64,000 nucleotides of DNA from Sulfurospirillum sp. UBA12182 (GCA_002742765.1 DLUF01000059.1:125-64124); one strand, 5' to 3'; counted from the first letter of the stretch, positions 1-64,000 are shown. The notes: generated by a model from the letters alone, not told the origin. Translations and numbers: made by a program.

Positions 1-7
1 GGGGAGG

Positions 8-295
8 TTAATCCTCCCTTGCTTTTTTAGCACCCAAAATAAGTCTATATGAACCAGGAGTACCAGGTGGTACAAAGGCGATTCTATCACCGTTTTTTAG
101 GAGTGTTTCTTTGGGGTGAACTTTCCCATTGATAAATACAAACTCAACATCAGTATCAGTCAGATTATATTTTCTCATAAGCATTTTAGGAGTAGTATCT
201 TCTGGGATATTTAGTTTTGCATTGAGGTAGGGAATATTTTGTTTTTTTAGTTTTTCTCTTACGAAGTTAAAAGCATTAAAAGTAATCTCAATCAT
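8..295 (-). CDS. MoaD/ThiS-family beta-grasp (ubiquitin-like) small protein with non-canonical C-terminus
   Basis: ORF-track frame 8..424 trimmed to the internal ATG at 293-295 (MIEITF...). AGGAG (RC of 301-305) lies 5 nt upstream. 95 aa. The tail ...NGDRIAFVPPGTPG aligns with the MoaD/ThiS ...PPVSGG end, but there is no terminal Gly-Gly and a 14-aa extension SYRLILGAKKARED follows. Confidence 0.5.
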   Translation of the reverse strand: MIEITFNAFNFVREKLKKQNIPYLNAKLNIPEDTTPKMLMRKYNLTDTDVEFVFINGKVHPKETLLKNGDRIAFVPPGTPGSYRLILGAKKARED

Positions 296-337
296 AAAAA
301 CTCCTTTTGTATTATGATAGCATACAAGGATAGCAAA

Positions 338-1141
338 ATGAATGAAAAAATCGAAAAATTTCTCATAGAAAACTCTCAAGATGGTTTTGTATCTATGCTT
401 ACATGTAAAGAGTGTATGAAGCAATTTTCACTCAACTTACCAAGTGTAGAAAAAAAAGCATTTGAGTTAGGAATCTCTCCTTTACGCTACAAAAGAAATC
501 AAACTTCCATTAGTGTAGAAAACCAATTCAAACTTTTTAATGCTCACGTTGCCATCATAGGTTGTGGTGGATTAGGAGGGCATATAGCTGAAAATCTAGC
601 ACGATTAGGAGTTGGGAATCTTCGTTTATTTGATTTTGATGTTTTTGAAGAACACAATTTAAACCGTCAAAATTTTTCTCATTTTGGAGTTCTTGGAAAA
701 GAGAAAGCTTTGGTTGTTAAAGAGGGTTGCGAGAGAATCAATCCAGCTTTACATGTAAAAGCTTTTGTTCAAAAATTTGATGTTCAAAAAGACTTTGGCT
801 TGATAGAAGATTGTGATGTGATTATCGATGCTCTTGATGACCCACAAATCAAACTAGAACTTAGCTTTACATGTAAAGATAAAAAGAAGGATTTTATACA
901 TGGAGCAATCGCTGGTTTTAACACACAACACGCTAGTTGCATAAGCTTAGAACATCTGTATAAAAACGGAAGCAAAGGGATAGAAACAAGTGTTGGTAAT
1001 CCAGCTTTTACAGTCTCTTTTGCAGCATCTTTACAAAGCTTAGAGTGTGTGAAACTCATTTTGGGGCTCAAAGAGAATTTAGAAGGGAAAATCCTTCTTT
1101 GTAATTTGTTAGAAAATGAGTTTATTCTTCTTGATAATTAG
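338..1141 (+). CDS. ThiF/MoeB/HesA-family E1-like adenylyltransferase
   Basis: ATG at 338 is preceded by AAGGA (326-330); an alternative ATG is at 314. Nucleotide-binding motif IIGCGGLGGHIAENLARLGVGNLRLFDFDVFEEHNLNRQ. Divergent from the beta-grasp gene. Confidence 0.75.
   Translation: MNEKIEKFLIENSQDGFVSMLTCKECMKQFSLNLPSVEKKAFELGISPLRYKRNQTSISVENQFKLFNAHVAIIGCGGLGGHIAENLARLGVGNLRLFDFDVFEEHNLNRQNFSHFGVLGKEKALVVKEGCERINPALHVKAFVQKFDVQKDFGLIEDCDVIIDALDDPQIKLELSFTCKDKKKDFIHGAIAGFNTQHASCISLEHLYKNGSKGIETSVGNPAFTVSFAASLQSLECVKLILGLKENLEGKILLCNLLENEFILLDN
398..409. repeat. Iterated palindrome copy (1 mismatch)
   Basis: cTTACATGTAAA in the thiF-like CDS, read as LTCK. Confidence 0.9.
748..759. repeat. 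Iterated palindrome copy (perfect TTTACATGTAAA)
   Basis: In the thiF-like CDS, read as LHVK. Flanks are AGC...AGC. Confidence 0.95.
866..877. repeat. Iterated palindrome copy (perfect)
   Basis: Full 14-mer CTTTACATGTAAAG at 865-878, in the thiF-like CDS, read as FTCK. Confidence 0.95.
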
Positions 1142-2259
1142 AGGTTGTATTGGACTGATTTGTATGTTCTATCAAATCTAAAAGTGATGAGGTTTTCTAA
1201 GATACCAAAGAGAATCATAAAAGTTATAAAACTGCTTCCACCATAACTAAAAAAAGGTAGAGGGACTCCTACAACAGGAGCAAAACCTATGGTCATAGAG
1301 ATGTTAACCCCCATATACACAAACACTAAAAGTCCTATGGCAGTAGTGATGACTTGACCGAAGTAATCTTTATGAAATTTGATGTTGAGCGTTATGAGGT
1401 GCACTATCAAAAGAGCATAAGTGCTAATGAGTATCAAAGCGCCCCAAAATCCAAATCTCTCAACATAATAAGCGAAGATAAAATCACTCGTGGCGATGGG
1501 TAAAAATTTAAAATGAGTCTGTGTTGCGTCAACTTTGTCTTTACCATCAAGTCCACCGCTACCAATTGCTATGATGGATTGTTTGACGTGATAGCTAGGT
1601 TTTTCTGAGACAAAATCTAAAATTCTTTTTTTTTGGTAGTCGTGTAGTGAATTGTACAAAAACGGGCCACTTATACCGATGCCAATCGCTAAAATAATCC
1701 AGATTTTTTTATTGACCCCGATAACAAAAAGAGTGACATAACCAACTATAAGTAGTACCATAGCAGTTCCCAAATCAGGCTCTTTTGCTATGAGAAAAAA
1801 AGGTAAAAGTATGTAAAAACTGAGTTTAAAAAAATCTTTCCAACCATAACCTTCAGTATCTGGAGGATTGTGTTTGATGAGATACGCTAACATAAGGATA
1901 AAGGCTGGTTTAAGTATCTCTGAGGGTTGGATAGTAAAGTGAACAAAAGGGATTTCGAGCCATCTTTTTGCACCTAGTTTAGAAATTCCAAAAAATTCTA
2001 CACTTACAAGAAGAGCAACGCTTACCCAGTAAAAAAAAGGGATAAACCACTCAAGCTTACGAATGGGCATAAGAAAAAAGAAGAGGAAAGTTGCAAATCC
2101 AACAGTAAAATAGACTATCTGTTTGTTAGCAAGAATAGAATTTGCTTCCGAGACAAGATAGAAGGATAAAGCAACAATAGGAATAACCAACATAGGAATT
2201 AAAAAATCAAAATGTGTTAAGATACGCCTATCGATTTGTAACAAGCCAAAATTCCTCAT
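1138..2259 (-). CDS. rodA: SEDS-family peptidoglycan glycosyltransferase (RodA/FtsW type, probably RodA)
   Basis: 373-aa polytopic membrane protein with the SEDS hallmark ...VPLPFFSYGGSS... Its 3' end overlaps the convergent thiF-like stop by 4 nt. Confidence 0.7.
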   Translation of the reverse strand: MRNFGLLQIDRRILTHFDFLIPMLVIPIVALSFYLVSEANSILANKQIVYFTVGFATFLFFFLMPIRKLEWFIPFFYWVSVALLVSVEFFGISKLGAKRWLEIPFVHFTIQPSEILKPAFILMLAYLIKHNPPDTEGYGWKDFFKLSFYILLPFFLIAKEPDLGTAMVLLIVGYVTLFVIGVNKKIWIILAIGIGISGPFLYNSLHDYQKKRILDFVSEKPSYHVKQSIIAIGSGGLDGKDKVDATQTHFKFLPIATSDFIFAYYVERFGFWGALILISTYALLIVHLITLNIKFHKDYFGQVITTAIGLLVFVYMGVNISMTIGFAPVVGVPLPFFSYGGSSFITFMILFGILENLITFRFDRTYKSVQYNL

Positions 2260-2295
2260 AAAGTTTTTGCAAGTATAACAAAATTAGGGAGAATA

Positions 2296-3255
2296 ATGAA
2301 GATTAAAAATGATGAGGCTGGACGTTTAGATGCTATTTTGAGTAAACATCTTCAAGAACCAAGAAATCAAGTGGAAAAACTGATAAAAAACATCGGAGTT
2401 TTAGTAGATGGCGCCTTGGTAAAAAAGGGTAGCAAAAAGCTTGAAGGAGATGAAGTTATCGAATATGAGTTTGTGAAAGCCCAAAAGGCCAAAGAGAGCT
2501 ATGAAGTGGATTTTGAGGTCGAGATTTTATATGAAGATGAGCATCTTTTAGTGGTGAATAAACCTCCATTTCTAACAGTACACCCAGCCCCTAGTGTTAA
2601 AGAGGTAACACTTGTTGATTGGCTTATAAAAAAAGGAGTTTCTCTCTCAACAATTAGTGGTGAAGAGAGGCATGGAATCGTCCATAGAATTGATAAAGAA
2701 ACAAGCGGAGCTTTGGTTGTTGCAAAAAGCAATGAAGCACATTTAAAACTAAGTACGCAGTTAGAAGATAAAAGTATGGGAAGATATTATTTGGCTTTAG
2801 TTGATTTGCCTTTAAAGCAAGATGAAATCGTAGAAAAACCTATCGGAAGAAATGCGAGCAATAGACTAAAAATGGCAGTTGTTGCAACTGGAAGATATGC
2901 AAAAAGTGCTTTTTCAAAACTCTGTTTATCTAAAGATGAAAAAGCAGAGCTATTAAGTGTAAAGCTCTTTACTGGGAGAACGCATCAGATAAGAGTACAT
3001 TTAAATTCACTTTCTCGCCATATACTAGGCGATAGTTTATACGGTTTTAAGAGCCAAAATAGTAAAATATCTAGGGTTATGTTACATGCATATATAATCT
3101 ACTTTCAACATCCTATAACAGGAAAGAAAATGCAAGTAACAGCACCTTTGTTTGAAGACTTTAAAGAGATACTCGAAAAACATTTTCAAAAGGATTGTAT
3201 AGATGAAAAACTTAATGAAAATTTTATCATTAGCCATTTTAATTCTTTTTGTTAG
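2296..3255 (+). CDS. RluD/RluC-type 23S rRNA pseudouridine synthase
   Basis: S4-like N-terminus, catalytic HRIDKETSGALVVAK and GRTHQIRVHL motifs. GGGAG lies upstream of the ATG. Confidence 0.8.
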   Translation: MKIKNDEAGRLDAILSKHLQEPRNQVEKLIKNIGVLVDGALVKKGSKKLEGDEVIEYEFVKAQKAKESYEVDFEVEILYEDEHLLVVNKPPFLTVHPAPSVKEVTLVDWLIKKGVSLSTISGEERHGIVHRIDKETSGALVVAKSNEAHLKLSTQLEDKSMGRYYLALVDLPLKQDEIVEKPIGRNASNRLKMAVVATGRYAKSAFSKLCLSKDEKAELLSVKLFTGRTHQIRVHLNSLSRHILGDSLYGFKSQNSKISRVMLHAYIIYFQHPITGKKMQVTAPLFEDFKEILEKHFQKDCIDEKLNENFIISHFNSFC

Positions 3256-4441
3256 TGGATGTCAAAATTCACCAACACCACCAGCTAAGCCAGTTGTAGA
3301 TGAAACTTTACCAGTTTTAAAAGATATTAAATTTTTAAGTGAGATTACAGAGATTGGTTTTGAGTGGCAACCTAGTTATGATGAGAGAGTTGATGGATAT
3401 TATGTCTATCGCTCAAATCCAAAAAATCCAAATGGCAAGTTAGAAAGGATTGCAACTTTAGAGGATAAATATATCTCACACTATGTTGATACAAAACTAA
3501 CTCCTGAAACGCTATATCATTATAGGTTTTCAACTTTTTCTAAAGAAAAAAGAGAGTCAATTCCAAGCGATGTTGTAAGTGCTACAACAAAACCACTTAT
3601 AGAATCAGTAACCTTTTTAAAGGCTATTGCAGGTTTACCACATAGAGTAAAATTGATTTGGCGTCCACATCCTTTTGATAGAGTTGAGAGTTATGTTATC
3701 CAAAGAAGTGAGTTTAGCTCTACAAAATGGGAAGAGTTAGCAGTAGTAAATGGTAGGTTAAATGTAGAATATATCGATGGTGGCTTAAAAGACAATCATG
3801 TTTATAAATATAGAGTTTTGGTAAAAACATATGATGGTTTAGTTTCAAAACCAAGCGAGATAGTCGAAGCTGGAACGAAACCACTGCCTAATCCTATCGA
3901 AAATTTGCAAGCATCAACAACGCTACCAAAGAAGATAGCACTTACTTGGAATCCTTCTGTTCAAAAAGATTTTTCTTATTATAAAGTTTATAGAGCGCTA
4001 AATCCTCTGTTATTTTACTCTTATAGAGCAAAAACAGTAGAGCCAAGGTTTGATGATTTGGTAGATGAAAATGGAAAAGTTTATTACTATAAAGTTACAG
4101 CTGTTGATAAAGATGGTTTAGAGTCTTATAAACAAGATACGGCTGTTGCGGGTTCAACTTTAGGTATACCAAAAGAGGTTGTTGTCCTCTCCGCAAATCA
4201 TGATGGAAGAAGCATTAACATAGTATGGGATAGTGAGGATAACAGAGCAGTCAAATACAACCTAATTAAAAGTTTTAATTCACAAAAACAAGTCATCACA
4301 GGTATAAATGTTAAAAATTATACAGACAAAGATGTAATCCCTGGTGTTGAGTACAAGTACAATATCGTAGCAGTTGACGAGTATGGTCTGGCTTCTAATC
4401 CAACTGATGATGTTATCGTTATAATTCCAAAGGAGCAGTAG
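3203..4441 (+). CDS. flpA: Fibronectin type III repeat lipoprotein (FlpA-like)
   Basis: Lipobox LFVSGC. Four roughly 95-aa FN3-like repeats (…YxYRV/YKV..D..G..S…). Its position between the pseudouridine synthase and trmB matches the C. jejuni flpA locus as I recall it. Confidence 0.6.
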   Translation: MKNLMKILSLAILILFVSGCQNSPTPPAKPVVDETLPVLKDIKFLSEITEIGFEWQPSYDERVDGYYVYRSNPKNPNGKLERIATLEDKYISHYVDTKLTPETLYHYRFSTFSKEKRESIPSDVVSATTKPLIESVTFLKAIAGLPHRVKLIWRPHPFDRVESYVIQRSEFSSTKWEELAVVNGRLNVEYIDGGLKDNHVYKYRVLVKTYDGLVSKPSEIVEAGTKPLPNPIENLQASTTLPKKIALTWNPSVQKDFSYYKVYRALNPLLFYSYRAKTVEPRFDDLVDENGKVYYYKVTAVDKDGLESYKQDTAVAGSTLGIPKEVVVLSANHDGRSINIVWDSEDNRAVKYNLIKSFNSQKQVITGINVKNYTDKDVIPGVEYKYNIVAVDEYGLASNPTDDVIVIIPKEQ

Positions 4442-4446
4442 TCTTA

Positions 4447-5622
4447 ATGCCAAATTTTCATGCTAAAGAGGTCGTTGTCCCAAAATTACCAGCATTTTAT
4501 GGGGAAACAACTTTTCATTTTAAAGCGACTGCTGCACGAGGAGAAGAGCTAATCTTTGTTACATGTAAAAACGAAGATTTTCTTCTTAAAATTCAAAAGC
4601 ATAAAGATTCTTATCTTCTAAAAGGAGATAAGATTTCTCGTCCTACCCAAGTTTCTATCTTGCAAAAAGCTTTAAGAGATTTAAGAGATTTGTGTAGTAT
4701 TCAAGCTTATAACTCCAATATAGATATTTTTAAAGACAGAAGAGTTGAAATATCACCTTATCTGAAAAAAATAGAGTATTTTGCAAATGAGTTTGAAGAA
4801 AAAAGAGATATCCTAATCGAAATAGGCTTTGGAAGTGGAAGACATCTACTTTATCAAGCAAAGAAAAATCCAAATAGTCTCATAGTAGGAATTGAAATCC
4901 ATAAACCCTCTATCGAGCAAGTTTTAAAGCAATGTGAATTACAAAATATAAGCAATGTTTTGATTTTAGATTATGATGCAAGAGTTTTCTTAGAATTTCT
5001 TCCTTCCAACAGTGCTAAACAAATTTTTGTTCATTTCCCTGTTCCTTGGGATAAAAAACCCCATCGAAGAGTTATGAGTGAAAGGTTTATAAATGAAGCA
5101 AAGAGAGTTTTGCAACCACAAGGTACTTTAGAGTTAAGAACAGATAGTGACAACTACTTTGAGTACTCTTTCTTTGAGATGATGAAACAAAAAAAGATAG
5201 AGGTTAGAGTCAATAAAAATCGAGATTTAGAAATCAGTAGCAAATACGAAGATAGATGGAAAAGGCAAGAAAAAAACATCTATGATATAACCATGTATAA
5301 CTTTGAGGACTCGCCAAGTATAGCAAAGATAGAAAAGCTAAGATTTGAAAATCCAGTTGATTTTCGTTTGCTTAGAGAAAAATTTGAAAAGAAAGTTATC
5401 AGAGGAGTAGACTTTTTTGCGCACTTTGAAGAGATATTTGAAATTGATGCACAAAGTGGATTTTTAAGAGTCTCTTTTGGTGGTGGAGAGAGAAATGAAC
5501 ATAACTATATCTATATTACCCCTTCTTCGACTGCATATTTTCCTGATAATGTTTTAGCTACAAAAGATAATGTAAATGCACACAAACTAATAGAAGAGAT
5601 ACTACATGGAACATGTCATTAA
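4447..5622 (+). CDS. trmB: tRNA (guanine-N7)-methyltransferase with long N-terminal extension
   Basis: SAM-MTase motif IEIGFGSGRHL and the TrmB-type FPVPWDKKPHRRV in the C-terminal half. Confidence 0.75.
   Translation: MPNFHAKEVVVPKLPAFYGETTFHFKATAARGEELIFVTCKNEDFLLKIQKHKDSYLLKGDKISRPTQVSILQKALRDLRDLCSIQAYNSNIDIFKDRRVEISPYLKKIEYFANEFEEKRDILIEIGFGSGRHLLYQAKKNPNSLIVGIEIHKPSIEQVLKQCELQNISNVLILDYDARVFLEFLPSNSAKQIFVHFPVPWDKKPHRRVMSERFINEAKRVLQPQGTLELRTDSDNYFEYSFFEMMKQKKIEVRVNKNRDLEISSKYEDRWKRQEKNIYDITMYNFEDSPSIAKIEKLRFENPVDFRLLREKFEKKVIRGVDFFAHFEEIFEIDAQSGFLRVSFGGGERNEHNYIYITPSSTAYFPDNVLATKDNVNAHKLIEEILHGTCH
4558..4569. repeat. Iterated palindrome copy (1 mismatch)
   Basis: gTTACATGTAAA in trmB, read as VTCK. 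Confidence 0.9.
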
Positions 5623-6277
5623 TGCAAACAAGATAACGATAGGCTATGGGAAAGATGAACCAGTTATTACTGAAGTTGATATGGCTATTAAGCCCCATGA
5701 ATTTGTTTTTATCACAGGAAAAAGTGGTAGTGGTAAATCTACAATCTTAAAGTCTCTTTATGGAGAACTCTCTCCGTTTAGCGGAAGTTTAAATGTGTGT
5801 GGGGTCGATATCAAAAATATCTCGACATCAAACCTAAATCTTTTAAGAAGATATCTAGGTATAGTTTTCCAAGATTATCGCTTGATTAATGAGTGGAGTG
5901 TTGAAAAAAATGTGATGCTACCACTTATGATAGGTGGATTTTCTAAAGGAGTGAGCTTAAAACAAGCTCATAAACTCTTAAAACATGTGAATCTTTTACA
6001 TAAAGCGGATAAATATCCGATGGAACTCAGTGGTGGAGAGCAACAAAGAGTTGCTATGGCAAGAGCATTGGCTCATAATCCAGTGATGATTTTAGCAGAT
6101 GAGCCGACAGGAAATCTTGATGAATACTCAAGTGAGCTTATCTGGGATTTACTTAAAAATGCAAGAGATCATCTAGGAACGACCGTAGTGGTTGTAACGC
6201 ATCATATCCCACCGACTTTGGGGATTGATTATAAACACTACTTTTTGGAAAGTGGGGTACTTTATGAAGTCTCTTAA
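5606..6277 (+). CDS. ftsE: FtsE-like ABC transporter ATP-binding protein
   Basis: Walker A GKSGSGKST, signature LSGGEQQR, Walker B ILADEPTGNLD. Followed by an FtsX-like permease. Confidence 0.75.
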   Translation: MEHVINANKITIGYGKDEPVITEVDMAIKPHEFVFITGKSGSGKSTILKSLYGELSPFSGSLNVCGVDIKNISTSNLNLLRRYLGIVFQDYRLINEWSVEKNVMLPLMIGGFSKGVSLKQAHKLLKHVNLLHKADKYPMELSGGEQQRVAMARALAHNPVMILADEPTGNLDEYSSELIWDLLKNARDHLGTTVVVVTHHIPPTLGIDYKHYFLESGVLYEVS

Positions 6278-7073
6278 AAATCACATCTCCGTTATCATTC
6301 CTCTTTTTGTACTTCTTTTTTCCATTCAATTTACTTTTTCTATCAAAAATATCGTAGAAGGGTATGAGCTGAAACTTATCGAAGAGTATTCTATCGTTAT
6401 CGTTTCACAAAAACCCTTAGAAGAGAGTGTGATTAAAAATAAGGTAGCAGGAGTGAGGAGTTTGACTCCAATTAGTTCAAAAAATATCTTAGATAGACTC
6501 AAAAAAGATTTATCCTCTCAAAATTTAGCTTTATTAAAAGTCTCTTTACCAAATTTTTACTCTGTAAAACTAGATAGACTCCCTAGTGAAGAAGAGTTAG
6601 AAAGAATTACTAAAAACTTTAAAAGTATAAACTCTATAACGAAGGTAGAAACTTTTGTAAAAACACATACAAAAGTTTATAAGATGTTTCATTTTATTCA
6701 AGTTTTGTCTTATATGTTTGCAGGTTTAATATTGATTATCTCTGTACTTTTGATTTTTAAACAGATGAAAATCTGGTTACTCGAACATCAAGAGAGAATG
6801 TCTATTATGACACTTTTTGGAGCACCTTTTTGGATGAAAAGCATTTTTTTATATAAGTTAGGACTTATTGATTCATTTATAAGTTCTCTTTTGGTGAGCC
6901 TTCTTTTTTGGTATGTTCCAAAAAGAGATGATTTTGTAAATTTTTTACATTCACTAGGAGTAGAAGTGTATAGCTTTGAAATTTTTAAAGATACTTTGAC
7001 ACTTCTTGGCATATCAGTAGTTTTCTCTCTTTTTATTGTGACACTAGTTATCTCAAAGCTGAATAACAGATGA
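6264..7073 (+). CDS. FtsX-like ABC permease
   Basis: Start moved to ATG 6264 (MKSLKNHISVIIPLF...), overlapping the ftsE end. One N-terminal TM, a periplasmic loop and three C-terminal TMs. Confidence 0.6.
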   Translation: MKSLKNHISVIIPLFVLLFSIQFTFSIKNIVEGYELKLIEEYSIVIVSQKPLEESVIKNKVAGVRSLTPISSKNILDRLKKDLSSQNLALLKVSLPNFYSVKLDRLPSEEELERITKNFKSINSITKVETFVKTHTKVYKMFHFIQVLSYMFAGLILIISVLLIFKQMKIWLLEHQERMSIMTLFGAPFWMKSIFLYKLGLIDSFISSLLVSLLFWYVPKRDDFVNFLHSLGVEVYSFEIFKDTLTLLGISVVFSLFIVTLVISKLNNR

Positions 7074-8281
7074 AAAAGACTTTTTTATACTTTGCTTTGT
7101 CTGGTTTTTTGTTTGCCAATGTAGATACACAAATAGCAAAAAACCAAGATATTCTCCGACAAAAAAGTCAGATTGAAAGAAGTATTGCAAGAAAACTAAA
7201 TGAAGTAGCAAAAGAGATTTTAGATGAACAAGCAGAGTTAGAGAAGATTACTGAGGAGATAGAGAGATTAAGTATAAGCATAGAGAAAAATAAAAACCTG
7301 ATCAAAGATAAAGAGGAAAATTTAGAGGATTTAACCCAGCAAAATACAAAACTTATAAACTCCAGAAAAGAGTTAGAGGAAAAAATCGTCAAAATTATCG
7401 CACAAGATTTTTCATTTTATCTTATCTCTGATAAAGATTATTTAGATAGTGAAGATAGTATTTTAGTCGAAGAAGTTTTAGAAAAGATGGATGTTATCAT
7501 GCGTAAAGAGTTTGCGAAACTCTCAAGAGAGTATAAGAGTATTAACTCCAAGATAGATACGCAAGCTAGTCAAATAGAGGATTTAAAAAAATCCATCGAA
7601 GAGTTAAAAGATGAAAAAGTTCAAAAATCTTCCTTGAAAAAAAGACAAGAAAACATTATCGCAACGCTAGATAAGAAAAAAAGAGAGTACAAACAACAGT
7701 TAGAGAGAATCGAAGAAGAGAGGCAAGCACTTAGAAAAACTTTGGAACAGTTAAAGATAGTTAAAGAGCAAGAAGCTGAAGAAAAAAGACGCCAAGAAGA
7801 GATGCAAAGAGCCTTAAAAGAGCAAAATGTAGGGGATAAAGTTACTGTAAGGCAGATAGGCTCTTCTTATCAAGGGAGTCAGTACAAAAAGTACCATGGC
7901 TCAAAAACGATAGCTCCATTAGAAGATTTTACAGTCAAGAGAAAATTTGGAAATTATATAGATCCGATTTATAAAATCAAGATTTTCAATGAATCAGTTA
8001 TATTAAGTTCCAATGTTCCCAATGCAAAAGTTCAAAATGTTTTAGATGGAAAAGTTATCTATGCAAAAGATACAGCTGTTTTAGAAAAAGTTGTCATCGT
8101 AGAAAATAGCTATGGAATCCATACGATTTATGCACATCTTTCTAAGATAGCACCGACTATAAAAGTAGGTGAAAAGATAAGAAAAGGATATGTTATAGGT
8201 AGGGTAGAGCAAGATTTAACATTTGAAGTTACTCAAAAGAATTATCATATAGATCCTTTAGAACTCATAACTGTTAAATAA
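7070..8281 (+). CDS. Coiled-coil M23/LytM peptidase (EnvC-like)
   Basis: ATGA overlap with the upstream gene. Signal peptide, long E/K-rich coiled coil and a C-terminal LytM-like block (GKVIYA...VVIVENSYGIHTIYAHLS). Confidence 0.7.
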   Translation: MKKTFLYFALSGFLFANVDTQIAKNQDILRQKSQIERSIARKLNEVAKEILDEQAELEKITEEIERLSISIEKNKNLIKDKEENLEDLTQQNTKLINSRKELEEKIVKIIAQDFSFYLISDKDYLDSEDSILVEEVLEKMDVIMRKEFAKLSREYKSINSKIDTQASQIEDLKKSIEELKDEKVQKSSLKKRQENIIATLDKKKREYKQQLERIEEERQALRKTLEQLKIVKEQEAEEKRRQEEMQRALKEQNVGDKVTVRQIGSSYQGSQYKKYHGSKTIAPLEDFTVKRKFGNYIDPIYKIKIFNESVILSSNVPNAKVQNVLDGKVIYAKDTAVLEKVVIVENSYGIHTIYAHLSKIAPTIKVGEKIRKGYVIGRVEQDLTFEVTQKNYHIDPLELITVK

Positions 8282-8290
8282 GCTTTTTAG

Positions 8291-9060
<770 letters not shown>

Positions 9061-9061
<1 letters not shown>

Positions 9062-9183
9062 GTAAGTTCTAGGCGTAAGCCTAGCTTTCTCGAAGAGAGT
9101 GATTTGCTAACGCAAACCGCTTCGCTTCACAAGAGTGAGATGAATTTGAGAGTGGCTTTGCCACTTTCAAAGAAGACAGTTAA
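9061..9183 (+). repeat. Intergenic tandem repeat, long copy (pyrH-rpoZ spacer)
   Basis: Starts at the pyrH stop. Contains the CTAGGC-GTAA-GCCTAG and AGTGGC-TTT-GCCACT hairpins plus a ~45-nt segment absent from copy 2. Confidence 0.8.
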
Positions 9184-9262
9184 AGTAAGTTCTAGGCGTA
9201 AGCCTAAGCTTCAGTGAGATGAATTTGAGAGTGGCTTTGCCACTTTCAAAGAAGACAGTTAA
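9184..9262 (+). repeat. Intergenic tandem repeat, short copy
   Basis: AGTAAGTTCTAGGCGTAAGCCTA... and ...GTGAGATGAATTTGAGAGTGGCTTTGCCACTTTCAAAGAAGACAGTTAA are identical to copy 1. Confidence 0.8.
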
Positions 9263-9279
9263 ATAAAAAAGGAAAAAAC

Positions 9280-9492
9280 ATGAGAACAGAACAAATAGCA
9301 GCAGAAGCTTTAAAAGCAGTAAATGATGATAGATATAAACTCTCTTTGCTTGTAGCAAAAAGAGCAGAACAGCTTTCAAATGGTGCAGAACCAGTTATCA
9401 AAGCGGATAAAGCAAAAGAGAAATTTACAGATATCGCTCTCAAAGAGATAGCATCTGGCAAAATTACTATGGATTACATTAGCGAAAACTAA
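9280..9492 (+). CDS. rpoZ: RNA polymerase omega subunit
   Basis: 70 aa with ...NDDRYKLSLLVAKRAEQL.... Located between pyrH and spoT. AAGGAAAA lies upstream. Confidence 0.75.
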   Translation: MRTEQIAAEALKAVNDDRYKLSLLVAKRAEQLSNGAEPVIKADKAKEKFTDIALKEIASGKITMDYISEN

Positions 9493-9504
9493 CTAGGATA
9501 TACA

Positions 9505-11655
9505 TTGGAACAAGTAATTGAGCAGATAAAATCGTGTAGAACTGTTGAATGCGCGGTTGCTATGCTCAAAAGCTATGGCGACACTCATAACATTCAAAAA
9601 GCGATTGATTTTACTGTTAAAAAACATGAAGGGCAGTTAAGAAAAAGTGGTGAAGCTTACGCTATCCATCCTATTTTAGTCTCTGCTATCGTAGCGCACT
9701 TAGGTGGGGATGAAGATATGATAGTAGCTGGACTTTTGCATGATGTCATAGAAGATACTTGTTGTAATATTCATGAAGTCACAAAAGAATTTAATCCTGA
9801 AGTAGCTACTTTAGTAGAAGGTTTAACAAAAATCATGGAGATTAGAGATGTGGAATTGGTTCCATCTCACTCCAATGAAAAGATGATATCCTCAGCTCTT
9901 ACATTCCGTAAAATGCTTTTAGCCTCGATAAGCGATGTTCGAGTTTTAGTTATCAAACTTTGTGATAGATTGCACAATATGATTACCCTTCAAGCTCTCT
10001 CAGAAGCGAAACAAAAGAGAATAAGTGAAGAGACTATGGTTGTGTATGCCCCTATCGCTCATAGATTGGGTATCTCTTCTATAAAAAATCTATTAGAAGA
10101 TTATAGCTTTTTTTATCTCTTACCTGGTGAGTATAAAAAAATCGATGATTATATGAATGAGCATAAACAACAATTACAGTTAAGGTTAAACCATTTTATC
10201 TCTAAAACAAAAACTTTAATGCTCAAAGAAGGTTTTGGTGAGGGAGACTTTGAGATTGAAAAAAGGGTAAAACACTACTACTCTGTATATCTAAAAATGC
10301 AAAGAAAAGGGATTTCTATCGAAGAAGTTCTTGATCTTTTAGCTATTAGAATTATCGTGAAAAAAACGATTGATTGTTATAAAGTTTTGGGGATTTTACA
10401 TCAAAATTTTAATCCTTTGATTTCAAGATTTAAAGATTACATCGCAATACCAAAAGAAAATGGCTATCAAACTATCCATACGACAGTTTTTGATAACAAA
10501 TCAATCATCGAATCACAAATCAGAACATTTGATATGCATAAAACAGCAGAGTATGGAGTTGCTGCTCATTGGAAGTATAAATCGGGTGGATTAAATCCAA
10601 AATTAGAATGGCTAAATGATTTAAAAAGCCAAAATGATGAGATCGAAAACATCGAAGAGTTTTATGAGATAGCAAAAGACAACCTTTATAGTGAAGATAT
10701 CGCTGTTTTTTCTCCAAAGGGAGATATCTTCACACTTCCTCGTGGAGCGACAGTTTTGGATTTTGCATATGAGGTTCATACTGAGGTTGGAATATATGCC
10801 AAAGAGGCATATGTCAACAAGCAAAAAGTACCTTTATTAACTGAGCTTAAAAGTGGAGATATTATCCGTATTATCACTTCACAAGAGCCAAAATTTAGAT
10901 GTAGCTGGATAAACAGCGTTAAAACAGGAAAAGCAAGAAATGCAATAGCAAGTAATTGTAGAGCTAAAATGAAAGAGATAAATCACAAAGTGGCGATTGA
11001 TATCTTAGTTTCTGTATTTAATGTTCGTGAAGCAAAACTTTTACGATGGCTCAAAAAAGAGAATTTAGATGCAAAAGTTTATAAAGCAGCCACTGATTCG
11101 ATTTATCTACAAGATGTTGTAAATGCGCTGAAAAAGTATCCAACAAGTGATAGAGTGCTATTTCCACTGCTTAAGATTGATAGATATAAAATCAAAAAAC
11201 AAAAATTTGATAACATAGTTATCTATTCAAATCAAAATATTTCTGACGTTTTATTTGATTATTGTTGTCATCCTAAACGAGGTGATGATATCATCGGTTT
11301 TAAAAAAGGTAATGAAGTAACAGTCCATCACAAACTATGTGAAAGGGCAGCTGTGTTGATGGAACAAAAAGAGCAGATGGTTTTTGTCAAATGGACAAGA
11401 GAAGCTCCTGATCGTTACAAATTAATCGTAAGTTTGGAAAACAAAAGAGGTTCTTTAGCGGGATTTTTGTCATATTTGGCTAAAATGCAAGTAAATCTGA
11501 TAACCATAGAACTTGGAAAATCTGAAGAAGGTAATGCTGATTATTTTGAGATGATTATAGAATTACCAGATAAAGATATGAATTCTGCTAGAGAAAAATT
11601 AAGAGCAAAATATAGAGTTATAGAGTTTGTTTCTGCAAACGATGTATATAAATAA
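9505..11655 (+). CDS. spoT: Bifunctional (p)ppGpp synthetase/hydrolase
   Basis: TTG start with AGGA upstream. HD domain (HPILVS...LLHDVIEDT), RelA/SpoT synthetase core, and TGS and ACT-like C-terminal domains. Confidence 0.85.
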   Translation: MEQVIEQIKSCRTVECAVAMLKSYGDTHNIQKAIDFTVKKHEGQLRKSGEAYAIHPILVSAIVAHLGGDEDMIVAGLLHDVIEDTCCNIHEVTKEFNPEVATLVEGLTKIMEIRDVELVPSHSNEKMISSALTFRKMLLASISDVRVLVIKLCDRLHNMITLQALSEAKQKRISEETMVVYAPIAHRLGISSIKNLLEDYSFFYLLPGEYKKIDDYMNEHKQQLQLRLNHFISKTKTLMLKEGFGEGDFEIEKRVKHYYSVYLKMQRKGISIEEVLDLLAIRIIVKKTIDCYKVLGILHQNFNPLISRFKDYIAIPKENGYQTIHTTVFDNKSIIESQIRTFDMHKTAEYGVAAHWKYKSGGLNPKLEWLNDLKSQNDEIENIEEFYEIAKDNLYSEDIAVFSPKGDIFTLPRGATVLDFAYEVHTEVGIYAKEAYVNKQKVPLLTELKSGDIIRIITSQEPKFRCSWINSVKTGKARNAIASNCRAKMKEINHKVAIDILVSVFNVREAKLLRWLKKENLDAKVYKAATDSIYLQDVVNALKKYPTSDRVLFPLLKIDRYKIKKQKFDNIVIYSNQNISDVLFDYCCHPKRGDDIIGFKKGNEVTVHHKLCERAAVLMEQKEQMVFVKWTREAPDRYKLIVSLENKRGSLAGFLSYLAKMQVNLITIELGKSEEGNADYFEMIIELPDKDMNSAREKLRAKYRVIEFVSANDVYK

Positions 11656-12865
11656 GGACGAAGAATTGGTAAAAGAAGCATTAAGAGAATTAGAAAGAGG
11701 CGTTGCTGAGATAATTGATAAAGAACGGATTGAAACTCTTTTTAAAAACTATTTTGAAAAAGGTGAAAACTTTTATGTAAAAGCTGGATTTGATCCAACT
11801 GCTCCAGATTTGCATTTAGGTCATACTGTTTTATTACAAAAGATGGCTACTTTACAAAAGTATGGAGCAATTGTACAGTTTCTCATAGGTGATTTTACGG
11901 GAATGATAGGGGATCCTACTGGTAAGAATGAGACGAGAAAAAAACTAGATAGGCAAACCGTTTTAAAAAATGCTCAAAGCTATAAAGACCAAGTTTTCAA
12001 GATTTTAGATCCTAACAAAACAGTTGTGATGTTTAACTCTGAGTGGTTAGAAAAACTAGGTGCTGCTGGAATGGTCGAGTTGACAACAACCTTTAGTGTG
12101 GCTCGTATGTTAGAGCGTGAAGATTTTGAAAAAAGATACAAATCCCAAACTCCTATCTCTATCAGTGAGTTTTTATATCCTCTTTTACAAGGTTATGATA
12201 GTGTAGCGATGAAATGTGATATAGAGATGGGTGGAACTGACCAAAAATTCAATCTCTTGATGGGAAGACAACTGCAAAGAGTTTATAATGTAGGAAAAGA
12301 ACAAGCCGTTGTGATGATGCCACTTCTTGAAGGACTTGATGGTGTCAACAAAATGAGTAAATCTTTGGGAAATTATATAGGTGTCACAGATGAGCCATCA
12401 GATATGTTTGGGAAAATGCTTAGTATCTCTGATGAACTTATGTGGAGATATTATGAACTTTTAAGTACAAAAAGTTTAGAAGAGATAGCTACTTTAAAAG
12501 AAAAAGTTTCCAAAGGAGAGCTTCATCCAAAAGTAGTAAAAGAGGATTTAGCGCAAGAGATAGTTGCAAGATATTATGACCAAAGTGTTGCTAAAAGTGC
12601 AAGAGAAGAGTTTAACAACGTTCATAAAAACAATGAATTACCTTCTAATATAGATGAATTTGAAATCTCTGGAGCTGTTTGGGTTGCGAAAGCTCTTGTT
12701 GATTGTGGTTTAGAAGAATCAACTTCACAAGCAAGACGTGATATAAAACAAGGTGCCGTTAAGTTAAATCAAGAAAAAGTTGAGAATGAACAATTACAAT
12801 TAGAACAAGGTGATTACATACTTCAAGTTGGAAAAAGAAAGTTTGCAAAATTAAAGGTTGTATAA
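11642..12865 (+). CDS. tyrS: Tyrosine--tRNA ligase
   Basis: HLGH and KMSKS motifs and a C-terminal S4 domain. The start is ambiguous: ATG 11642 (chosen) or TTG 11627, both overlapping the spoT end. Confidence 0.85.
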   Translation: MYINKDEELVKEALRELERGVAEIIDKERIETLFKNYFEKGENFYVKAGFDPTAPDLHLGHTVLLQKMATLQKYGAIVQFLIGDFTGMIGDPTGKNETRKKLDRQTVLKNAQSYKDQVFKILDPNKTVVMFNSEWLEKLGAAGMVELTTTFSVARMLEREDFEKRYKSQTPISISEFLYPLLQGYDSVAMKCDIEMGGTDQKFNLLMGRQLQRVYNVGKEQAVVMMPLLEGLDGVNKMSKSLGNYIGVTDEPSDMFGKMLSISDELMWRYYELLSTKSLEEIATLKEKVSKGELHPKVVKEDLAQEIVARYYDQSVAKSAREEFNNVHKNNELPSNIDEFEISGAVWVAKALVDCGLEESTSQARRDIKQGAVKLNQEKVENEQLQLEQGDYILQVGKRKFAKLKVV

Positions 12866-13962
12866 TGGCATATGAAGCACTCAAAATAGGGAAATATACG
12901 ATTGAGATTCCTATTGTTCAAGGCGGAATGGGACTTGGGATTAGCTGGTCTAATCTGGCAGGAAGTGTAAGTAAAGAGGGTGCTTTAGGTGTTTTAAGTG
13001 CTGTTGGAACAGGGTATTATCAAAATAGTAAATATAGTAAAAAAGATATCAATACCCGTCCTTTTGATACCCAAAATTTCTACTCGAGTGATGCTTTTCA
13101 CGCATTAGTGAAAGATACGAGAAAGATTTGTGGGGATAAACCAATAGCTGTTAATATCTTATATGCTATTAATGATTATGAAAAAGTTATCAAAGATGCG
13201 TGTGAAGCAGGAGTGAACATCATCATCACAGGTGCTGGTTTACCTACAAATATGCCAGAATTTACTGCTGATTTTCCAGATATCGCACTTGTTCCTATCG
13301 TCTCTTCAGCAAAAGCTTTAAAAATCATCTGTAAACGATGGAAACAACGCTATGACAGACTACCTGATGCTGTTATCGTTGAAGGGCCAAAGAGTGGAGG
13401 TCATCAGGGATTTACCTATGAGCAGTGTTTTAAAGAGGAGTATCAACTTGAAAATCTGATTGCTCCTATAAAAGAAGAGATAAAACTCTGGGGCGATTTT
13501 CCTCTCATAGCTGCTGGAGGAGTTTGGGATAAGAATGATATAGAGAAGATGTTTGAACTTGGCGCAAACGGTGTTCAGATGGGAACAAGGTTTATAGGAA
13601 CACATGAGTGTGATGCAAGTGAAGAGTTTAAGCAAGTGCTTCTTGATTCAAAAGAAGAGGATATAAAACTGTTTAAATCACCAGTAGGTTATCCAGCTCG
13701 TGGAGTTAGAACAGAGTTGATTGCATTGGTTGAGAAAAAAGAGGGGCCTGCTATCCGCTGTATTAGTAACTGTGTAGCTCCTTGTCACAGAGGTCAAGAA
13801 GCAAAGGCTGTTGGATATTGTATCGCTGATAGATTAGCAGATGCTTATCATGGGAAACGAGAAACTGGACTCTTTTTCACAGGTTCAAACGGTTATAAAC
13901 TGCAAGAGATTATTAGTGTAAAGGAATTACTCAATAAGTTGGTTAATGGCGAAGATAGCTAG
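12865..13962 (+). CDS. Nitronate monooxygenase / FabK-like FMN oxidoreductase
   Basis: TIM-barrel FMN oxidoreductase pattern (PIVQGGMG..., ...VEGPKSGGH..., ...AAGGVWD...GANGVQMGTRF). Confidence 0.7.
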   Translation: MAYEALKIGKYTIEIPIVQGGMGLGISWSNLAGSVSKEGALGVLSAVGTGYYQNSKYSKKDINTRPFDTQNFYSSDAFHALVKDTRKICGDKPIAVNILYAINDYEKVIKDACEAGVNIIITGAGLPTNMPEFTADFPDIALVPIVSSAKALKIICKRWKQRYDRLPDAVIVEGPKSGGHQGFTYEQCFKEEYQLENLIAPIKEEIKLWGDFPLIAAGGVWDKNDIEKMFELGANGVQMGTRFIGTHECDASEEFKQVLLDSKEEDIKLFKSPVGYPARGVRTELIALVEKKEGPAIRCISNCVAPCHRGQEAKAVGYCIADRLADAYHGKRETGLFFTGSNGYKLQEIISVKELLNKLVNGEDS

Positions 13963-15397
13963 AGAAATATTTTTACTATTTTTTACATGTAGCCTTCTTT
14001 TTGGGTCTACTGATTATCTAAAAGAGTTACAAGAGTATGATAAGGCGATTGTGACTGCAAACCAAGATGAACTTTTGCGGGTACATCATAGTCTTAAAAG
14101 TATCTATATCCATTCGATAGTAACACACGATGATGTTCTTAAAAAAGAGGTTTTACAAAGGCTTGTTCAAAGCTCCAAAGAGTTAAATTTTGACAAAGAA
14201 CATTATGAAAAAGAGTTAGAAACCCTTTTAAAAGTAGAAAAAAAATCTCCTATCCCTAAAAAAGAGCAAAAAAAAGAAGAGAGAACTCTAGTCCCTAAAG
14301 AAGAAAAAACAGAGCCTATAAAAAAGGTGCAAAACTCCTCTTCTAGTACCTCAAATCTTTTGCAGCATCTTCTTTTAAAAGAGGATATGCTCTATTTAGA
14401 ATTTGATAAAGCACTAGAAACAAAAGAGATAAAATACTTTGTTTTAAAATCAAAAACAAGCCTCAAAGAAGTTTATGATATCAAAGGGCAGTTACCCAGA
14501 AAATATGACTTTAAAGCTCCTAATGGTTTAAAAAAGCTAAGGCTTGCTCAATTTGATAAAGATACCATAAGAGTTGTTTTAGAGAGAGAAAACCCTCTGG
14601 AAAAGTCCTCCAAAAAAATTTCAGATAAGCAGATTAGGATATATTTTAATGCTTCAAAAGAGGAGAAAAAAGTATCTGATGATGTGGTGAAACCAAAACT
14701 TTATACACAAATTAAATCACAAAAAACCATCGTGATTGATGCTGGACATGGGGGGAAAGATGGTGGTGCGGTTGGTTATAAGGGGAAAATAGAAAAAGTC
14801 GCTGTTTTATCTATCGCTTTAGCTACTGGGAAAGAGTTGAAAAAAAGAGGTTATAAGGTTTATTATACAAGAGCAAAAGATATCTTTATCCAGCTTAGAG
14901 ATAGAACAAAATTTGCAAATGATAAAGATGCTGATATCTTTCTCTCTATACATGCAAACGCAGCAGCTCAAAAAAGTCAGTATCTCTCGCATAAAGGTTT
15001 AGAGACTTACTTCTTATCTCCAGCTAGATCCCAAAGATCAAAAAATATAGCCGCATTAGAAAATAAATCAGATATCGCTGAGATGGATTATTTCTCTAAA
15101 CAGACCTTTTTAAATGTCTTTAATCGAGAGAAGATAATCGCGGCAAATAAACTAGCACTAGACGTACAACAAGGAATGCTCAATTCTCTTAGAAAAAGTT
15201 ACAAAGTTACTGATGGGGGAGTAAGAGAAGCACCATTTTGGGTTTTAGTAGGAGCGCAAATGCCCTCAATCCTCATAGAAGTAGGCTACATTACAAACCC
15301 AACAGAAGCTATGCGTATGTTTAATGTCAATTTTCAGCATAAAATTGCTAACGGGATTGCAGATGGGATTGATAGCTATTTCTTAAAAAATAACTAA
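13946..15397 (+). CDS. amiA: N-acetylmuramoyl-L-alanine amidase
   Basis: Signal peptide, K/E-rich linker and a C-terminal Amidase_3 block (IVIDAGHGGKDGGA...FLSIHANA...EVGYITN). Confidence 0.75.
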   Translation: MAKIAREIFLLFFTCSLLFGSTDYLKELQEYDKAIVTANQDELLRVHHSLKSIYIHSIVTHDDVLKKEVLQRLVQSSKELNFDKEHYEKELETLLKVEKKSPIPKKEQKKEERTLVPKEEKTEPIKKVQNSSSSTSNLLQHLLLKEDMLYLEFDKALETKEIKYFVLKSKTSLKEVYDIKGQLPRKYDFKAPNGLKKLRLAQFDKDTIRVVLERENPLEKSSKKISDKQIRIYFNASKEEKKVSDDVVKPKLYTQIKSQKTIVIDAGHGGKDGGAVGYKGKIEKVAVLSIALATGKELKKRGYKVYYTRAKDIFIQLRDRTKFANDKDADIFLSIHANAAAQKSQYLSHKGLETYFLSPARSQRSKNIAALENKSDIAEMDYFSKQTFLNVFNREKIIAANKLALDVQQGMLNSLRKSYKVTDGGVREAPFWVLVGAQMPSILIEVGYITNPTEAMRMFNVNFQHKIANGIADGIDSYFLKNN

Positions 15398-16129
15398 TTA
15401 TAAACTCTTATAATCAAACCCTTTTTGCTTTACATGTAAAAGAAACTCTTTATAACAAAAATCGAGCAAATCTTTATCATAAGAAGCAAGATATATCTCA
15501 ACTTGTCGTTTTCCCTCTACTATCTTTGGCAAGGAAGAAAGCTCTATTGTTTGAGGTATAGTTCTCATGATATCTATAAGGTCACTCTCTCCTGTATAAA
15601 CGATGAAGTTATAAGCATAAGGTTTGATTTTTGTTTCAAAAAGATTATCTAATGCCCAAGTAACCATAGGCCAAGCCATAGAGGGAAATCCTGGGGTAAA
15701 GAAATATCTATTTTCAAGATAAAATCCAGGGACATTATTTACCACGTTGTGTAGGAGTTTGGCATCCTCTGGAAGCATAGCCATGTTTATACGATGTGGA
15801 TAAGCCTCGGCTCCAAACTGTTTTTCGATGAGCTCTTTTGCCTTTACATGTAAAGATAAAGGTTTACATGTAAAGACTTTTGCAGCAATTTCACGAGTCA
15901 AATCATCAGGAGTTGCACCAATACCTCCAAAACTGAACATCACAGAATCACAATCATGTTTAATAAACTCAAAAGTTTGCTCTATCAAGTTAGGCTTATC
16001 TTTTATGACAAAATTTCCTTGATGATTAAGACCTCTTTTTGTGAGCTCTTCGTTTAAAAAATTAAAATGCTTATCAACACGCCTGCCGTTGAGTAACTCT
16101 GTTCCTATAATAACACTATAAAAATTCAT
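15398..16129 (-). CDS. CinA-like / MoCF-binding domain protein
   Basis: N-terminus MNFYSVIIGTELLNGRRVDKH... and FGGIGATPDDLT are typical of the CinA N-terminal molybdopterin-binding fold. Its stop abuts the amiA stop. Confidence 0.6.
   Translation of the reverse strand: MNFYSVIIGTELLNGRRVDKHFNFLNEELTKRGLNHQGNFVIKDKPNLIEQTFEFIKHDCDSVMFSFGGIGATPDDLTREIAAKVFTCKPLSLHVKAKELIEKQFGAEAYPHRINMAMLPEDAKLLHNVVNNVPGFYLENRYFFTPGFPSMAWPMVTWALDNLFETKIKPYAYNFIVYTGESDLIDIMRTIPQTIELSSLPKIVEGKRQVEIYLASYDKDLLDFCYKEFLLHVKQKGFDYKSL
15429..15440. repeat. Iterated palindrome copy (perfect)
   Basis: In the cinA-like CDS, read as LHVK. Confidence 0.95.
15843..15874. repeat. Two perfect palindrome copies 20 bp apart
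   Basis: TTTACATGTAAA at 15843-15854 and 15863-15874, inside the cinA-like CDS (peptide VFTCKPLSLHVK). Confidence 0.95.
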
Positions 16130-16173
16130 TTAAAACCTTTAAAAGATACCTTTAAATGAAAAATTATACCCTA

Positions 16174-16485
16174 TTATGGGATGATTACCATATAGGTGTG
16201 TTCAGGGATTTGTCTTAGATAAAAGATCATTTTGGAAGGTTTTTTAGATACTTTGACTTTGGTGTAATCTTTCATAAAAGGAAATTTAGCGCTCAGTAAA
16301 ATAGTCTCTTTTTCATCTAACAGATGAAAATCATGCAAACCACATTTGTTGCGACTGTTACTTTGACATAAGATTTTAGCTGTTTGTGTAGCTGCATCAT
16401 ATTGGACTTGTAAGTCGATAGTATAGCTTACAGGATGGGCTAAAAGGATAGAGAAGGTAAGTAAAAAAAGGGTGATTTTTTTCAT
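16174..16485 (-). CDS. Small secreted protein, unknown function
   Basis: ATG 16483-16485 overlaps the upstream TGA (ATGA), with AGGAG 7 nt upstream. Signal peptide MKKITLFLLTFSILLA, then mature N-terminus HPVSY. Confidence 0.55.
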   Translation of the reverse strand: MKKITLFLLTFSILLAHPVSYTIDLQVQYDAATQTAKILCQSNSRNKCGLHDFHLLDEKETILLSAKFPFMKDYTKVKVSKKPSKMIFYLRQIPEHTYMVIIP

Positions 16486-16961
16486 TTGGTAACTCCTATA
16501 CAAAAATCGTATTGACTCTTTTGGATATCAGCTTCATAGATGCTCTCAAATTTTTCTAGCGTATATGCCATATATAAAGTCGCATCGATAGTACAAAATA
16601 CAGCTTGAATTTTAAAATCAAGTGAAGACTCAAACTCTAAGATTATCTCTTTGTTTTGATAAGATACTTTTGTATTTTTAGGTTGTATACTTAGTTCTTC
16701 TTCATCACTTTGCAAAAAGAGATTATAATTGTTCGTTTTTAAAGGGTAAAAATGAGTTTGCAAAAACCTCTCTTGCTCCTTTTTATCTAGGATTTTGTTT
16801 TTATCTGTATCAAATTCAAAAAGCAGCAGTTTTGAATTTAGCTTATCAAATCTCCACTGGCTTAAAACTCTATTTTTTTCTATTTTTAGGTTAGAGTTTA
16901 TAAAAAAGTGCGGGTGAGCATAGAGGCCAGGTGCTAAAAAGAGGAGGAAAATATATCTCAT
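16482..16961 (-). CDS. Periplasmic DUF1007-like partner of NicO metal permease
   Basis: Signal peptide ...APGLYA, then HPHFF. Size and 4-nt coupling to a NicO-type permease fit the DUF1007/NicO pair (family name from memory). Confidence 0.55.
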   Translation of the reverse strand: MRYIFLLFLAPGLYAHPHFFINSNLKIEKNRVLSQWRFDKLNSKLLLFEFDTDKNKILDKKEQERFLQTHFYPLKTNNYNLFLQSDEEELSIQPKNTKVSYQNKEIILEFESSLDFKIQAVFCTIDATLYMAYTLEKFESIYEADIQKSQYDFCIGVTK

Positions 16962-17698
16962 AAGAGGATGAAAACTCCAAGAGATAACAAAAGAAAAATA
17001 CCTATAAAACTAAGTACATGTAAAGATTTTCGATACCTAGAGTGAAGGCTGGTTTTTTTTACTTTTGTTGCTATGATAGCAGCTAATGACATCGTGATTC
17101 CCATACCTAAACTCATAGATATCGCACTCAAAATCCCCAAAGTATAATAGCCCAAAATCATAGCAAACAAAACGATGCTCATAACCCCTGGGCAAGGGAC
17201 GATACCGATAGAAAAAGCGATTTTCAAGATATTTGTATCATAGCCTTTTTTGCTTGGAAATGTTTCTGTCTCGTTTTTGTGTTTGAGGGTTTCAAAGAGC
17301 AAGAAAAGAGCTACAAAGATGATAAAAATAGCCGAGAGCTTGTACATGTTTTGGTTGATAGTTTGAAAATAGTGGGTAATAGAGTTTTGAAAAAAGAAAA
17401 ATAAAATCATAGTGATAAACAAAGCAGAAAATGCGTGGATAGCCGCAGTTAAAAAAGCAGCATTAAGAGCATCTTTTATATGAGAGCCTCTTGCTAGAAA
17501 GTAACTTGCTATGACCATTTTCCCATGCCCTGGTCCCAATGCATGAACTAAGCCATAGATAAAAGCTACAAGGATGATGTACAAAAACATCCCTCCCTCG
17601 CCAGCTTCTAGTTCATCAAAAGCATTAGAGATAACCAAGTTTATCTCTTGTTGCCAAGAGATAATGAGGCTCAAAAACCAGTGGTGAAGTTCACTCAT
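16958..17698 (-). CDS. NicO/RcnA-type nickel/cobalt (metal) transporter permease
   Basis: Polytopic membrane protein with the HALGPGHGK motif. 4-nt overlaps on both sides. Confidence 0.7.
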   Translation of the reverse strand: MSELHHWFLSLIISWQQEINLVISNAFDELEAGEGGMFLYIILVAFIYGLVHALGPGHGKMVIASYFLARGSHIKDALNAAFLTAAIHAFSALFITMILFFFFQNSITHYFQTINQNMYKLSAIFIIFVALFLLFETLKHKNETETFPSKKGYDTNILKIAFSIGIVPCPGVMSIVLFAMILGYYTLGILSAISMSLGMGITMSLAAIIATKVKKTSLHSRYRKSLHVLSFIGIFLLLSLGVFILL

Positions 17699-19443
17699 TT
17701 TGGTATCTTTTCAAGTTGGGTCATTTGCCCATCATAAACGCTTTTGTGAACATTTTGCACAGGTTTTATATGGGCATCTCTTCCATAGATATAGCTTTGT
17801 TCATCTACGATAACTTTATAAGCTTTATTAAGGTTGAGTGCTCTTTTAGGAGAGGGTAAAAGCAGATAAGAGATATCATTTTTTAGTTTTTCTAGGGCAT
17901 CACTTTTGAGTTTCCAGTGTTGTTTGAGTACAACATCAGGATTTTCAAGTTTTGCTAAAAGGTCTTTTTGGATATTTTTTTCATCTTCTTCCCAACCTTT
18001 AACAAAGAATTTTTCCATTACTTCTTCATTATCCCTAAACTCATCTCCTGCATTATTGTTTTTAAGGTACCTCTCATACTCTCCCTCACCATTTGGCAAG
18101 AGTAAATCAGCTATGTTTTCAAAGCCTTTTTCACTCCAATGGTACCAGCCATCTTTATGCGTACCTTTTTCAAACTTGCGAGGAAATACAAAGGTACTAT
18201 CCGCAAGTGCTCCCAAGTTGCTATGGCAACCCATACAAAAGAGTGTCTCTTCAAAACTCTGTGGTCTTAGTTCTCCTTGTTTATCTTCGATAAATCCTTG
18301 ATAGTACCAGCCTAATTTATTATTTAGTCCTTTTTCGATGTCTCCTATGTATTTGTCCACATTATCAGGAGATTCTGCTTTTTCTTTTATCTCTTCCATC
18401 CCTGCGTTTGAGAGTTGGAAGTAGGTGTACCAAAACTCTTTTTTCCCATAACGCAACTCTTTCATCCTAGGGGCAAGGGCTATGTTGTTATTTGCATCTA
18501 AGTTTATGTACCTTACTGAGTGCAAAAACTCTGTATGCAAAGGATAAAGACCAGGAGCGATTAGGTACTCATTTGTTTTTAAAAGCTCTTTAGCTTTTCC
18601 AACATAGCTCATAGAAAAGTTTTCAAGTTTTAGTGTATCGGTGTTGTATGTTGGGATTTTCCAGTGGAAAACTATTTCATTTGCAACATCGAGTTTTCCA
18701 TTTTGATTCAAATCAACTCCGTATTTACGCTCATCAATAGCAGAGGTTTTGAGGGTTTTTTGCTTGATGAGTGATTCTACTATAAGAAGATTGATTTTAT
18801 AGACTTCTTTGTCAAACTTTCCATTTTCATCTTGTTGGAAAGGTTTGGCTAAACGTATCAATACGTCATCTGTACTACCGTTTGTTGGCCAAAAAGTCCC
18901 CAAAAATGGATAGTAGGCAAAAGCCCTCCACCCTGTGTAAGAACCATCTGGTTTTTTATCAAAGCCCTCTTCATCAAAGTGAAAGTAACAATCAGGCACA
19001 TATCCATCCCATCTACCATTGTTGTTAAAATCCCACTCTTTTGGAAGATTATTTAGTTTCTTTTGCAAAATGATATCCCCATCTTGCATGTAGTTATTTT
19101 GCCTTACATAAGAGAGTATTTGGGCATCGCTGATAGAAGAGACTTGTTTGGTTCTATCTAAAAAAAGATTTGTCCAAGGATTTTTAAATGCGGGAGAAGG
19201 AAAATCATAGGCTAATTGCATATCATCATCATAGAGGGTATAGTTGGGTGGAGTGTTTTGTATGTGACAACTAAAACAGGGATTGTGTAAGATATTTTTA
19301 TTGTTTTCATCTTCTGTTTTTGTATAACATTGGCTTGTTATATAGGCGGTTGGATTGTAAAGTTTTGTATTTTTCAAGTCCACTTCATGCCCAAAAAGAG
19401 CTTTACATGTAAAGATAAAAATCAGTGTAGCTTTGTAGTTCAT
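17695..19443 (-). CDS. Secreted di-haem c-type cytochrome, unknown function
   Basis: Signal peptide. Two CxxCH motifs: CFSCH at nt 19264-19278 and CMGCH at nt 18223-18237, about 345 aa apart. No other domain recognised. Confidence 0.65.
   Translation of the reverse strand: MNYKATLIFIFTCKALFGHEVDLKNTKLYNPTAYITSQCYTKTEDENNKNILHNPCFSCHIQNTPPNYTLYDDDMQLAYDFPSPAFKNPWTNLFLDRTKQVSSISDAQILSYVRQNNYMQDGDIILQKKLNNLPKEWDFNNNGRWDGYVPDCYFHFDEEGFDKKPDGSYTGWRAFAYYPFLGTFWPTNGSTDDVLIRLAKPFQQDENGKFDKEVYKINLLIVESLIKQKTLKTSAIDERKYGVDLNQNGKLDVANEIVFHWKIPTYNTDTLKLENFSMSYVGKAKELLKTNEYLIAPGLYPLHTEFLHSVRYINLDANNNIALAPRMKELRYGKKEFWYTYFQLSNAGMEEIKEKAESPDNVDKYIGDIEKGLNNKLGWYYQGFIEDKQGELRPQSFEETLFCMGCHSNLGALADSTFVFPRKFEKGTHKDGWYHWSEKGFENIADLLLPNGEGEYERYLKNNNAGDEFRDNEEVMEKFFVKGWEEDEKNIQKDLLAKLENPDVVLKQHWKLKSDALEKLKNDISYLLLPSPKRALNLNKAYKVIVDEQSYIYGRDAHIKPVQNVHKSVYDGQMTQLEKIPK
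19402..19413. repeat. Iterated palindrome copy (perfect)
   Basis: 14-mer CTTTACATGTAAAG at 19401-19414, in the signal peptide of the di-haem cytochrome (FTCK). Confidence 0.95.
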
Positions 19444-19622
19444 TTTCTCTCCTAAAGTTATAACTTATAGATTTGTGATATATTTATAAGGTAGTTAAAA
19501 GAGCCATTGTAGCTCTTAAATATTACGGATTGATAACATTTATTATGTGACAAAAAAGTAATAATTTTGTAATAAATTCTTTCTATGCTTTCTCTTTCAA
19601 TACTTCAAAAAAGGAAAGCAAA

Positions 19623-21443
19623 ATGTCTCAAGCAATGCTTAAAACTTTAGCAGCAACTTCGGTCGTGGCTCTAGCTTTTACTGGCTGTGTGTCCAATACA
19701 CCAAAACCATCGCAAAGTGCTCATAATGAAATATACTTTAAACCTGTTATGGCACCAACAAAGGATGAACAAAAGAAAAAAATCATGACTTCAAGTGAAG
19801 TAGTGATCAATGGAGAAGTTCATAAAATAGGTTGGCATACCATCGCTAGAACAGGACAAAAACTTCCTAGCCTTGATGGAAAATCTATGGAAATTTTCGG
19901 GCAAGTGAAAAATCAAGCAGGAGTTCCAATCTCTCATAAAGACGGAAGCCCATTTGTTTGTAAGACAAGTAAAGATGGTTCAGGACCTGATCATACTACG
20001 CTTCATGAGTTAAATGGCAATCTTTTTGCTATCACACAGTTTGAGTGTGGACCAGGAGCTATGTACATCTCAAAACTAGAAAAAACAAAAGAGGGTGGAC
20101 TCAAAGCAGTTGCTACTAGTCATATCTCTCAAGCTGGATATTATGGTGGTTGGGTACATTGTGCTGGTATGAAAACTCCTTGGGGAAGTCACCTAGGAAG
20201 TGAAGAGTATGAGCCAAATGCAAGAGCATTAGCAAAAGACGAATACTACTACAACTTTTCACTCTACTTTAAAGATGGAGAAAAAGCTCTGAACCCTTAC
20301 TACTGGGGCTGGACACCAGAAGTAACTATAAAAAATGACAAGGGTGAAACAGAGTATGTAAAACACTACGCTATGGGAAGATTTGCTCATGAATTAGCTT
20401 ATGTTATGCCAGATTCTAAAACAGTTTATTTAACTGATGATGGGGCTAATGGAGCTTTATTTATGTTTATAGCAGATAAAGAGGCTGATTTGAGTGCAGG
20501 GACTCTTTATACAGCTAAATTAAATCAAAAAAGCGACCTTAATGGCGGGGAATTTGATATAGAGTGGATTAACCTTGGTCATGCAAATGATGGACAAATC
20601 AAAACTTTTATCGACAAAAAACTCTCTTTTGAAGATATGTTTGAAGTTGCAAAAGATGACAATGGTGTCTGTCCAGCAGGATTTACATCAGTCAATACTA
20701 CTCCTGGTATGGAGTGTCTAAAACTAAAACCAGGTATGGCTCTTGTCGCTTCAAGATTAGAATCAAGAAGATTCGCAGGCTATATGGGCGGTACAACTGA
20801 GTTTAATAAAAAAGAGGGAATTACCTTTGATAAAAAGAGAAATCAACTCTATATAGCTATTAGTAGAATCCAGTTAGGTATGGAAGATTTTAAGAAAAAA
20901 GGTGAGGCAAATTCAAAATACGATATCGGTGGTGGTAATCACATAAGACTTCCTAGAAATGACTGTGGTGGAGTTTACAAAATGGATATAGTCTCAAACA
21001 TGAAAGACACTAAGGGAGTCGCTATCAACAGTACTATGATTACTTCGAATTTTAAAGGTGAAGTAGTTGGTGAAATGAAAAAGTATCCAAAAGGAAGTGA
21101 ATTTGATGGAAACAAATGCTCAATTGCGGGCATTGCAGAACCAGATAATCTTACTTTCATAGGAAATTCAGATATCTTGATTATCGGTGAAGATACAGGA
21201 GCACATCAGATAGATTATATCTGGGCTTACAATGTAGAGACAAAAGATTTAACAAGAATTTTAACTTCACCGTATGGTTCTGAAACAACTTCGCCATTTT
21301 GGTATCCTAACATTGCAGGTAGTGGTTATTTGACAACTGTTATTCAGCATCCATTTGGAGAGAGTGACCAAGAGAAAAAAGATGCACCACAAGATATAGA
21401 GTCTTGGATCGGTGTTGTTGGACCATTCCCAGCGTTTGAGTAA
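19623..21443 (+). CDS. PhoX/DUF839-like secreted lipoprotein (putative phosphatase)
   Basis: Lipobox LAFTGC. HCAGMKTPWGSHLGSEE resembles the DUF839/PhoX NCAGGxTPWGT..EE block. AAGGAAAG lies upstream. Confidence 0.55.
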   Translation: MSQAMLKTLAATSVVALAFTGCVSNTPKPSQSAHNEIYFKPVMAPTKDEQKKKIMTSSEVVINGEVHKIGWHTIARTGQKLPSLDGKSMEIFGQVKNQAGVPISHKDGSPFVCKTSKDGSGPDHTTLHELNGNLFAITQFECGPGAMYISKLEKTKEGGLKAVATSHISQAGYYGGWVHCAGMKTPWGSHLGSEEYEPNARALAKDEYYYNFSLYFKDGEKALNPYYWGWTPEVTIKNDKGETEYVKHYAMGRFAHELAYVMPDSKTVYLTDDGANGALFMFIADKEADLSAGTLYTAKLNQKSDLNGGEFDIEWINLGHANDGQIKTFIDKKLSFEDMFEVAKDDNGVCPAGFTSVNTTPGMECLKLKPGMALVASRLESRRFAGYMGGTTEFNKKEGITFDKKRNQLYIAISRIQLGMEDFKKKGEANSKYDIGGGNHIRLPRNDCGGVYKMDIVSNMKDTKGVAINSTMITSNFKGEVVGEMKKYPKGSEFDGNKCSIAGIAEPDNLTFIGNSDILIIGEDTGAHQIDYIWAYNVETKDLTRILTSPYGSETTSPFWYPNIAGSGYLTTVIQHPFGESDQEKKDAPQDIESWIGVVGPFPAFE

Positions 21444-21450
21444 GCAACTT

Positions 21451-21474
21451 TAGATGGGTGGAAGCACCCATCTA
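21451..21474. terminator. Hairpin between the convergent phoX-like gene and adk
   Basis: TAGATGGGTG-GAAG-CACCCATCTA, a perfect 10-bp stem. It ends 1 nt before the adk stop. No clear U-tract on either side. Confidence 0.5.
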
Positions 21475-22044
21475 CTAAATCATCTTTGTTATAAAATCTT
21501 CCATTTCATCTACAACAGTTTTGATGTCTCTCTCGCCGTTGATTACATGTAAAAGATTTTGAGAGTTATAAAAACTTTCGATTTGTTCTTTTGGTTCATA
21601 GTACACTTTTAAGCGGTTTTCAAAAACTTTGATATCATCATCTACACCACGATTACGCCCTAGAACTCTCTGTTTTGCTACTTCATCGCTTACATAAACA
21701 TCGATAACAGCTTTGAGTGTTATATCCTTTTGTTCTTTTAAAACGCTATCAAGTCCTATCATTTGTTCGACACTTCTAGGATAGCCATCTACTAAAACAA
21801 TCTCTTCTTTTGAATTTCTAATAACATTTATGATGGCTTCAAGAGCTATTGCAACAGGGACTATCTCCCCTTTGCTGATAATTTCTTCGATTTTTTTACC
21901 CAGTTCACTGCCACTTTCTACAACAGAGCGAAGTAGCTCACCTGTTGAGTAGTGAGCTATATTTTCGTTATTTTGAGCGATAAGCCCAGCATCAGTCGTT
22001 TTTCCACTGCCAGGTGCACCGATAATCAAAAATAGTGATTTCAT
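21475..22044 (-). CDS. adk: Adenylate kinase (short form)
   Basis: P-loop GAPGSGKTT, then ...YSTGELLR..., ...VDGYPRS.... Confidence 0.9.
   Translation of the reverse strand: MKSLFLIIGAPGSGKTTDAGLIAQNNENIAHYSTGELLRSVVESGSELGKKIEEIISKGEIVPVAIALEAIINVIRNSKEEIVLVDGYPRSVEQMIGLDSVLKEQKDITLKAVIDVYVSDEVAKQRVLGRNRGVDDDIKVFENRLKVYYEPKEQIESFYNSQNLLHVINGERDIKTVVDEMEDFITKMI
21542..21553. repeat. Iterated palindrome copy (1 mismatch)
   Basis: aTTACATGTAAA in adk, read as LHVI. Confidence 0.9.
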
Positions 22045-22050
22045 ATTTGC

Positions 22051-23799
22051 TTACGCTTTTGGTTTTTCTCTTAGACGGATACCCAAGTCTCTTAATTGTT
22101 CGTTTTCTACTGGACTTGGAGCTTGTGTTAAAAGACACTGAGCACGTTGTGTTTTAGGGAATGCGATAACATCACGGATACTCTCACTCTTAGTAAGTAG
22201 CATGATAAGTCTATCAAGCCCCATAGCAAGACCACCATGTGGAGGCGCTCCAAATTTGAGTGCATCGAGTAAGAATTTGAATTTTTCGTTTGCCTCTTCA
22301 TCGCTGATACCAAGAAGTTCAAAAACTTTTTGCTGAATCTCTTTTTTATGGATACGGATACTACCACCACCAAGTTCAACACCGTTAAGTACTACATCAT
22401 AAGCGATACTCTCCATCTCATCGATTGGAGCATCTAAATCCTTAGGCATTGTGAAAGGATGGTGCAATGCTTTTACTTTTCCCTCAGCAATTTCAAACAT
22501 TTCAAAGTCCACAACCCATAAAAATTCAAAAACATCTTCAGGGATAATGTTCATCTCATTTGCTAAGAAAATTCTAAATCTTCCCATATAATCAAGTACA
22601 AGTGACTTAGCACCTGCTCCAAAAAATACAGCATCACCAACTTGCAAATCACAAACTTTGATAATCTCTTCTAAGTCACTCTCTTCAAAGAATTTTGTCA
22701 GTGGACCTTTGAGCCCATCTTCTTTCATCTGGAAGTATCCAAGTCCTGAAGCACCGAATTTTCTTACATAATCTTCAAAGCCTTTCATTTGGCGTTTTGA
22801 AAAGATATTGTCTCCATTTGGAACTCTTAGAGCTTTGATACGGTTTTTCTTTTTATCTTTTGCGATACTTGAGAAGATTTCGTTAGAGCATCTCTCAAAA
22901 ATATCAATAACATCTACCATCGCTAAATCATATCTTAGGTCAGGTTTGTCAGAGCCATATTTTTCCATCGCATCTTTGTATCTCATGCGTCTAAATGGAG
23001 TTTGAATCTCATGTCCACAAGCAGCAAAAATGTCTTTTAAAAGTGCTTCTGTTACTTCGATTACATCTTCTTGTGTACAAAAACTCATCTCGATATCTAT
23101 CTGGGTAAATTCTGGCTGTCTATCAGCTCTTAAATCTTCATCACGGAAACATTTTGCAATCTGAAAATATCTATCAAAACCTGAACACATCAAAAGTTGT
23201 TTGAAAAGTTGTGGGGATTGCGGAAGTGCAAAAAACTCTCCATTGTGTACACGGCTAGGCACTAGATAATCACGTGCTCCCTCAGGGGTTGACTTCGTTA
23301 AAATCGGAGTTTCAACTTCTAAGAAACCTCTGCTATCAAGCAAGTTTCTAGCAGCAATCGCTGCTTTACTTCTGAGTTTAAATGTTTCATATGCTTTTGG
23401 ATTTCTAAGATCTAAATAGCGATATTTGAGTCTTGTCTCTTCACCTACGCTGTTATCACCTATGACAAATGGTACAGGTTCACTTGCATTTTCTATAACA
23501 AGTTCTTCTACGACTATCTCGATTTTTCCTGTTTTTAGTCTAGGATTTTCTAAACCCTCACCTCTAGCTCTTACTTTTCCTTTAGCTCGTAAAACATACT
23601 CATCTCTTACTTTGTTTGCTATTTCATGAGCTTCTTTACTATCTGCTGGATCACAAACTAACTGAACTAAACCGCTTTTGTCTCGGAGGTCTATAAAAAT
23701 AACTCCACCATGGTCACGGCTGTTATTGCTCCAACCGCAAACTTCAACAATCTCACCTATGTTTTTTTCATCTATATCTGTACAGTAATGACTTCTCAA
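22051..23799 (-). CDS. aspS: Aspartate--tRNA ligase
   Basis: OB-fold N-terminus and class II motifs ([29 protein letters not shown]). Confidence 0.9.
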
Positions 23800-23939
23800 A
23801 GCTTTATTCCCTAGTTTCTATATTTTTCAAAAGGTTTTATTATAGCAAAATATATCTTTATCTTAGTTAAGCTATAAATTTTTACATCAAGTTAATTTTA
23901 AAAGGGTAAAATACTAAAAATGAAAATTATGGGGTTTTT

Positions 23940-24797
23940 ATGCATATTGTAGCTGTTTTGGCAAAAGTCGGCTTAGTTTATATCGGGGCAATTTTTTTGA
24001 TTTTTGCTCTTTTCCCTATAAGAGAGCTTATCGCCCAATTACCAAAGGGTAAATTGAAAACAAACTGGATAACCTTAGCAACTCTTATCGTTATTTTTAT
24101 CGTTGGTTATCTTTTTTATGCGACAGATTATTGGCTAGATCACGACCACAATGATGGATTTGATTTGGTAGTTCCTTTTATCTTCTTTTTTGGTGGAATT
24201 TTTGTTTTTTTAGTGGGAAAACTCTCTTTAAAAACAGCTAGTGATATGAGAAAAATGGCTATCTTAGAACATCAAAGTATTACAGACTCTTTGATGGGAA
24301 TAAACAACCGAAGGTATTTTGATCAAGCTTTAGATGATGAAGTAAAAATTGCGAAGCGTTATGGTTTACCTCTTGCTTTGATATTGGTTGATGTGGATAG
24401 GTTTAAAGATGTTAACGATACACATGGTCATCTTATCGGCGATGAAGTTTTAAGAAATCTTGCAAAAGCAATCAAAAATATAGCCAGAGAGTCTGATGTG
24501 GTATGCCGTTATGGAGGAGAAGAGATAGCTATCATAACACCAAATACCTCTTTAGAAAAAGCTATGATTTTGGCTAAACGTTTGAATGAAACTGTCAAAA
24601 AATCAACAATGGCTCTATCTTGTGCTTCTCAAGAAGAGATTTATATCACGATAAGTTTGGGTGTGAGTTCTTTAAACTTTGGTGAAGTATCTAGTAGAGA
24701 AAATTTACTCCAACGAGCAGACAATGCCCTTTATGATGCAAAGAGAAATGGACGTGATAGAGTAGTAACGCTTCAAGATAGTGAAAAAGGCTCATAA
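23940..24797 (+). CDS. Membrane-anchored diguanylate cyclase (GGDEF)
   Basis: Three or four N-terminal TMs. GGDEF domain with variant GGEEI preceded by an RxxD I-site (RESD). Confidence 0.75.
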   Translation: MHIVAVLAKVGLVYIGAIFLIFALFPIRELIAQLPKGKLKTNWITLATLIVIFIVGYLFYATDYWLDHDHNDGFDLVVPFIFFFGGIFVFLVGKLSLKTASDMRKMAILEHQSITDSLMGINNRRYFDQALDDEVKIAKRYGLPLALILVDVDRFKDVNDTHGHLIGDEVLRNLAKAIKNIARESDVVCRYGGEEIAIITPNTSLEKAMILAKRLNETVKKSTMALSCASQEEIYITISLGVSSLNFGEVSSRENLLQRADNALYDAKRNGRDRVVTLQDSEKGS

Positions 24798-25681
24798 TGA
24801 AGATAATAAAAACAGATGAAAAACTTGATAAGATAGAGTTTGTTGGCTTAATTAGTAAGCCAAATGACTCCTCTTTGAAGCCATACTATGAGACACTCAA
24901 AAAATGCTTAAAAAAGCATAATGTAGAGCTACTTGTAGATAGCTTGAGTGCTGCTCTTTTTGGTGTTGAGGGTGTTTCATTTGAGCAAATGTGCCAAAAA
25001 TCTGATTTTCTTGTCTCTTTAGGTGGTGATGGGACTTTGTTATCCCTTTGCCGAAGAAGTTTTGCTTACAAAAAACCGATTTTAGGAATTTATGCAGGAA
25101 ATTTGGGCTTTTTAACTGATATCAAATCCAGCGAAATTGAAGCTTTTGTAGAGAAGATTTTTACAAAAGAGTACAGGATAGATACGAGGATGCTTTTAGA
25201 AGTGACCTTGCATAAAAAGTCATTTGACATAGAAGAGAAACTAGTTGCTTTTAATGATGTTGTTTTTTCACGTGCTAAAATCGCAGGTATGACTACGATT
25301 AGGGCTTATATAGAAAATGAGCTTTTTAACTCTTATCATGGAGACGGACTCATTGTTTCAACTCCTACTGGTTCTACCGCGTACAACATCTCAGCAGGTG
25401 GTCCTATCGTCTATCCACTTACAGAAGCTTTGATACTCACGCCAGTGTGTCCTCACTCGCTTACACAAAGACCTCTTGTTTTGCCTGTTAATTTTGAAGT
25501 TGAGTTTAAGAGTGAAGACAAAGACACACTTATCGTTGTAGATGGACAAGATACTTATGAAATGGGTGATTTTGAGTCTATTCGGATAAAGATTGCAGAT
25601 AGTGGTGCAAAGCTGATTCATAGGCTAGATCGTGACTATTTTGAAGTTTTAAAAGATAAATTACATTGGGGAAATGTATGA
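24797..25681 (+). CDS. nadK: NAD kinase
   Basis: GGDGTLL motif and ...STPTGSTAYNISAGGPI.... Confidence 0.85.
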   Translation: MKIIKTDEKLDKIEFVGLISKPNDSSLKPYYETLKKCLKKHNVELLVDSLSAALFGVEGVSFEQMCQKSDFLVSLGGDGTLLSLCRRSFAYKKPILGIYAGNLGFLTDIKSSEIEAFVEKIFTKEYRIDTRMLLEVTLHKKSFDIEEKLVAFNDVVFSRAKIAGMTTIRAYIENELFNSYHGDGLIVSTPTGSTAYNISAGGPIVYPLTEALILTPVCPHSLTQRPLVLPVNFEVEFKSEDKDTLIVVDGQDTYEMGDFESIRIKIADSGAKLIHRLDRDYFEVLKDKLHWGNV

Positions 25682-27204
25682 TAGAGAGAGTTTTGATTAG
25701 AAATCATTTAAGCTTTAAAGAGTGTGAACTCAATTTTGATAAAGGCTTGATAGCTTTTAGTGGGCCTAGTGGTGCTGGAAAATCAGTTTTGATGCAAGCA
25801 TTGCTCTCTTTGTTCGGATTTTATGATGCTAATGCTTCTTTGGTAGAGGCTGTTGTAACTAAAAATTTGGATTTGCAAAGATATGGCTTAGAAGACGATG
25901 AACCAAATGTTTTTAAGCTTATCAAAGATAAAAGCACTCGATATTTTATCAATTTACAGAATGTTTCTCGTAAAAATATGTCACAAATTGCTACTGAGTT
26001 TTTGGGTTATCTATCTGTGAGAAGTGAAAATGAGTTTGAAAATGAAAAATTAATCGTTCTTCTTGACGCACTTATAGCCACTAAAGAGGCTTTACATGTA
26101 AAAGAAGTTTTGGTATTTGAAGAGCTTTTTTTAGAGTATCAAAAAGAGCAAAAAAAGCTTTTTGAATTGGAAGAAAAAGAGAAAAAGATAGAGGAGCTAA
26201 AAGAGTTTGCCTCCTTTGAGATAGCCAAGATAGAAGAAGTTTCTCCTAAAGTTGGAGAGGATGAAGAGTTGATGGCTTTTAAACGTTCTTTATCTAAAAA
26301 AGAGAAGATTGAACAGGCTTTAGCACTTGCTAGTGAAATTTTTAATTATGAATCTTATGTCAATGAAGCTTTGAGTCTTATGGAAAAAGAGAGTGGTTTT
26401 TTTGATGAAGCGATGAATGAACTAAGGGCTTTATTTGAAGAGCAAAATGAGAGATTAAATGATTTAGAAGAGTGTGATGTTGAGAGTTTGCTTGATAGAA
26501 TCGAGAAGATTTCTACTTTAAAAAACAGACACGGCTCAATCGAGGAGGTTTTAGCTTATAAAAAGAAAAAAGAAGAAGAGTTAGCTGAGTATGAACAAAT
26601 TACTTTTACGAAAGACTCTTTGATAAAATCTGTGCAAGAGAAGAGAAATTCTTTACTTTTAAAAGCTAAAAAAATCTCTGAAAAAAGAGCGAAAAAGATA
26701 GACTCTTTAAATGAAAAAATCAATTCTTATTTAGACCAGTTATATATGCCAAAAGTTTCTATCTTGCAAAAAGAGGTTGAGTTATACGAAAAAGGGAGTG
26801 ATTTTTTAGAGTTAGAACTTGGAAATATCAACATTAAAAAGATAAGTTCAGGTGAGTATAACAGACTTCGTTTGGCGTTTATCGCAACTAGTAGTGACCT
26901 GCTTAAAGTTGGCTCTGGGGTTTTAATCCTTGATGAGATTGATGCGAATTTAAGTGGGAAAGAGTCGATGAGCGTAGCAAATGTTTTAAAAAGGATATCT
27001 TCAAGATACCAAATTTTTGCCATCTCTCATCAGCCTCAACTCTCTTCTCAAGCAGATATGCACTTTTTGGTTACAAAAGAAGCAGGGCAAAGTAGTGTAA
27101 AACTCTTAGATAAAGAAAGTAGGATTATAGAGTTAGCAAGAATGGTTAGTGGGGAGAGCGTGAGTGAAGAAGCTCTTAGTTTTGCAAAAACATTGATGGA
27201 TTAA
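25678..27204 (+). CDS. recN: DNA repair protein RecN
   Basis: Start set to ATG 25678 (ATGA overlap with nadK). Walker A GPSGAGKSV, long coiled coil and a C-terminal LILDEIDANL. Confidence 0.8.
   Translation: MIERVLIRNHLSFKECELNFDKGLIAFSGPSGAGKSVLMQALLSLFGFYDANASLVEAVVTKNLDLQRYGLEDDEPNVFKLIKDKSTRYFINLQNVSRKNMSQIATEFLGYLSVRSENEFENEKLIVLLDALIATKEALHVKEVLVFEELFLEYQKEQKKLFELEEKEKKIEELKEFASFEIAKIEEVSPKVGEDEELMAFKRSLSKKEKIEQALALASEIFNYESYVNEALSLMEKESGFFDEAMNELRALFEEQNERLNDLEECDVESLLDRIEKISTLKNRHGSIEEVLAYKKKKEEELAEYEQITFTKDSLIKSVQEKRNSLLLKAKKISEKRAKKIDSLNEKINSYLDQLYMPKVSILQKEVELYEKGSDFLELELGNINIKKISSGEYNRLRLAFIATSSDLLKVGSGVLILDEIDANLSGKESMSVANVLKRISSRYQIFAISHQPQLSSQADMHFLVTKEAGQSSVKLLDKESRIIELARMVSGESVSEEALSFAKTLMD
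26091..26102. repeat. Iterated palindrome copy (perfect)
   Basis: In recN, read as LHVK. Confidence 0.95.
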
Positions 27205-27212
27205 GGAAATAG

Positions 27213-28469
27213 ATGCAAGAAATAGAAAAGATTTTAATCGTTGAGGATAACAAAGCATTATCAAAGCTTATAGCCAAAAAGATTGGTGCACAGATAAATT
27301 TTGAAGTTGATATCGCTCACTCTTTTGGTGAAGCACAAAATTTACTCAGTCAAAACAAGGACTATTTTGTAGCGCTTCTTGATTTGAATCTTCCAGATGC
27401 ACCAAACGGTGAAATCGTAAAGTACGTTACTTCCAAAAAAATCCCGTCCATCGTCCTAACAGGCAACATAGATGCAAAAGTAAGAGAAGAGATTATGAGT
27501 CAAGATGTGATTGATTATGTCTTTAAAGGCAATATGGATGATGTAAATTACATTTTTGGATTGATTGAGAGGCTCTCTAAAAATCGACAATATAAAGTTA
27601 TGGTTGTAGATGATTCTATAGTGACAAGAAATGAGGTAAAAAAGATTTTGCAAGAGCAAATGTTTCAAGTTTTTGCAGCAGCTCATGGTGAAGAAGCACT
27701 CTCATATTTGAGCGAACATAAAGATATAAGACTCATACTGACAGATTATCATATGCCAGTGATTGATGGCTTTGAGCTTAGTAAAAAGGTGAGAGAAATT
27801 TATAGTAAAACAGATTTGAGCATCATCGCTATGACTGCTGTTAGTGAAGAGCTCATTAGTTCAAGATTTTTAAAAATTGGTGCAAATGATTTTATCAATA
27901 AACCTTTTACAAAAGAGGAGTTAGTATGTCGGGTGAATAACTCGATTGAAACTTTAGAGTATATAGAAGCTATAAGCGATATGGCAAATACTGATTTTCT
28001 TACAGGCGTGAGTAATCGTAGATACTTTTTCAAGTTTGTAGAGAATTTTCTTCAAGAAGTTGACCCACATAAAAATCCTTTTGCTATCGCTATGCTTGAT
28101 ATTGATGATTTTAAGAAAATCAACGATACATACGGGCATGATGTCGGAGATATCGTGATAAAAAAATTGGCTCAAATCCTCAAAGAAAATACAAAAGGTT
28201 CTGACTTGATAGCTCGTTTTGGAGGAGAAGAGTTTTGTCTGTTCTTAAAAGATGTATCAAAAGAGCAAGCAGTAGAGTTTTTTGTTAAATTAAGAGCAAA
28301 GATAGCTCAAAGTATCCTTGATATAGATACAAAAAAGATTCATTTTACTGTATCTATCGGAGTGGCTTTCAGTGATGAAGAAAGTTTTGAAGAGATGTTA
28401 AATCAAGCAGATATGGCACTTTACGGTGCGAAGAAAAATGGAAAAAATAGAGTAGAAATAGCGGAGTAA
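27213..28469 (+). CDS. Response regulator with two REC domains and a GGDEF output
   Basis: REC-REC architecture (LLDLNLPD, LTDYHMPVIDG) followed by GGDEF with canonical GGEEF. Confidence 0.8.
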   Translation: MQEIEKILIVEDNKALSKLIAKKIGAQINFEVDIAHSFGEAQNLLSQNKDYFVALLDLNLPDAPNGEIVKYVTSKKIPSIVLTGNIDAKVREEIMSQDVIDYVFKGNMDDVNYIFGLIERLSKNRQYKVMVVDDSIVTRNEVKKILQEQMFQVFAAAHGEEALSYLSEHKDIRLILTDYHMPVIDGFELSKKVREIYSKTDLSIIAMTAVSEELISSRFLKIGANDFINKPFTKEELVCRVNNSIETLEYIEAISDMANTDFLTGVSNRRYFFKFVENFLQEVDPHKNPFAIAMLDIDDFKKINDTYGHDVGDIVIKKLAQILKENTKGSDLIARFGGEEFCLFLKDVSKEQAVEFFVKLRAKIAQSILDIDTKKIHFTVSIGVAFSDEESFEEMLNQADMALYGAKKNGKNRVEIAE

Positions 28470-28474
28470 ATGTA

Positions 28475-29251
28475 ATGATAATAGACACACACTGTCATTT
28501 GGATGATATAGGGTATGAAAATGACTTGGATGATGTTTTAAAAAATGCCAAGATGGAAGGAGTTTTTGGTGTTTTGATTCCTGGTGCTGCTATCAAAGAT
28601 TTACCAAAAGCAAGAGAAATTGCATATCAACATGAAAATATTTATTTTGCAGCTGGGATTCACCCGTATCACATAAAAGAGTATGATGAAGCAGTTTTAA
28701 AAGAGTTTTTAAAAGATGAAAGATGTATCGCTGTTGGAGAGTGTGGATTAGATTACTATCGTTTACCAGAAGATGAAGAGGAAAAAAAAACTGAAAAAGA
28801 GCATCAAAAAGAGATTTTTCGTTTACATGTAAGACTTGCTAGAGAGTTAAAAAAACCTTTGATTATCCATATCCGAGATGCAAATGAAGATAGTAAACAG
28901 ATTTTGATACAAGAAAAAGCAGGTGAAGTTGGAGGAGTTTTACACTGTTATAATGCAAGTGAACACCTCTTAGAACTTGCCCAACATGGATTTTATTTTG
29001 GAATTGGTGGAGTTATAACTTTTAAAAATGCTAAAAAACTTGTAGAGATTTTGCCAAAAATTCCTCTGGAGAGGATTCTTATCGAAACAGATGGACCTTA
29101 TCTAACGCCTCATCCTTTTAGGGGAAAAAGAAACGAACCTTCTTATACAAAATATGTCGTTGAAAAGATAGCACAAATCCTAGATTTAAGTGTTGATACA
29201 GTAGAAAAAATAACCACAAATAACGCAAAAACTCTTTTTAAAGAGTTTTAA
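28475..29251 (+). CDS. tatD: TatD-family metal-dependent DNase/hydrolase
   Basis: IIDTHCHL..., GECGLDY..., IHIRDA..., ETDGPYL. Confidence 0.85.
   Translation: MIIDTHCHLDDIGYENDLDDVLKNAKMEGVFGVLIPGAAIKDLPKAREIAYQHENIYFAAGIHPYHIKEYDEAVLKEFLKDERCIAVGECGLDYYRLPEDEEEKKTEKEHQKEIFRLHVRLARELKKPLIIHIRDANEDSKQILIQEKAGEVGGVLHCYNASEHLLELAQHGFYFGIGGVITFKNAKKLVEILPKIPLERILIETDGPYLTPHPFRGKRNEPSYTKYVVEKIAQILDLSVDTVEKITTNNAKTLFKEF
28822..28833. repeat. Iterated palindrome copy (1 mismatch)
   Basis: TTTACATGTAAg in tatD, read as LHVR. Confidence 0.9.
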
Positions 29252-29289
29252 GGTATCATTATTGCTTTATTGGCACAAAAAGGAGTTTG

Positions 29290-30504
29290 ATGTTTAGGAT
29301 AATATTTTTTATCGTGCTATGCTATCAAGGGTTATTTGCATTTTTAAGTACACAAAATAATTATCAAGAACAAGTGAGAGTTTTAAACAGTTTAGATATT
29401 GATTCAACGTTTCTAACAGATTCTGTTTTTATTTCCATGAAAGAAGATGTAAACCGCTACAAAACGAAACATTTTTTGAACGTTTTAGAAAATGGTCATA
29501 GGTTTGTTCCAGTGTTGCGAAAGATGATTAAAGAAGCTGGGATTCCTGATGCCTTTTTATATCTAGCAATGGCAGAATCGAATTTTGCTCCAACAGCTTA
29601 CTCAAAGGCCAGAGCAGTTGGACTTTGGCAGTTTATGCCTTATACTGCGGGGAAGTTTGGATTGAACATAGATTTGTATGTAGATGAGAGAAGAGACCCT
29701 ATCAAATCCACGCAAGCAGCTATAACATACTTAAAATACCTTCATGAAAGATTTGGAAAGTGGTATTTAGCTGCTATCGCTTATAATTGTGGTGAAGGTC
29801 GTGTTTCGTGGGCTATCAAACAAGCAGGAACAGATGATTTAGCAACTTTACTCATAAAAAATAAAAAATATATTCCAAGAGAGAGTAGACTGTATATAAG
29901 AAAAATTATGATGATGCAGCATTTAGCTACGAGTACGGATTTTATCGTTGAGAATGATGCTGGATACTTGATGAACCGTGGTAGCACAAACACTTTTACA
30001 AAAGTTATGGTAAAAGGTGGTACGACTTTAGATGAGATAGCTGAGAGCATAGGTGTCTCTAAAAAAGAGATAAGCTCATATAACCATCATTTACGCTATG
30101 GATTTACACCTCCTAATGATGGAGAATATCATGTTTATATCCCTTATGATAAGCAGACACTTTTTCATCAAAACTTTGATAACTCGCAAACTAAGGGTAG
30201 GTTTTATGTTCATGTGGTGAATAAAGGAGACTCCTTATACTCAATAGGCAAACACTATGGAATTTCATATAAGATTATCAAAGATTTTAACAATTTAAAA
30301 AACAATGTTTTAAGTATCAATGACAAATTAATTATCCCAGTAGTAAAGCCAAAAAATAGAGTTTATACGATTAAAAAGGGTGATACGATAGGAGAAATTT
30401 CTCAAAAGTATAATGTAGCTATAAATACGATTTTAAAAATTAACAATAAAAAAGATTCTATAATTGTACCAGGAGAGAAAATTGTTATCCCGTATACCTA
30501 CTAA
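29290..30504 (+). CDS. Membrane-bound lytic murein transglycosylase (MltD-like) with LysM repeats
   Basis: ATG 29290 lies after AAGGAG. SLT block AMAESNF...GLWQFMPYTA, and C-terminal LysM repeats (VVNKGDSLYSIGKHYG, YTIKKGDTIGEISQKY). Confidence 0.7.
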   Translation: MFRIIFFIVLCYQGLFAFLSTQNNYQEQVRVLNSLDIDSTFLTDSVFISMKEDVNRYKTKHFLNVLENGHRFVPVLRKMIKEAGIPDAFLYLAMAESNFAPTAYSKARAVGLWQFMPYTAGKFGLNIDLYVDERRDPIKSTQAAITYLKYLHERFGKWYLAAIAYNCGEGRVSWAIKQAGTDDLATLLIKNKKYIPRESRLYIRKIMMMQHLATSTDFIVENDAGYLMNRGSTNTFTKVMVKGGTTLDEIAESIGVSKKEISSYNHHLRYGFTPPNDGEYHVYIPYDKQTLFHQNFDNSQTKGRFYVHVVNKGDSLYSIGKHYGISYKIIKDFNNLKNNVLSINDKLIIPVVKPKNRVYTIKKGDTIGEISQKYNVAINTILKINNKKDSIIVPGEKIVIPYTY

Positions 30505-31264
30505 AAGCGTTTTTTTAGGTGTTATAGCTTTTCTTTTTGTAGGTTGTGGTACTAGAGAGTATACGTATACAAGTTCCTACTCTCCTTCTTCAACTCCTGT
30601 GTCAACGCAAATCAACAACTCTGCAAATATGCACAGAGCGACAATGCGTCCTTATACTGTAATGGGAAAGACTTATTATCCTACGAAAGTGAGTATAGGC
30701 GATAGTTTTAGTGGAGTTGCTAGTTGGTATGGTGATGATTTTCATGGTAAAAAAACCTCTAATGGTGAGTATTATAATATGTATGATATGAGCGCAGCAC
30801 ACAAAACTTTGCCTATGAATACGATGGTTAAAGTAACTAACCTTAGAAATGACCGCTCAGCAATCGTGCGTATAAATGATAGAGGTCCTTTTGTGAAAAG
30901 CAGAATCATAGACCTCTCTTATACAGCAGCTAAAAGATTAGATGTGGTGCAACACGGAACAGCACCAGTGAGGTTAGAAGTTGTCGGATTTAATGGTGTT
31001 ATAGGTGAGTTTTCAAAAGAAAAAAGCGTTGTTATGGATGGTTATTTCGTCCAAATAGGTGCTTTTAGAAATAAAGAGGGTGCATTAAACTATGTTAAAA
31101 TGCATAGTAATGTAAATGGTCGATATAAAGCTATTTTAAAAGAGCATGAACTAGATGGTAAACCTTTATACCGAGTTTGGTTAAGTGGTTTTGATAGCGA
31201 AGAGGAAGCTAGAGACTTCAAAGATAGTGGAGTTTTCTCAGGTTCTTTTATAACAAGAGAGTAG
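30482..31264 (+). CDS. rlpA: Rare lipoprotein A (RlpA) with SPOR domain
   Basis: In-frame TTG 30482 lies 6 nt after AGGAG (30471-30475); the ORF-track start is TTG 30464. Lipobox LFVGC, DPBB block ASWYGDDFHGKKTSNGE and a C-terminal SPOR-like domain. Confidence 0.75.
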   Translation: MLSRIPTKSVFLGVIAFLFVGCGTREYTYTSSYSPSSTPVSTQINNSANMHRATMRPYTVMGKTYYPTKVSIGDSFSGVASWYGDDFHGKKTSNGEYYNMYDMSAAHKTLPMNTMVKVTNLRNDRSAIVRINDRGPFVKSRIIDLSYTAAKRLDVVQHGTAPVRLEVVGFNGVIGEFSKEKSVVMDGYFVQIGAFRNKEGALNYVKMHSNVNGRYKAILKEHELDGKPLYRVWLSGFDSEEEARDFKDSGVFSGSFITRE

Positions 31265-31267
31265 AGT

Positions 31268-31840
31268 ATGATAGTAAAAGAGAGAAAAACAAAAGAGACA
31301 GATATAAGAGTAGAACTTTCCCTTTATGGAAGAGGTAAGTCAACGATTCAAACAGGTATAGGTTTTTTCGACCATATGCTAGAGGCATTTTCTAAACACT
31401 CTTTAATTGATTTGAATCTTACATGTAAAGGTGATACACATATTGATTTTCACCACTCTGTTGAAGATGTAGGAATCGTTTTAGGACAAGCTTTAAAAGA
31501 GGCAATTTACCCAATAGCAAATGTTGAAAGATATGCTAACGCTGTTGTTGTTATGGATGAAGCAGCTGTTGAGAGTTCTATGGATTTGAGCAATCGTGCG
31601 TATCTCGTATATGAAGTACAAATAGATGGCAAAGTAGGGGAGTTTGATGTTGAACTTGCTGAAGAGTTTCTAAGAGCTTTAGTGAGCAATGCTGGGATAA
31701 CTTTACATGTAGAGTGTAAAAGAGGTAAAAACAGACATCATATCCTAGAAGCAGTTTTCAAATCTTTTGCTGTTGCTCTAAGACGTGCTTTGAGTAAAAA
31801 TGAGGCATTAGGAATCCCTAGTACAAAGGGTGTTCTGTGA
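31268..31840 (+). CDS. hisB: Imidazoleglycerol-phosphate dehydratase
   Basis: RKTKETDIRVEL...GIGFFDHML...DTHIDFHHSVEDVGI...HHILEA, a monofunctional IGPD. Confidence 0.9.
   Translation: MIVKERKTKETDIRVELSLYGRGKSTIQTGIGFFDHMLEAFSKHSLIDLNLTCKGDTHIDFHHSVEDVGIVLGQALKEAIYPIANVERYANAVVVMDEAAVESSMDLSNRAYLVYEVQIDGKVGEFDVELAEEFLRALVSNAGITLHVECKRGKNRHHILEAVFKSFAVALRRALSKNEALGIPSTKGVL
31418..31429. repeat. Iterated palindrome copy (1 mismatch)
   Basis: cTTACATGTAAA in hisB, read as LTCK. A weaker copy lies at 31702-31713. Confidence 0.9.
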
Positions 31841-32331
31841 TAGAATTTTTAGTCTTTGATGTAGATGGTTGTTTAACTGATGGAGGCATTACTTATAGCT
31901 GTGATGGAAGTGAGTCTAAAACCTTTAGCGTAAAAGATGGACTTGCCATCGCTTCTTGGATGCGTATGGGTAAAAAAAGTGCTATCATCACAGGAAGAAA
32001 CTCTAAGATTGTAGCAAGAAGAGCCAAAGAGTTAGGTATCACTCATTTGTATCAAGGTGTCAAAAACAAGCAAGAAGTTTTAGAGCAGATTTTAAAAGAA
32101 GAGGGATTGAGTTTTGAACAAGTGGCTGCAATCGGTGATGATTTGAACGATTATGCCATGTTAAAAAGTGTCGGTTTGTCTTTTTGCCCAAACGATGCTA
32201 GTGAGTATATAAAAAAGATAGTCGATGTTCCTTTGCGCACAATTGGTGGTAAGGGAGCGGCACGAGAGATGATAGAGTATATCTTGCAAAAAGATGGAAA
32301 TGAAGAGGAATTGTTAAAACTTTGGCAGTAA
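31837..32331 (+). CDS. kdsC: KDO-8-phosphate phosphatase (HAD)
   Basis: GTGA overlap with hisB. FDVDGCLTDG..., GDDLND.... Precedes lptC/lptA-like genes. Confidence 0.7.
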   Translation: MIEFLVFDVDGCLTDGGITYSCDGSESKTFSVKDGLAIASWMRMGKKSAIITGRNSKIVARRAKELGITHLYQGVKNKQEVLEQILKEEGLSFEQVAAIGDDLNDYAMLKSVGLSFCPNDASEYIKKIVDVPLRTIGGKGAAREMIEYILQKDGNEEELLKLWQ

Positions 32332-32849
32332 AATCGTTATATTATTTTGTATTTATTTTTATAGGCATTACTGTTTTTATCGTTTTGCAAAAACCATATA
32401 CCTTACATGTAACAGATAAAAATCGTGCTTTAGCAACAATTATTATGAGTGATGTGAAGAGTTATGATATCACAACAAATGGTGTAGTATCATTTTCTAG
32501 TGCTGATTTTGTAAAACGTTATGCAAATTATGATGAGTTCGATAATGTTCGTCTACTACGACAAAATGAAAATGGATATGTAGAGTCTGTAAGTGCTAAA
32601 GAGGGTATCTTGAAAAAAAACCTTTTAAAGCTTAAAAAAGATTTTAGATATGATAGAAGTGATGGTGTCTCTCTTAGGAGTGAAGAAGTGGATTATAATT
32701 TAGATTCAAAAGTTTTAAGCTCGCAGGTTGATTTTACACTTTCTAATTTCAAAGGTACAAGCTATGGAAAGTCCTTTGTATATGATACACTCAATGGAGT
32801 GATTCAAGCAAGTAAGATTAAAGCTATAATGAAGGAAACGCAGAAGTGA
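32322..32849 (+). CDS. LptC-like LPS export protein
   Basis: TTG start and an N-terminal TM anchor. Size and position between kdsC and the lptA-like gene support the call; there is no strong motif. Confidence 0.5.
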   Translation: MAVKSLYYFVFIFIGITVFIVLQKPYTLHVTDKNRALATIIMSDVKSYDITTNGVVSFSSADFVKRYANYDEFDNVRLLRQNENGYVESVSAKEGILKKNLLKLKKDFRYDRSDGVSLRSEEVDYNLDSKVLSSQVDFTLSNFKGTSYGKSFVYDTLNGVIQASKIKAIMKETQK

Positions 32850-33307
32850 AATTTTTAATATCGTTGTTTTTTATTTTAAATATTGTAAATGCTGCAAATG
32901 TTGAGGTTGTAGCAGATAAATTTTTTGCTGATGAAAAAAAACAGATTTCTGTTTTTAGTGGAAGTGTTGTTGTTACAAAACAGAGTGATAGACTAAAAGC
33001 AGATGAAGTAACAATTAATTTTGATGCAAAAAAACAGCCTTTAAAGTATATAGCTGTTGGAAATGCAAAAGTGGATATGATTATCAATGAAAAAAAGTAT
33101 TTTGCTTCAGCAGATAAGATGATTTATGATCCTATTAAAGACCAGTATGAGTTAATAGGAAATGCTTTTTTACATGAACTTATAACAGATAAAAAAGTTT
33201 ATGGAGATAAGATTTTTGTAAATCAACTGACAGGAAGATATGAAGTTGATAGCAAAGGAAGTGAGCCTGTGAAATTCATCTTCAAGGTAGAGGATAAAAA
33301 ACAGTGA
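32846..33307 (+). CDS. lptA: LptA-like periplasmic LPS transport protein
   Basis: GTGA overlap, signal peptide and OstA-like pattern (ADKFFADEKKQISVFSGSVVVTK...LKADEVTINF). Confidence 0.6.
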   Translation: MKFLISLFFILNIVNAANVEVVADKFFADEKKQISVFSGSVVVTKQSDRLKADEVTINFDAKKQPLKYIAVGNAKVDMIINEKKYFASADKMIYDPIKDQYELIGNAFLHELITDKKVYGDKIFVNQLTGRYEVDSKGSEPVKFIFKVEDKKQ

Positions 33308-33915
33308 TAAAACTCAAAAATGCCTCTTTTGTAAAATCGGCTCCCTCCATCAATGAAACGGTTGCAAACGATGTGAGTGAAGTTGCCTTTATCGGAAGAA
33401 GCAATGTAGGCAAAAGCTCTCTTATCAATGCTTTGACAAATCACAAAGGTTTAGCAAAAAGTTCATCAACTCCAGGCAAAACGAGATTGATTAACTTCTT
33501 TGATGTTGTTTTTGCCCAAAATGAAGAGGACTTTAATGCTCGTTTTATAGATTTGCCAGGATTTGGATATGCGAAGGTTTCAAAGTCCACAAAAGAAGAG
33601 TGGCAAAAAAATTTAACAGAATTTATCCACAAAAGAAGTTCGATAAGGACATTTGTACATCTTATTGATTCTAGGCATCCAAGCTTAGAGATAGATAAAG
33701 AGGTGCATGAATACTTACAGCAGATATGTAGAGCAGACCAACAGATAATTGTTTTTTTTACAAAAGCTGATAAGTTAAATCAAAAAGAGGTAAGTGCCCT
33801 AAAAAAGGTTCACTCTCATGCACTTATGGTTTCTAGCGCAAACAAAAAAGGTATACAACTAGCACTGGAGACAATTTTTAATTCGCTCTTTGGAGTAAAA
33901 CGTGATACGTTATGA
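33304..33915 (+). CDS. engB: Ribosome biogenesis GTPase YihA/EngB
   Basis: G1 GRSNVGKSSLIN, G3 DLPGFGYA, G4 TKADK. Confidence 0.85.
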   Translation: MIKLKNASFVKSAPSINETVANDVSEVAFIGRSNVGKSSLINALTNHKGLAKSSSTPGKTRLINFFDVVFAQNEEDFNARFIDLPGFGYAKVSKSTKEEWQKNLTEFIHKRSSIRTFVHLIDSRHPSLEIDKEVHEYLQQICRADQQIIVFFTKADKLNQKEVSALKKVHSHALMVSSANKKGIQLALETIFNSLFGVKRDTL

Positions 33916-34360
33916 AAAAGCAAAATTAAGCGATATCGCTCTTATGCAAGAGTTAGTAAAAGAAGAGGTTCAAAAAGGGATTATTCTTTTTAGAAGTTCT
34001 GATGAGATGGCAACAAATATCCGCTCATATATCTTGGCAAAAGATGATGATACTATTATAGGATTTGGTGCTTTACACTTTCATGCTTTTGATTTAGCTG
34101 AGGTAAGAAGCTTGATAGTTGATAAAAATTACCAAGGCAAAGGTATAGGCAGAGGCATAGTAGAAGCACTCTTGCAAGAAGGTAAAAATTTAGGTGTTAA
34201 AAAGATATTTACGCTTACTTATGTAAAAGGCTTTTTTGAATCTTTAGGATTTAAAGAGATTCCAAAAGAATCACTTCCAGCTCATAAAATCTGGGCTGAT
34301 TGTATAAAATGTAAACATTTCCCAGTATGCGACGAAGTAGCACTGATACAAACTATCTAA
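33902..34360 (+). CDS. GNAT-family N-acetyltransferase
   Basis: GTG start. Acetyl-CoA motif ...VDKNYQGKGIGRGIVEALL.... Confidence 0.65.
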   Translation: MIRYEKAKLSDIALMQELVKEEVQKGIILFRSSDEMATNIRSYILAKDDDTIIGFGALHFHAFDLAEVRSLIVDKNYQGKGIGRGIVEALLQEGKNLGVKKIFTLTYVKGFFESLGFKEIPKESLPAHKIWADCIKCKHFPVCDEVALIQTI

Positions 34361-34797
34361 GACTCTTCTTCTTATCAATATCTTTTTTATTTTTATTGAT
34401 AATGGGTTCTTTGTACACGTGGTTACCCTCTTTTGTAGGACTTTTTTTTATCTATGTATTGATAAATTTTGAAGATGAGAAAAACAGACTCTATTTGTAC
34501 CTTAGTTTTTTATATCTGATTTTTTATGATATAAATAGAGGGTTTTATCTCTTCTCTTATATCTTTACATTTTTGATTTTTTATAACTTCTTCTTAGATA
34601 AGGTAAGAAACTACTTTTCGTGTATAAACTGTATCTTGGTTATGTATGTTTTAGTTGCATACATAGGGCACTATTTTATGAACGTGTTTATCGCTTATTT
34701 ACTTAATGAAACTATCATTGAGCTTTCAAAGGAGTATATATACTACATTCTAATTGATATGGTTTTGGCTTCTATTATTTTTAAAGGTAGAGTGTGA
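34327..34797 (+). CDS. Small polytopic membrane protein (possible MreD analogue)
   Basis: 4-5 predicted TMs, about 150 aa, translationally coupled (GTGA) to mrdA. The start is uncertain. No motif evidence. Confidence 0.4.
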   Translation: MRRSSTDTNYLRLFFLSISFLFLLIMGSLYTWLPSFVGLFFIYVLINFEDEKNRLYLYLSFLYLIFYDINRGFYLFSYIFTFLIFYNFFLDKVRNYFSCINCILVMYVLVAYIGHYFMNVFIAYLLNETIIELSKEYIYYILIDMVLASIIFKGRV

Positions 34798-36587
34798 GAA
34801 TAAGAATTCTTCTTATAGCTTTTGCAGTTTTTTGGCTTTTATTGCTTGTAAGAATCTATTATATTAGTATCAAATCAAATACATATTATGAAGAAATAGC
34901 AAAGCAAAACGCTATTAAAGTCGAAAAACTTGCTCCTTTAAGAGGTTCTATCCTAGATATCAATGGTAAGCCACTTTCAGTCAATAAGTTGGGTTTTAGT
35001 ATAGCTATCACTCCACATCTAAGTTCAAGAAGAAATGAAAAAAAGCTAGACTCTCTTATCCACTTTTTGAGTCAAAATATTCCAAATTTAGATGCCCAAA
35101 AAATCAAAAAAACTTATATCAAAAGAGACTCTCCCTATTCTCATGAGTTTGTTAAAGTAATTGATTTTATAACTTATGATGAGATTATTGAAAAGTTTGC
35201 AAAAATCTCTTTGATGGAAGATTTAGAGATAAAAGCAGCTTCAAAAAGACACTATCCTTATAAAGAATTAGCTTCGCATATCATAGGTTATGTAGGAAAA
35301 GCAAATTTAAAAGATATGCAAGATGATGAGGTTGTGAAGCTAGTTGGATATATCGGGCGAACAGGAATTGAAAAATATTATAATGATGTTTTACAAGGCA
35401 CATTAGGAGAAAAACGTACTAAAGTTACAGCTTTTAACGAAGAGATTGAAGAGATTGACAAAAAACTACCAACAAGCAAAGATATTCAACTCTCACTTGA
35501 TTTGGATTTGCAAAAGTTTATAGCAGAATCTTTTGGAGACCAAAGTGGTGCTGTAATAGTTATGAATGCAAAAAATGGCAAGATTGTAGCTGCTGGAAGT
35601 TTCCCTGAGTATGATTTAAACCAGTTTGTAACTGGGATTACACAAGAGGAGTGGGAAAAACTTGCTAATGATTTTAATCACCCTTTTACAAATAAGCTTA
35701 TCAATGGTCTTTACCATCCAGGTTCTGTTGTAAAGATGGGTGTTGGACTAGCGTTCATGGAATCAGGACTTATAAACCCTTATACGAGCTATTACTGTAC
35801 AGGTTCGATGGAGCTTGGCGGAAGAAACTTTAGATGCTGGAAAAAAGATGGTCATGGTAAAGTAGATTTGATAAGAGCGATTAGAGAGAGTTGTGATGAT
35901 TATTTTTATAAAGGGAGTTTAAAAGTTGGCATCGATACTATCTCTCCTGTTTTAGAACAATTGGGTTTTGCAACTAAAACTGGGATTGATTTGCCAAATG
36001 AGTTTTTAGGTTCTGTTCCTGGTCGTAGTTGGAAAATGATGAAATATCAAAAACCTTGGTACCAAGGAGAGACATTGATTACTTCGATTGGACAAGGTTA
36101 CTTTTTGACAACCCCTATGCAAGTAGCAAGGCATACAGCACTTATAGCTACTGGCTATGGAGTTACTCCTCATTTTATAGATAGTATAGATGGGCTTGAA
36201 GTTGATTATGGTAAAGATGACACCATCTTTAATGAAATTCAAAAACGATATCTTCCTACGATAAGAAAAGGGATGCATGAAGTTATAACAAGTCCTAGAG
36301 GTACTGGACATAATTATATAAAGACAAAAGTGGATATCGCAGGGAAAACAGGAACTGCTCAAGTAGTTGGAATCCCACAAGGGGAAAAAGAGCGGATGAA
36401 AGAGAGTGAGCTTGAGTACTATCATCGTTCTCATGCTTGGATGACTACATACGGACCTTTTAAAAATCCTCAGTATGTTGTCACAGTGATGGTTGAACAT
36501 GGTGGACATGGTGGACATGCAGCTGGAGAAATTGTTTCTAAAATTTATGATAAACTCCTAGAAAAAGGCTATATAAAAGGGGAGTAA
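34794..36587 (+). CDS. mrdA: Penicillin-binding protein 2 (elongasome transpeptidase)
   Basis: N-terminal TM, PBP dimerisation domain and the transpeptidase motifs SVVK, SCD and KTGTA. Confidence 0.85.
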   Translation: MRIRILLIAFAVFWLLLLVRIYYISIKSNTYYEEIAKQNAIKVEKLAPLRGSILDINGKPLSVNKLGFSIAITPHLSSRRNEKKLDSLIHFLSQNIPNLDAQKIKKTYIKRDSPYSHEFVKVIDFITYDEIIEKFAKISLMEDLEIKAASKRHYPYKELASHIIGYVGKANLKDMQDDEVVKLVGYIGRTGIEKYYNDVLQGTLGEKRTKVTAFNEEIEEIDKKLPTSKDIQLSLDLDLQKFIAESFGDQSGAVIVMNAKNGKIVAAGSFPEYDLNQFVTGITQEEWEKLANDFNHPFTNKLINGLYHPGSVVKMGVGLAFMESGLINPYTSYYCTGSMELGGRNFRCWKKDGHGKVDLIRAIRESCDDYFYKGSLKVGIDTISPVLEQLGFATKTGIDLPNEFLGSVPGRSWKMMKYQKPWYQGETLITSIGQGYFLTTPMQVARHTALIATGYGVTPHFIDSIDGLEVDYGKDDTIFNEIQKRYLPTIRKGMHEVITSPRGTGHNYIKTKVDIAGKTGTAQVVGIPQGEKERMKESELEYYHRSHAWMTTYGPFKNPQYVVTVMVEHGGHGGHAAGEIVSKIYDKLLEKGYIKGE

Positions 36588-36649
36588 TATTTACCATCAA
36601 TTGTCCAAAAGAGAGTATAATTGCATTTGATTTCATTTGGAGATATTTT

Positions 36650-37549
36650 ATGGAAAGCATTGCAAAAATTTTACAATCTTTAAATCTAGTTTATTATGAA
36701 TATGACAAAAAAAGCGATATGATAGTTCTTGATAAGCGTTATTCAAATACGCATACCTTAGGAGAATTGATAAAGTTAACCTACTATTTGACGAGCAAAA
36801 AGATTACCTTTGATGTTTTAAAAGATAGCTCGATTTTACTCAATCGCTCAGATACTTTATCCTCAAAGATACAAAGAAAAGTAAGTGGTTTTTTTACAGA
36901 TATGAAAAACAAAAGAGAGAGTATCTATGTTTTAAGTGAGAAAAAAGTCAAATGGGCAAAAAATCTTCCTTTATTTGAGATAGAGTTTTTAAAAAAGATT
37001 GATATCTCTTTAAAAGAGTATGAAGCTCTTGTGTTTACCTCTAAAAATGCTATTGAAGCGATCAATAAAATAGACTCAAAATGGAAAGATATTCCCTCTT
37101 ATGTTATCTCTGAACAATCTGGTAAATTGGTCAAGGATTTTGGTGGGAGATTGAAGTTTTTTAGTAAACAAAGACATGGAGAGGAGTTTGCAGAAGAACT
37201 TATCCCTCTTTTAAAAAACAAGAGAGTTCTTTATATAGCAGGAGAAGTTGTTGCCGCAGATATAGCACAGTTACTTAAAGAAGCTGATATAAACTGTGAT
37301 AAAGTAGTAGTGTATAAAAATCGATTTTTAGAGACTAGCAAAAAGATACAACTCCCAGATAATGCGAAGATTATCTTCTCTTCACCTTCAACGATAGAGT
37401 ATTTTTTAAAGTGTTATGAGTGGAAAAATAGTTATAAAGCTGTTGTTATAGGTAAAACAACAGCTAAACATCTACCTTCTTATATAAAGGCAGTTATCTC
37501 TGAAAATACCTCTTTAGAGGCTTGTGTTCAAAAAGCCTTAGAACTATAA
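36650..37549 (+). CDS. hemD: Uroporphyrinogen-III synthase-like protein with ~100-aa N-terminal extension
   Basis: C-terminal ~200 aa show a HemD-like pattern (ALVFTSKNAIEA..., ...IIFSSPSTIEYF...). The N-terminal region is unrecognised. Confidence 0.55.
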   Translation: MESIAKILQSLNLVYYEYDKKSDMIVLDKRYSNTHTLGELIKLTYYLTSKKITFDVLKDSSILLNRSDTLSSKIQRKVSGFFTDMKNKRESIYVLSEKKVKWAKNLPLFEIEFLKKIDISLKEYEALVFTSKNAIEAINKIDSKWKDIPSYVISEQSGKLVKDFGGRLKFFSKQRHGEEFAEELIPLLKNKRVLYIAGEVVAADIAQLLKEADINCDKVVVYKNRFLETSKKIQLPDNAKIIFSSPSTIEYFLKCYEWKNSYKAVVIGKTTAKHLPSYIKAVISENTSLEACVQKALEL

Positions 37550-37966
37550 GTCATCTGTCCTTACGATGAGGCTTTGCGGTAGGCAAAAAAGGGAGATTAA
37601 CTCTTCTTCTTTTTGCCGCATCTGCCCGCTATCAACTTCGTGGTCATAGCCTAGAAGGTGCAAGAGTCCATGGATATACAAAAGTGCGATTTCCTCTTCT
37701 GTTTTGTGAGCATATTCTAAAGCTTTTTGCTTTGCTAAATCTACATTTATAAGGATAGAGCCAAGAGGCGCATATGGAGCTTCATCAAGAGGAAAACTAA
37801 GAACATCTGTTGTCTTATCTACTCCTCTATACTCTAAGTTTATCTCATGCATACTTTTTTCATCAAGAAAGATAAGTTCAACATCTTTTTGTGTTAGATG
37901 TTGCGTTAATTTCTCTAATAACTCTAAATCAAGTGGTGTTTGTGCTTGTATGTCAAGGTGTATCAT
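37544..37966 (-). CDS. ybeY: rRNA maturation endoribonuclease YbeY
   Basis: Zn motif HGLLHLLGYDH. 140 aa. Confidence 0.85.
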   Translation of the reverse strand: MIHLDIQAQTPLDLELLEKLTQHLTQKDVELIFLDEKSMHEINLEYRGVDKTTDVLSFPLDEAPYAPLGSILINVDLAKQKALEYAHKTEEEIALLYIHGLLHLLGYDHEVDSGQMRQKEEELISLFCLPQSLIVRTDDL

Positions 37967-37974
37967 CGTTATTC

Positions 37975-38922
37975 CTATAAAAGCGTTAATTGTTTGTTTG
38001 AACTCTCTTTTAAAAGTTCGCCAAAATCTTCAAAAGAGCTGTGTAAAAGAGCATATCTAAAATGAGCATTTTGAAGTTTGGCTAATTTCTCTTCATTTGT
38101 ACCATTTTGGAGAAAAAGTGTATGCTCAAGAGAGAATTTTTGCAAATAGAGCATCTCTTGATTAAAAAGCTCTTCATCTGGTTCGAAGATTAAAACACAA
38201 GAGCTTGTCCCAAACTCTTTTTTGACCAATTTTTTATCGACAAATTGAGGATAAAAATGGATAAAATGGTTGAGATTTTCTAGGTGAACTTCTAGGATGA
38301 AAGTTTCTAAATATTTTAAGAGTTGACAAAGTTGGGGTACAAATAAAGAGGAGATTTTTACTTCATGATAATACTTCTCTTCAAAAACAAAAGAGCTAAG
38401 AAAAAGACCTTTGGAGAAGAGTTTTTGAGGTTTTAAATCTTTATCAATTTGACTTTTTGAAGGCATGATGATATCTGAATACTCATTTTCTTTGAGTGCA
38501 AAAAGAGTTTCATCTTTAGCATTTAAGATTTGAAAAAATAACTCATATAAGGAGTTTTTGAAAAATTTTATCTTTACATGTAAAGCATTTAAAAGGTCAA
38601 AATGTAGTTTGGGTAGTTTTAGGATTTTGAGTCTTTTTTCTTGTACAAAAAATCTACTTAGTTTTAAAATTGCTAATTGTATATCTTTTGTTTGTATCCA
38701 TGCAATCTCTTCATCTAAGATAGTATAAAAATTGTTCGTAATGATGGCATAAGCGCCATTGGCAATTGCGATTTTCATATCTTCATAAGAGTTAGATATG
38801 TCAAGATAAGCAAACCCTCTCTCAATCTTTTGGGGATTAGTTTGAAAATTTTCTATGAAGTGAATTGATGGAGTGTTTTGAAGAACTCCATCAATAATTC
38901 GAATTAGACTTTCGATTCTCAT
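37975..38922 (-). CDS. Hypothetical protein, N-terminus resembles the MurF/Mur-ligase N-domain but has no P-loop
   Basis: ORF-track start trimmed to ATG 38920-38922, which forms an ATGA overlap with the metG stop. IIDGVLQNTPSI....GFAYLDI......IANGAYAIIT recalls the MurF N-terminus. No GxxGKT motif is present. Confidence 0.5.
   Translation of the reverse strand: MRIESLIRIIDGVLQNTPSIHFIENFQTNPQKIERGFAYLDISNSYEDMKIAIANGAYAIITNNFYTILDEEIAWIQTKDIQLAILKLSRFFVQEKRLKILKLPKLHFDLLNALHVKIKFFKNSLYELFFQILNAKDETLFALKENEYSDIIMPSKSQIDKDLKPQKLFSKGLFLSSFVFEEKYYHEVKISSLFVPQLCQLLKYLETFILEVHLENLNHFIHFYPQFVDKKLVKKEFGTSSCVLIFEPDEELFNQEMLYLQKFSLEHTLFLQNGTNEEKLAKLQNAHFRYALLHSSFEDFGELLKESSNKQLTLL
38573..38584. repeat. 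Iterated palindrome copy (perfect)
   Basis: 14-mer at 38572-38585, in CDS 37975-38922, read as LHVK. Confidence 0.95.
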
Positions 38923-40856
38923 CCAACAGATGAGCCACTTGTTTTTGGTTTTTCTGGACGCATAAGAGCAAGACCATCTTTGTCTTTTGCTGCTAAAAGC
39001 ATTCCTTGAGAAAGAAGTCCCATTATCTTTGCTGGTTTGAGGTTTGCTACAACACAAACTTGAGTGTTGATAAGCTCTTGTGGAGCATAATACTCTTTGA
39101 TTCCAGCGATAATCTGGCGAGGTTCACTCTCCCCTAAATCAACTTTGAGCTGTAAGAGTCTATCACTGTTTGCTACTTCAGTAGCCTCTAGGATAGTTCC
39201 GATTTTTAAAGACGTTTGAAAAAACTGGTCGATAGTGATGATAGATTCTTCTTTAGTAGGGGTCTCTTTTTTCTTCTCTTTTGGCTCTTCTTGTTTCAAA
39301 GTTGGCTCAGGTGTTTCCATAAGCTCTTCTTCAATTTTTGGAAATAGTGGTGGAATCTTCTCTATCACAAAATCTTCTAAAAGTTCTTTGTTTAAGATAT
39401 ATTTTTCATAAGATTGGGTAGTGATTTCAAATTGCATAGCATTTGCTATTTTCTTAGCAGTTTGAGGCATGATAGGGCTTACTAAGATACTCACACGAGC
39501 TAGGATGTTTGCTACAAGTCCAACAAGTGCTAAAGCACCTTTTGTATCGCCATTTTTTATCTTTGTCCAAGGTTCATGAGCAGTTATAGCTCCATTGGCG
39601 ATAGCTAAAACTTTCCAAAGATCCTCTAAGTATCTGTTTGTTTGAAGCTCATTTAACTTTGTTTCTACTTCATTTAAGATAGCTTCTACTTCGTTTAACT
39701 CTTTTACATGTAAAGCTTTTACATCTTGTGAAGTGATTTTAAAATCACTATACTTACCGCTCATACCGATGATACGATTTAAAAGGTTTCCAAACTCATT
39801 TCCTAAATCAGAGTTGATTCTATCTATGAGAGCTTTTTGGCTAAAGTCGCCATCTTGCCCAAAAGGAACTTCTCTAAGCATAAAGTATCTAAAGTTTTCA
39901 AGCCCATAAGCATCTGCTACTTCTTTAGGATTTACAACATTGCCTTTAGATTTACTCATCTTTTCGCCATTTCTTGTCCACCAGCCATGTGCTCCTACAT
40001 GTTTTGGAAGTGGTAAGTCTAGGCTCATTAAAAATGCTGGCCAGTAAATCGCGTGAAATCTTAAGATATCTTTGCCTACAAGCTGCATCGTAGCTGGCCA
40101 AAAATGCATATTTTCTTCTTCTTTCCCATAGCCTAAAGCGGTGATATAGTTTAAAAGTGCATCAAGCCAAACGTACATAACGTGTTTCTCATCGTTTAAA
40201 GAAGCAGGAAGTTTAATCCCCCAATCAAAACTTGTTCTTGTTATAGATAAATCACGAAGACCTTGTTTTACAAAGCTGATAACTTCATTTTTCTTGCCTT
40301 TAGGAAGAACACATCTCTCATCTTCGTTATACCACTTAAGAAGTTTTTCTTGGTAGTTTGAGAGTCTAAAAAAGTAACTCTCTTCTTTGACAAGCTTCGT
40401 AGGCTTACCACAATCAGGACAACCCTCTCCATCCATGAGTTGCGTTTCTGTAAAAAAAGTTTCACAGCTCACACAATAATACCCCTCATACTCACCTTTG
40501 TAGATATCCCCTTTTTCAAACATCTTTTCAAAAGCTTTTTGTACACCTAACTTGTGGTCAGCATCTGTAGTACGGATAAACTTGTCATAACTGATATCAA
40601 AATAGTCCCATAATTCTCTAAACTTTCCACTAATCTCATCTGCATACTCTTGAGGACTTCTTCCTCTGCTTTTTGCTGCTTCTTCGATTTTTTGACCATG
40701 CTCATCAGTACCCGTGAGGAAAAATGTCTCTTTTCCTTGCAACCTGTAATATCTAGCCATCGTATCAGCTATGATGGTAGTGTATGCGTGTCCTATATGA
40801 GGAACATCATTTACATAATAGATTGGGGTTGTTACATAAGCTTTGTTGTTGTTCAT
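38919..40856 (-). CDS. metG: Methionine--tRNA ligase with C-terminal tRNA-binding (EMAP/Trbp111-like) domain
   Basis: HIGH (PHIGHAYT), Zn knuckle CVSCETF...CPDCG, KMSKS and a C-terminal OB domain. Confidence 0.9.
   Translation of the reverse strand: MNNNKAYVTTPIYYVNDVPHIGHAYTTIIADTMARYYRLQGKETFFLTGTDEHGQKIEEAAKSRGRSPQEYADEISGKFRELWDYFDISYDKFIRTTDADHKLGVQKAFEKMFEKGDIYKGEYEGYYCVSCETFFTETQLMDGEGCPDCGKPTKLVKEESYFFRLSNYQEKLLKWYNEDERCVLPKGKKNEVISFVKQGLRDLSITRTSFDWGIKLPASLNDEKHVMYVWLDALLNYITALGYGKEEENMHFWPATMQLVGKDILRFHAIYWPAFLMSLDLPLPKHVGAHGWWTRNGEKMSKSKGNVVNPKEVADAYGLENFRYFMLREVPFGQDGDFSQKALIDRINSDLGNEFGNLLNRIIGMSGKYSDFKITSQDVKALHVKELNEVEAILNEVETKLNELQTNRYLEDLWKVLAIANGAITAHEPWTKIKNGDTKGALALVGLVANILARVSILVSPIMPQTAKKIANAMQFEITTQSYEKYILNKELLEDFVIEKIPPLFPKIEEELMETPEPTLKQEEPKEKKKETPTKEESIITIDQFFQTSLKIGTILEATEVANSDRLLQLKVDLGESEPRQIIAGIKEYYAPQELINTQVCVVANLKPAKIMGLLSQGMLLAAKDKDGLALMRPEKPKTSGSSVG
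39703..39714. repeat. Iterated palindrome copy (perfect)
   Basis: In metG, read as LHVK. Followed by an extra half-site, CTTTTACAT, at 39716-39724. Confidence 0.95.
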
Positions 40857-41012
40857 TTAATTATCTCCTTTACCTTGGATGAACTAGTGCAAGCGATTTT
40901 CTCAATCGAAAAAAGCTTCTGTGAAAACCCAAGATAGATTTCTAACACTAAGCACTCACTTTTTGTTTGAAAAGGTTTTGCTTTGTGAAGAAATTTTTTC
41001 CTTTTTTATTTT

Positions 41013-41207
41013 TTAAAATTCAAATCCGCCACTTTGACCTTTGTTCATGCTTTCATAAACAGCCAAAACATAGGTTTTTCTTATCTCACACTCAAAGAGT
41101 GCTTCACAATCCATACAACTTTTTAACTCTTTTTTTTCTTGACACTCTTGTAAAATCTTTTTTTTCTCCGCAAGGGCTAATTCGTATTTGTCTTTTTCGT
41201 TATCCAT
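41013..41207 (-). CDS. Small Cys-rich protein (4 Cys, zinc-ribbon-like)
   Basis: 64 aa, overlaps the fbp end by 8 nt. [19 protein letters not shown]. The same mobB-fbp-small ORF-metG order occurs in C. jejuni as I recall. Confidence 0.45.
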
Positions 41208-42036
41208 GAATACTCAAAACCCTTTTTATCTCTTCGTTTGAACCAAAAAAACAAGGTGTTGTATCGTGAGGATGCATAGGGGCTAAATCTAAAAGACGAT
41301 TTTTCCCATCTATTGCCATTCCTCCTGCTTTTTCAAAAACAAAAGCAAAAGGGAAAACTTCAAAAATCATTCTTAACTTTCCTTTTGGAACATCACTGGT
41401 AGATGGATAAGAAAAAAGACCACCACCTTTAAGAAGTATCTGGTGCAAATCAGGAACCATTCCTCCAGAGTAGCGAAGTCTATATCCATCTTGGAAGATA
41501 GCATCTACTAAAGCTTTATGCTCTTTTGACCAACCTTTTTGTGTAGCACCTGGGGCATTGAGTTTGCCTTTTTCACCTAAATGAATCTCTTTTTGGAAGA
41601 TAAACTCATTTTGTTTATTTAAACGGTACATGTACACTTTGTCTGTTGCGATAACTAGCTCAACTCTTGGTCCATAAACCACATAAACACTCGCTTTTAA
41701 GCTACTACCAGCATAATCGCCTTCATAGATTCCAAAAATCGAACCTACACTAAGATTTACATCAATCAAACTTGAACCATCAAGCGGATCGTATCCGACT
41801 AGATACTTACCATTTACATGTAAAGGTGTAGCTTCCTCTTTTTCTTCACTTACAATCTCTTTAACGCTTAAAACACTTTGAAACTCTTCTTCTATAATCA
41901 AATCGCTTTTGATATCGAGTTTTAGCTGTGTATCGCCTGTTGCATTGTGATGGTCTGAGTAACCAGTGTCATCATACTCTATGGCTTCTTTTATCCTAAT
42001 TGCGCTTCTTTTTATCGCTTCAAATATCTCAGTCAT
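41200..42036 (-). CDS. fbp: Fructose-1,6-bisphosphatase class 1
   Basis: Start set to ATG 42034-42036 (MTEIFEA...), 7 nt after GGAG. ...DPLDGSS..., ...RYSGGMV.DLHQ.... Confidence 0.85.
41813..41824. repeat. Iterated palindrome copy (perfect)
   Basis: In fbp, read as LHVN. Confidence 0.95.
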
Positions 42037-42093
42037 TTTCTTCTCCAAAAGGGGTCAGGTCTAAACTCTAAACTTTTTTCTAAAGATAAAGTT

Positions 42094-42603
42094 TTAGCAC
42101 TGTGCCTTATCTATTTTTTTTGCATTTTTGAGTATCCACTCAACTATCATTTGGGCATCATTTAAATCTAAAATCTCCAAATGACTAGGCAGCGTATAAT
42201 CTTTAAGATCAATACTCTCATCAATGGCTAAAGCATTGCTTACTTCAAAGTAACTCTCATCTAGTTTGTTTCTAAAAACAGAAATTCTAGGGAGAGGGAG
42301 CGTTTTTAAGCCCTCAACTAACAAAATATCAAACTCACCTAAGAGTTTTATGATTTCATCTATCTCTTTTGGTTGTTGTGAGAGAAGGGTAGTTCTTGTT
42401 GGGCTTGCAACAACAACTTCAGCACCAGTTTGTGAAAACTTCCAGCTATCTTTTCCTTCTTTGTCAAAAACTGCTTTATCACTAGGGTCATGTTTGACGA
42501 TTGCTAGTTTATACTTTTGTTTTAAAATTTGTGCAACTTTTACTATAAGTGTGGTTTTCCCACTATTTGATGGACCGCTAAATGCGATAGCAAGAGACTC
42601 CAT
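42094..42603 (-). CDS. mobB: Molybdopterin-guanine dinucleotide biosynthesis adaptor MobB
   Basis: P-loop FSGPSNSGKTTL, 169 aa. Confidence 0.75.
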   Translation of the reverse strand: MESLAIAFSGPSNSGKTTLIVKVAQILKQKYKLAIVKHDPSDKAVFDKEGKDSWKFSQTGAEVVVASPTRTTLLSQQPKEIDEIIKLLGEFDILLVEGLKTLPLPRISVFRNKLDESYFEVSNALAIDESIDLKDYTLPSHLEILDLNDAQMIVEWILKNAKKIDKAQC

Positions 42604-42631
42604 AAAACACCTTATTTTTAAATATTTTGCG

Positions 42632-42640
42632 ATTATATCA
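42632..42640 (-). promoter_or_regulatory. Extended -10 promoter element upstream of mobB
   Basis: Minus strand TGATATAAT (TGnTATAAT), 29 nt upstream of the mobB ATG. Confidence 0.45.
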
Positions 42641-42719
42641 AAATGGTGCTTGAATTTTAATGAGATTGTTATGCAAAAGAGATTAAAATCACTTTTTTAG
42701 ATTGTGATGAAGGTTTGAT

Positions 42720-43193
42720 ATGCGGGTTTCATTTTTACTTTTTTGTCTTGTTTTTTTATTTTCTGGATGTGTATCAAAAAAAGTTTTGGTTCAAGAAGAT
42801 TTAGTGCATGAACAAGCCCTAGTAAATTCAAAAAGTGTTCAAATAAAAAAAGATAATAAAGTTATCGCCTATATCGTCTTAACTTATCTTAATCAAGTAG
42901 ATGAAAAATTTGTCGATGAAGAGTTTGATAAGTTTGTTGTTGGTGTTTATACCCCTTTGAAAGATGGATTTGCATCACAAATCGAGATTGTTTTAAATGA
43001 GGATGCAAACACTACTTTAGTGGAAAAATTAGATTATGAAAATAAGATCTTAGAGGTTATTCCTTCAAAAAATGTTTGGAATACCTACTATCTTGTACAA
43101 AGTAAAAAAAGAAAATCAAAAGAGATTAAAGTAACTTTTGAGAATGAAGAATTTGACAAAACTTCTCTTGTTTTTAGGAAAGATTATTTATAA
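42720..43193 (+). CDS. Lipoprotein, unknown function
   Basis: Lipobox LFSGC. 157 aa with no recognisable motif. Confidence 0.55.
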   Translation: MRVSFLLFCLVFLFSGCVSKKVLVQEDLVHEQALVNSKSVQIKKDNKVIAYIVLTYLNQVDEKFVDEEFDKFVVGVYTPLKDGFASQIEIVLNEDANTTLVEKLDYENKILEVIPSKNVWNTYYLVQSKKRKSKEIKVTFENEEFDKTSLVFRKDYL

Positions 43194-43198
43194 AAAAG

Positions 43199-43207
43199 TG
43201 TTATAAT
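43199..43207 (+). promoter_or_regulatory. Extended -10 promoter element upstream of sodB
   Basis: TGTTATAAT, 30 nt upstream of the sodB ATG. AAGGAG RBS follows. Confidence 0.5.
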
Positions 43208-43236
43208 CGTCGTAAATCCAAATTAAAGGAGAGACG

Positions 43237-43833
43237 ATGGCTTTAGAACTACCAAGTTTGCCTTATGAAAAAAGTTCACTTGAACCTTATATAAGTGCTC
43301 AAACCCTAGACTTTCACCACGGAAAACATCATCAAGCATATGTTACAAATGCAAACAATCTTACTAAAGATACACCTTTGGAAAATTTATCTTTAGAGGA
43401 TTTGATTTTGCATGTTGCAAATAAGCCAGATAAAGTAGGTATTTTTAACAATGCAGCTCAAGTTTGGAATCATACTTTTTATTGGAATTGCATGAAGCCA
43501 AATGGAGGTGGTACTCCTTCTGGCATGATAGCTCAAAAAATAGATGAAGATTTTGGAAGTTTTGAAAACTTTGTTTCAGAGTTTAAAATAGCAGCTACAA
43601 CACAGTTTGGAAGCGGTTGGGCATGGCTTGTTTTAGATGAAAAAAAGTTAAAAATCATCAAAACACCAAATGCAGATACTCCGATGGTACACGGCTTAAA
43701 AGCACTCTTAACAGTTGATGTTTGGGAACATGCTTATTATCTGGATTATCAAAATCGACGACCTGATTATGTAGATATATTTTTAAAACATCTTGTAAAT
43801 TGGGATTTTGTAAATCAAAATCTTCTTTCATAA
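43237..43833 (+). CDS. sodB: Fe/Mn superoxide dismutase
   Basis: LPYEKSSLEPYISAQTLDFHHGKHH...DVWEHAYYLDYQNRR. Confidence 0.9.
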   Translation: MALELPSLPYEKSSLEPYISAQTLDFHHGKHHQAYVTNANNLTKDTPLENLSLEDLILHVANKPDKVGIFNNAAQVWNHTFYWNCMKPNGGGTPSGMIAQKIDEDFGSFENFVSEFKIAATTQFGSGWAWLVLDEKKLKIIKTPNADTPMVHGLKALLTVDVWEHAYYLDYQNRRPDYVDIFLKHLVNWDFVNQNLLS

Positions 43834-43837
43834 AAAC

Positions 43838-43856
43838 CTCCCCGCTTAGCGGGGAG
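43838..43856. terminator. Bidirectional terminator between sodB and the dsbA-like gene
   Basis: CTCCCCG-CTTAG-CGGGGAG stem, flanked by AAAAA upstream and a T-rich stretch downstream. Confidence 0.65.
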
Positions 43857-43859
43857 AAT

Positions 43860-44498
43860 TTACTTTTTTAACTCTTCTTCTATCAAATCAACCAACTCTT
43901 GGTAACCAAACTTTTCAAGTGCTCTACCATTGACAAAATAAGAGGGTGTTTTGTTTACATGTAAAGCTTTTGCATCTTCTAAATCTTCTTTGATGAGGTG
44001 AGTTATTTTTTCAGATTGAACATCAGCTTTTAGCTTGGAAACATCTATCCAAAAATTTTCTAAAAGTTTCCAAACAGCTTGTTTATCAACAACATGATTG
44101 TTTATCCAGTATCTTTGGGTTGCAAAGAAAAATTCTAAAGTTTCAAGATAGAGATTTTGCTCTCTTGAAGCCTCGATGATTTTTACTACTTCATCAGAAT
44201 TTTCGTGAAATGGGGCATATCTGAGGATAAGTTGGATTTGTTCTGGATGTTTTTTCATAATCTCTTTGACAAAAGGGTAAAACTGCGCACATGTACCACA
44301 AGCTGGATCAAAAAACTCAACTAGTTTGACTTTTGCGTCATCACTTCCTATCTTAAAGGAGTAGGGCTTTATCAAAAGAGTCTCTTTTGAAGTGCTTTGC
44401 GTAAAATTAGAGAGATTTTTGTAGTAATAAGCTCCCAATGCAAACAATAAAATAACTGATATAACAGAAATGACAATAAGCGTTTTTTCATTTTTCAT
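43860..44498 (-). CDS. DsbA/BdbD-like thiol:disulfide oxidoreductase
   Basis: N-terminal anchor and thioredoxin fold with active site CGTC. Confidence 0.7.
   Translation of the reverse strand: MKNEKTLIVISVISVILLFALGAYYYKNLSNFTQSTSKETLLIKPYSFKIGSDDAKVKLVEFFDPACGTCAQFYPFVKEIMKKHPEQIQLILRYAPFHENSDEVVKIIEASREQNLYLETLEFFFATQRYWINNHVVDKQAVWKLLENFWIDVSKLKADVQSEKITHLIKEDLEDAKALHVNKTPSYFVNGRALEKFGYQELVDLIEEELKK
43954..43965. repeat. Iterated palindrome copy (perfect)
   Basis: In the dsbA-like CDS, read as LHVN. Confidence 0.95.
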
Positions 44499-44892
44499 GA
44501 TTTTTTCCTTTTAATAAAAAAAATAAGATAAGCACAAATGCACTCAGTGATAAAAATGGAATTGTTATAAAACCAAACCATTCTATATACTTTGTACTAC
44601 AAGGAACTCCCATAACACAAGGACTAGCGTTCTCAGGAACAATTTCATAGTGGATAAGATTATGGTAGATTGCAAAAAGAAATCCCAAAAGAACAAAAGG
44701 AAAAGCATAGATAAAAACCATTTTATCACGTTTAAGCATACCTATAAGAAGAATGATACTTAAAGGATACATACAAATTCTTTGATACCAACAAAGTGTA
44801 CATGGGATAAAAGACATAACTTCACTAAAAAAGAGACTGCCAAATGTTGCAATAAGTGAAATCAACCATGCGAAAAAGAGAAAAATATTCAA
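44488..44892 (-). CDS. DsbB/BdbC-family disulfide bond formation protein
   Basis: 134 aa, 4 TMs. CTLCWYQRICMYP and a second Cys pair CVMGVPC. Confidence 0.7.
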   Translation of the reverse strand: MNIFLFFAWLISLIATFGSLFFSEVMSFIPCTLCWYQRICMYPLSIILLIGMLKRDKMVFIYAFPFVLLGFLFAIYHNLIHYEIVPENASPCVMGVPCSTKYIEWFGFITIPFLSLSAFVLILFFLLKGKNHEK

Positions 44893-45118
44893 AAAGAATC
44901 CTTTGTAAAAATTTTTGAAATAGTAACTGCTTTTTGTTAATACAAGATTGTTTTATATCAAGAAAACTAATAATTATGAATTTTTTAACAAGATTTTTAC
45001 TTCTAAAAGTTAAATCTTTTTTTCGTCAGTCATTTTTTGTAACACATTCAAAAGTTCGTTAGATAAAGCTTTAGAGGACGAGTGGCTTAAAAAAATAAAA
45101 CAAAAATTATCCTAATTG

Positions 45119-45147
45119 TTGACAAGTTCATAAAAAAGTATTAATAT
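45119..45147 (+). promoter_or_regulatory. Sigma70-like promoter upstream of sorAB
   Basis: TTGACA, a 17-nt spacer, then TAATAT. About 40 nt upstream of ATG 45188. Confidence 0.5.
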
Positions 45148-45187
45148 TGTTTTAGGAAGTCACAAAAAAGTTATTTTGGAGGAGCAG

Positions 45188-46513
45188 ATGAAAAAAAAAG
45201 AAAAAAAAGAATTAGGATTACATGAAGCTTACTTTCATGACCCGATTCAAGCTGATAAAGCTATTTTTGGTAGAGAAGTTGATCCTGTAACAAGAAGAGG
45301 GTTTTTAAAGAAGAGTTCACTCTTAGCTATGGCTGCTCTTGTTGGTTCTAACATCCCTTTTGCAAGCAGTATGCCTGGAGGACTTATCCCAGTAGCACTT
45401 GCAGATACAACAACACCTTTTAAAATAGATGGTAAAGATGGTTTAATTTATCTTAATGACCGTCCTGTAAATGCTGAGACTCCACCTCATCTCTTAGATG
45501 ATATGTTTACACCAGCAAAACATTTTTTCATCAGAAACAATGGTGTACCACCTGAGATGCAAACTATCAATCCAGATACTTGGACATTAGAGATAGGAGG
45601 GGAGAGTTGCTTAAATCCTCAAAGCTTTACACTCCCTGAGTTAAAGAAAAAGTTCAAACACTATACTTATGCCTTACAACTAGAGTGTGGAGGAAACGGT
45701 AGAAGTGAATTTAACCCACCAGCAAAAGGAAACCAATGGACAACAGGAGCTGTTGGCTGTGGTAGATGGACAGGTGTGAGATTAAGAGATGTTCTACAAG
45801 CTTGTGGTATCAAAGAAGATGCTGTTTATATAGGATATTATGGTAAAGATACCCATCTAAGTGGAGACCCTACAAAAGTAGTAATCTCTCGTGGCGTACC
45901 TATGTCAAAGGCTTTAGAAGATGAAACTTTAATCGCTTGGGAGTATGAAGGAGAAGAAATTCCTCATTATAATGGTTATCCACTTCGTTTAGTAGCAGGT
46001 GGTTGGCCAGCTTCAGTAAGTGGTAAGTGGCTCTCAAAGATAGTTATAAGAAATAAAGAACATGATGGTGAGAAGATGACAGGACAATCATACAGAGTCC
46101 CTTGTGAACCAGTAGCCCCAGGTACAAATGTTCCAAATGAAGATATGTGTATCATGGAATCAATGCCAGTAAAATCTCTCATCACTTATCCAAAAACAGG
46201 CATATCACATGATTTAAAAGATGTTTTTGCTTTTAGAGGAAAAGCGTGGGCAGGTGACTTGGAAGTTATAAAAATGGATGTTTCTATCGACTTTGGAGCA
46301 ACTTGGCATGAGGCTAAAGTAAAAAAACCGCTTAACAGATTAGCATGGCAAGAGTGGGAAGCAACTATAAAGTTTCCTAAAAAAGGTTACTATGAAGTGT
46401 GGGCTCGTGCGACAGATTCGAATGGTGTAGCACAACCTACAATCCTTCCAGGATGGAATCCTAGAGGATATCTTAACAATGCTTGCCATCGTATAGCTGT
46501 TCAAGTCGTATAA
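45188..46513 (+). CDS. sorA: Molybdopterin sulfite:cytochrome c oxidoreductase catalytic subunit (SorA-like)
   Basis: ATG 45188 lies 5 nt after GGAGG (ORF-track TTG 45176 rejected). Tat signal TRRGFLKK. Sulfite-oxidase-family Mo-co and dimerisation domains. Confidence 0.7.
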   Translation: MKKKEKKELGLHEAYFHDPIQADKAIFGREVDPVTRRGFLKKSSLLAMAALVGSNIPFASSMPGGLIPVALADTTTPFKIDGKDGLIYLNDRPVNAETPPHLLDDMFTPAKHFFIRNNGVPPEMQTINPDTWTLEIGGESCLNPQSFTLPELKKKFKHYTYALQLECGGNGRSEFNPPAKGNQWTTGAVGCGRWTGVRLRDVLQACGIKEDAVYIGYYGKDTHLSGDPTKVVISRGVPMSKALEDETLIAWEYEGEEIPHYNGYPLRLVAGGWPASVSGKWLSKIVIRNKEHDGEKMTGQSYRVPCEPVAPGTNVPNEDMCIMESMPVKSLITYPKTGISHDLKDVFAFRGKAWAGDLEVIKMDVSIDFGATWHEAKVKKPLNRLAWQEWEATIKFPKKGYYEVWARATDSNGVAQPTILPGWNPRGYLNNACHRIAVQVV

Positions 46514-46523
46514 AGGAGTGAGT

Positions 46524-46883
46524 ATGAAAAAATCACTCATTGTAGGGATTTTAACCCTATTCATAGGTGTTTTACATGTAAATGCTTCTTCTAAAGTAGA
46601 TGAGCAAACAGGGCTTATCATAGCACCTGGTTTTGAAGAAGTGAAGACAAACTGTACTGTGTGTCACTCGGCAAAGTTTATCACTTTGCAAAGAGGAGAT
46701 AAAGCCTCTTGGTTATCTATGATACGATGGATGCAAAAAACACAAGGACTTTGGGAGTTTGACAAGCCTTTAGAAGAGACGATTTTGACGTATCTTGCAA
46801 CAAACTATCCACCTGGGAAAGCTTCAAGACGTCCAAATCTAAAACATACAGCACTACCTCCAAACCCTTATGAGAAGCCTTAA
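46524..46883 (+). CDS. sorB: Monohaem cytochrome c subunit (SorB-like)
   Basis: ATG 46524 lies after AAGGAG. Signal peptide and a single CTVCH haem site. Confidence 0.65.
   Translation: MKKSLIVGILTLFIGVLHVNASSKVDEQTGLIIAPGFEEVKTNCTVCHSAKFITLQRGDKASWLSMIRWMQKTQGLWEFDKPLEETILTYLATNYPPGKASRRPNLKHTALPPNPYEKP
46571..46582. repeat. Iterated palindrome copy (perfect)
   Basis: In the sorB signal peptide, read as LHVN. Confidence 0.95.
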
Positions 46884-46895
46884 ATCAAGGCTTCT
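46873..46895. terminator. Hairpin spanning both stop codons of convergent sorB and slt
   Basis: AGAAGCCTT-AAATC-AAGGCTTCT, a 9-bp stem. Both proteins end in ...KP because the arms are coding. Confidence 0.45.
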
Positions 46896-48531
46896 TTCTA
46901 AACTCATCTGTTTTTTGAGGATTTGTCAAATCTTCAAAAACAGAGGCGAGGGATACTTGATCTTGTAAAATACGTCTATATATAATGTAGTTTGCCAAAA
47001 CTTTTTTACCATATCTTCGACTTTCATCATATCCTACTAACTCCATACTCATATATGGTTCATATCTTCCTTTTTGAAAAAGACCACTTAACAACAGTCT
47101 TTTTGTAAATCCTATACCACCGTTGTAAGCATAAGCAACAAATAAAGGGTGATGGAGATATTTTTCGAGATAATCCAGATGTATATCTGCAAACAGATAA
47201 GCAGTCTCAGGATTGAACATATCTTCAAGGTCAAAATCTATAAAACCTTTTCTTTTGGCTATGTCATTTGCTAAAAAAGGCATAAACTGCATCATCCCAA
47301 GAGCATAAGAGGTAGATATGGCTGAGGGGATAAAGCGACTCTCTTGTCTAGCGATACTTAAGATAAGAGCTTTTCGATGTATCGAGTCTGATTTTAGAAA
47401 TTGTTGATAAGGTAGAGGGAAATAGTGGTCTTTGTATCCACTAGCCTTTTCCATGATAAATGAAAAATGAGGAAGCGAGGAGCCATAAAGATAGATGTTA
47501 GCTAAAGCTTCTAACTCTTCTTTACTTTTGCCTTTAAAACTCTCTTCTAACTTTATCCATGCAAAGGGGTCTTTCTCATCAAAAAAAGGATGAGGTTCAT
47601 ATGCCTTTGCTATCATGATATTGTTTTTTTTCTTACCTGCTAGAATCGTATAAATGTTTAAATCAAAGCTCTCTTGGAGCATTTTTTTGTATTTTTGGTC
47701 ATCACTAGCAAGATACTGCCAAAAAAGAACTTTATCTTTATCCATCTGGAAATAAGCTTTTTTATAAGCCTCTTCAAAGTACAAAAAAGCTTGCTGTTTT
47801 TTCTCTAACTTTAAAGCGTTTAAGCCCAAATAAAAAAGACTTAAGTGGTTTAAGGAAGCTTCTTTTGGATTTAAAAAGAGAAGTGATTTTTGTACTTTTT
47901 GTAGTTTGATATCAGTGACAATATGTTTTATAGTACTGTTTATACGTGAATCTTTAGAGAGTTCTTCGATTTTTTCTTTTGAGATGATTTTATCAAAGTG
48001 TTCTCTTCTAAATTTTGCACCAACGGCATTGAAAACTTCAAAAAAAGCATCATTACCACCTTGCATCATGCTCTCATAAACATTTTCTTGTGAAAGTATT
48101 TGTAAACTCAAAGCCTCTTTATAAGGAGCTAGTTTTTTAGAGAGCTTGGCAAGAAGAGTTTTATCGAGTTTTGTTGCTTCATAAACACTAAGCCCAATAG
48201 CGATACAATCTCTATCTTCATCTTTTAAAAGCTCTTCTGTTTTCATCAAGATACACAAAGAAGCCTTTTTTATCCCCTCATCATCTAGTTTTGAGGCAAA
48301 AGCATGAAAAAGTTTCCAGTTCATCCTTGAAGCATGTTCTAGGAGTTTCCACGCATCTTCACGAGAACAAAACTCAGAGTTAAGATACTCATATATATAA
48401 AAATCTTTTGCAACACTTTTTGGTTTATCCTCAAAAAATGAGATATCCTTAGGGGTGCTAGCGAAGCTTACATGTAAAGGCAAAAAGCAAAGAAAAAGAG
48501 TAAAAAAACTTTTTTTAAAGGGCATTGGCAA
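46885..48531 (-). CDS. slt: Soluble lytic murein transglycosylase (Slt family)
   Basis: Signal peptide, superhelical N-domain and an SLT catalytic block ARQESRFIP...GMMQFMP...AYNGG. Confidence 0.75.
   Translation of the reverse strand: MPMPFKKSFFTLFLCFLPLHVSFASTPKDISFFEDKPKSVAKDFYIYEYLNSEFCSREDAWKLLEHASRMNWKLFHAFASKLDDEGIKKASLCILMKTEELLKDEDRDCIAIGLSVYEATKLDKTLLAKLSKKLAPYKEALSLQILSQENVYESMMQGGNDAFFEVFNAVGAKFRREHFDKIISKEKIEELSKDSRINSTIKHIVTDIKLQKVQKSLLFLNPKEASLNHLSLFYLGLNALKLEKKQQAFLYFEEAYKKAYFQMDKDKVLFWQYLASDDQKYKKMLQESFDLNIYTILAGKKKNNIMIAKAYEPHPFFDEKDPFAWIKLEESFKGKSKEELEALANIYLYGSSLPHFSFIMEKASGYKDHYFPLPYQQFLKSDSIHRKALILSIARQESRFIPSAISTSYALGMMQFMPFLANDIAKRKGFIDFDLEDMFNPETAYLFADIHLDYLEKYLHHPLFVAYAYNGGIGFTKRLLLSGLFQKGRYEPYMSMELVGYDESRRYGKKVLANYIIYRRILQDQVSLASVFEDLTNPQKTDEFRKKP
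48467..48478. repeat. Iterated palindrome copy (1 mismatch)
   Basis: cTTACATGTAAA in the slt signal peptide, read as LHVS. Confidence 0.9.
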
Positions 48532-48811
48532 GGCTAAAAAGTAGTTTTACTGCAAAAAGGTCTAAAAACTGCAATCCCAAAATGATGATGATAGGAGAGA
48601 GGTCAATCCCACCTATAACAGTTGGAATGTAACGTCTAACAAACTCATAAACAGGCTCTGTAAGGCGTCTTAAGATTTGTACAATTGGATTATATGGATC
48701 AGGTCTTACCCAAGTGATAAGAGCTGAGATAATCACCACCCAAATATAAATACTAATAACCATATGAAGGATTTGTGCAATCGCTTCTATAAAAGTTGCA
48801 AGAACCATCAT
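48515..48811 (-). CDS. YggT-family membrane protein
   Basis: 98 aa, two TM pairs. ...ILRRLTEPVY...IGGIDLSPII.... Confidence 0.7.
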   Translation of the reverse strand: MMVLATFIEAIAQILHMVISIYIWVVIISALITWVRPDPYNPIVQILRRLTEPVYEFVRRYIPTVIGGIDLSPIIIILGLQFLDLFAVKLLFSLANAL

Positions 48812-49878
48812 CTTGTAATTTCTCCTAAATAGTGTTTAATATGTGTATATAAATCTTTCAGATTTGGACCACTTTCTTGATTTGTCAAAAGGATACTTAA
48901 AACTTTTTTGAATTCATCATTTGCTATCTTACTCTTATCTTCTAAATGAGCTTTAAATTCTTCATATTTTTCAAAGTAAGGGGCATCTTTAACTATCGCT
49001 TTGAGTTTAGCTAAACTCTCTTTGTACTTTTCTGAGTTTTTTTGAGCAAAGACATCATCAATGATAGTTTTAAGTTCAGCAGTTGTGTGATGTTTTGAAG
49101 AAAAAAGTTTTGCGAGTTTTCCTATGTCATGACTTGAATAACCAAGTACCTTTGAAAGTTCCATATCGTCTAAAAGGTTGATATGCTTTTGATTATACTC
49201 TTTTAAGCTATCAATATCAAATGTGTTTTCTTGTAAATTTTGAAGATATTCTGCTATCGCTTCTGGTAAAAGGCCATCATTTAAAAGTTGTTTTACACTG
49301 ATATCTTCTAATGCTGGTATGTGAACATAATCAATCTTTTCTAAAAATCCAAGAGAAGTTCTTATCTCTTCTTCTTGTTTTTCATTTTTTTTATTATCTT
49401 CACTTTCTATGATATGGCTTAGGCCTTGAAGCATATCATCACAAGCAGTAGCAAAAACTCTTGTTGGATATTTTTCTTGCGTCATGATAAGAAAATCTTC
49501 ATCTTTGCTTTTAAGTCTTATCGTAAAAGGCAGATTGTTGTTAAGTAGCTCTTCTTGGCTGATATTCATACAGTTTTGAGTACATTTATCGCTTTCACAA
49601 AAACATGCATATGCTTTGCCTTTATCCATAAGTGATGAAGCAAATTGTAAGTGATACTTGAAGTTTTCACTTTGGTAGTAGAGATAATCATACTTGATAC
49701 CACAAAGTGCAAGAATCCCTAAAATCTCACTATCTTTACTCTCTTTATCTCTTGCTATATCTTCAAAACGCACTAAAAATTTATCGTTTGTTTTTTTCGC
49801 TCCGTGATAGTTTAAAAGAGCAAGCTTGAGAGAATCAAGACGCAACTCTTCAAAAGGACTCACTGAAAATCTATACAT
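48808..49878 (-). CDS. GluRS-derived protein lacking HIGH and KMSKS motifs (pseudo-synthetase)
   Basis: Aligns by eye with the GluRS catalytic domain (RFSVSP...LALLNY, VRFEDI, KAYACFC, ...CDDM...SHIIESED, LPEAIAEYL). The HIGH position reads RLDS and no KMSKS is present. Confidence 0.6.
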   Translation of the reverse strand: MYRFSVSPFEELRLDSLKLALLNYHGAKKTNDKFLVRFEDIARDKESKDSEILGILALCGIKYDYLYYQSENFKYHLQFASSLMDKGKAYACFCESDKCTQNCMNISQEELLNNNLPFTIRLKSKDEDFLIMTQEKYPTRVFATACDDMLQGLSHIIESEDNKKNEKQEEEIRTSLGFLEKIDYVHIPALEDISVKQLLNDGLLPEAIAEYLQNLQENTFDIDSLKEYNQKHINLLDDMELSKVLGYSSHDIGKLAKLFSSKHHTTAELKTIIDDVFAQKNSEKYKESLAKLKAIVKDAPYFEKYEEFKAHLEDKSKIANDEFKKVLSILLTNQESGPNLKDLYTHIKHYLGEITR

Positions 49879-49896
49879 GACTATCCTATATATTTT

Positions 49897-49937
49897 TCGC
49901 GAATTATACCAAGTGGTTGGTTAAAAATTGGTAATAT
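49897..49937 (-). repeat. 41-bp promoter-region element, copy upstream of the GluRS-like gene
   Basis: 34/41 ungapped identities with 53390-53430, in the same orientation. Confidence 0.75.
49903..49911 (-). promoter_or_regulatory. Extended -10 promoter element upstream of the GluRS-like operon
   Basis: Minus strand TGGTATAAT, inside the 41-bp element shared with glnS. Confidence 0.5.
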
Positions 49938-50021
49938 GAGAATAGAGTAGGTTTATAAATCATTTGTATCTCTTTAAGTAGAACTTGAGTAAAATTGTCG
50001 TAAGCTCAAATGTTATTATCT

Positions 50022-50033
50022 TTTACATGTAAG
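50022..50033. repeat. Iterated palindrome copy (1 mismatch), intergenic
   Basis: TTTACATGTAAg, 9 nt upstream of the 50042 ORF. Confidence 0.9.
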
Positions 50034-50041
50034 GGTTTTGT

Positions 50042-50326
50042 ATGGATATGCTTTCTAAAATCATAATTATTTTTATTGCTTTTGGATTTGTATTTTTACT
50101 ATTTAAGCCTAAAAAACAGACTAAATCAAAAGAACAAAAACAAGAAGAGATATACTTGGCGTATTTAGAAAAGATGAGAGTACAGCTCTCTCATATCGAT
50201 AATTCTGAAAAAAGACAAGCAAAAAAAATCATCTTACTTCAAAAATTTGCTAAAGAGCTAGAGTTCAATCTTTTTTTTGATAAACAAGAAGTAAAAAGTC
50301 TGATTCAAAAGCTAGCCGAGTATTGA
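50042..50326 (+). CDS. Small single-pass membrane protein, unknown function
   Basis: 94 aa with an N-terminal TM (IIIIFIAFGFVFLLF) and a K/E-rich cytoplasmic tail. Confidence 0.45.
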   Translation: MDMLSKIIIIFIAFGFVFLLFKPKKQTKSKEQKQEEIYLAYLEKMRVQLSHIDNSEKRQAKKIILLQKFAKELEFNLFFDKQEVKSLIQKLAEY

Positions 50327-50428
50327 ATCGGTTAGCAAAAAGTTTATAGTTTAGCTTCGGACCCTTTTTACTCTTTTTTATTTTACTTCGTGCTTGTACT
50401 CTCTGTGAGAAACTTTTAACTTTGACCT

Positions 50429-50722
50429 CTATGTTACTTTATGAGCAATTTTGCTGAGCGCTTCTTTCTCTTTTTGGTAGGTTTTATAAAGGTCATAGGC
50501 ATTTTGTAGATTGAGCCAAAACTGAGGCGTTGTCCCAAAATACTCTGAGAGCTTTAAAGCCATGAGAGGGGTGATGCCTCTTTTTTCATTGTACAGTTCA
50601 CTAAGTGTTTTTATCCCAACATCCAAGTCTTTTGAAAGTTGTGCTTGTGTGATACGAAGTGGTACAATAAACTCCTCTTTGAGGATAACTCCAGGGTGTG
50701 TGCTTATCCTAATCTCTTTCAT
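50429..50722 (-). CDS. higA: HigA antitoxin (XRE-type HTH)
   Basis: HPGVILKEEF...ITQAQLSKDLDVGIKTLSEL...FGTTPQFWLNLQ, a typical HigA. Lies downstream of higB. Confidence 0.8.
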   Translation of the reverse strand: MKEIRISTHPGVILKEEFIVPLRITQAQLSKDLDVGIKTLSELYNEKRGITPLMALKLSEYFGTTPQFWLNLQNAYDLYKTYQKEKEALSKIAHKVT

Positions 50723-50731
50723 AATTTTCTC

Positions 50732-51016
50732 CTATCTATGATAATCATCTATATACACATCATAAACATTTGAGTTCTCAAACCTAAAGATAACTCTATA
50801 TTGAGCATTAATTCTAATGCTGCAATAACCTTCCAAGTCACCTTTTAAGTGTTCTAAGTGATTTGATGGTGGAACTCTTAAGTCCTCATAGCTACAAGAA
50901 GCTTCTAGCATATCAAGTTTTCTTTTGCCTATGTGGTTAACAGCTTCACTAAAACATTTCTGTTTTTTTCCATCAAATAAAGCTTGTGTATATTTGCATT
51001 TAAATGTTTTTATCAT
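50732..51016 (-). CDS. higB: HigB toxin (RelE/ParE superfamily, plasmid-maintenance killer type)
   Basis: 94 aa. MIKTFKCKYTQALFDGK...LRVPPSNHLEHLKGDLEGYCSIRINAQYRVIFRF. Confidence 0.8.
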   Translation of the reverse strand: MIKTFKCKYTQALFDGKKQKCFSEAVNHIGKRKLDMLEASCSYEDLRVPPSNHLEHLKGDLEGYCSIRINAQYRVIFRFENSNVYDVYIDDYHR

Positions 51017-51022
51017 GTAGAT

Positions 51023-51052
51023 ATATTATCACAATACGATAAGTTGTGTCAA
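51023..51052 (-). promoter_or_regulatory. Candidate higBA promoter (near-leaderless)
   Basis: Minus strand TTGACA, 18-nt spacer, TAATAT. The -10 ends only 6 nt before the higB ATG and there is no SD. Confidence 0.35.
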
Positions 51053-51065
51053 TAAAAAAAATAGT

Positions 51066-51077
51066 TTTACATGTAAG
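51066..51077. repeat. Iterated palindrome copy (1 mismatch), intergenic
   Basis: TTTACATGTAAg, between the higB promoter region and the glnS terminator. Confidence 0.9.
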
Positions 51078-51083
51078 AAGTAA

Positions 51084-51106
51084 AAAGGCTAGAAACTCTA
51101 GCCTTT
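51084..51106 (-). terminator. Rho-independent terminator of glnS
   Basis: Minus strand reads AAAGGCTAG-AGTTT-CTAGCCTTT followed by TT, 8 nt after the glnS stop. Confidence 0.65.
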
Positions 51107-51113
51107 GATCGTG

Positions 51114-53363
51114 TTAAGAGCTTAGTTTTTGCTCTACTAATTGGTTTACGATTTTTGGATTTGCTTTTCCTGCTGTTGCTTTAAGAACAGCTCCTACAAA
51201 GAAACCAAAAAGATTTTTATTGCCTGCTTTGTATTTTGCAATGTTGTCTTGATTTTTTGCTATAACTTCATCGATGAGTGGTTCGATAACATTAGGATCA
51301 CTTATCTGTACTAAGCCTTTAGATTGGACTATATCTTCTGGATTTTCACCATTTTGTACCATTTGCTCAAAAACTTGTTTTGCTATTTTACTAGATATCG
51401 TTTCCTCATCTATCATTTTCACAAGCCCAGCTATTTGGGTTGGAGTAAACTTGATAACTTCATTTTGTTTTAGCTCTCTTGCCACTTCGTTTGCTACTAT
51501 GTTTGCTAAACTTACAGGGGAGTTTAAGATATTTAAAGACTCCTCGTAAAAAGAGGATAACTTGGCATCACGAGCGAGGATATTTGAGATTTCAGAGTTT
51601 AAGTTTAGTTCATTTATATATCTATCATAGAGTTTTAGCTCACTCTCACTCATAGGAGCTACTTCTCCCTCAACAACCACTTTTTTTGTTTGTGTTGGTT
51701 TCTCAGCTGGTTCTTTTTTCTCGACTTTTTTATTCCATGAGTCTTTAAGTCCTACTATCTTGTTAAAAACAGGCTTTGCATCGGTGTAGTCAATCGGGTC
51801 GGCGTAAAAATAGCCTTGTCTTTCAAACTGGAATCTCACATCAGGTTTTTGCTCGATTACAGCAGGTTCTATGAAGGCATTTTTGATTACATGTAAAGAA
51901 TCAGGATTCAAATCCTCTAAGCTTTCTGGCATATCTACTTTGTAAAGTCTCTCATAAAGTCGTAGCTCTACTTGTTTAGCATGTTTTGCACTTACCCAGT
52001 GGATGGCACTTTTGACTTTGATACCACTGGTGTCATTTCCACTGCGAGAGTCAGGATGGTATACCGCTTTTATCTGTTTGATAACACCATTTTCATCTTT
52101 GATAACTTCTTTACATGTAAGGATATAAGCTCCTTTAAGTCTAACACTTTGATTGGGAGTTAAGCGGTAGTAGCCCTCAGGTGGGGTTTCCATAAAATCG
52201 TCTCTTTCTATGTAGATGGTGTTTGAAAAAGGAAGTTTTCTTGAACCCTCTTTAGGAACATCATGCGGGTAGTAAGAAGCTTCAATCTCCTCTTCACCTT
52301 CATAATTTTCGATTGTTACTTCAAGTGGGTCAACTACACACATAACACGTGGAACTTTTTTATTCAAATCATCTCTGATACAAAACTCAAGTTGTGCAAC
52401 ATCGACCATAGAGTTTGCTTTTGCTATACCGATTTGTTCACAAAAATTTAAAATCGCCTCTGGTGTATAGCCTCTTCGTTTATAACCAGCGATTGTTGGA
52501 AGTCTTGGGTCATCCCAGCCATTGACGTATTTGCCATCGACTAACTCTAAAAGTTTTCTTTTGCTCATAACTGTATAGTTCATACCAAGGCGTGCAAACT
52601 CATACTGATAAGGTCTAGGAGGAGTAAGTTCAAGTGCGTCTAAAACCCAGTCATAGATATCTCTGTTGTTTTCAAATTCTAAAGTACAAATCGAGTGCGT
52701 AATCCCTTCGATATAATCACTCAAACAATGCGCAAAGTCATACATCGGATAGATGCACCACTCATCACCTGTTCTAAAATGGTGTGCATGACGGATACGA
52801 TAAAGCAGCGGGTCTCTCATCTTCATGTTAGCTGCACTCATATCAATACGCGCTCTTAAAACATGTTCTCCATCTTTAAACTCACCGTTTTTCATCCGCT
52901 CTAAAAGTTCTAAGTTCTCCTCTACGGAACGTTGTGCATACTTACTTCTTCGGCCAGGTTGCGTGATAGTTCCTCTATACTCTCTTATCTCTTCTTCGTT
53001 TAAGCTATCTACATAAGCTTTACCCATTTTAACAAGCGCTACTGCGTATTCATAGATTTTAGGGAAGTAGTCACTAGCAAAGCGAACACTCTCATTCCAC
53101 TCAAAACCAAGCCAAGTTACAGCATCTTTGAGAGCTTCAACGTAGCGCATATCTTCTGTTGTAGGGTTGGTGTCATCCATGCGAAGGTTACAGTGTCCTT
53201 GATAATCACGTGCGATACCAAAGTTTATATATATAGATTTTGCATGTCCGATATGTGGGAAACCATTTGGCTCTGGTGGAAATCTTGTTATGATTTTTGT
53301 ATATTTACCAGCTTTTAAATCCTCTTCGACTTTGACGCGTAAAAAATCTTTGCTCTCACTCAA
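51114..53363 (-). CDS. glnS: Glutamine--tRNA ligase with C-terminal GatB/YqeY-like domain
   Basis: TTG start. RFPPEPNGFPHIGHAKS (HIGH), VMSKRKL (KMSKS) and the GlnRS beta-barrels, then about 180 extra aa resembling the GatB C-terminal/YqeY domain. Confidence 0.85.
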   Translation of the reverse strand: MSESKDFLRVKVEEDLKAGKYTKIITRFPPEPNGFPHIGHAKSIYINFGIARDYQGHCNLRMDDTNPTTEDMRYVEALKDAVTWLGFEWNESVRFASDYFPKIYEYAVALVKMGKAYVDSLNEEEIREYRGTITQPGRRSKYAQRSVEENLELLERMKNGEFKDGEHVLRARIDMSAANMKMRDPLLYRIRHAHHFRTGDEWCIYPMYDFAHCLSDYIEGITHSICTLEFENNRDIYDWVLDALELTPPRPYQYEFARLGMNYTVMSKRKLLELVDGKYVNGWDDPRLPTIAGYKRRGYTPEAILNFCEQIGIAKANSMVDVAQLEFCIRDDLNKKVPRVMCVVDPLEVTIENYEGEEEIEASYYPHDVPKEGSRKLPFSNTIYIERDDFMETPPEGYYRLTPNQSVRLKGAYILTCKEVIKDENGVIKQIKAVYHPDSRSGNDTSGIKVKSAIHWVSAKHAKQVELRLYERLYKVDMPESLEDLNPDSLHVIKNAFIEPAVIEQKPDVRFQFERQGYFYADPIDYTDAKPVFNKIVGLKDSWNKKVEKKEPAEKPTQTKKVVVEGEVAPMSESELKLYDRYINELNLNSEISNILARDAKLSSFYEESLNILNSPVSLANIVANEVARELKQNEVIKFTPTQIAGLVKMIDEETISSKIAKQVFEQMVQNGENPEDIVQSKGLVQISDPNVIEPLIDEVIAKNQDNIAKYKAGNKNLFGFFVGAVLKATAGKANPKIVNQLVEQKLSS
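51886..51897. repeat. Iterated palindrome copy (1 mismatch)
   Basis: aTTACATGTAAA in glnS, read as LHVI. Confidence 0.9.
52110..52121. repeat. Iterated palindrome copy (1 mismatch)
   Basis: TTTACATGTAAg in glnS, read as LTCK. Confidence 0.9.
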
Positions 53364-53389
53364 TTTCTCTTACCTCTGTATATGAATTA

Positions 53390-53430
53390 TCGCGAATTAT
53401 ATCAAGTAGTTTGTTAAAAAACGGTAACAC
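53390..53430 (-). repeat. 41-bp promoter-region element, copy upstream of glnS
   Basis: Plus strand TCGCGAATTATATCAAGTAGTTTGTTAAAAAACGGTAACAC versus TCGCGAATTATACCAAGTGGTTGGTTAAAAATTGGTAATAT at 49897. Confidence 0.75.
53396..53404 (-). promoter_or_regulatory. Extended -10 promoter element upstream of glnS
   Basis: Minus strand TGATATAAT, inside the 41-bp element shared with the GluRS-like gene. Confidence 0.5.
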
Positions 53431-53446
53431 AAGAGCCAAAAAAGTT

Positions 53447-53458
53447 TTTACATGTAAA
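53447..53458. repeat. Iterated palindrome copy (perfect) supplying a stop codon
   Basis: Read in its third frame (TAC ATG TAA) as the last two codons and stop (...LYM*) of the AraC-Ogt gene. Confidence 0.95.
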
Positions 53459-54299
53459 GGTTTTTATTTATCGATTCATATGCTATGAGTATCTTTTTGC
53501 GCTCAATTCCCCATCTATACCCACTCATCGCACCACTTTTTGAGATAACTCTATGACAAGGGATAAGATAGCCTATATGGTTTTTACCGATAGCACTTGC
53601 AACTGCTCGAACTGCTTTTGGTCTTTCTAAAAAATTTGCCATATCTTGGTAGGTGGTGATAACACCATTTGGTAGATTTAAAAGAGCTTTCCAGACGTTG
53701 ATTTGAAAGTTTGTACCTTTGACAAGCAAATTATATTTTTTGTTTTTTATAAAAATGTTATCTAAGTATTCGCGTGCCTTTTCGCCATCGTGGATGAGAG
53801 TTGCTTTTTCCCAAAGCTCTTTAAATCTAGCAAATATCATCTCTTGATTGTTATCTATAAATCCCAAATAGCATATCCCTTTATCAGTAAAACCAACTAA
53901 CGCTAATCCAAAAGGTGTTTTTCCATAACCATAAGTTATGCGGACATCTTTGCCTTTTTCTCGCCACTCTTTTGGAGTTACTCCGATGAGGTTTACAAAA
54001 AGCTCATGTAATCTGCTAGTACTTGAAAGACCGATATCCAAGCTACTCTCTAAGATAGAGCGAGACTCTTTTAAATGCTCCTTTGCATAGTTGAGTGTTA
54101 CAGAGTGCAAAAACTGTTTTGGCGTAACTCCGACATACTCTTTAAAGACTCGGATAAAATGAAACTTACTCATACCTATGTTTTTTGCTATCTCATCTAT
54201 GCTAGGTTGGTTTTTAAAGTTGTTGTCTATGTAGTGTATGGCCTTTTCTATTTGACGGTAATTGTTTGATAAATCAACGTTAGATAAAGAAATCATCAC
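53448..54299 (-). CDS. AraC-type HTH regulator fused to O6-methylguanine-DNA methyltransferase (Ada/Ogt-like)
   Basis: N-terminal AraC HTH (SIDEIAKNIGMSKFHFIRVFK). C-terminal MGMT domain with IPCHRVI. Confidence 0.8.
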   Translation of the reverse strand: MMISLSNVDLSNNYRQIEKAIHYIDNNFKNQPSIDEIAKNIGMSKFHFIRVFKEYVGVTPKQFLHSVTLNYAKEHLKESRSILESSLDIGLSSTSRLHELFVNLIGVTPKEWREKGKDVRITYGYGKTPFGLALVGFTDKGICYLGFIDNNQEMIFARFKELWEKATLIHDGEKAREYLDNIFIKNKKYNLLVKGTNFQINVWKALLNLPNGVITTYQDMANFLERPKAVRAVASAIGKNHIGYLIPCHRVISKSGAMSGYRWGIERKKILIAYESINKNLYM

Positions 54300-54371
54300 T
54301 CAATCCTTAAAGCTTTTTAGAAGTATAACTCAAAGAAAAAACATATACAATCCAAAAATTGCTACTCTTGT

Positions 54372-54400
54372 AAATAAAGAGGCTTTACGCCTCTTTATTT
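54372..54400 (-). terminator. Terminator of metE (overlaps its stop codon)
   Basis: Minus strand reads AAATAAAGAGGC-GTAAA-GCCTCTTTATTT. The GC core is flanked by A- and T-tracts. Confidence 0.6.
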
Positions 54401-56675
54401 AGATGGATAACTCTTCTCTTACTTGTTTTACAGCTTTAACCATATTGATAAGACTAGGTTTGACTTCGTCCCATTTTCTTGTTTTAAGCCCGCAATCTGG
54501 ATTTATCCAAAGTTGCTCTTTTGGTAAAACTTCGAGTAAAAGTTTTATCTGCTTTGTTATCTCTGCAACACTAGGAACTCTTGGGCTATGGATATCATAC
54601 ACTCCTGGACCTACTTCTTGTTTGTAGCCCACTTTTTTAAAGACTTTTAAAAGTTCATTGCCACTTCTTGCAGTCTCTATGGATATGACATCGGCATCCA
54701 TCGCTTCGATAGTTTTGATAATATCATTAAATTCACTATAACACATATGTGTATGGATTTGAGTTGTAGGAAAAGCTTTTGCAACAGCTATCTTAAAATC
54801 TCTTACTGCCCAGTTTTCATACTCTTTAATTTTCGATTTGCGAAGAGGATATCCTTCTTTGAAAGCGGCTTCATCGACTTGGATGATTTTGATGCCTGCT
54901 TTTTGTAGATCATCTATCTCATCACTGAGCCCTAAAGCTATCTGCTTGGAGACTTCTGAGCGAGCTAAATCATCTCTTACAAATGACCAGTTAAGTATAG
55001 TCACAGGACCAGTGAGCATGCCTTTCATGATTTTGTCTGTTTTACTTGCTGCATAGGTAATCCAATCAAGTGTCATCGCTTTAGGACGACTGATATCTCC
55101 GTAGATAAAAGGAGGTTTGACACATCTACTACCATAGCTTTGCACCCAACCGTTTTGGCTAAAACCATATCCTTTAAGTTGTTCCCCAAAGTACTCAACC
55201 ATGTCATTTCTCTCAGGCTCCCCATGCACTAACACTTCCAGCCCGCACTCTTCTTGAAAAGCTACACACTCATCAATGTAGTTTTTCATCACATTTTCGT
55301 ACTCCTCTTTTGAGATGAGATTTGCTTTATAATCTCTTCTCACTTTTCTAAGCTCAGCTGTTTGAGGAAATGAACCGATAGTGGTTGTTGCTAAATTTTT
55401 ATAACCTAAAAGTTCTTTTTGGAGTTTGATTCTTTTTTCATAAGGTTCTACTCTTTCAAAAAGGCTCAAACTTGCCACTCTTTGTTGTACGCTTTTATCG
55501 TGTATAAGCGAGGAAGTTTTGCGACTTTTTGCGCTTTGTTCGTTTGCTTCTAGTGCTTTTTGTTCTTTTGTATCAAGGTTTGTTTTAGAAAAGAGAGTCG
55601 CACATAGTTTTATCTCATCTAGCTTTTCAAGAGCGTAACTAAGCCAATCTTTTATCTGTGGATCCATCTTGTTTTCATATTTGAGTGTAAAAGGTACATG
55701 TAAGAGTGAACAAGATGAAGAGACGATGATATCTTCTTTTTGGACTACTTTTGCTATCTGTTCTAAAAGATTTAGCGTCTTTTGTAAATCACTTTTCCAG
55801 ATATTTCTTCCATCAATGACACCAGCGATGAGTTTTTTACCGCTTTTTTTGATAAATTCCAAAGATTGAAGATTTTCTTTGCCATATAAAAAGTCCAAGC
55901 CTAAAGCCCAGATAGGAGTATTGACAAAAATCCCAGTCGCTTCGTTTGAGTGTTCAAAGTAAGTCGTGACGATGAGTTTGAGTTTAGCGCTTATGGAACC
56001 TAGTTTATCGTAAGTTGGTTTGATAAGGCTTAGAACTTTTGTTTCATTATCTTTTACAAAGATAGGCTCATCTATCTGTATGTAAAGTTCATCTTCAAGC
56101 AAGGAAAGTTCTTCTAAAAGCTTGATATAAAGCGGAAGTATGTTTCCTAGTAATTCATATGTATCTTTGCCATCAACTCTTTTTGAGAGTCCTAAAAACG
56201 TAAGAGGACCTATAAGATTGATTTTGGTCTTTAACCCTAAAGCTTTTGCTTCTTTATACTCTTGTATGACTTTTGTACTATCAAGTTTGTAGTTATCTTT
56301 AAGGCTAAGTTCAGGAACTATGTAGTGATAGTTCGTGTTAAACCACTTTGTCATCTCCATAGCTGGGAGCTGTGAAGTGCCTCTTGCCATCGCAAAATAA
56401 AGTTCTTCTTTTTGTAGATTTGCAAATCTTTTAGGAATCGCACCTAACATAAAAGCAGTATCTAGCATATTGTCATAAAGGCTAAAGTCGTTAGAACTGA
56501 TAAAATCAATCCCTGCTTCTTTTTGGTAGAGCCAATGTCTTTTTTTAAGTGCACTTGCCTCTTTTTGCAGCGTATCAAATGAGCACTCACCTGCCCAAAA
56601 ACTCTCTAAAACTTTTTTTAATTCTCTTTTTTCACCGATTCTTGGAAAACCGATTACATAACTGTTATTTGACAT
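54399..56675 (-). CDS. metE: Cobalamin-independent methionine synthase
   Basis: 758 aa, two Meth_synt domains. ...HTHMCYSEF..., ...NPDCGLKTR.... Confidence 0.9.
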   Translation of the reverse strand: MSNNSYVIGFPRIGEKRELKKVLESFWAGECSFDTLQKEASALKKRHWLYQKEAGIDFISSNDFSLYDNMLDTAFMLGAIPKRFANLQKEELYFAMARGTSQLPAMEMTKWFNTNYHYIVPELSLKDNYKLDSTKVIQEYKEAKALGLKTKINLIGPLTFLGLSKRVDGKDTYELLGNILPLYIKLLEELSLLEDELYIQIDEPIFVKDNETKVLSLIKPTYDKLGSISAKLKLIVTTYFEHSNEATGIFVNTPIWALGLDFLYGKENLQSLEFIKKSGKKLIAGVIDGRNIWKSDLQKTLNLLEQIAKVVQKEDIIVSSSCSLLHVPFTLKYENKMDPQIKDWLSYALEKLDEIKLCATLFSKTNLDTKEQKALEANEQSAKSRKTSSLIHDKSVQQRVASLSLFERVEPYEKRIKLQKELLGYKNLATTTIGSFPQTAELRKVRRDYKANLISKEEYENVMKNYIDECVAFQEECGLEVLVHGEPERNDMVEYFGEQLKGYGFSQNGWVQSYGSRCVKPPFIYGDISRPKAMTLDWITYAASKTDKIMKGMLTGPVTILNWSFVRDDLARSEVSKQIALGLSDEIDDLQKAGIKIIQVDEAAFKEGYPLRKSKIKEYENWAVRDFKIAVAKAFPTTQIHTHMCYSEFNDIIKTIEAMDADVISIETARSGNELLKVFKKVGYKQEVGPGVYDIHSPRVPSVAEITKQIKLLLEVLPKEQLWINPDCGLKTRKWDEVKPSLINMVKAVKQVREELSI

Positions 56676-56679
56676 TTGT

Positions 56680-56717
56680 ATCCTTAATTATTTATTGTTT
56701 GATGATGAATTAAGGAT
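56680..56717 (-). promoter_or_regulatory. SD-sequestering hairpin in the metE leader
   Basis: Minus strand ATCCTTAATT, an 18-nt loop, then AATTAAGGAT followed by acaaATG. The perfect 10-bp stem buries the AAGGA ribosome-binding site. Confidence 0.5.
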
Positions 56718-56744
56718 GTAGTGGAGGGTGAACACCAGAGCGTC
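56714..56744 (-). repeat. Pyrimidine-rich direct repeat in the metE leader, copy 2 (includes the anti-SD)
   Basis: Minus strand GACGCTCTGGTGTTCACCCTCCACTACATCC. Confidence 0.6.
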
Positions 56745-56780
56745 TAAATGCAAAGTATGTGTTATAGTAGGGACATCTTG

Positions 56781-56808
56781 GGATATAGTGGAAGAGGGCA
56801 ACAGCGAT
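56781..56808 (-). repeat. Pyrimidine-rich direct repeat in the metE leader, copy 1
   Basis: Minus strand AATCGCTGTTGCCCTCTTCCACTATATCC, 67 nt upstream of copy 2. Confidence 0.6.
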
Positions 56809-57092
56809 TTTTGTTCTTAATGCAAAAAAGCAGTTGCAATGACAAGGACGAGATTTTACAAAGGTACAAGAGTGAAGAAGAGTTTGTTGTGTGGGTGGGT
56901 CATCTTCAAGTTCTTCATCATCTTCTTGCAAAAAAGTATGTTTTGTAAAAAAGTCAAATCTCAAAAAAATAGCTTGAAGAGTTGTTTGAACACTATAAGC
57001 TAAGATGGCAGCAAATCGAAAATAGTTCTTGCCAAAACCCTTTGGAGATTTCACATATTACCTTTTGTAAACAAGTTTTGTTTTTTTGTGCA

Positions 57093-57101
57093 ATTATAGC
57101 A
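57093..57101 (-). promoter_or_regulatory. Extended -10 promoter element for metE
   Basis: Minus strand TGCTATAAT. It implies a roughly 410-nt untranslated leader before ATG 56675. Confidence 0.45.
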
Positions 57102-57140
57102 GATATCTTAGTGTCTTAACAAGTTTTATATGGCAACAGC

Positions 57141-57154
57141 TTGATAATAATCAA
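57141..57154. promoter_or_regulatory. FNR/CRP-family (HcpR/FNR-type) binding box upstream of hcp
   Basis: Perfect TTGAT-AATA-ATCAA palindrome. A TAAAAT -10 at 57177-57182 would centre the box near -41.5. Confidence 0.5.
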
Positions 57155-57210
57155 TGCTTTATTTAGAGTATTTCATTAAAATTTTGGAAAAATTATTTAG
57201 GAGAAAAAAA

Positions 57211-58542
57211 ATGTCTTTAAATATGTTATGTAACCAATGTTCTATGAGTATGCTAGGTGGTTGTGGCTCAAAAGGACAAGAGGTAGGAACTTGTGGAAAA
57301 GATAAAAATCTAGCACTTTTGCAAGATATCATGATTTATGGTTTAAAAGGTTTGAGTGCTTATAGAACTCATGCAGATGAATTTGGTGCAGATACAAAAG
57401 AAGTAGATGATGTAATGGCTGAAACACTTTACTTTACTTTGACAAATGTAAACTTTAGCTTTGATGACCATATCGCGCAACTTATGAAGATAGGACAAGC
57501 TGGAGTGAGGATGATGGATATCTTAAGTGAGGCTCACACGAGCCATCTAGGTATCCCAACACCAGTGCGTGTTAGCCAAAACAAGGCTGAGGGAAAAGGT
57601 ATCTTAGTAAGTGGGCATAACCTCGATATGCTACTTAAGCTTTTACAAGATACTGAAGGTAAAGGGATTAACATCTATACTCACTCAGAAATGCTTCCAG
57701 CACATGGCTATCCAGAACTTAGAAAGTACCCACACCTCAAAGGAAACATAGGAAAATCTTGGTTTGATCAAAATGAACTGTTTGAAAAATGGAATGGCAC
57801 TATCATAGTAAATACAAACTGTATCGTTCCTCCAACTGCAAAGTCAACGTATACAGATAGACTTTATACTTACGATATCGTGGGTATTAGTGAGGGCAAA
57901 AAGATAGTAGGAGATGACTTTAGTGAAGTGATAGCACAAACTCTAACACTACCAGATGTAGATAATTTTAACTCAGATGAGACACTTAGCACAGGACATC
58001 ACTATAAAACCATCCTGACATTAGCTCCTCAAATTTTAGAAGCGGTACAAAGCGGTAAAATCAAACAGTTTTTTGTTATCGCTGGTTGTGATGCTCCAGG
58101 AAGCGGTGGAGAGTATTATAGAAAGATGGCTGAAAATCTACCAAAAGATTGTGTGATAGTCACTTCTAGTTGTGGTAAATTTAGATTTAATGATATAGAT
58201 TTTGGTGAGATTGAAGGCACAGGAATACCAAGATATTTAGACTTAGGACAGTGTAATGATAGTAATGGTGCAGTGCATATCGCTCTTGCCATCAGCCAAG
58301 CTTTAAATGTACCAGTAAATGACCTTCCTATCGCGATAGTGCTTTCTTGGATGGAGCAAAAAGCAGTGCTTATCCTCTTAGCTCTGTTTAGTTTGGGTAT
58401 CAAAGATATCTATCTTGGACCAAAGCCACCACAGTTTGTCAATGATGATATTTTCGCATTTTTACAGCAAAACTTCAATCTTCATTTGACAGAAACGAAA
58501 AACTATGAGAATGACCTTAAAAACCTTTTAATTACAGCATAA
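57211..58542 (+). CDS. hcp: Hybrid cluster protein (short class)
   Basis: Start moved to ATG 57211, after TAGGAG (57198-57203). N-terminal Cys cluster CNQC...GGCG...GTCGKD. 443 aa. Confidence 0.85.
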   Translation: MSLNMLCNQCSMSMLGGCGSKGQEVGTCGKDKNLALLQDIMIYGLKGLSAYRTHADEFGADTKEVDDVMAETLYFTLTNVNFSFDDHIAQLMKIGQAGVRMMDILSEAHTSHLGIPTPVRVSQNKAEGKGILVSGHNLDMLLKLLQDTEGKGINIYTHSEMLPAHGYPELRKYPHLKGNIGKSWFDQNELFEKWNGTIIVNTNCIVPPTAKSTYTDRLYTYDIVGISEGKKIVGDDFSEVIAQTLTLPDVDNFNSDETLSTGHHYKTILTLAPQILEAVQSGKIKQFFVIAGCDAPGSGGEYYRKMAENLPKDCVIVTSSCGKFRFNDIDFGEIEGTGIPRYLDLGQCNDSNGAVHIALAISQALNVPVNDLPIAIVLSWMEQKAVLILLALFSLGIKDIYLGPKPPQFVNDDIFAFLQQNFNLHLTETKNYENDLKNLLITA

Positions 58543-58547
58543 AACTT

Positions 58548-58582
58548 CTTTACATGTAAGGATTGACTCCTTACATGTAAAG
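58548..58582. terminator. Perfect 15-bp hairpin built from two copies of the iterated palindrome, between convergent hcp and hycI
   Basis: CTTTACATGTAAGGA-TTGAC-TCCTTACATGTAAAG, with every stem position Watson-Crick. It fills the 41-nt gap between the two stop codons (58542 / 58584). No strong U-tract. Confidence 0.55.
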
Positions 58583-58583
58583 C

Positions 58584-59033
58584 TTATCTCTCATCTAAGA
58601 TTGTATCAAGTTCTTGGACTTTTTGAAGGGCTTTTTGGGAAGATTTTTTTGCATTTTCGCTTAGTCCTTCACTAAAATGTAAGACATTTTCTAAAAGAAC
58701 AGATATCCCCAAAAAGATAGTTTTAACACAGATATTTCTAAGATAACTCAAAAGGATAGGTGTTGGTAGATTATGCGTAGAGTAGACATAAGTTCTCTCA
58801 TCACTCAAATCTAAAAATTCTATTTTGTCTTCGTTAAATCCACTCATCGCATCAACAACCACGATAACATCAGGTTCAAATTCTCTAAGCTTTGCAAACT
58901 CATCTTCTGGAGTATCATACCCAAAAAAGACTTTCCAGCTAGGTAAGTGTTCTTCAACTAACCTTCCAACAGCGATAGCAACACCATCATCTCCTCGTAG
59001 TTCATTGCCCACGCACAGTAGTGCTTTTTTCAC
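58584..59033 (-). CDS. hycI: Hydrogenase maturation endopeptidase (HycI-like)
   Basis: 149 aa, ...LCVGNELRGDDGV... Last gene of the hydrogenase operon. Confidence 0.75.
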   Translation of the reverse strand: MKKALLCVGNELRGDDGVAIAVGRLVEEHLPSWKVFFGYDTPEDEFAKLREFEPDVIVVVDAMSGFNEDKIEFLDLSDERTYVYSTHNLPTPILLSYLRNICVKTIFLGISVLLENVLHFSEGLSENAKKSSQKALQKVQELDTILDER

Positions 59034-59042
59034 AACTCTCTC

Positions 59043-59393
59043 CTAAAAATCCAAATCTTTTCTTAATACCAAGTACCCCTCAAGAAGATCTTTTAAGACC
59101 TCCTTGAATGAGCAATCTATCATTTGTGGTAAAAGTTTTGCAGCATGTTCAGGAAAAATCTCTATCTCAAAATACTTACTTAGATTTCCAAGCTTAAACC
59201 TTAGATACTCATCACCATTTTCCAAAATCAACTCGTATTCTTCTTCACTTATCTCTAAAATCTTTTCACTAAAATCAATCGTACCTATACCGTGACCAAC
59301 ACAAGTAGAGAAAATTTTTATCTGATTGAGTTCGGCCGATTCAGATTTTGCACCATCGAGATGTCTCTTGACAAGCTTATAAACTTTTATCAC
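59043..59393 (-). CDS. HycH-like formate hydrogenlyase maturation protein
   Basis: 116 aa. IKIFSTCVGHGIGTIDFSE and SKYFEIEIFPEHAAKLL parallel E. coli HycH blocks as I recall them. Confidence 0.5.
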   Translation of the reverse strand: MIKVYKLVKRHLDGAKSESAELNQIKIFSTCVGHGIGTIDFSEKILEISEEEYELILENGDEYLRFKLGNLSKYFEIEIFPEHAAKLLPQMIDCSFKEVLKDLLEGYLVLRKDLDF

Positions 59394-60218
59394 TTACTTT
59401 TTCCCCCATTGAACTCTATGAAGGCTTATTTTATCCTCTTCTTGACACGCTATATAATGTGTGTAGATTTCATTGTGTAAAATCCCCATACACTCAGCAT
59501 ATCTAGGATCCTCTTCTGTTTGTATCGCTTCAGTAACAGAGATTTTAGTTGCTTTAGGATTTTTAACATCACCACTTTTGATGAGTGCATCCAGATATTT
59601 ATCATAGAGTTTACGTCCAAAAACATAACTCATCAATTTTTTAGCTTCTACTAGCAAATCTCTTTCAAAGAGTGTGTTACCGATGAGAGACTCTTTGATG
59701 AGTGAGGGAATCTCGTTCTCTTCTATATGACTCTCTTTTTGAAGTTTTTGATCCATAACACCTAAAGCAGTTGTTAATCCATAGATTATACTTGCTGGAT
59801 GTGGAGGACATCCTGGTATATAAACATCAACAGGTATGATTTTATCCACACCACTTAAAACACTATATGCATCATAGAAGATGCCTCCAGTTGACCCACA
59901 AGCACCAAGGGCAACGACAAGCTTTGGATCTGGTGTTGCTTCGTATGCACGAAGGAGTGGATAATACATCTGTCTTGTTACAGGACCTGTACAAAGAAGG
60001 ATATCCGCATGACGAGGATTTGCAACAAGCTTAAATCCAAATCGTTCAGGATCCCACATAGGTGTAATAGCGGCAAAAATCTCAATTTCACAACCATTGC
60101 AACTACCACAATCTACACGATAAACACTAAAACTTCTTCCTATATGCTTTAAGAGACTTAGCTTTTCTTCTAAAGCATTTGCATCTTTTATCTCTTGTGG
60201 AACTTCATATGTTTTCAT
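59394..60218 (-). CDS. hycG: Group 4 [NiFe] hydrogenase small subunit (HycG/HyfI, NuoB-like)
   Basis: CGSCNGCEIE...GACG...PGCPP cluster ligands, plus a C-terminal extension. Confidence 0.85.
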   Translation of the reverse strand: MKTYEVPQEIKDANALEEKLSLLKHIGRSFSVYRVDCGSCNGCEIEIFAAITPMWDPERFGFKLVANPRHADILLCTGPVTRQMYYPLLRAYEATPDPKLVVALGACGSTGGIFYDAYSVLSGVDKIIPVDVYIPGCPPHPASIIYGLTTALGVMDQKLQKESHIEENEIPSLIKESLIGNTLFERDLLVEAKKLMSYVFGRKLYDKYLDALIKSGDVKNPKATKISVTEAIQTEEDPRYAECMGILHNEIYTHYIACQEEDKISLHRVQWGKK

Positions 60219-60754
60219 TCTATCACCACCTCTTTGCCAGTTGTAAAGTTAGATACAGTGGCATTTTTTTTGCATGTTGGACAAACACGAAGATAATCTT
60301 TCGCCTCTTCAAGTCTGTTTTGACTTACATTTGCTTTGCTTAAACAATCAAAGCTATATTGAACTAATCTTTTAGCAGTAAAAGGTTTTTTGCATTCTGT
60401 ACAACATTGAACTTCAAGTTCTCCCCTTTGTATGAGGGCAGATTTGTCAAACTTTACTGCTAGTTCAAACTCTTCTGAGAGTCTAATCGCACCTGTTGGA
60501 CATACTTCATCACATCTTCCACAAAAGATACAACGCCCACAGTCAAATTCCCAGATAAGTTTGTTTTGTTCAGCATTTAACTGTACAGTGATAGCATTAG
60601 AAGGACATGCTATACCACATGCAGCACATCCTATACATAGATCAAAGATATAAGCTGGTTTCCCTCTGAAATTATCTGCTACATGATAAGGCTCAAAGGG
60701 ATACTTATGTGTTGTATCACCATATTTTTTGCTGATATCGAGTAATTTCATCAT
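60215..60754 (-). CDS. hycF: 2x[4Fe-4S] ferredoxin subunit (HycF/HyfH, NuoI-like)
   Basis: CIGCAACGIACP and CIFCGRCDEVCP motifs. Confidence 0.8.
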   Translation of the reverse strand: MMKLLDISKKYGDTTHKYPFEPYHVADNFRGKPAYIFDLCIGCAACGIACPSNAITVQLNAEQNKLIWEFDCGRCIFCGRCDEVCPTGAIRLSEEFELAVKFDKSALIQRGELEVQCCTECKKPFTAKRLVQYSFDCLSKANVSQNRLEEAKDYLRVCPTCKKNATVSNFTTGKEVVIE

Positions 60755-62490
60755 CTTAGATCCTTTAGAGGGCTATTTTTTTGTGTTCTTGAGAAATTCT
60801 TCAAATCTTTATTTGTTAAAATTTTACTTTTTTTACTTTTAACATCAACAACAGTAACTCTCTCTGTACACGAGTAACAAGGATCTAGGCTACAAACGAT
60901 GAGTGCCGCGTCTGCGATGGTGTTACCACGAAATTGAAAACGTAAACTTGGCCAGTTGTTATAAGTAGCCGCACGACATCTCCAACGAAATACTTTTTGA
61001 GCACTTCCTTGCATAATCCAGTGTACATTGTCTCCTCTTGGAGCTTCAACATATGCTAGAGCATAATTTTCAGGTTTAACATGGAATTTTGGATCTACGA
61101 TAATCGCTGTTTGAGGCATCATCTCGAAACATTGACGGATGATGGAAACAGAGCTTTTTAGCTCTAAGTATCGTACTGTTTCTCTTGCAAAAACATCACC
61201 ACCCTCTACCACAGCAACGTCAAATTTTACTTGTTTGAAAAAATCATAAGGATGGTCATAACGTGTATCACGTTTTATTCCACTACCTCTTATGTTTGGA
61301 CCAACAGCAGAAAAATCACGCGCTACTTGTTTATCTAAGATTCCAACACCTTTCCAACGACGCATTTGGCGTTTGTCATCCATAACAGCATCCCAAACCT
61401 CATCAACTTGTGCTTCGATGATATTTAAGATTTGTAAACTCTCTTTGATCTCAACACCCGTCATATCTCTTCTTAAACCTCCCATAACAACGTTTCCGTA
61501 GGTTTTTCTACCTCCTGTTACGAGTTCGGCAAGTTTCATAGAGTATTCACGGATTCTAAAGATATGCATAAAAGCATTGTAGTTTCCAGTTACTTCACAA
61601 GCTAGACCTATGTTTAGAAGATGACTATGTAAACGTTCAATCTCTGAACAAATGATACGAATCGCTTGCGCACGAGCTGGAATCTCTAAGTTGATGGCTT
61701 TTTCTGCAGACTCGATACAAGCTATGGCATGGGCATACCCACAGATACCACAAACTCTCTCAGCCAGATATCCCATTTGGTCATAGTTCATTCTATTTTC
61801 GGCAAGTTTTTCCATACCTCTGTGTTGGTAAAATAGTCTATAATCCGCATCAATGATAGTATCCCCATCACAAAAGAGTCTAAAGTGACCAGGTTCATCA
61901 GCTGTGATATGCAAAGGTCCTAATGGTACATCAATGACTCCAGACCCTTCTGGGCGTAAAAAGTCAAATTCTGGTTCCATATAGTGTTCTTTCATATCAG
62001 GACGATACCTATAATCCATAGCATCTTTTCTTAGTGGATGTAAGTTATCTGGCCAATCATCGCTAAGAACTAAACGTCTTTTATCTGGTAAACCTTCTGC
62101 TATAAGTCCAAACATATCATATGCTTCTCTTTCATACCAGACACAAGCAGGTACTTTTGGAGTTACCGAAGGATATGTGAGTGTATCAGGAGAGATAAGT
62201 GTTTTTACTGTAACAAAACATTTTTCATCTTGAGCAACTTCATCTCCTTCAAACATTTTACCACCCTCCATTGAGAGTACATAGTAAAGAGCAAAATGTT
62301 TATTTATCTCTCTTTCATCATTTGGAATCATAGTTGAAAGATAACCACCCATGTCATAGTAAAGAAAACGAACTGCTTCAGGAAGGTCATTAAGCTCAAC
62401 CAAAGCAGTCACTTGATCTTCATATTGTCTTGTGACTTCTAAAACTTTAACTCTTTGTCCTAGTGCTTCTATAAATATATCACATTTCAT
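60751..62490 (-). CDS. hycE: Group 4 [NiFe] hydrogenase large subunit fused to a NuoC-like domain (HycE/HyfG)
   Basis: RVCGICGYAH N-terminal Ni ligands and C-terminal DPCYSCTER, followed by a cleavable tail VTVVDVKSKKSK... as in E. coli HycE. Confidence 0.85.
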   Translation of the reverse strand: MKCDIFIEALGQRVKVLEVTRQYEDQVTALVELNDLPEAVRFLYYDMGGYLSTMIPNDEREINKHFALYYVLSMEGGKMFEGDEVAQDEKCFVTVKTLISPDTLTYPSVTPKVPACVWYEREAYDMFGLIAEGLPDKRRLVLSDDWPDNLHPLRKDAMDYRYRPDMKEHYMEPEFDFLRPEGSGVIDVPLGPLHITADEPGHFRLFCDGDTIIDADYRLFYQHRGMEKLAENRMNYDQMGYLAERVCGICGYAHAIACIESAEKAINLEIPARAQAIRIICSEIERLHSHLLNIGLACEVTGNYNAFMHIFRIREYSMKLAELVTGGRKTYGNVVMGGLRRDMTGVEIKESLQILNIIEAQVDEVWDAVMDDKRQMRRWKGVGILDKQVARDFSAVGPNIRGSGIKRDTRYDHPYDFFKQVKFDVAVVEGGDVFARETVRYLELKSSVSIIRQCFEMMPQTAIIVDPKFHVKPENYALAYVEAPRGDNVHWIMQGSAQKVFRWRCRAATYNNWPSLRFQFRGNTIADAALIVCSLDPCYSCTERVTVVDVKSKKSKILTNKDLKNFSRTQKNSPLKDLR

Positions 62491-62498
62491 TATGAGTC

Positions 62499-63968
62499 CT
62501 ATTGTTTTATTATAGTTTTAACGCTCTCATCAAGGAGAAACGTAAATGATTCAAATTGCCACACACCAAAAGCGATAATCAAAAAAGCTAACGCTAAAAG
62601 TGGGAGATTTTCGCTTAACTTCATCTCACTGTTGTGTACAACTTTACCCTCAACTTTACCAAATGTTGCAAGGAAAAAGTGTGAAAAATCAGCGATAAAG
62701 ATGATAGCCAAAGCGATAGCAAAAATCGCCATTAAAAGATATTGTCCATCAAGTGCAGCTGCTTTGAAAATCAAAAATTCACTAACAAAAATCGCAAATC
62801 CTGGTACCCCTACCAAAGAACAAATCGCTATACCAAAGAGTACAGCAGTAACTGGAGCTATACGTATCATAGAGCCCATTTTAGTCATGTCTTTTGTTCC
62901 ATATATTTTTGCTATATTGCCTGTTGAGCAAAAAGCAAGAGCTTTGGTAAAAGAGTGAGCTGCACAGTGAAAAAGTGCTGCAAAAAATCCGATAGTTCCA
63001 CTCACTCCTAAACCAAAAGCAATAACCCCCATATGAGCGATGGAGTGGTACGCAAACATCCTTTTAACATTGTGTTGACGAATGAGGAAAAAGGCTGCGA
63101 TAAAAAGAGTCAACGTACCACTGACAAGCATAATCATCTGAACAAATTCTAATCCTACCCCATTTGCAACGATAGCATAGTAACGTATAAGTCCAAGCAT
63201 GGCACACTTCAAAAGTACCCCTGAGAGAAGTGCTGAGGTAGGTGCTGGACCTTCTGCGTGAACATCTGGTAACCAAGTGTGTGTAGGAGCAAGCCCTGCT
63301 TTTGTACCAAAACCGATAAGTGCAAAGATGAAAACAAGTTTTAATGCCATAGTATCTATGTTTTCAGCATTTGCTAAAAGGTTTGTATAAAGCATTGCCT
63401 CTCCATCTACTTTTCCATTTGCTGCTGCATAAAGTAAAATAGTTGCATAAAGTGCAAAAGCCAAACCAATACTACATAAAACGATATATTTATATCCACT
63501 CTCTGTAGATTTTTTATCTTTTTTTACTGCTACTAGAAAAACAGATGCTAAAGTAGTTGCTTCGATAGCTGCCCACATAAAAGCCATGTTGTTACAAATA
63601 ACACTTAAACTCATAGTCCAAGTAAAGATAAAACTGAGTGCAAAATAGTTTTTTACCCCTCTTAAATCTATATGACCATCTTCTAATTCCCATTTCATAT
63701 AAGTTGTTGCATAGATATTTACAAGTAACCCTGTAATAGCTATAAGAGATAAAAATATCGCTCCAAGTGAATCCAAAAAGAAGAAGTGGTTAAATAAACT
63801 TAATTCTTCTTCATGAACAACTTTTCCCACAGCATTCAACAAAACCCCTGAAACAATGAGGTTTAAAAAGATATGAGATTTTTTTAATACATTATATTGA
63901 AGTGGCATCAAGAACATGATAACACCAAAAATAAAAGGTATAGTTAATATTAGTAAAAGAGTATTCAT
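62499..63968 (-). CDS. NuoL/M/N-type antiporter-like membrane subunit (HyfF/HyfD-like)
   Basis: 489-aa polytopic protein with the proton-pump subunit pattern (...TWLPDVHAEGPAPTSALLSGVLLK...). The operon continues beyond the window. Confidence 0.7.
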   Translation of the reverse strand: MNTLLLILTIPFIFGVIMFLMPLQYNVLKKSHIFLNLIVSGVLLNAVGKVVHEEELSLFNHFFFLDSLGAIFLSLIAITGLLVNIYATTYMKWELEDGHIDLRGVKNYFALSFIFTWTMSLSVICNNMAFMWAAIEATTLASVFLVAVKKDKKSTESGYKYIVLCSIGLAFALYATILLYAAANGKVDGEAMLYTNLLANAENIDTMALKLVFIFALIGFGTKAGLAPTHTWLPDVHAEGPAPTSALLSGVLLKCAMLGLIRYYAIVANGVGLEFVQMIMLVSGTLTLFIAAFFLIRQHNVKRMFAYHSIAHMGVIAFGLGVSGTIGFFAALFHCAAHSFTKALAFCSTGNIAKIYGTKDMTKMGSMIRIAPVTAVLFGIAICSLVGVPGFAIFVSEFLIFKAAALDGQYLLMAIFAIALAIIFIADFSHFFLATFGKVEGKVVHNSEMKLSENLPLLALAFLIIAFGVWQFESFTFLLDESVKTIIKQ

Positions 63969-64000
63969 GTGATTATCCCTTTAGATTGATTGCTTTAGAA

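Follow-up and report, generated by a model that had tools for sequence, protein, structure and literature searches.

Deviations from the cyanobacterial palindrome HIP1 are confined to its outer positions (Elhai 2015, PMC4390886). One proposal casts HIP1 as an uptake sequence (bioRxiv 10.64898/2026.06.24.733823), its methylated form increases transformation by as much as 100-fold or more (bioRxiv 10.1101/2024.09.10.611283), and a chromosome-organising role has been argued for it from its periodic spacing (Xu et al. 2018, PMC5861425). In Campylobacter jejuni only RA(m6A)TTY-methylated DNA is imported (PMC10046745, citing Beauchamp 2017). Here, we describe a palindrome of Sulfurospirillum that is almost certainly a real, maintained HIP-type element and that comes nearer to the HIP1 puzzle than any other parallel so far, in unrelated, culturable bacteria. 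It had been called HIP1-like or DNA-uptake-sequence-like in an initial annotation, and all sequence-level properties of HIP that we tested were found: it is a hyper-abundant palindromic octamer with species-specific palindromic extensions, its deviations are limited to outer positions, its copies are kept between orthologs, and it embeds the target of a methyltransferase for which a restriction partner is not listed. With DNA uptake sequences (DUS) it shares species-specific dialects, a hairpin-forming pair between convergent genes and copies near gene boundaries, but it differs from DUS in being palindromic and in having a core without a halo of one-mismatch variants. To our knowledge, none of the known uptake sequences (DUS, USS) is palindromic, and USS genomes contain many one-mismatch copies as well. 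The initial annotation knew of no earlier description, and we found none in the literature on the motif, on Sulfurospirillum methylation or on over-represented palindromes.

The window, i.e. the whole 64-kb stretch analysed, comes from an uncultured Sulfurospirillum known from oil-field metagenomes; its nearest relatives are Sulfurospirillum, in agreement with its earlier assignment to the Campylobacterota. The 8-mer core TACATGTA is present 31 times (0.95 expected from dinucleotide shuffles of the window), the 10-mer TTACATGTAA 26 times (0.14 expected) and the exact 12-mer TTTACATGTAAA 13 times (0.01 expected). These counts, the starts of the 13 perfect 12-mers and nearly all other coordinates reproduce those of the initial annotation, in which one weak copy was given as starting at 55692 (actual start 55693). 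A codon-aware null had also been suggested there. When synonymous codons were shuffled within each gene and the five copies not wholly within ORFs were kept fixed, 300 runs gave 9.1 +/- 2.0 8-mers, 7.4 +/- 1.5 10-mers and 1.6 +/- 1.1 12-mers, with maxima of 15, 13 and 6, and the enrichment was thus upheld. TACATGTA leads the 8-mers of the window in over-representation by a wide margin (O/E 35 under an order-3 Markov model), the next unrelated 8-mer reaching 5.9. All copies are listed in Table 1.

Table 1 Copies of the palindrome in the window, with host gene (coordinates and strand), peptide encoded and comparison with relatives.
Copy	Position	Location	Reads	Remarks
gcTTACATGTAAAG	397..410	ThiF-family gene (314-1141 +)	L-T-C-K	
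CTTTACATGTAAAa	747..760	ThiF-family gene (314-1141 +)	A-L-H-V-K	
CTTTACATGTAAAG, perfect 14-mer	865..878	ThiF-family gene (314-1141 +)	F-T-C-K	
tgTTACATGTAAAa	4557..4570	TrmB-like methyltransferase gene (4447-5622 +)	V-T-C-K	
TTTTACATGTAgcc, core only	13981..13994	amidase_3 gene (13946-15397 +), 38 nt in	F-T-C-S	
CTTTACATGTAAAa	15428..15441	CinA/MoCF-like gene (15398-16129 -), near 3' end	L-L-H-V-K	residues unrelated in outgroups
perfect 14-mer	15842..15855	CinA/MoCF-like gene (15398-16129 -)	S-L-H-V-K	L-H-V common to S. barnesii, S. diekertiae, S. oryzae
gTTTACATGTAAAG	15862..15875	CinA/MoCF-like gene, 20 bp from copy 15842..15855	F-T-C-K	F-T-G-Q in other Sulfurospirillum clade
aagTACATGTAAAG, weak	17012..17025	NicO-family gene (16958-17698 -)	S-L-H-V-L	
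perfect 14-mer	19401..19414	Aq_1262-family gene (17695-19443 -), 35 nt in	F-T-C-K	
gaTTACATGTAAAa	21541..21554	adenylate kinase gene (21475-22044 -)	L-L-H-V-I	
CTTTACATGTAAAa	26090..26103	RecN-like SMC_N gene (25666-27204 +)	A-L-H-V-K	
gTTTACATGTAAga	28821..28834	TatD gene (28475-29251 +)	R-L-H-V-R	
tcTTACATGTAAAG	31417..31430	hisB (31268-31840 +)	L-T-C-K	
CTTTACATGTAgAG	31701..31714	hisB (31268-31840 +)	T-L-H-V-E	
CcTTACATGTAAca	32401..32414	LptC-like gene (32322-32849 +)	T-L-H-V-T	
perfect 14-mer	38572..38585	hypothetical gene (37975-39057 -)	A-L-H-V-K	
tTTTACATGTAAAG	39702..39715	metG (38919-40856 -)	A-L-H-V-K	
cggTACATGTAcac, core only	41624..41637	fructose-bisphosphatase gene (41200-42048 -)	Y-M-Y	only copy with this frame
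aTTTACATGTAAAG	41812..41825	fructose-bisphosphatase gene (41200-42048 -)	P-L-H-V-N	core kept in Sulfurospirillum sp. UBA6810
gTTTACATGTAAAG	43953..43966	thioredoxin-like gene (43860-44498 -)	A-L-H-V-N	core kept in UBA6810
tTTTACATGTAAAt	46570..46583	SorB-like cytochrome c gene (46518-46883 +)	V-L-H-V-N	
gcTTACATGTAAAG	48466..48479	lytic transglycosylase gene (46885-48531 -), 58 nt in	P-L-H-V-S	missing from orthologous place of UBA6810 and UBA1314
tTTTACATGTAAgG	50021..50034	intergenic, directly upstream of small ORF 50042-50326		
tTTTACATGTAAga	51065..51078	intergenic, between glnS stop codon and higB-like gene		adjoins promoter-like site 51052-51025
gaTTACATGTAAAG	51885..51898	glnS (51114-53363 -)	S-L-H-V-I	made by L-R-I to L-H-V replacements; common to UBA6810 and UBA1314 only
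CTTTACATGTAAgG	52109..52122	glnS (51114-53363 -)	L-T-C-K	on conserved (T/S/A)-C dipeptide; core in four Sulfurospirillum lineages, 0/3 outgroups
tTTTACATGTAAAG	53446..53459	over stop codon of Ada-like gene (53448-54299 -), upstream of glnS		
aggTACATGTAAga, weak	55692..55705	metE (54399-56675 -)	L-L-H-V-P	core kept in Sulfurospirillum sp. Kmv13
pair (58548-58561 and 58569-58582)	58548..58582	between convergent hybrid-cluster-protein-like gene (57154-58542 +) and ORF 58584-59033 (-)		spacer symmetric too; 15-bp stem, 5-nt loop, -20 kcal/mol as RNA, z = -5.5; terminator-like on both strands

As stated in the initial annotation, 26 of the 31 copies lie wholly in ORFs and one overlaps a stop codon; the other four are intergenic. 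The terminator-like pair between convergent genes would suit an action at the level of RNA or transcription, in which hairpins would serve as terminators or as stabilisers of mRNA ends. Many pairs in metagenomes likewise have symmetric spacers and give hairpins of 30-35 bp, and gene boundaries are closer to copies than to random positions (median 130 bp vs 244 bp, P about 0.01). However, most copies (26 of 31) stand alone inside genes, the folding of single copies does not surpass that of shuffled sequences (z = -0.1 to +0.7), and an RNA signal would need neither strict two-fold symmetry nor a perfect 8-bp core. Since a palindrome is self-complementary, any two of its copies can pair, and hairpins of pairs are expected as a side effect. 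We consider an RNA-level role very unlikely.

Inspection of the copies revealed an 8-bp core that is all-or-none, with flanks that are graded, symmetric and different between species. The core is perfect in all 22 window copies with up to two mismatches to the 14-mer CTTTACATGTAAAG, the full form in this organism, and an excess of one-mismatch core variants was seen nowhere (79 observed vs 107 expected; 76 vs 88; 94 vs 95). The preference for C at -1 and G at +1 of the 12-mer noted earlier is present (C in 13/31, G in 19/31). Kmv13, by comparison, has CTTACATGTAAG, and contig L270 has cTACATGTAagg. Likeness among the window copies stops about 7 bp to either side of the centre, and their host genes are mutually unrelated.

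The palindrome is genus-wide, being present in every Sulfurospirillum lineage sampled. Twelve loci from 11 lineages (the window, UBA6810, UBA1314, Kmv13, three MAG contigs, two regions of S. barnesii CP003333, S. diekertiae CP023275, S. oryzae and S. deleyianum CP001816) together contain 122 cores in 267 kb, where 3.2 are expected (O/E 38). All 12 are enriched, with 0.34-0.79 cores per kb, as measured on loci of 6-64 kb and not on whole genomes. Outgroup loci (two Sulfurospirillaceae MAGs, two Halarcobacter and one Sulfurimonas) contain 0-1 copies each, and one of these motif-poor Sulfurospirillaceae loci is syntenic with the window. A metagenome scan gave 44 more motif-rich contigs, with 291 cores vs 8.6 expected. 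Copies are also found among toxin-antitoxin genes of S. barnesii and S. deleyianum and, at host-like density, in two inovirus-like prophage contigs (L159, L166).

The copies arise in place by point substitution, amino-acid changes included. In the glnS alignment L-R-I has become L-H-V, and in that of the CinA-like gene G-Q has become C-K. The tripeptide L-H-V is six-fold over-represented (18 vs 2.9 expected) and is encoded by TTACATGTA in 17 of 18 cases, against 7% predicted from codon usage; F-T-C-K is found three times (0.05 expected). When two species both have L-H-V at a position, the same nine nucleotides are used in 15/18 cases, compared to 18% of the other codon triplets whose amino acids are identical. 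The initial annotation had proposed to look for copies at orthologous positions in sister genomes. Many are there: the core is kept in 32 of 66 aligned copies vs 7.2 expected, and identity over the flanking 30 bp to either side is just 61-77%. Apparently, the copies are held in place by a force that acts on the DNA and is stronger than synonymous drift.

Repeated 12-14-mers often stem from duplicated or mobile DNA, and chance, hidden paralogy or a tiny mobile element were therefore considered as sources of the copies. They are rejected, with next to no probability left to them. Neither type of shuffle came near the observed counts, likeness between copies ends about 7 bp from the centre, and the enrichment recurs in all Sulfurospirillum lineages sampled. 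The copies are in unrelated housekeeping genes, without indels, and relatives have other codons at these places. The earlier statement that neither duplication nor a mobile element is involved is thus correct, the copies having arisen by point substitutions within orthologous genes.

The core embeds CATG, suspected early on to be a methylation target. In S. barnesii SES-3, whose methylome stands in here for that of the window's organism, SMRT sequencing indeed detected m6A at 99.1% of CATG sites; the methyltransferase is M.Sba3II (Sulba_2268), for which a restriction partner is not listed, and an 8-bp methylation motif is not reported (Blow et al. 2016, PMC4752239 supplementary tables). Since TACATGTA makes up 17 of the 159 CATG (10.7%) in two S. 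barnesii loci, at most about 8% of the copies can be unmethylated. Sulfurimonas denitrificans has CATG m6A too, made by M.SdeAIII (PMC4752239), and the sampled locus of another Sulfurimonas species has zero core copies; methylation alone therefore does not explain the motif. A relation to restriction-modification could take two forms: an 8-bp-specific or methyl-dependent enzyme would have the motif as its target, or the TACATGTA context would let CATG escape a CATG-cutting enzyme, so that CATG would survive mainly there. CATG is under-represented overall in Sulfurospirillum (O/E 0.68), but equally strongly avoided by the motif-less outgroups (O/E 0.76). The window has 38 ACATGT (15.1 expected), of which 7 are outside the long motif (5611, 5983, 8614, 17344, 39997, 44289 and 52861, exactly as first annotated); this is scarce compared to the about 15 expected, but the pooled loci hint at a non-motif count near expectation (28 vs about 30). 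Restriction targets are avoided in genomes (Rusinov et al. 2015, PMC4687349), whereas the motif is enriched 38-fold. Escape from cutting would restore the count to expectation, not far beyond, and would not drive amino-acid changes. Together with the properties of M.Sba3II and the S. barnesii methylome, this leaves restriction-modification a highly improbable explanation.

As a tentative explanation of the whole, we propose that the HIP-type element is a methylated self-DNA tag that is read in natural transformation. Each copy would be a double-stranded recognition site with the core TACATGTA, extended in the window organism to the full 14-mer, and its central CATG would carry N6-methyladenine on both strands. 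A symmetric (dimeric) protein may read the methylated palindrome as a mark of conspecific DNA, and the mark may favour uptake and/or recombination of self-type DNA; the resulting bias, by molecular drive and selection, would maintain each genome at about 1,000 copies. Both the reader protein and a connection with transformation are inferred and represent our best guess. Such a tag would resemble methylated HIP1, for which this role is proposed in cyanobacteria, and m6A RAATTY, for which it is shown in Campylobacter jejuni. A literature search for natural transformability of Sulfurospirillum returned no report. The copies in prophage-like contigs and toxin-antitoxin DNA weaken the strict expectation that a tag is confined to the core genome.

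Alternatively, the motif could be without cellular function, as in Elhai's model of HIP, and represent the footprint of a methylation-linked, motif-specific repair or of biased gene conversion. An enzyme would see near-matches to TACATGTA and correct mismatches toward the motif, and copies would accumulate and be restored continually. This would fit the missing halo of decayed cores, the copies in prophage-like and toxin-antitoxin DNA, and deviations at outer positions only, as in HIP1 (Elhai 2015, PMC4390886). In addition, TATATGTA/TACATATA, one C-to-T step off the core, is depleted in the Sulfurospirillum loci (1 vs 12.1 expected) and in loci fetched after the idea had been formed (0 vs 2.5), compared to 6 vs 9.8 in outgroups, and other transition neighbours of the core are not depleted. 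However, the depletion of TATATGTA was not cleanly replicated in independent metagenome loci (21 vs 15.9; same-dialect loci 4 vs 6.3), and its P-values are optimistic because of the non-independence of orthologous regions. The site is known to be methylated as m6A only and not as m5C, to which SMRT of native DNA is blind, and the classical deamination-repair logic is thus left without a substrate. By a flux argument, correction at one position would give only an about 3-fold rise, not 38-fold, and the species-specific flanks out to +/-7 are left unexplained. We regard this explanation as unlikely.

Also rather improbable, to a similar degree, is that the copies are binding sites of an abundant nucleoid-associated or chromosome-organising protein, possibly a SeqA-like reader of (hemi)methylated CATG within the palindrome; the chromosome would then be structured or segregated by means of roughly 1,000 such sites. 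Symmetric, species-specific flanks would fit a co-evolving dimeric DNA-binding protein, and the all-or-none core and the strong conservation of copies within genes are in line with such a site. Known specific organiser sites (parS, matS, Noc and SlmA sites), however, are 10-100 times sparser than the motif, which has a density of about 1 per 2-3 kb. Permanent occlusion is contradicted by the methylation of at least about 92% of the copies in S. barnesii. Close pairs, which would also suit an organiser, are frequent: 88 copies include 7 pairs within 40 bp, where about 1.7 are expected. As a separate observation, pair distances show a roughly 10-bp phasing that is contaminated by unrelated iterons.

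The palindromic octamer TACATGTA is the most over-represented 8-mer of the window, with an observed/expected ratio (O/E) of 35 under an order-3 Markov model, and the remaining top 8-mers, down to an O/E of 5.9, are fragments of the same palindrome. Exact searches of the window gave 31 copies of this core, 26 of the 10-mer TTACATGTAA and 13 of the 12-mer TTTACATGTAAA, compared to 0.95, 0.14 and 0.01 expected from dinucleotide shuffles. The nested hexamer ACATGT was present 38 times (15.1 expected by the same shuffles), and only seven of these sites are outside the long motif. The searches reproduced the motif counts of the initial annotation and also its coordinates, except for one copy that starts at 55693 and not at 55692. 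Under the dinucleotide and Markov nulls the O/E of the core in the window is 33-35; a highly iterated palindrome (HIP) is recognized by an O/E well above 10. The excess is also seen with a codon-aware null, in which synonymous codons were shuffled within each gene so that the proteins and the per-gene codon usage stayed unchanged, a control called for in the initial annotation: 9.1 ± 2.0 8-mers, 7.4 ± 1.5 10-mers and 1.6 ± 1.1 12-mers were obtained, and the observed counts were never reached.

Twenty-six copies (84%) are intragenic, on both strands, and five are intergenic or overlap a stop codon. The genes concerned encode ThiF, TrmB-like, CinA-like, Adk, RecN-like and TatD proteins as well as HisB, LptC, MetRS, fructose-bisphosphatase, GlnRS and MetE. 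Because these are unrelated housekeeping genes, paralogy and mobile elements are excluded as the source of the copies, as had been argued from the sequence alone; the similarity between copies ends, and the base preferences fade, about 7 bp from the centre. Chance is excluded as well. Copies are approximately 2.5 times denser in intergenic than in coding DNA and tend to lie close to gene boundaries, with a median distance of 130 bp compared to 244 bp for random points and 14 copies within 100 bp of a boundary where 7.2 are expected (P about 0.01). An operon resembling those of group-4 [NiFe]-hydrogenases and formate hydrogenlyases, at the end of the window, has no copy in 5.4 kb (about 2.6 expected from the mean density of the window), which alone is not significant.

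Inspection of the single copies revealed a division between core and flanks. In the 22 window sites that differ from the 14-mer CTTTACATGTAAAG at no more than two positions, all mismatches fall in the flanks, and the 8-bp core is always intact; an even spread would have put about seven of the twelve one-mismatch sites in the core. Core variants with one mismatch are not in excess, neither in Sulfurospirillum loci (79 vs 107 expected) nor in metagenome loci (76 vs 88 and 94 vs 95 expected). Since the mismatches are confined to the flanks and one-mismatch cores are not in excess, the core is all-or-none and the flanks are graded. Within the genes of the window, two reading frames that avoid the TAA of the motif are used, x-TTA-CAT-GTA (L-H-V) by 17 copies and ACA-TGT (T-C) by eight, and there is one core-only copy read as Y-M-Y.

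The force behind the palindrome acts on DNA and overrides protein sequence. The tripeptide L-H-V occurs 18 times in the window proteins where 2.9 are expected, and 17 of the 18 are encoded by TTACATGTA, for which codon usage predicts 7%; F-T-C-K occurs three times (0.05 expected). The GlnRS copy at 51885 is present only in the window and in the uncultured relatives UBA6810 and UBA1314, and must have required amino-acid changes, because the other four relatives have L-R-I, L-T-I or L-K-V at this site. The second GlnRS copy, at 52109, is built on a conserved (T/S/A)-C dipeptide. In the CinA-like protein, F-T-G-Q was changed to F-T-C-K and two L-H-V copies stand in place of unrelated residues. 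Copies arise by substitution; indels were not seen in the ortholog alignments.

Once present, copies are retained. In 12 pairwise comparisons of orthologous DNA with 70-78% identity, 66 copies could be aligned and the core was intact in 32 of them, compared to 7.2 expected from the rate for all 8-bp windows; identity in the 30 bp on each side is only 61-77%. For an L-H-V shared by the window and a relative, all nine bases agree in 15 of 18 cases, whereas the baseline for other codon triplets with the same amino acids is 18%. Conservation at orthologous positions, left as a question by the initial annotation, is therefore well beyond background. At greater distance there is turnover: between the clade of the window and that of S. 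barnesii, only 0-1 of 4-6 copies coincide.

The enrichment recurs in every Sulfurospirillum locus sampled. We compared 12 loci from 11 lineages (window, L007-L009, L207-L210, L332-L334 and L336), namely the window, S. barnesii SES-3 (CP003333, two regions), S. deleyianum DSM 6946 (CP001816), S. diekertiae (CP023275), S. oryzae and six uncultured lineages, and found 0.34-0.79 cores per kb in each. Pooled over 267 kb, 122 cores were counted where 3.2 are expected (O/E 38). From the sampled loci, about 1,000 copies per genome can be extrapolated (0.39 per kb × 2.5 Mb). Only 0-1 copies each were counted in two metagenome-assembled genomes (MAGs) assigned to the Sulfurospirillaceae (XULI22-1 scaffold_8 genome and HN12.bin.12), in two loci of Halarcobacter and in one of Sulfurimonas. 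The MAG loci compared are at glnS or, in one case, syntenic with window positions 4-24 kb. The flanks differ between lineages, with CTTTACATGTAAAG in the organism of the window and CTTACATGTAAG in Kmv13, a further uncultured relative in whose locus TTTACATGTAAA is absent.

When metagenomes were scanned for closely spaced pairs, 120 contigs matched, of which 44 are motif-rich (291 cores vs 8.6 expected in 332 kb). One of them, L270, has the dialect cTACATGTAagg with 14 copies in 6 kb, and the low-GC contigs L275, L220 and L299 have about two core-only copies per kb. A deeper relative also carries the motif, since CcsBA from L275 shares only 52-55% identity with the CcsBA proteins of named Sulfurospirillum. 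The CcsBA proteins of L275 and of contig L335 are 70% identical, but the two contigs have 13 copies in 6.6 kb and 3 in 23 kb, respectively. This roughly 15-fold difference in density suggests that the element can be gained, amplified or lost quickly.

The origin of the window from a member of the Campylobacterota is borne out by its proteins. Among the matches listed, the closest by GlnRS are Sulfurospirillum sp. UBA6810 (83%), UBA1314 (80%) and Kmv13 (77%), and the source-named homologs of the CinA-like protein are all from Sulfurospirillum, followed by Halarcobacter. An identical CinA-like sequence is present on contigs from an oil-production-facility metagenome and in several Logan assemblies. 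The organism is therefore placed, to genus level, as an uncultured Sulfurospirillum of the Sulfurospirillaceae. The GlnRS itself is of the GlnRS/YqeY-domain fusion type (NF011291), and outside the Campylobacterota the nearest proteins among the matches listed are about 50% identical (Gemmatimonadota, Bradymonadales).

To our knowledge, HIP1 of cyanobacteria has been unexplained for thirty years and was known only from this phylum. Judged by sequence, the palindrome has all the properties by which HIPs were defined in cyanobacteria (Elhai 2015, PMC4390886; Xu et al. 2018), in line with the likeness to HIP1 noted at the outset. Like HIP1 (GCGATCGC), it is a palindromic octamer found inside and between genes, with one-base deviations confined to the outermost positions, species-specific palindromic extensions and a conservation between orthologs beyond background. 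Its O/E of 35-38 compares to 15-300 given for HIP1 by Xu et al. (2018, PMC5861425), and 0.34-0.8 copies per kb place its density low in the range of HIP1. It is not HIP1 itself: the core is TACATGTA and not GCGATCGC, and the host is Sulfurospirillum, of the Campylobacterota, and not a cyanobacterium. The sequence is unrelated, AT-rich and centred on CATG, and its range is narrow, one genus and a near relative, with 0-1 copies in each of two family-level relatives.

For S. barnesii, the likeness to HIP1 extends to a nested shorter palindrome that is fully methylated by a methyltransferase without a listed restriction partner. That CATG might be a methylation target had been suggested from the sequence, and published SMRT data (GSM1711768) bear this out for S. 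barnesii SES-3, for which five methylated motifs are given in the supplementary tables of Blow et al. (2016, PMC4752239): CATG carries m6A at 99.1% of sites and is assigned to M.Sba3II (Sulba_2268), for which a partner restriction gene is not listed, whereas the GATC and type I systems have listed partners (PMC4752239). In two S. barnesii loci, 17 of 159 CATG sites are inside TACATGTA; with 99.1% of CATG modified, at most about 8% of the copies can be unmethylated in this organism. In HIP1, the nested marks are GATC m6A and CGATCG m5C; in Sulfurospirillum only one nested methylation and no 6- or 8-bp-specific methyltransferase is known, and no methylation of such specificity is reported for S. 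barnesii (PMC4752239). Since Sulfurimonas denitrificans also methylates CATG (PMC4752239) and the sampled Sulfurimonas locus, from another species, has no core copy, the 8-14-bp specificity must come from something besides the CATG enzyme. A search of the window and about 1 Mb of fetched loci for DNA methyltransferase and endonuclease genes gave only one Eco57I-type enzyme (contig L265), apart from a TrmB-like RNA methyltransferase and an Ada-like protein.

A role of the palindrome in restriction has little to recommend it. CATG as such is under-represented, with an O/E of 0.68 in Sulfurospirillum loci and 0.76 in outgroups (L010, L011 and L013), but a type II restriction target should be avoided and have its endonuclease; the word is enriched 35-38-fold and no endonuclease is listed with the S. 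barnesii enzyme.

In E. coli, Dcm methylation and very-short-patch repair by Vsr go along with enrichment of CCWGG and depletion of CTWGG, a modest effect. As in this case, a C-to-T neighbour of the core is scarce in Sulfurospirillum: TATATGTA/TACATATA, one step from the core, was found once in the pooled loci where 12.1 are expected, and not at all (2.5 expected) in the loci fetched after the idea had formed; outgroups have 6 (9.8 expected). Other transition neighbours of the core are not depleted; TTCATGTA was found 4 times in the pooled loci (11 expected) and 13 times in outgroups (5 expected). The shortage of TATATGTA is what directed T:G-to-C:G correction would leave behind; in a serious rival explanation, the palindrome would be a by-product of repair or conversion. 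However, the metagenome loci did not cleanly replicate the depletion (21 vs 15.9 expected overall, 4 vs 6.3 in those of the same dialect), orthologous regions do not count as independent samples, adenine is the base known to be methylated, and the enrichment is 38-fold and covers 14 bp. Correction at one position can be only part of the story, because a flux argument gives an enrichment of about 3-fold and not 38-fold. The shortage is therefore not taken as the footprint of a Vsr-like enzyme but as an unexplained hint, and the repair or conversion explanation is considered unlikely. Still less probable is an active system in which an enzyme, coupled to the CATG methyltransferase for which no restriction partner is listed, would turn 7-of-8 matches to TACATGTA into the motif, T:G to C:G at position 3 in particular; new copies would keep being written into genes, whatever the cost to proteins. 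If true, this would be a sequence-specific conversion drive, so far known only from Dcm/Vsr with its very modest effect, and might be the mechanism that is still missing for HIPs in general.

DNA uptake sequences (DUS) and uptake signal sequences (USS) are non-palindromic words of 9-12 nt for which methylation is not required, and USS genomes hold many one-mismatch copies. The Sulfurospirillum motif resembles the DUS of Neisseriaceae and the USS of Pasteurellaceae as a 10-14-bp word that occurs roughly once per 1-3 kb, is mostly intragenic, uses the least costly reading frames, is partly conserved at orthologous places, has species dialects and forms hairpins by pairs at the ends of transcription units. 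A frequency of about one per kb and inverted pairs at gene ends are typical of DUS and USS; 0.34-0.79 per kb and one pair between convergent genes were found here. In contrast to DUS and USS, the motif is perfectly palindromic over as many as 14 bp and its core lacks excess one-mismatch copies, and we know of no uptake receptor or competence phenotype in Sulfurospirillum. A parallel within the phylum is the CtsM system of Campylobacter jejuni, with m6A at the centre of a palindrome, a methyltransferase without restriction partner and a mark that defines the DNA accepted in natural transformation. Its target, RAATTY, is a degenerate 6-mer for which neither hyper-abundance nor an effect on protein sequences is reported, whereas the Sulfurospirillum word has 8-14 bp.

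By analogy, the most likely but unproven mechanism is that a symmetric protein would recognize the m6A-methylated palindrome and, in natural transformation, take it as the mark of DNA from the same species. This is the leading candidate because methylated HIP1 raises transformation up to 100-fold or more (bioRxiv 10.1101/2024.09.10.611283), HIP1 abundance correlates with the DNA-uptake machinery (bioRxiv 10.64898/2026.06.24.733823) and C. jejuni, of the same phylum, imports only RA(m6A)TTY-methylated DNA (PMC10046745, citing Beauchamp 2017). The dialects and the pairs at the ends of transcription units fit this reading as well; the palindromic form, the core without a halo of near-misses and the copies in prophage-like and toxin-antitoxin DNA count against it.

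Other classes of short repeated elements were considered. The binding sites parS and matS and those of Noc and SlmA are palindromes of 13-16 bp, often intragenic, with tens of copies per genome in one chromosomal region. That the Sulfurospirillum palindrome is likewise the site of a nucleoid protein is a serious rival to the transformation tag; palindromic form and intragenic location fit, but some 1,000 copies per genome are far above this class. We give this explanation the same low probability as repair or conversion. REP/BIME and MITE repeats lie between genes, measure from 20 bp to several hundred bp, are imperfect as palindromes and spread by transposition; the copies described here are 84% intragenic, 8-14 bp long and of substitutional origin without indels, and do not belong to them. 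The Chi hotspot lacks symmetry, acts from one strand and shares the direction of replication; the Sulfurospirillum motif, being a palindrome, has no orientation and is by its form not of the Chi type. A Chi-like effect on recombination was suggested for HIP1 (bioRxiv 10.1101/2024.09.10.611283), and by analogy such an effect may also be exerted by the Sulfurospirillum palindrome.

As assumed in the initial annotation, the motif appears to be new: no account of the 8-mer or 12-mer in bacterial genomes was found in literature outside subscription-only sources, and papers on the methylome or competence of Sulfurospirillum were not found in the literature searched. The palindrome is a second, independent HIP-like system with an unrelated sequence, in another phylum and with the same behaviour. 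Comparison of the two systems points to their shared features as candidates for the mechanism of HIPs: a methyltransferase that acts on a nested palindrome (in S. barnesii, without a listed restriction partner), an all-or-none core, dialects and the overriding of protein sequence. Among its hosts, S. barnesii, S. deleyianum and S. diekertiae are in culture and completely sequenced, and a methylome has been published for one of them. The sharp phylogenetic boundary between all sampled Sulfurospirillum loci and the two Sulfurospirillaceae MAGs offers a clean contrast in which to look for reader or writer genes by phyletic profiling. If the palindrome is a methylated uptake or recombination tag, methylation-dependent self-recognition in Campylobacterota would reach beyond C. 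jejuni, and a methylated tag would offer a practical route to better genetic tools for organohalide-respiring Sulfurospirillum.

A role at the level of RNA has weak support. The two copies between convergent genes are separated by a symmetric spacer, fold into a stem of 15 bp with a loop of 5 nt (-20 kcal/mol) and were marked as terminator-like on either strand. The same design is seen in many metagenome pairs 20-22 bp apart, and the 20-22-bp peak in the spacing of pairs is due to such symmetric-spacer pairs, which form one long hairpin. As RNA hairpins, single copies fold no better than shuffled sequence, and Rfam and tRNA scans found no RNA genes in the window. Helical phasing was also considered and dropped: close pairs have a significant period of about 10 bp, but part of it comes from iterons and from tandem arrays, with units of 30 and 41 bp, that are unrelated to the motif (contigs L255, L325, L239 and L302).

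Positions of features in the window and of motif clusters on other contigs
Feature	Position	Strand	Sequence
Truncated GluRS/GluQRS-like gene	48808-49878		window
HigB-like toxin and HTH antitoxin pair	50429-51016	-	window
Promoter-like site of the HigB-like/HTH pair (TTGACA, 16 nt, GATAAT)	51052-51025	-	window sequence
Motif copy upstream of the promoter-like site	51065-51078		window
GlnRS (glnS)	51114-53363	-	window
Hairpin-forming pair of copies	58548-58582		window
Hydrogenase/formate-hydrogenlyase-like operon (HycH, 20-kDa, 30/49-kDa and antiporter-like subunits)	58584-64000		window
Composite palindrome, six copies	2453-2570		L270
Mpi-family serine invertase gene	2869-3483		L270
Core-containing repeats	2397-2900		L219
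Core-containing repeats	747-1026		L235
CTTTACATGTAAAG cluster, viral contig	358-548 and 4358		L108
CTTTACATGTAAAG cluster, viral contig	4415-5207		L093
CTTTACATGTAAAG cluster, viral contig	890-1504		L105
CTTTACATGTAAAG cluster, viral contig	6971-7944		L098

Copies are also found in viral and mobile-like DNA. When viral contigs were scanned for the 14-mer, most matches were isolated and attributable to chance; unrelated phages (L108, L093, L105 and L098; GC 28-48%) have local clusters whose layout is that of operators or iterons and not that of a motif spread over the genome. The inovirus-like prophage contigs L159 (11.9 kb) and L166 (10.4 kb), which are homologous, encode a Zot-like protein, a pIV secretin and a transposase at a GC content of 33%; with seven and four copies of TACATGTA, respectively, they have the density of Sulfurospirillum chromosomes. 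As a contrast of self and foreign DNA, the phage contigs were set aside. In the window, the HigB-like toxin and its HTH antitoxin are inserted between the truncated GluRS/GluQRS-like gene and glnS, and a motif copy is located just upstream of their strong promoter-like site. The pair scan also caught repeats on contigs L219 and L235, one a 38-bp tandem repeat with the core in each unit and the other a set of 21-bp-spaced iterons that contain the core; these are phenomena separate from the genome-wide motif. On L270, six copies within 120 bp add up to one large composite palindrome, and the gene for an Mpi-family serine invertase begins about 300 bp downstream of it.
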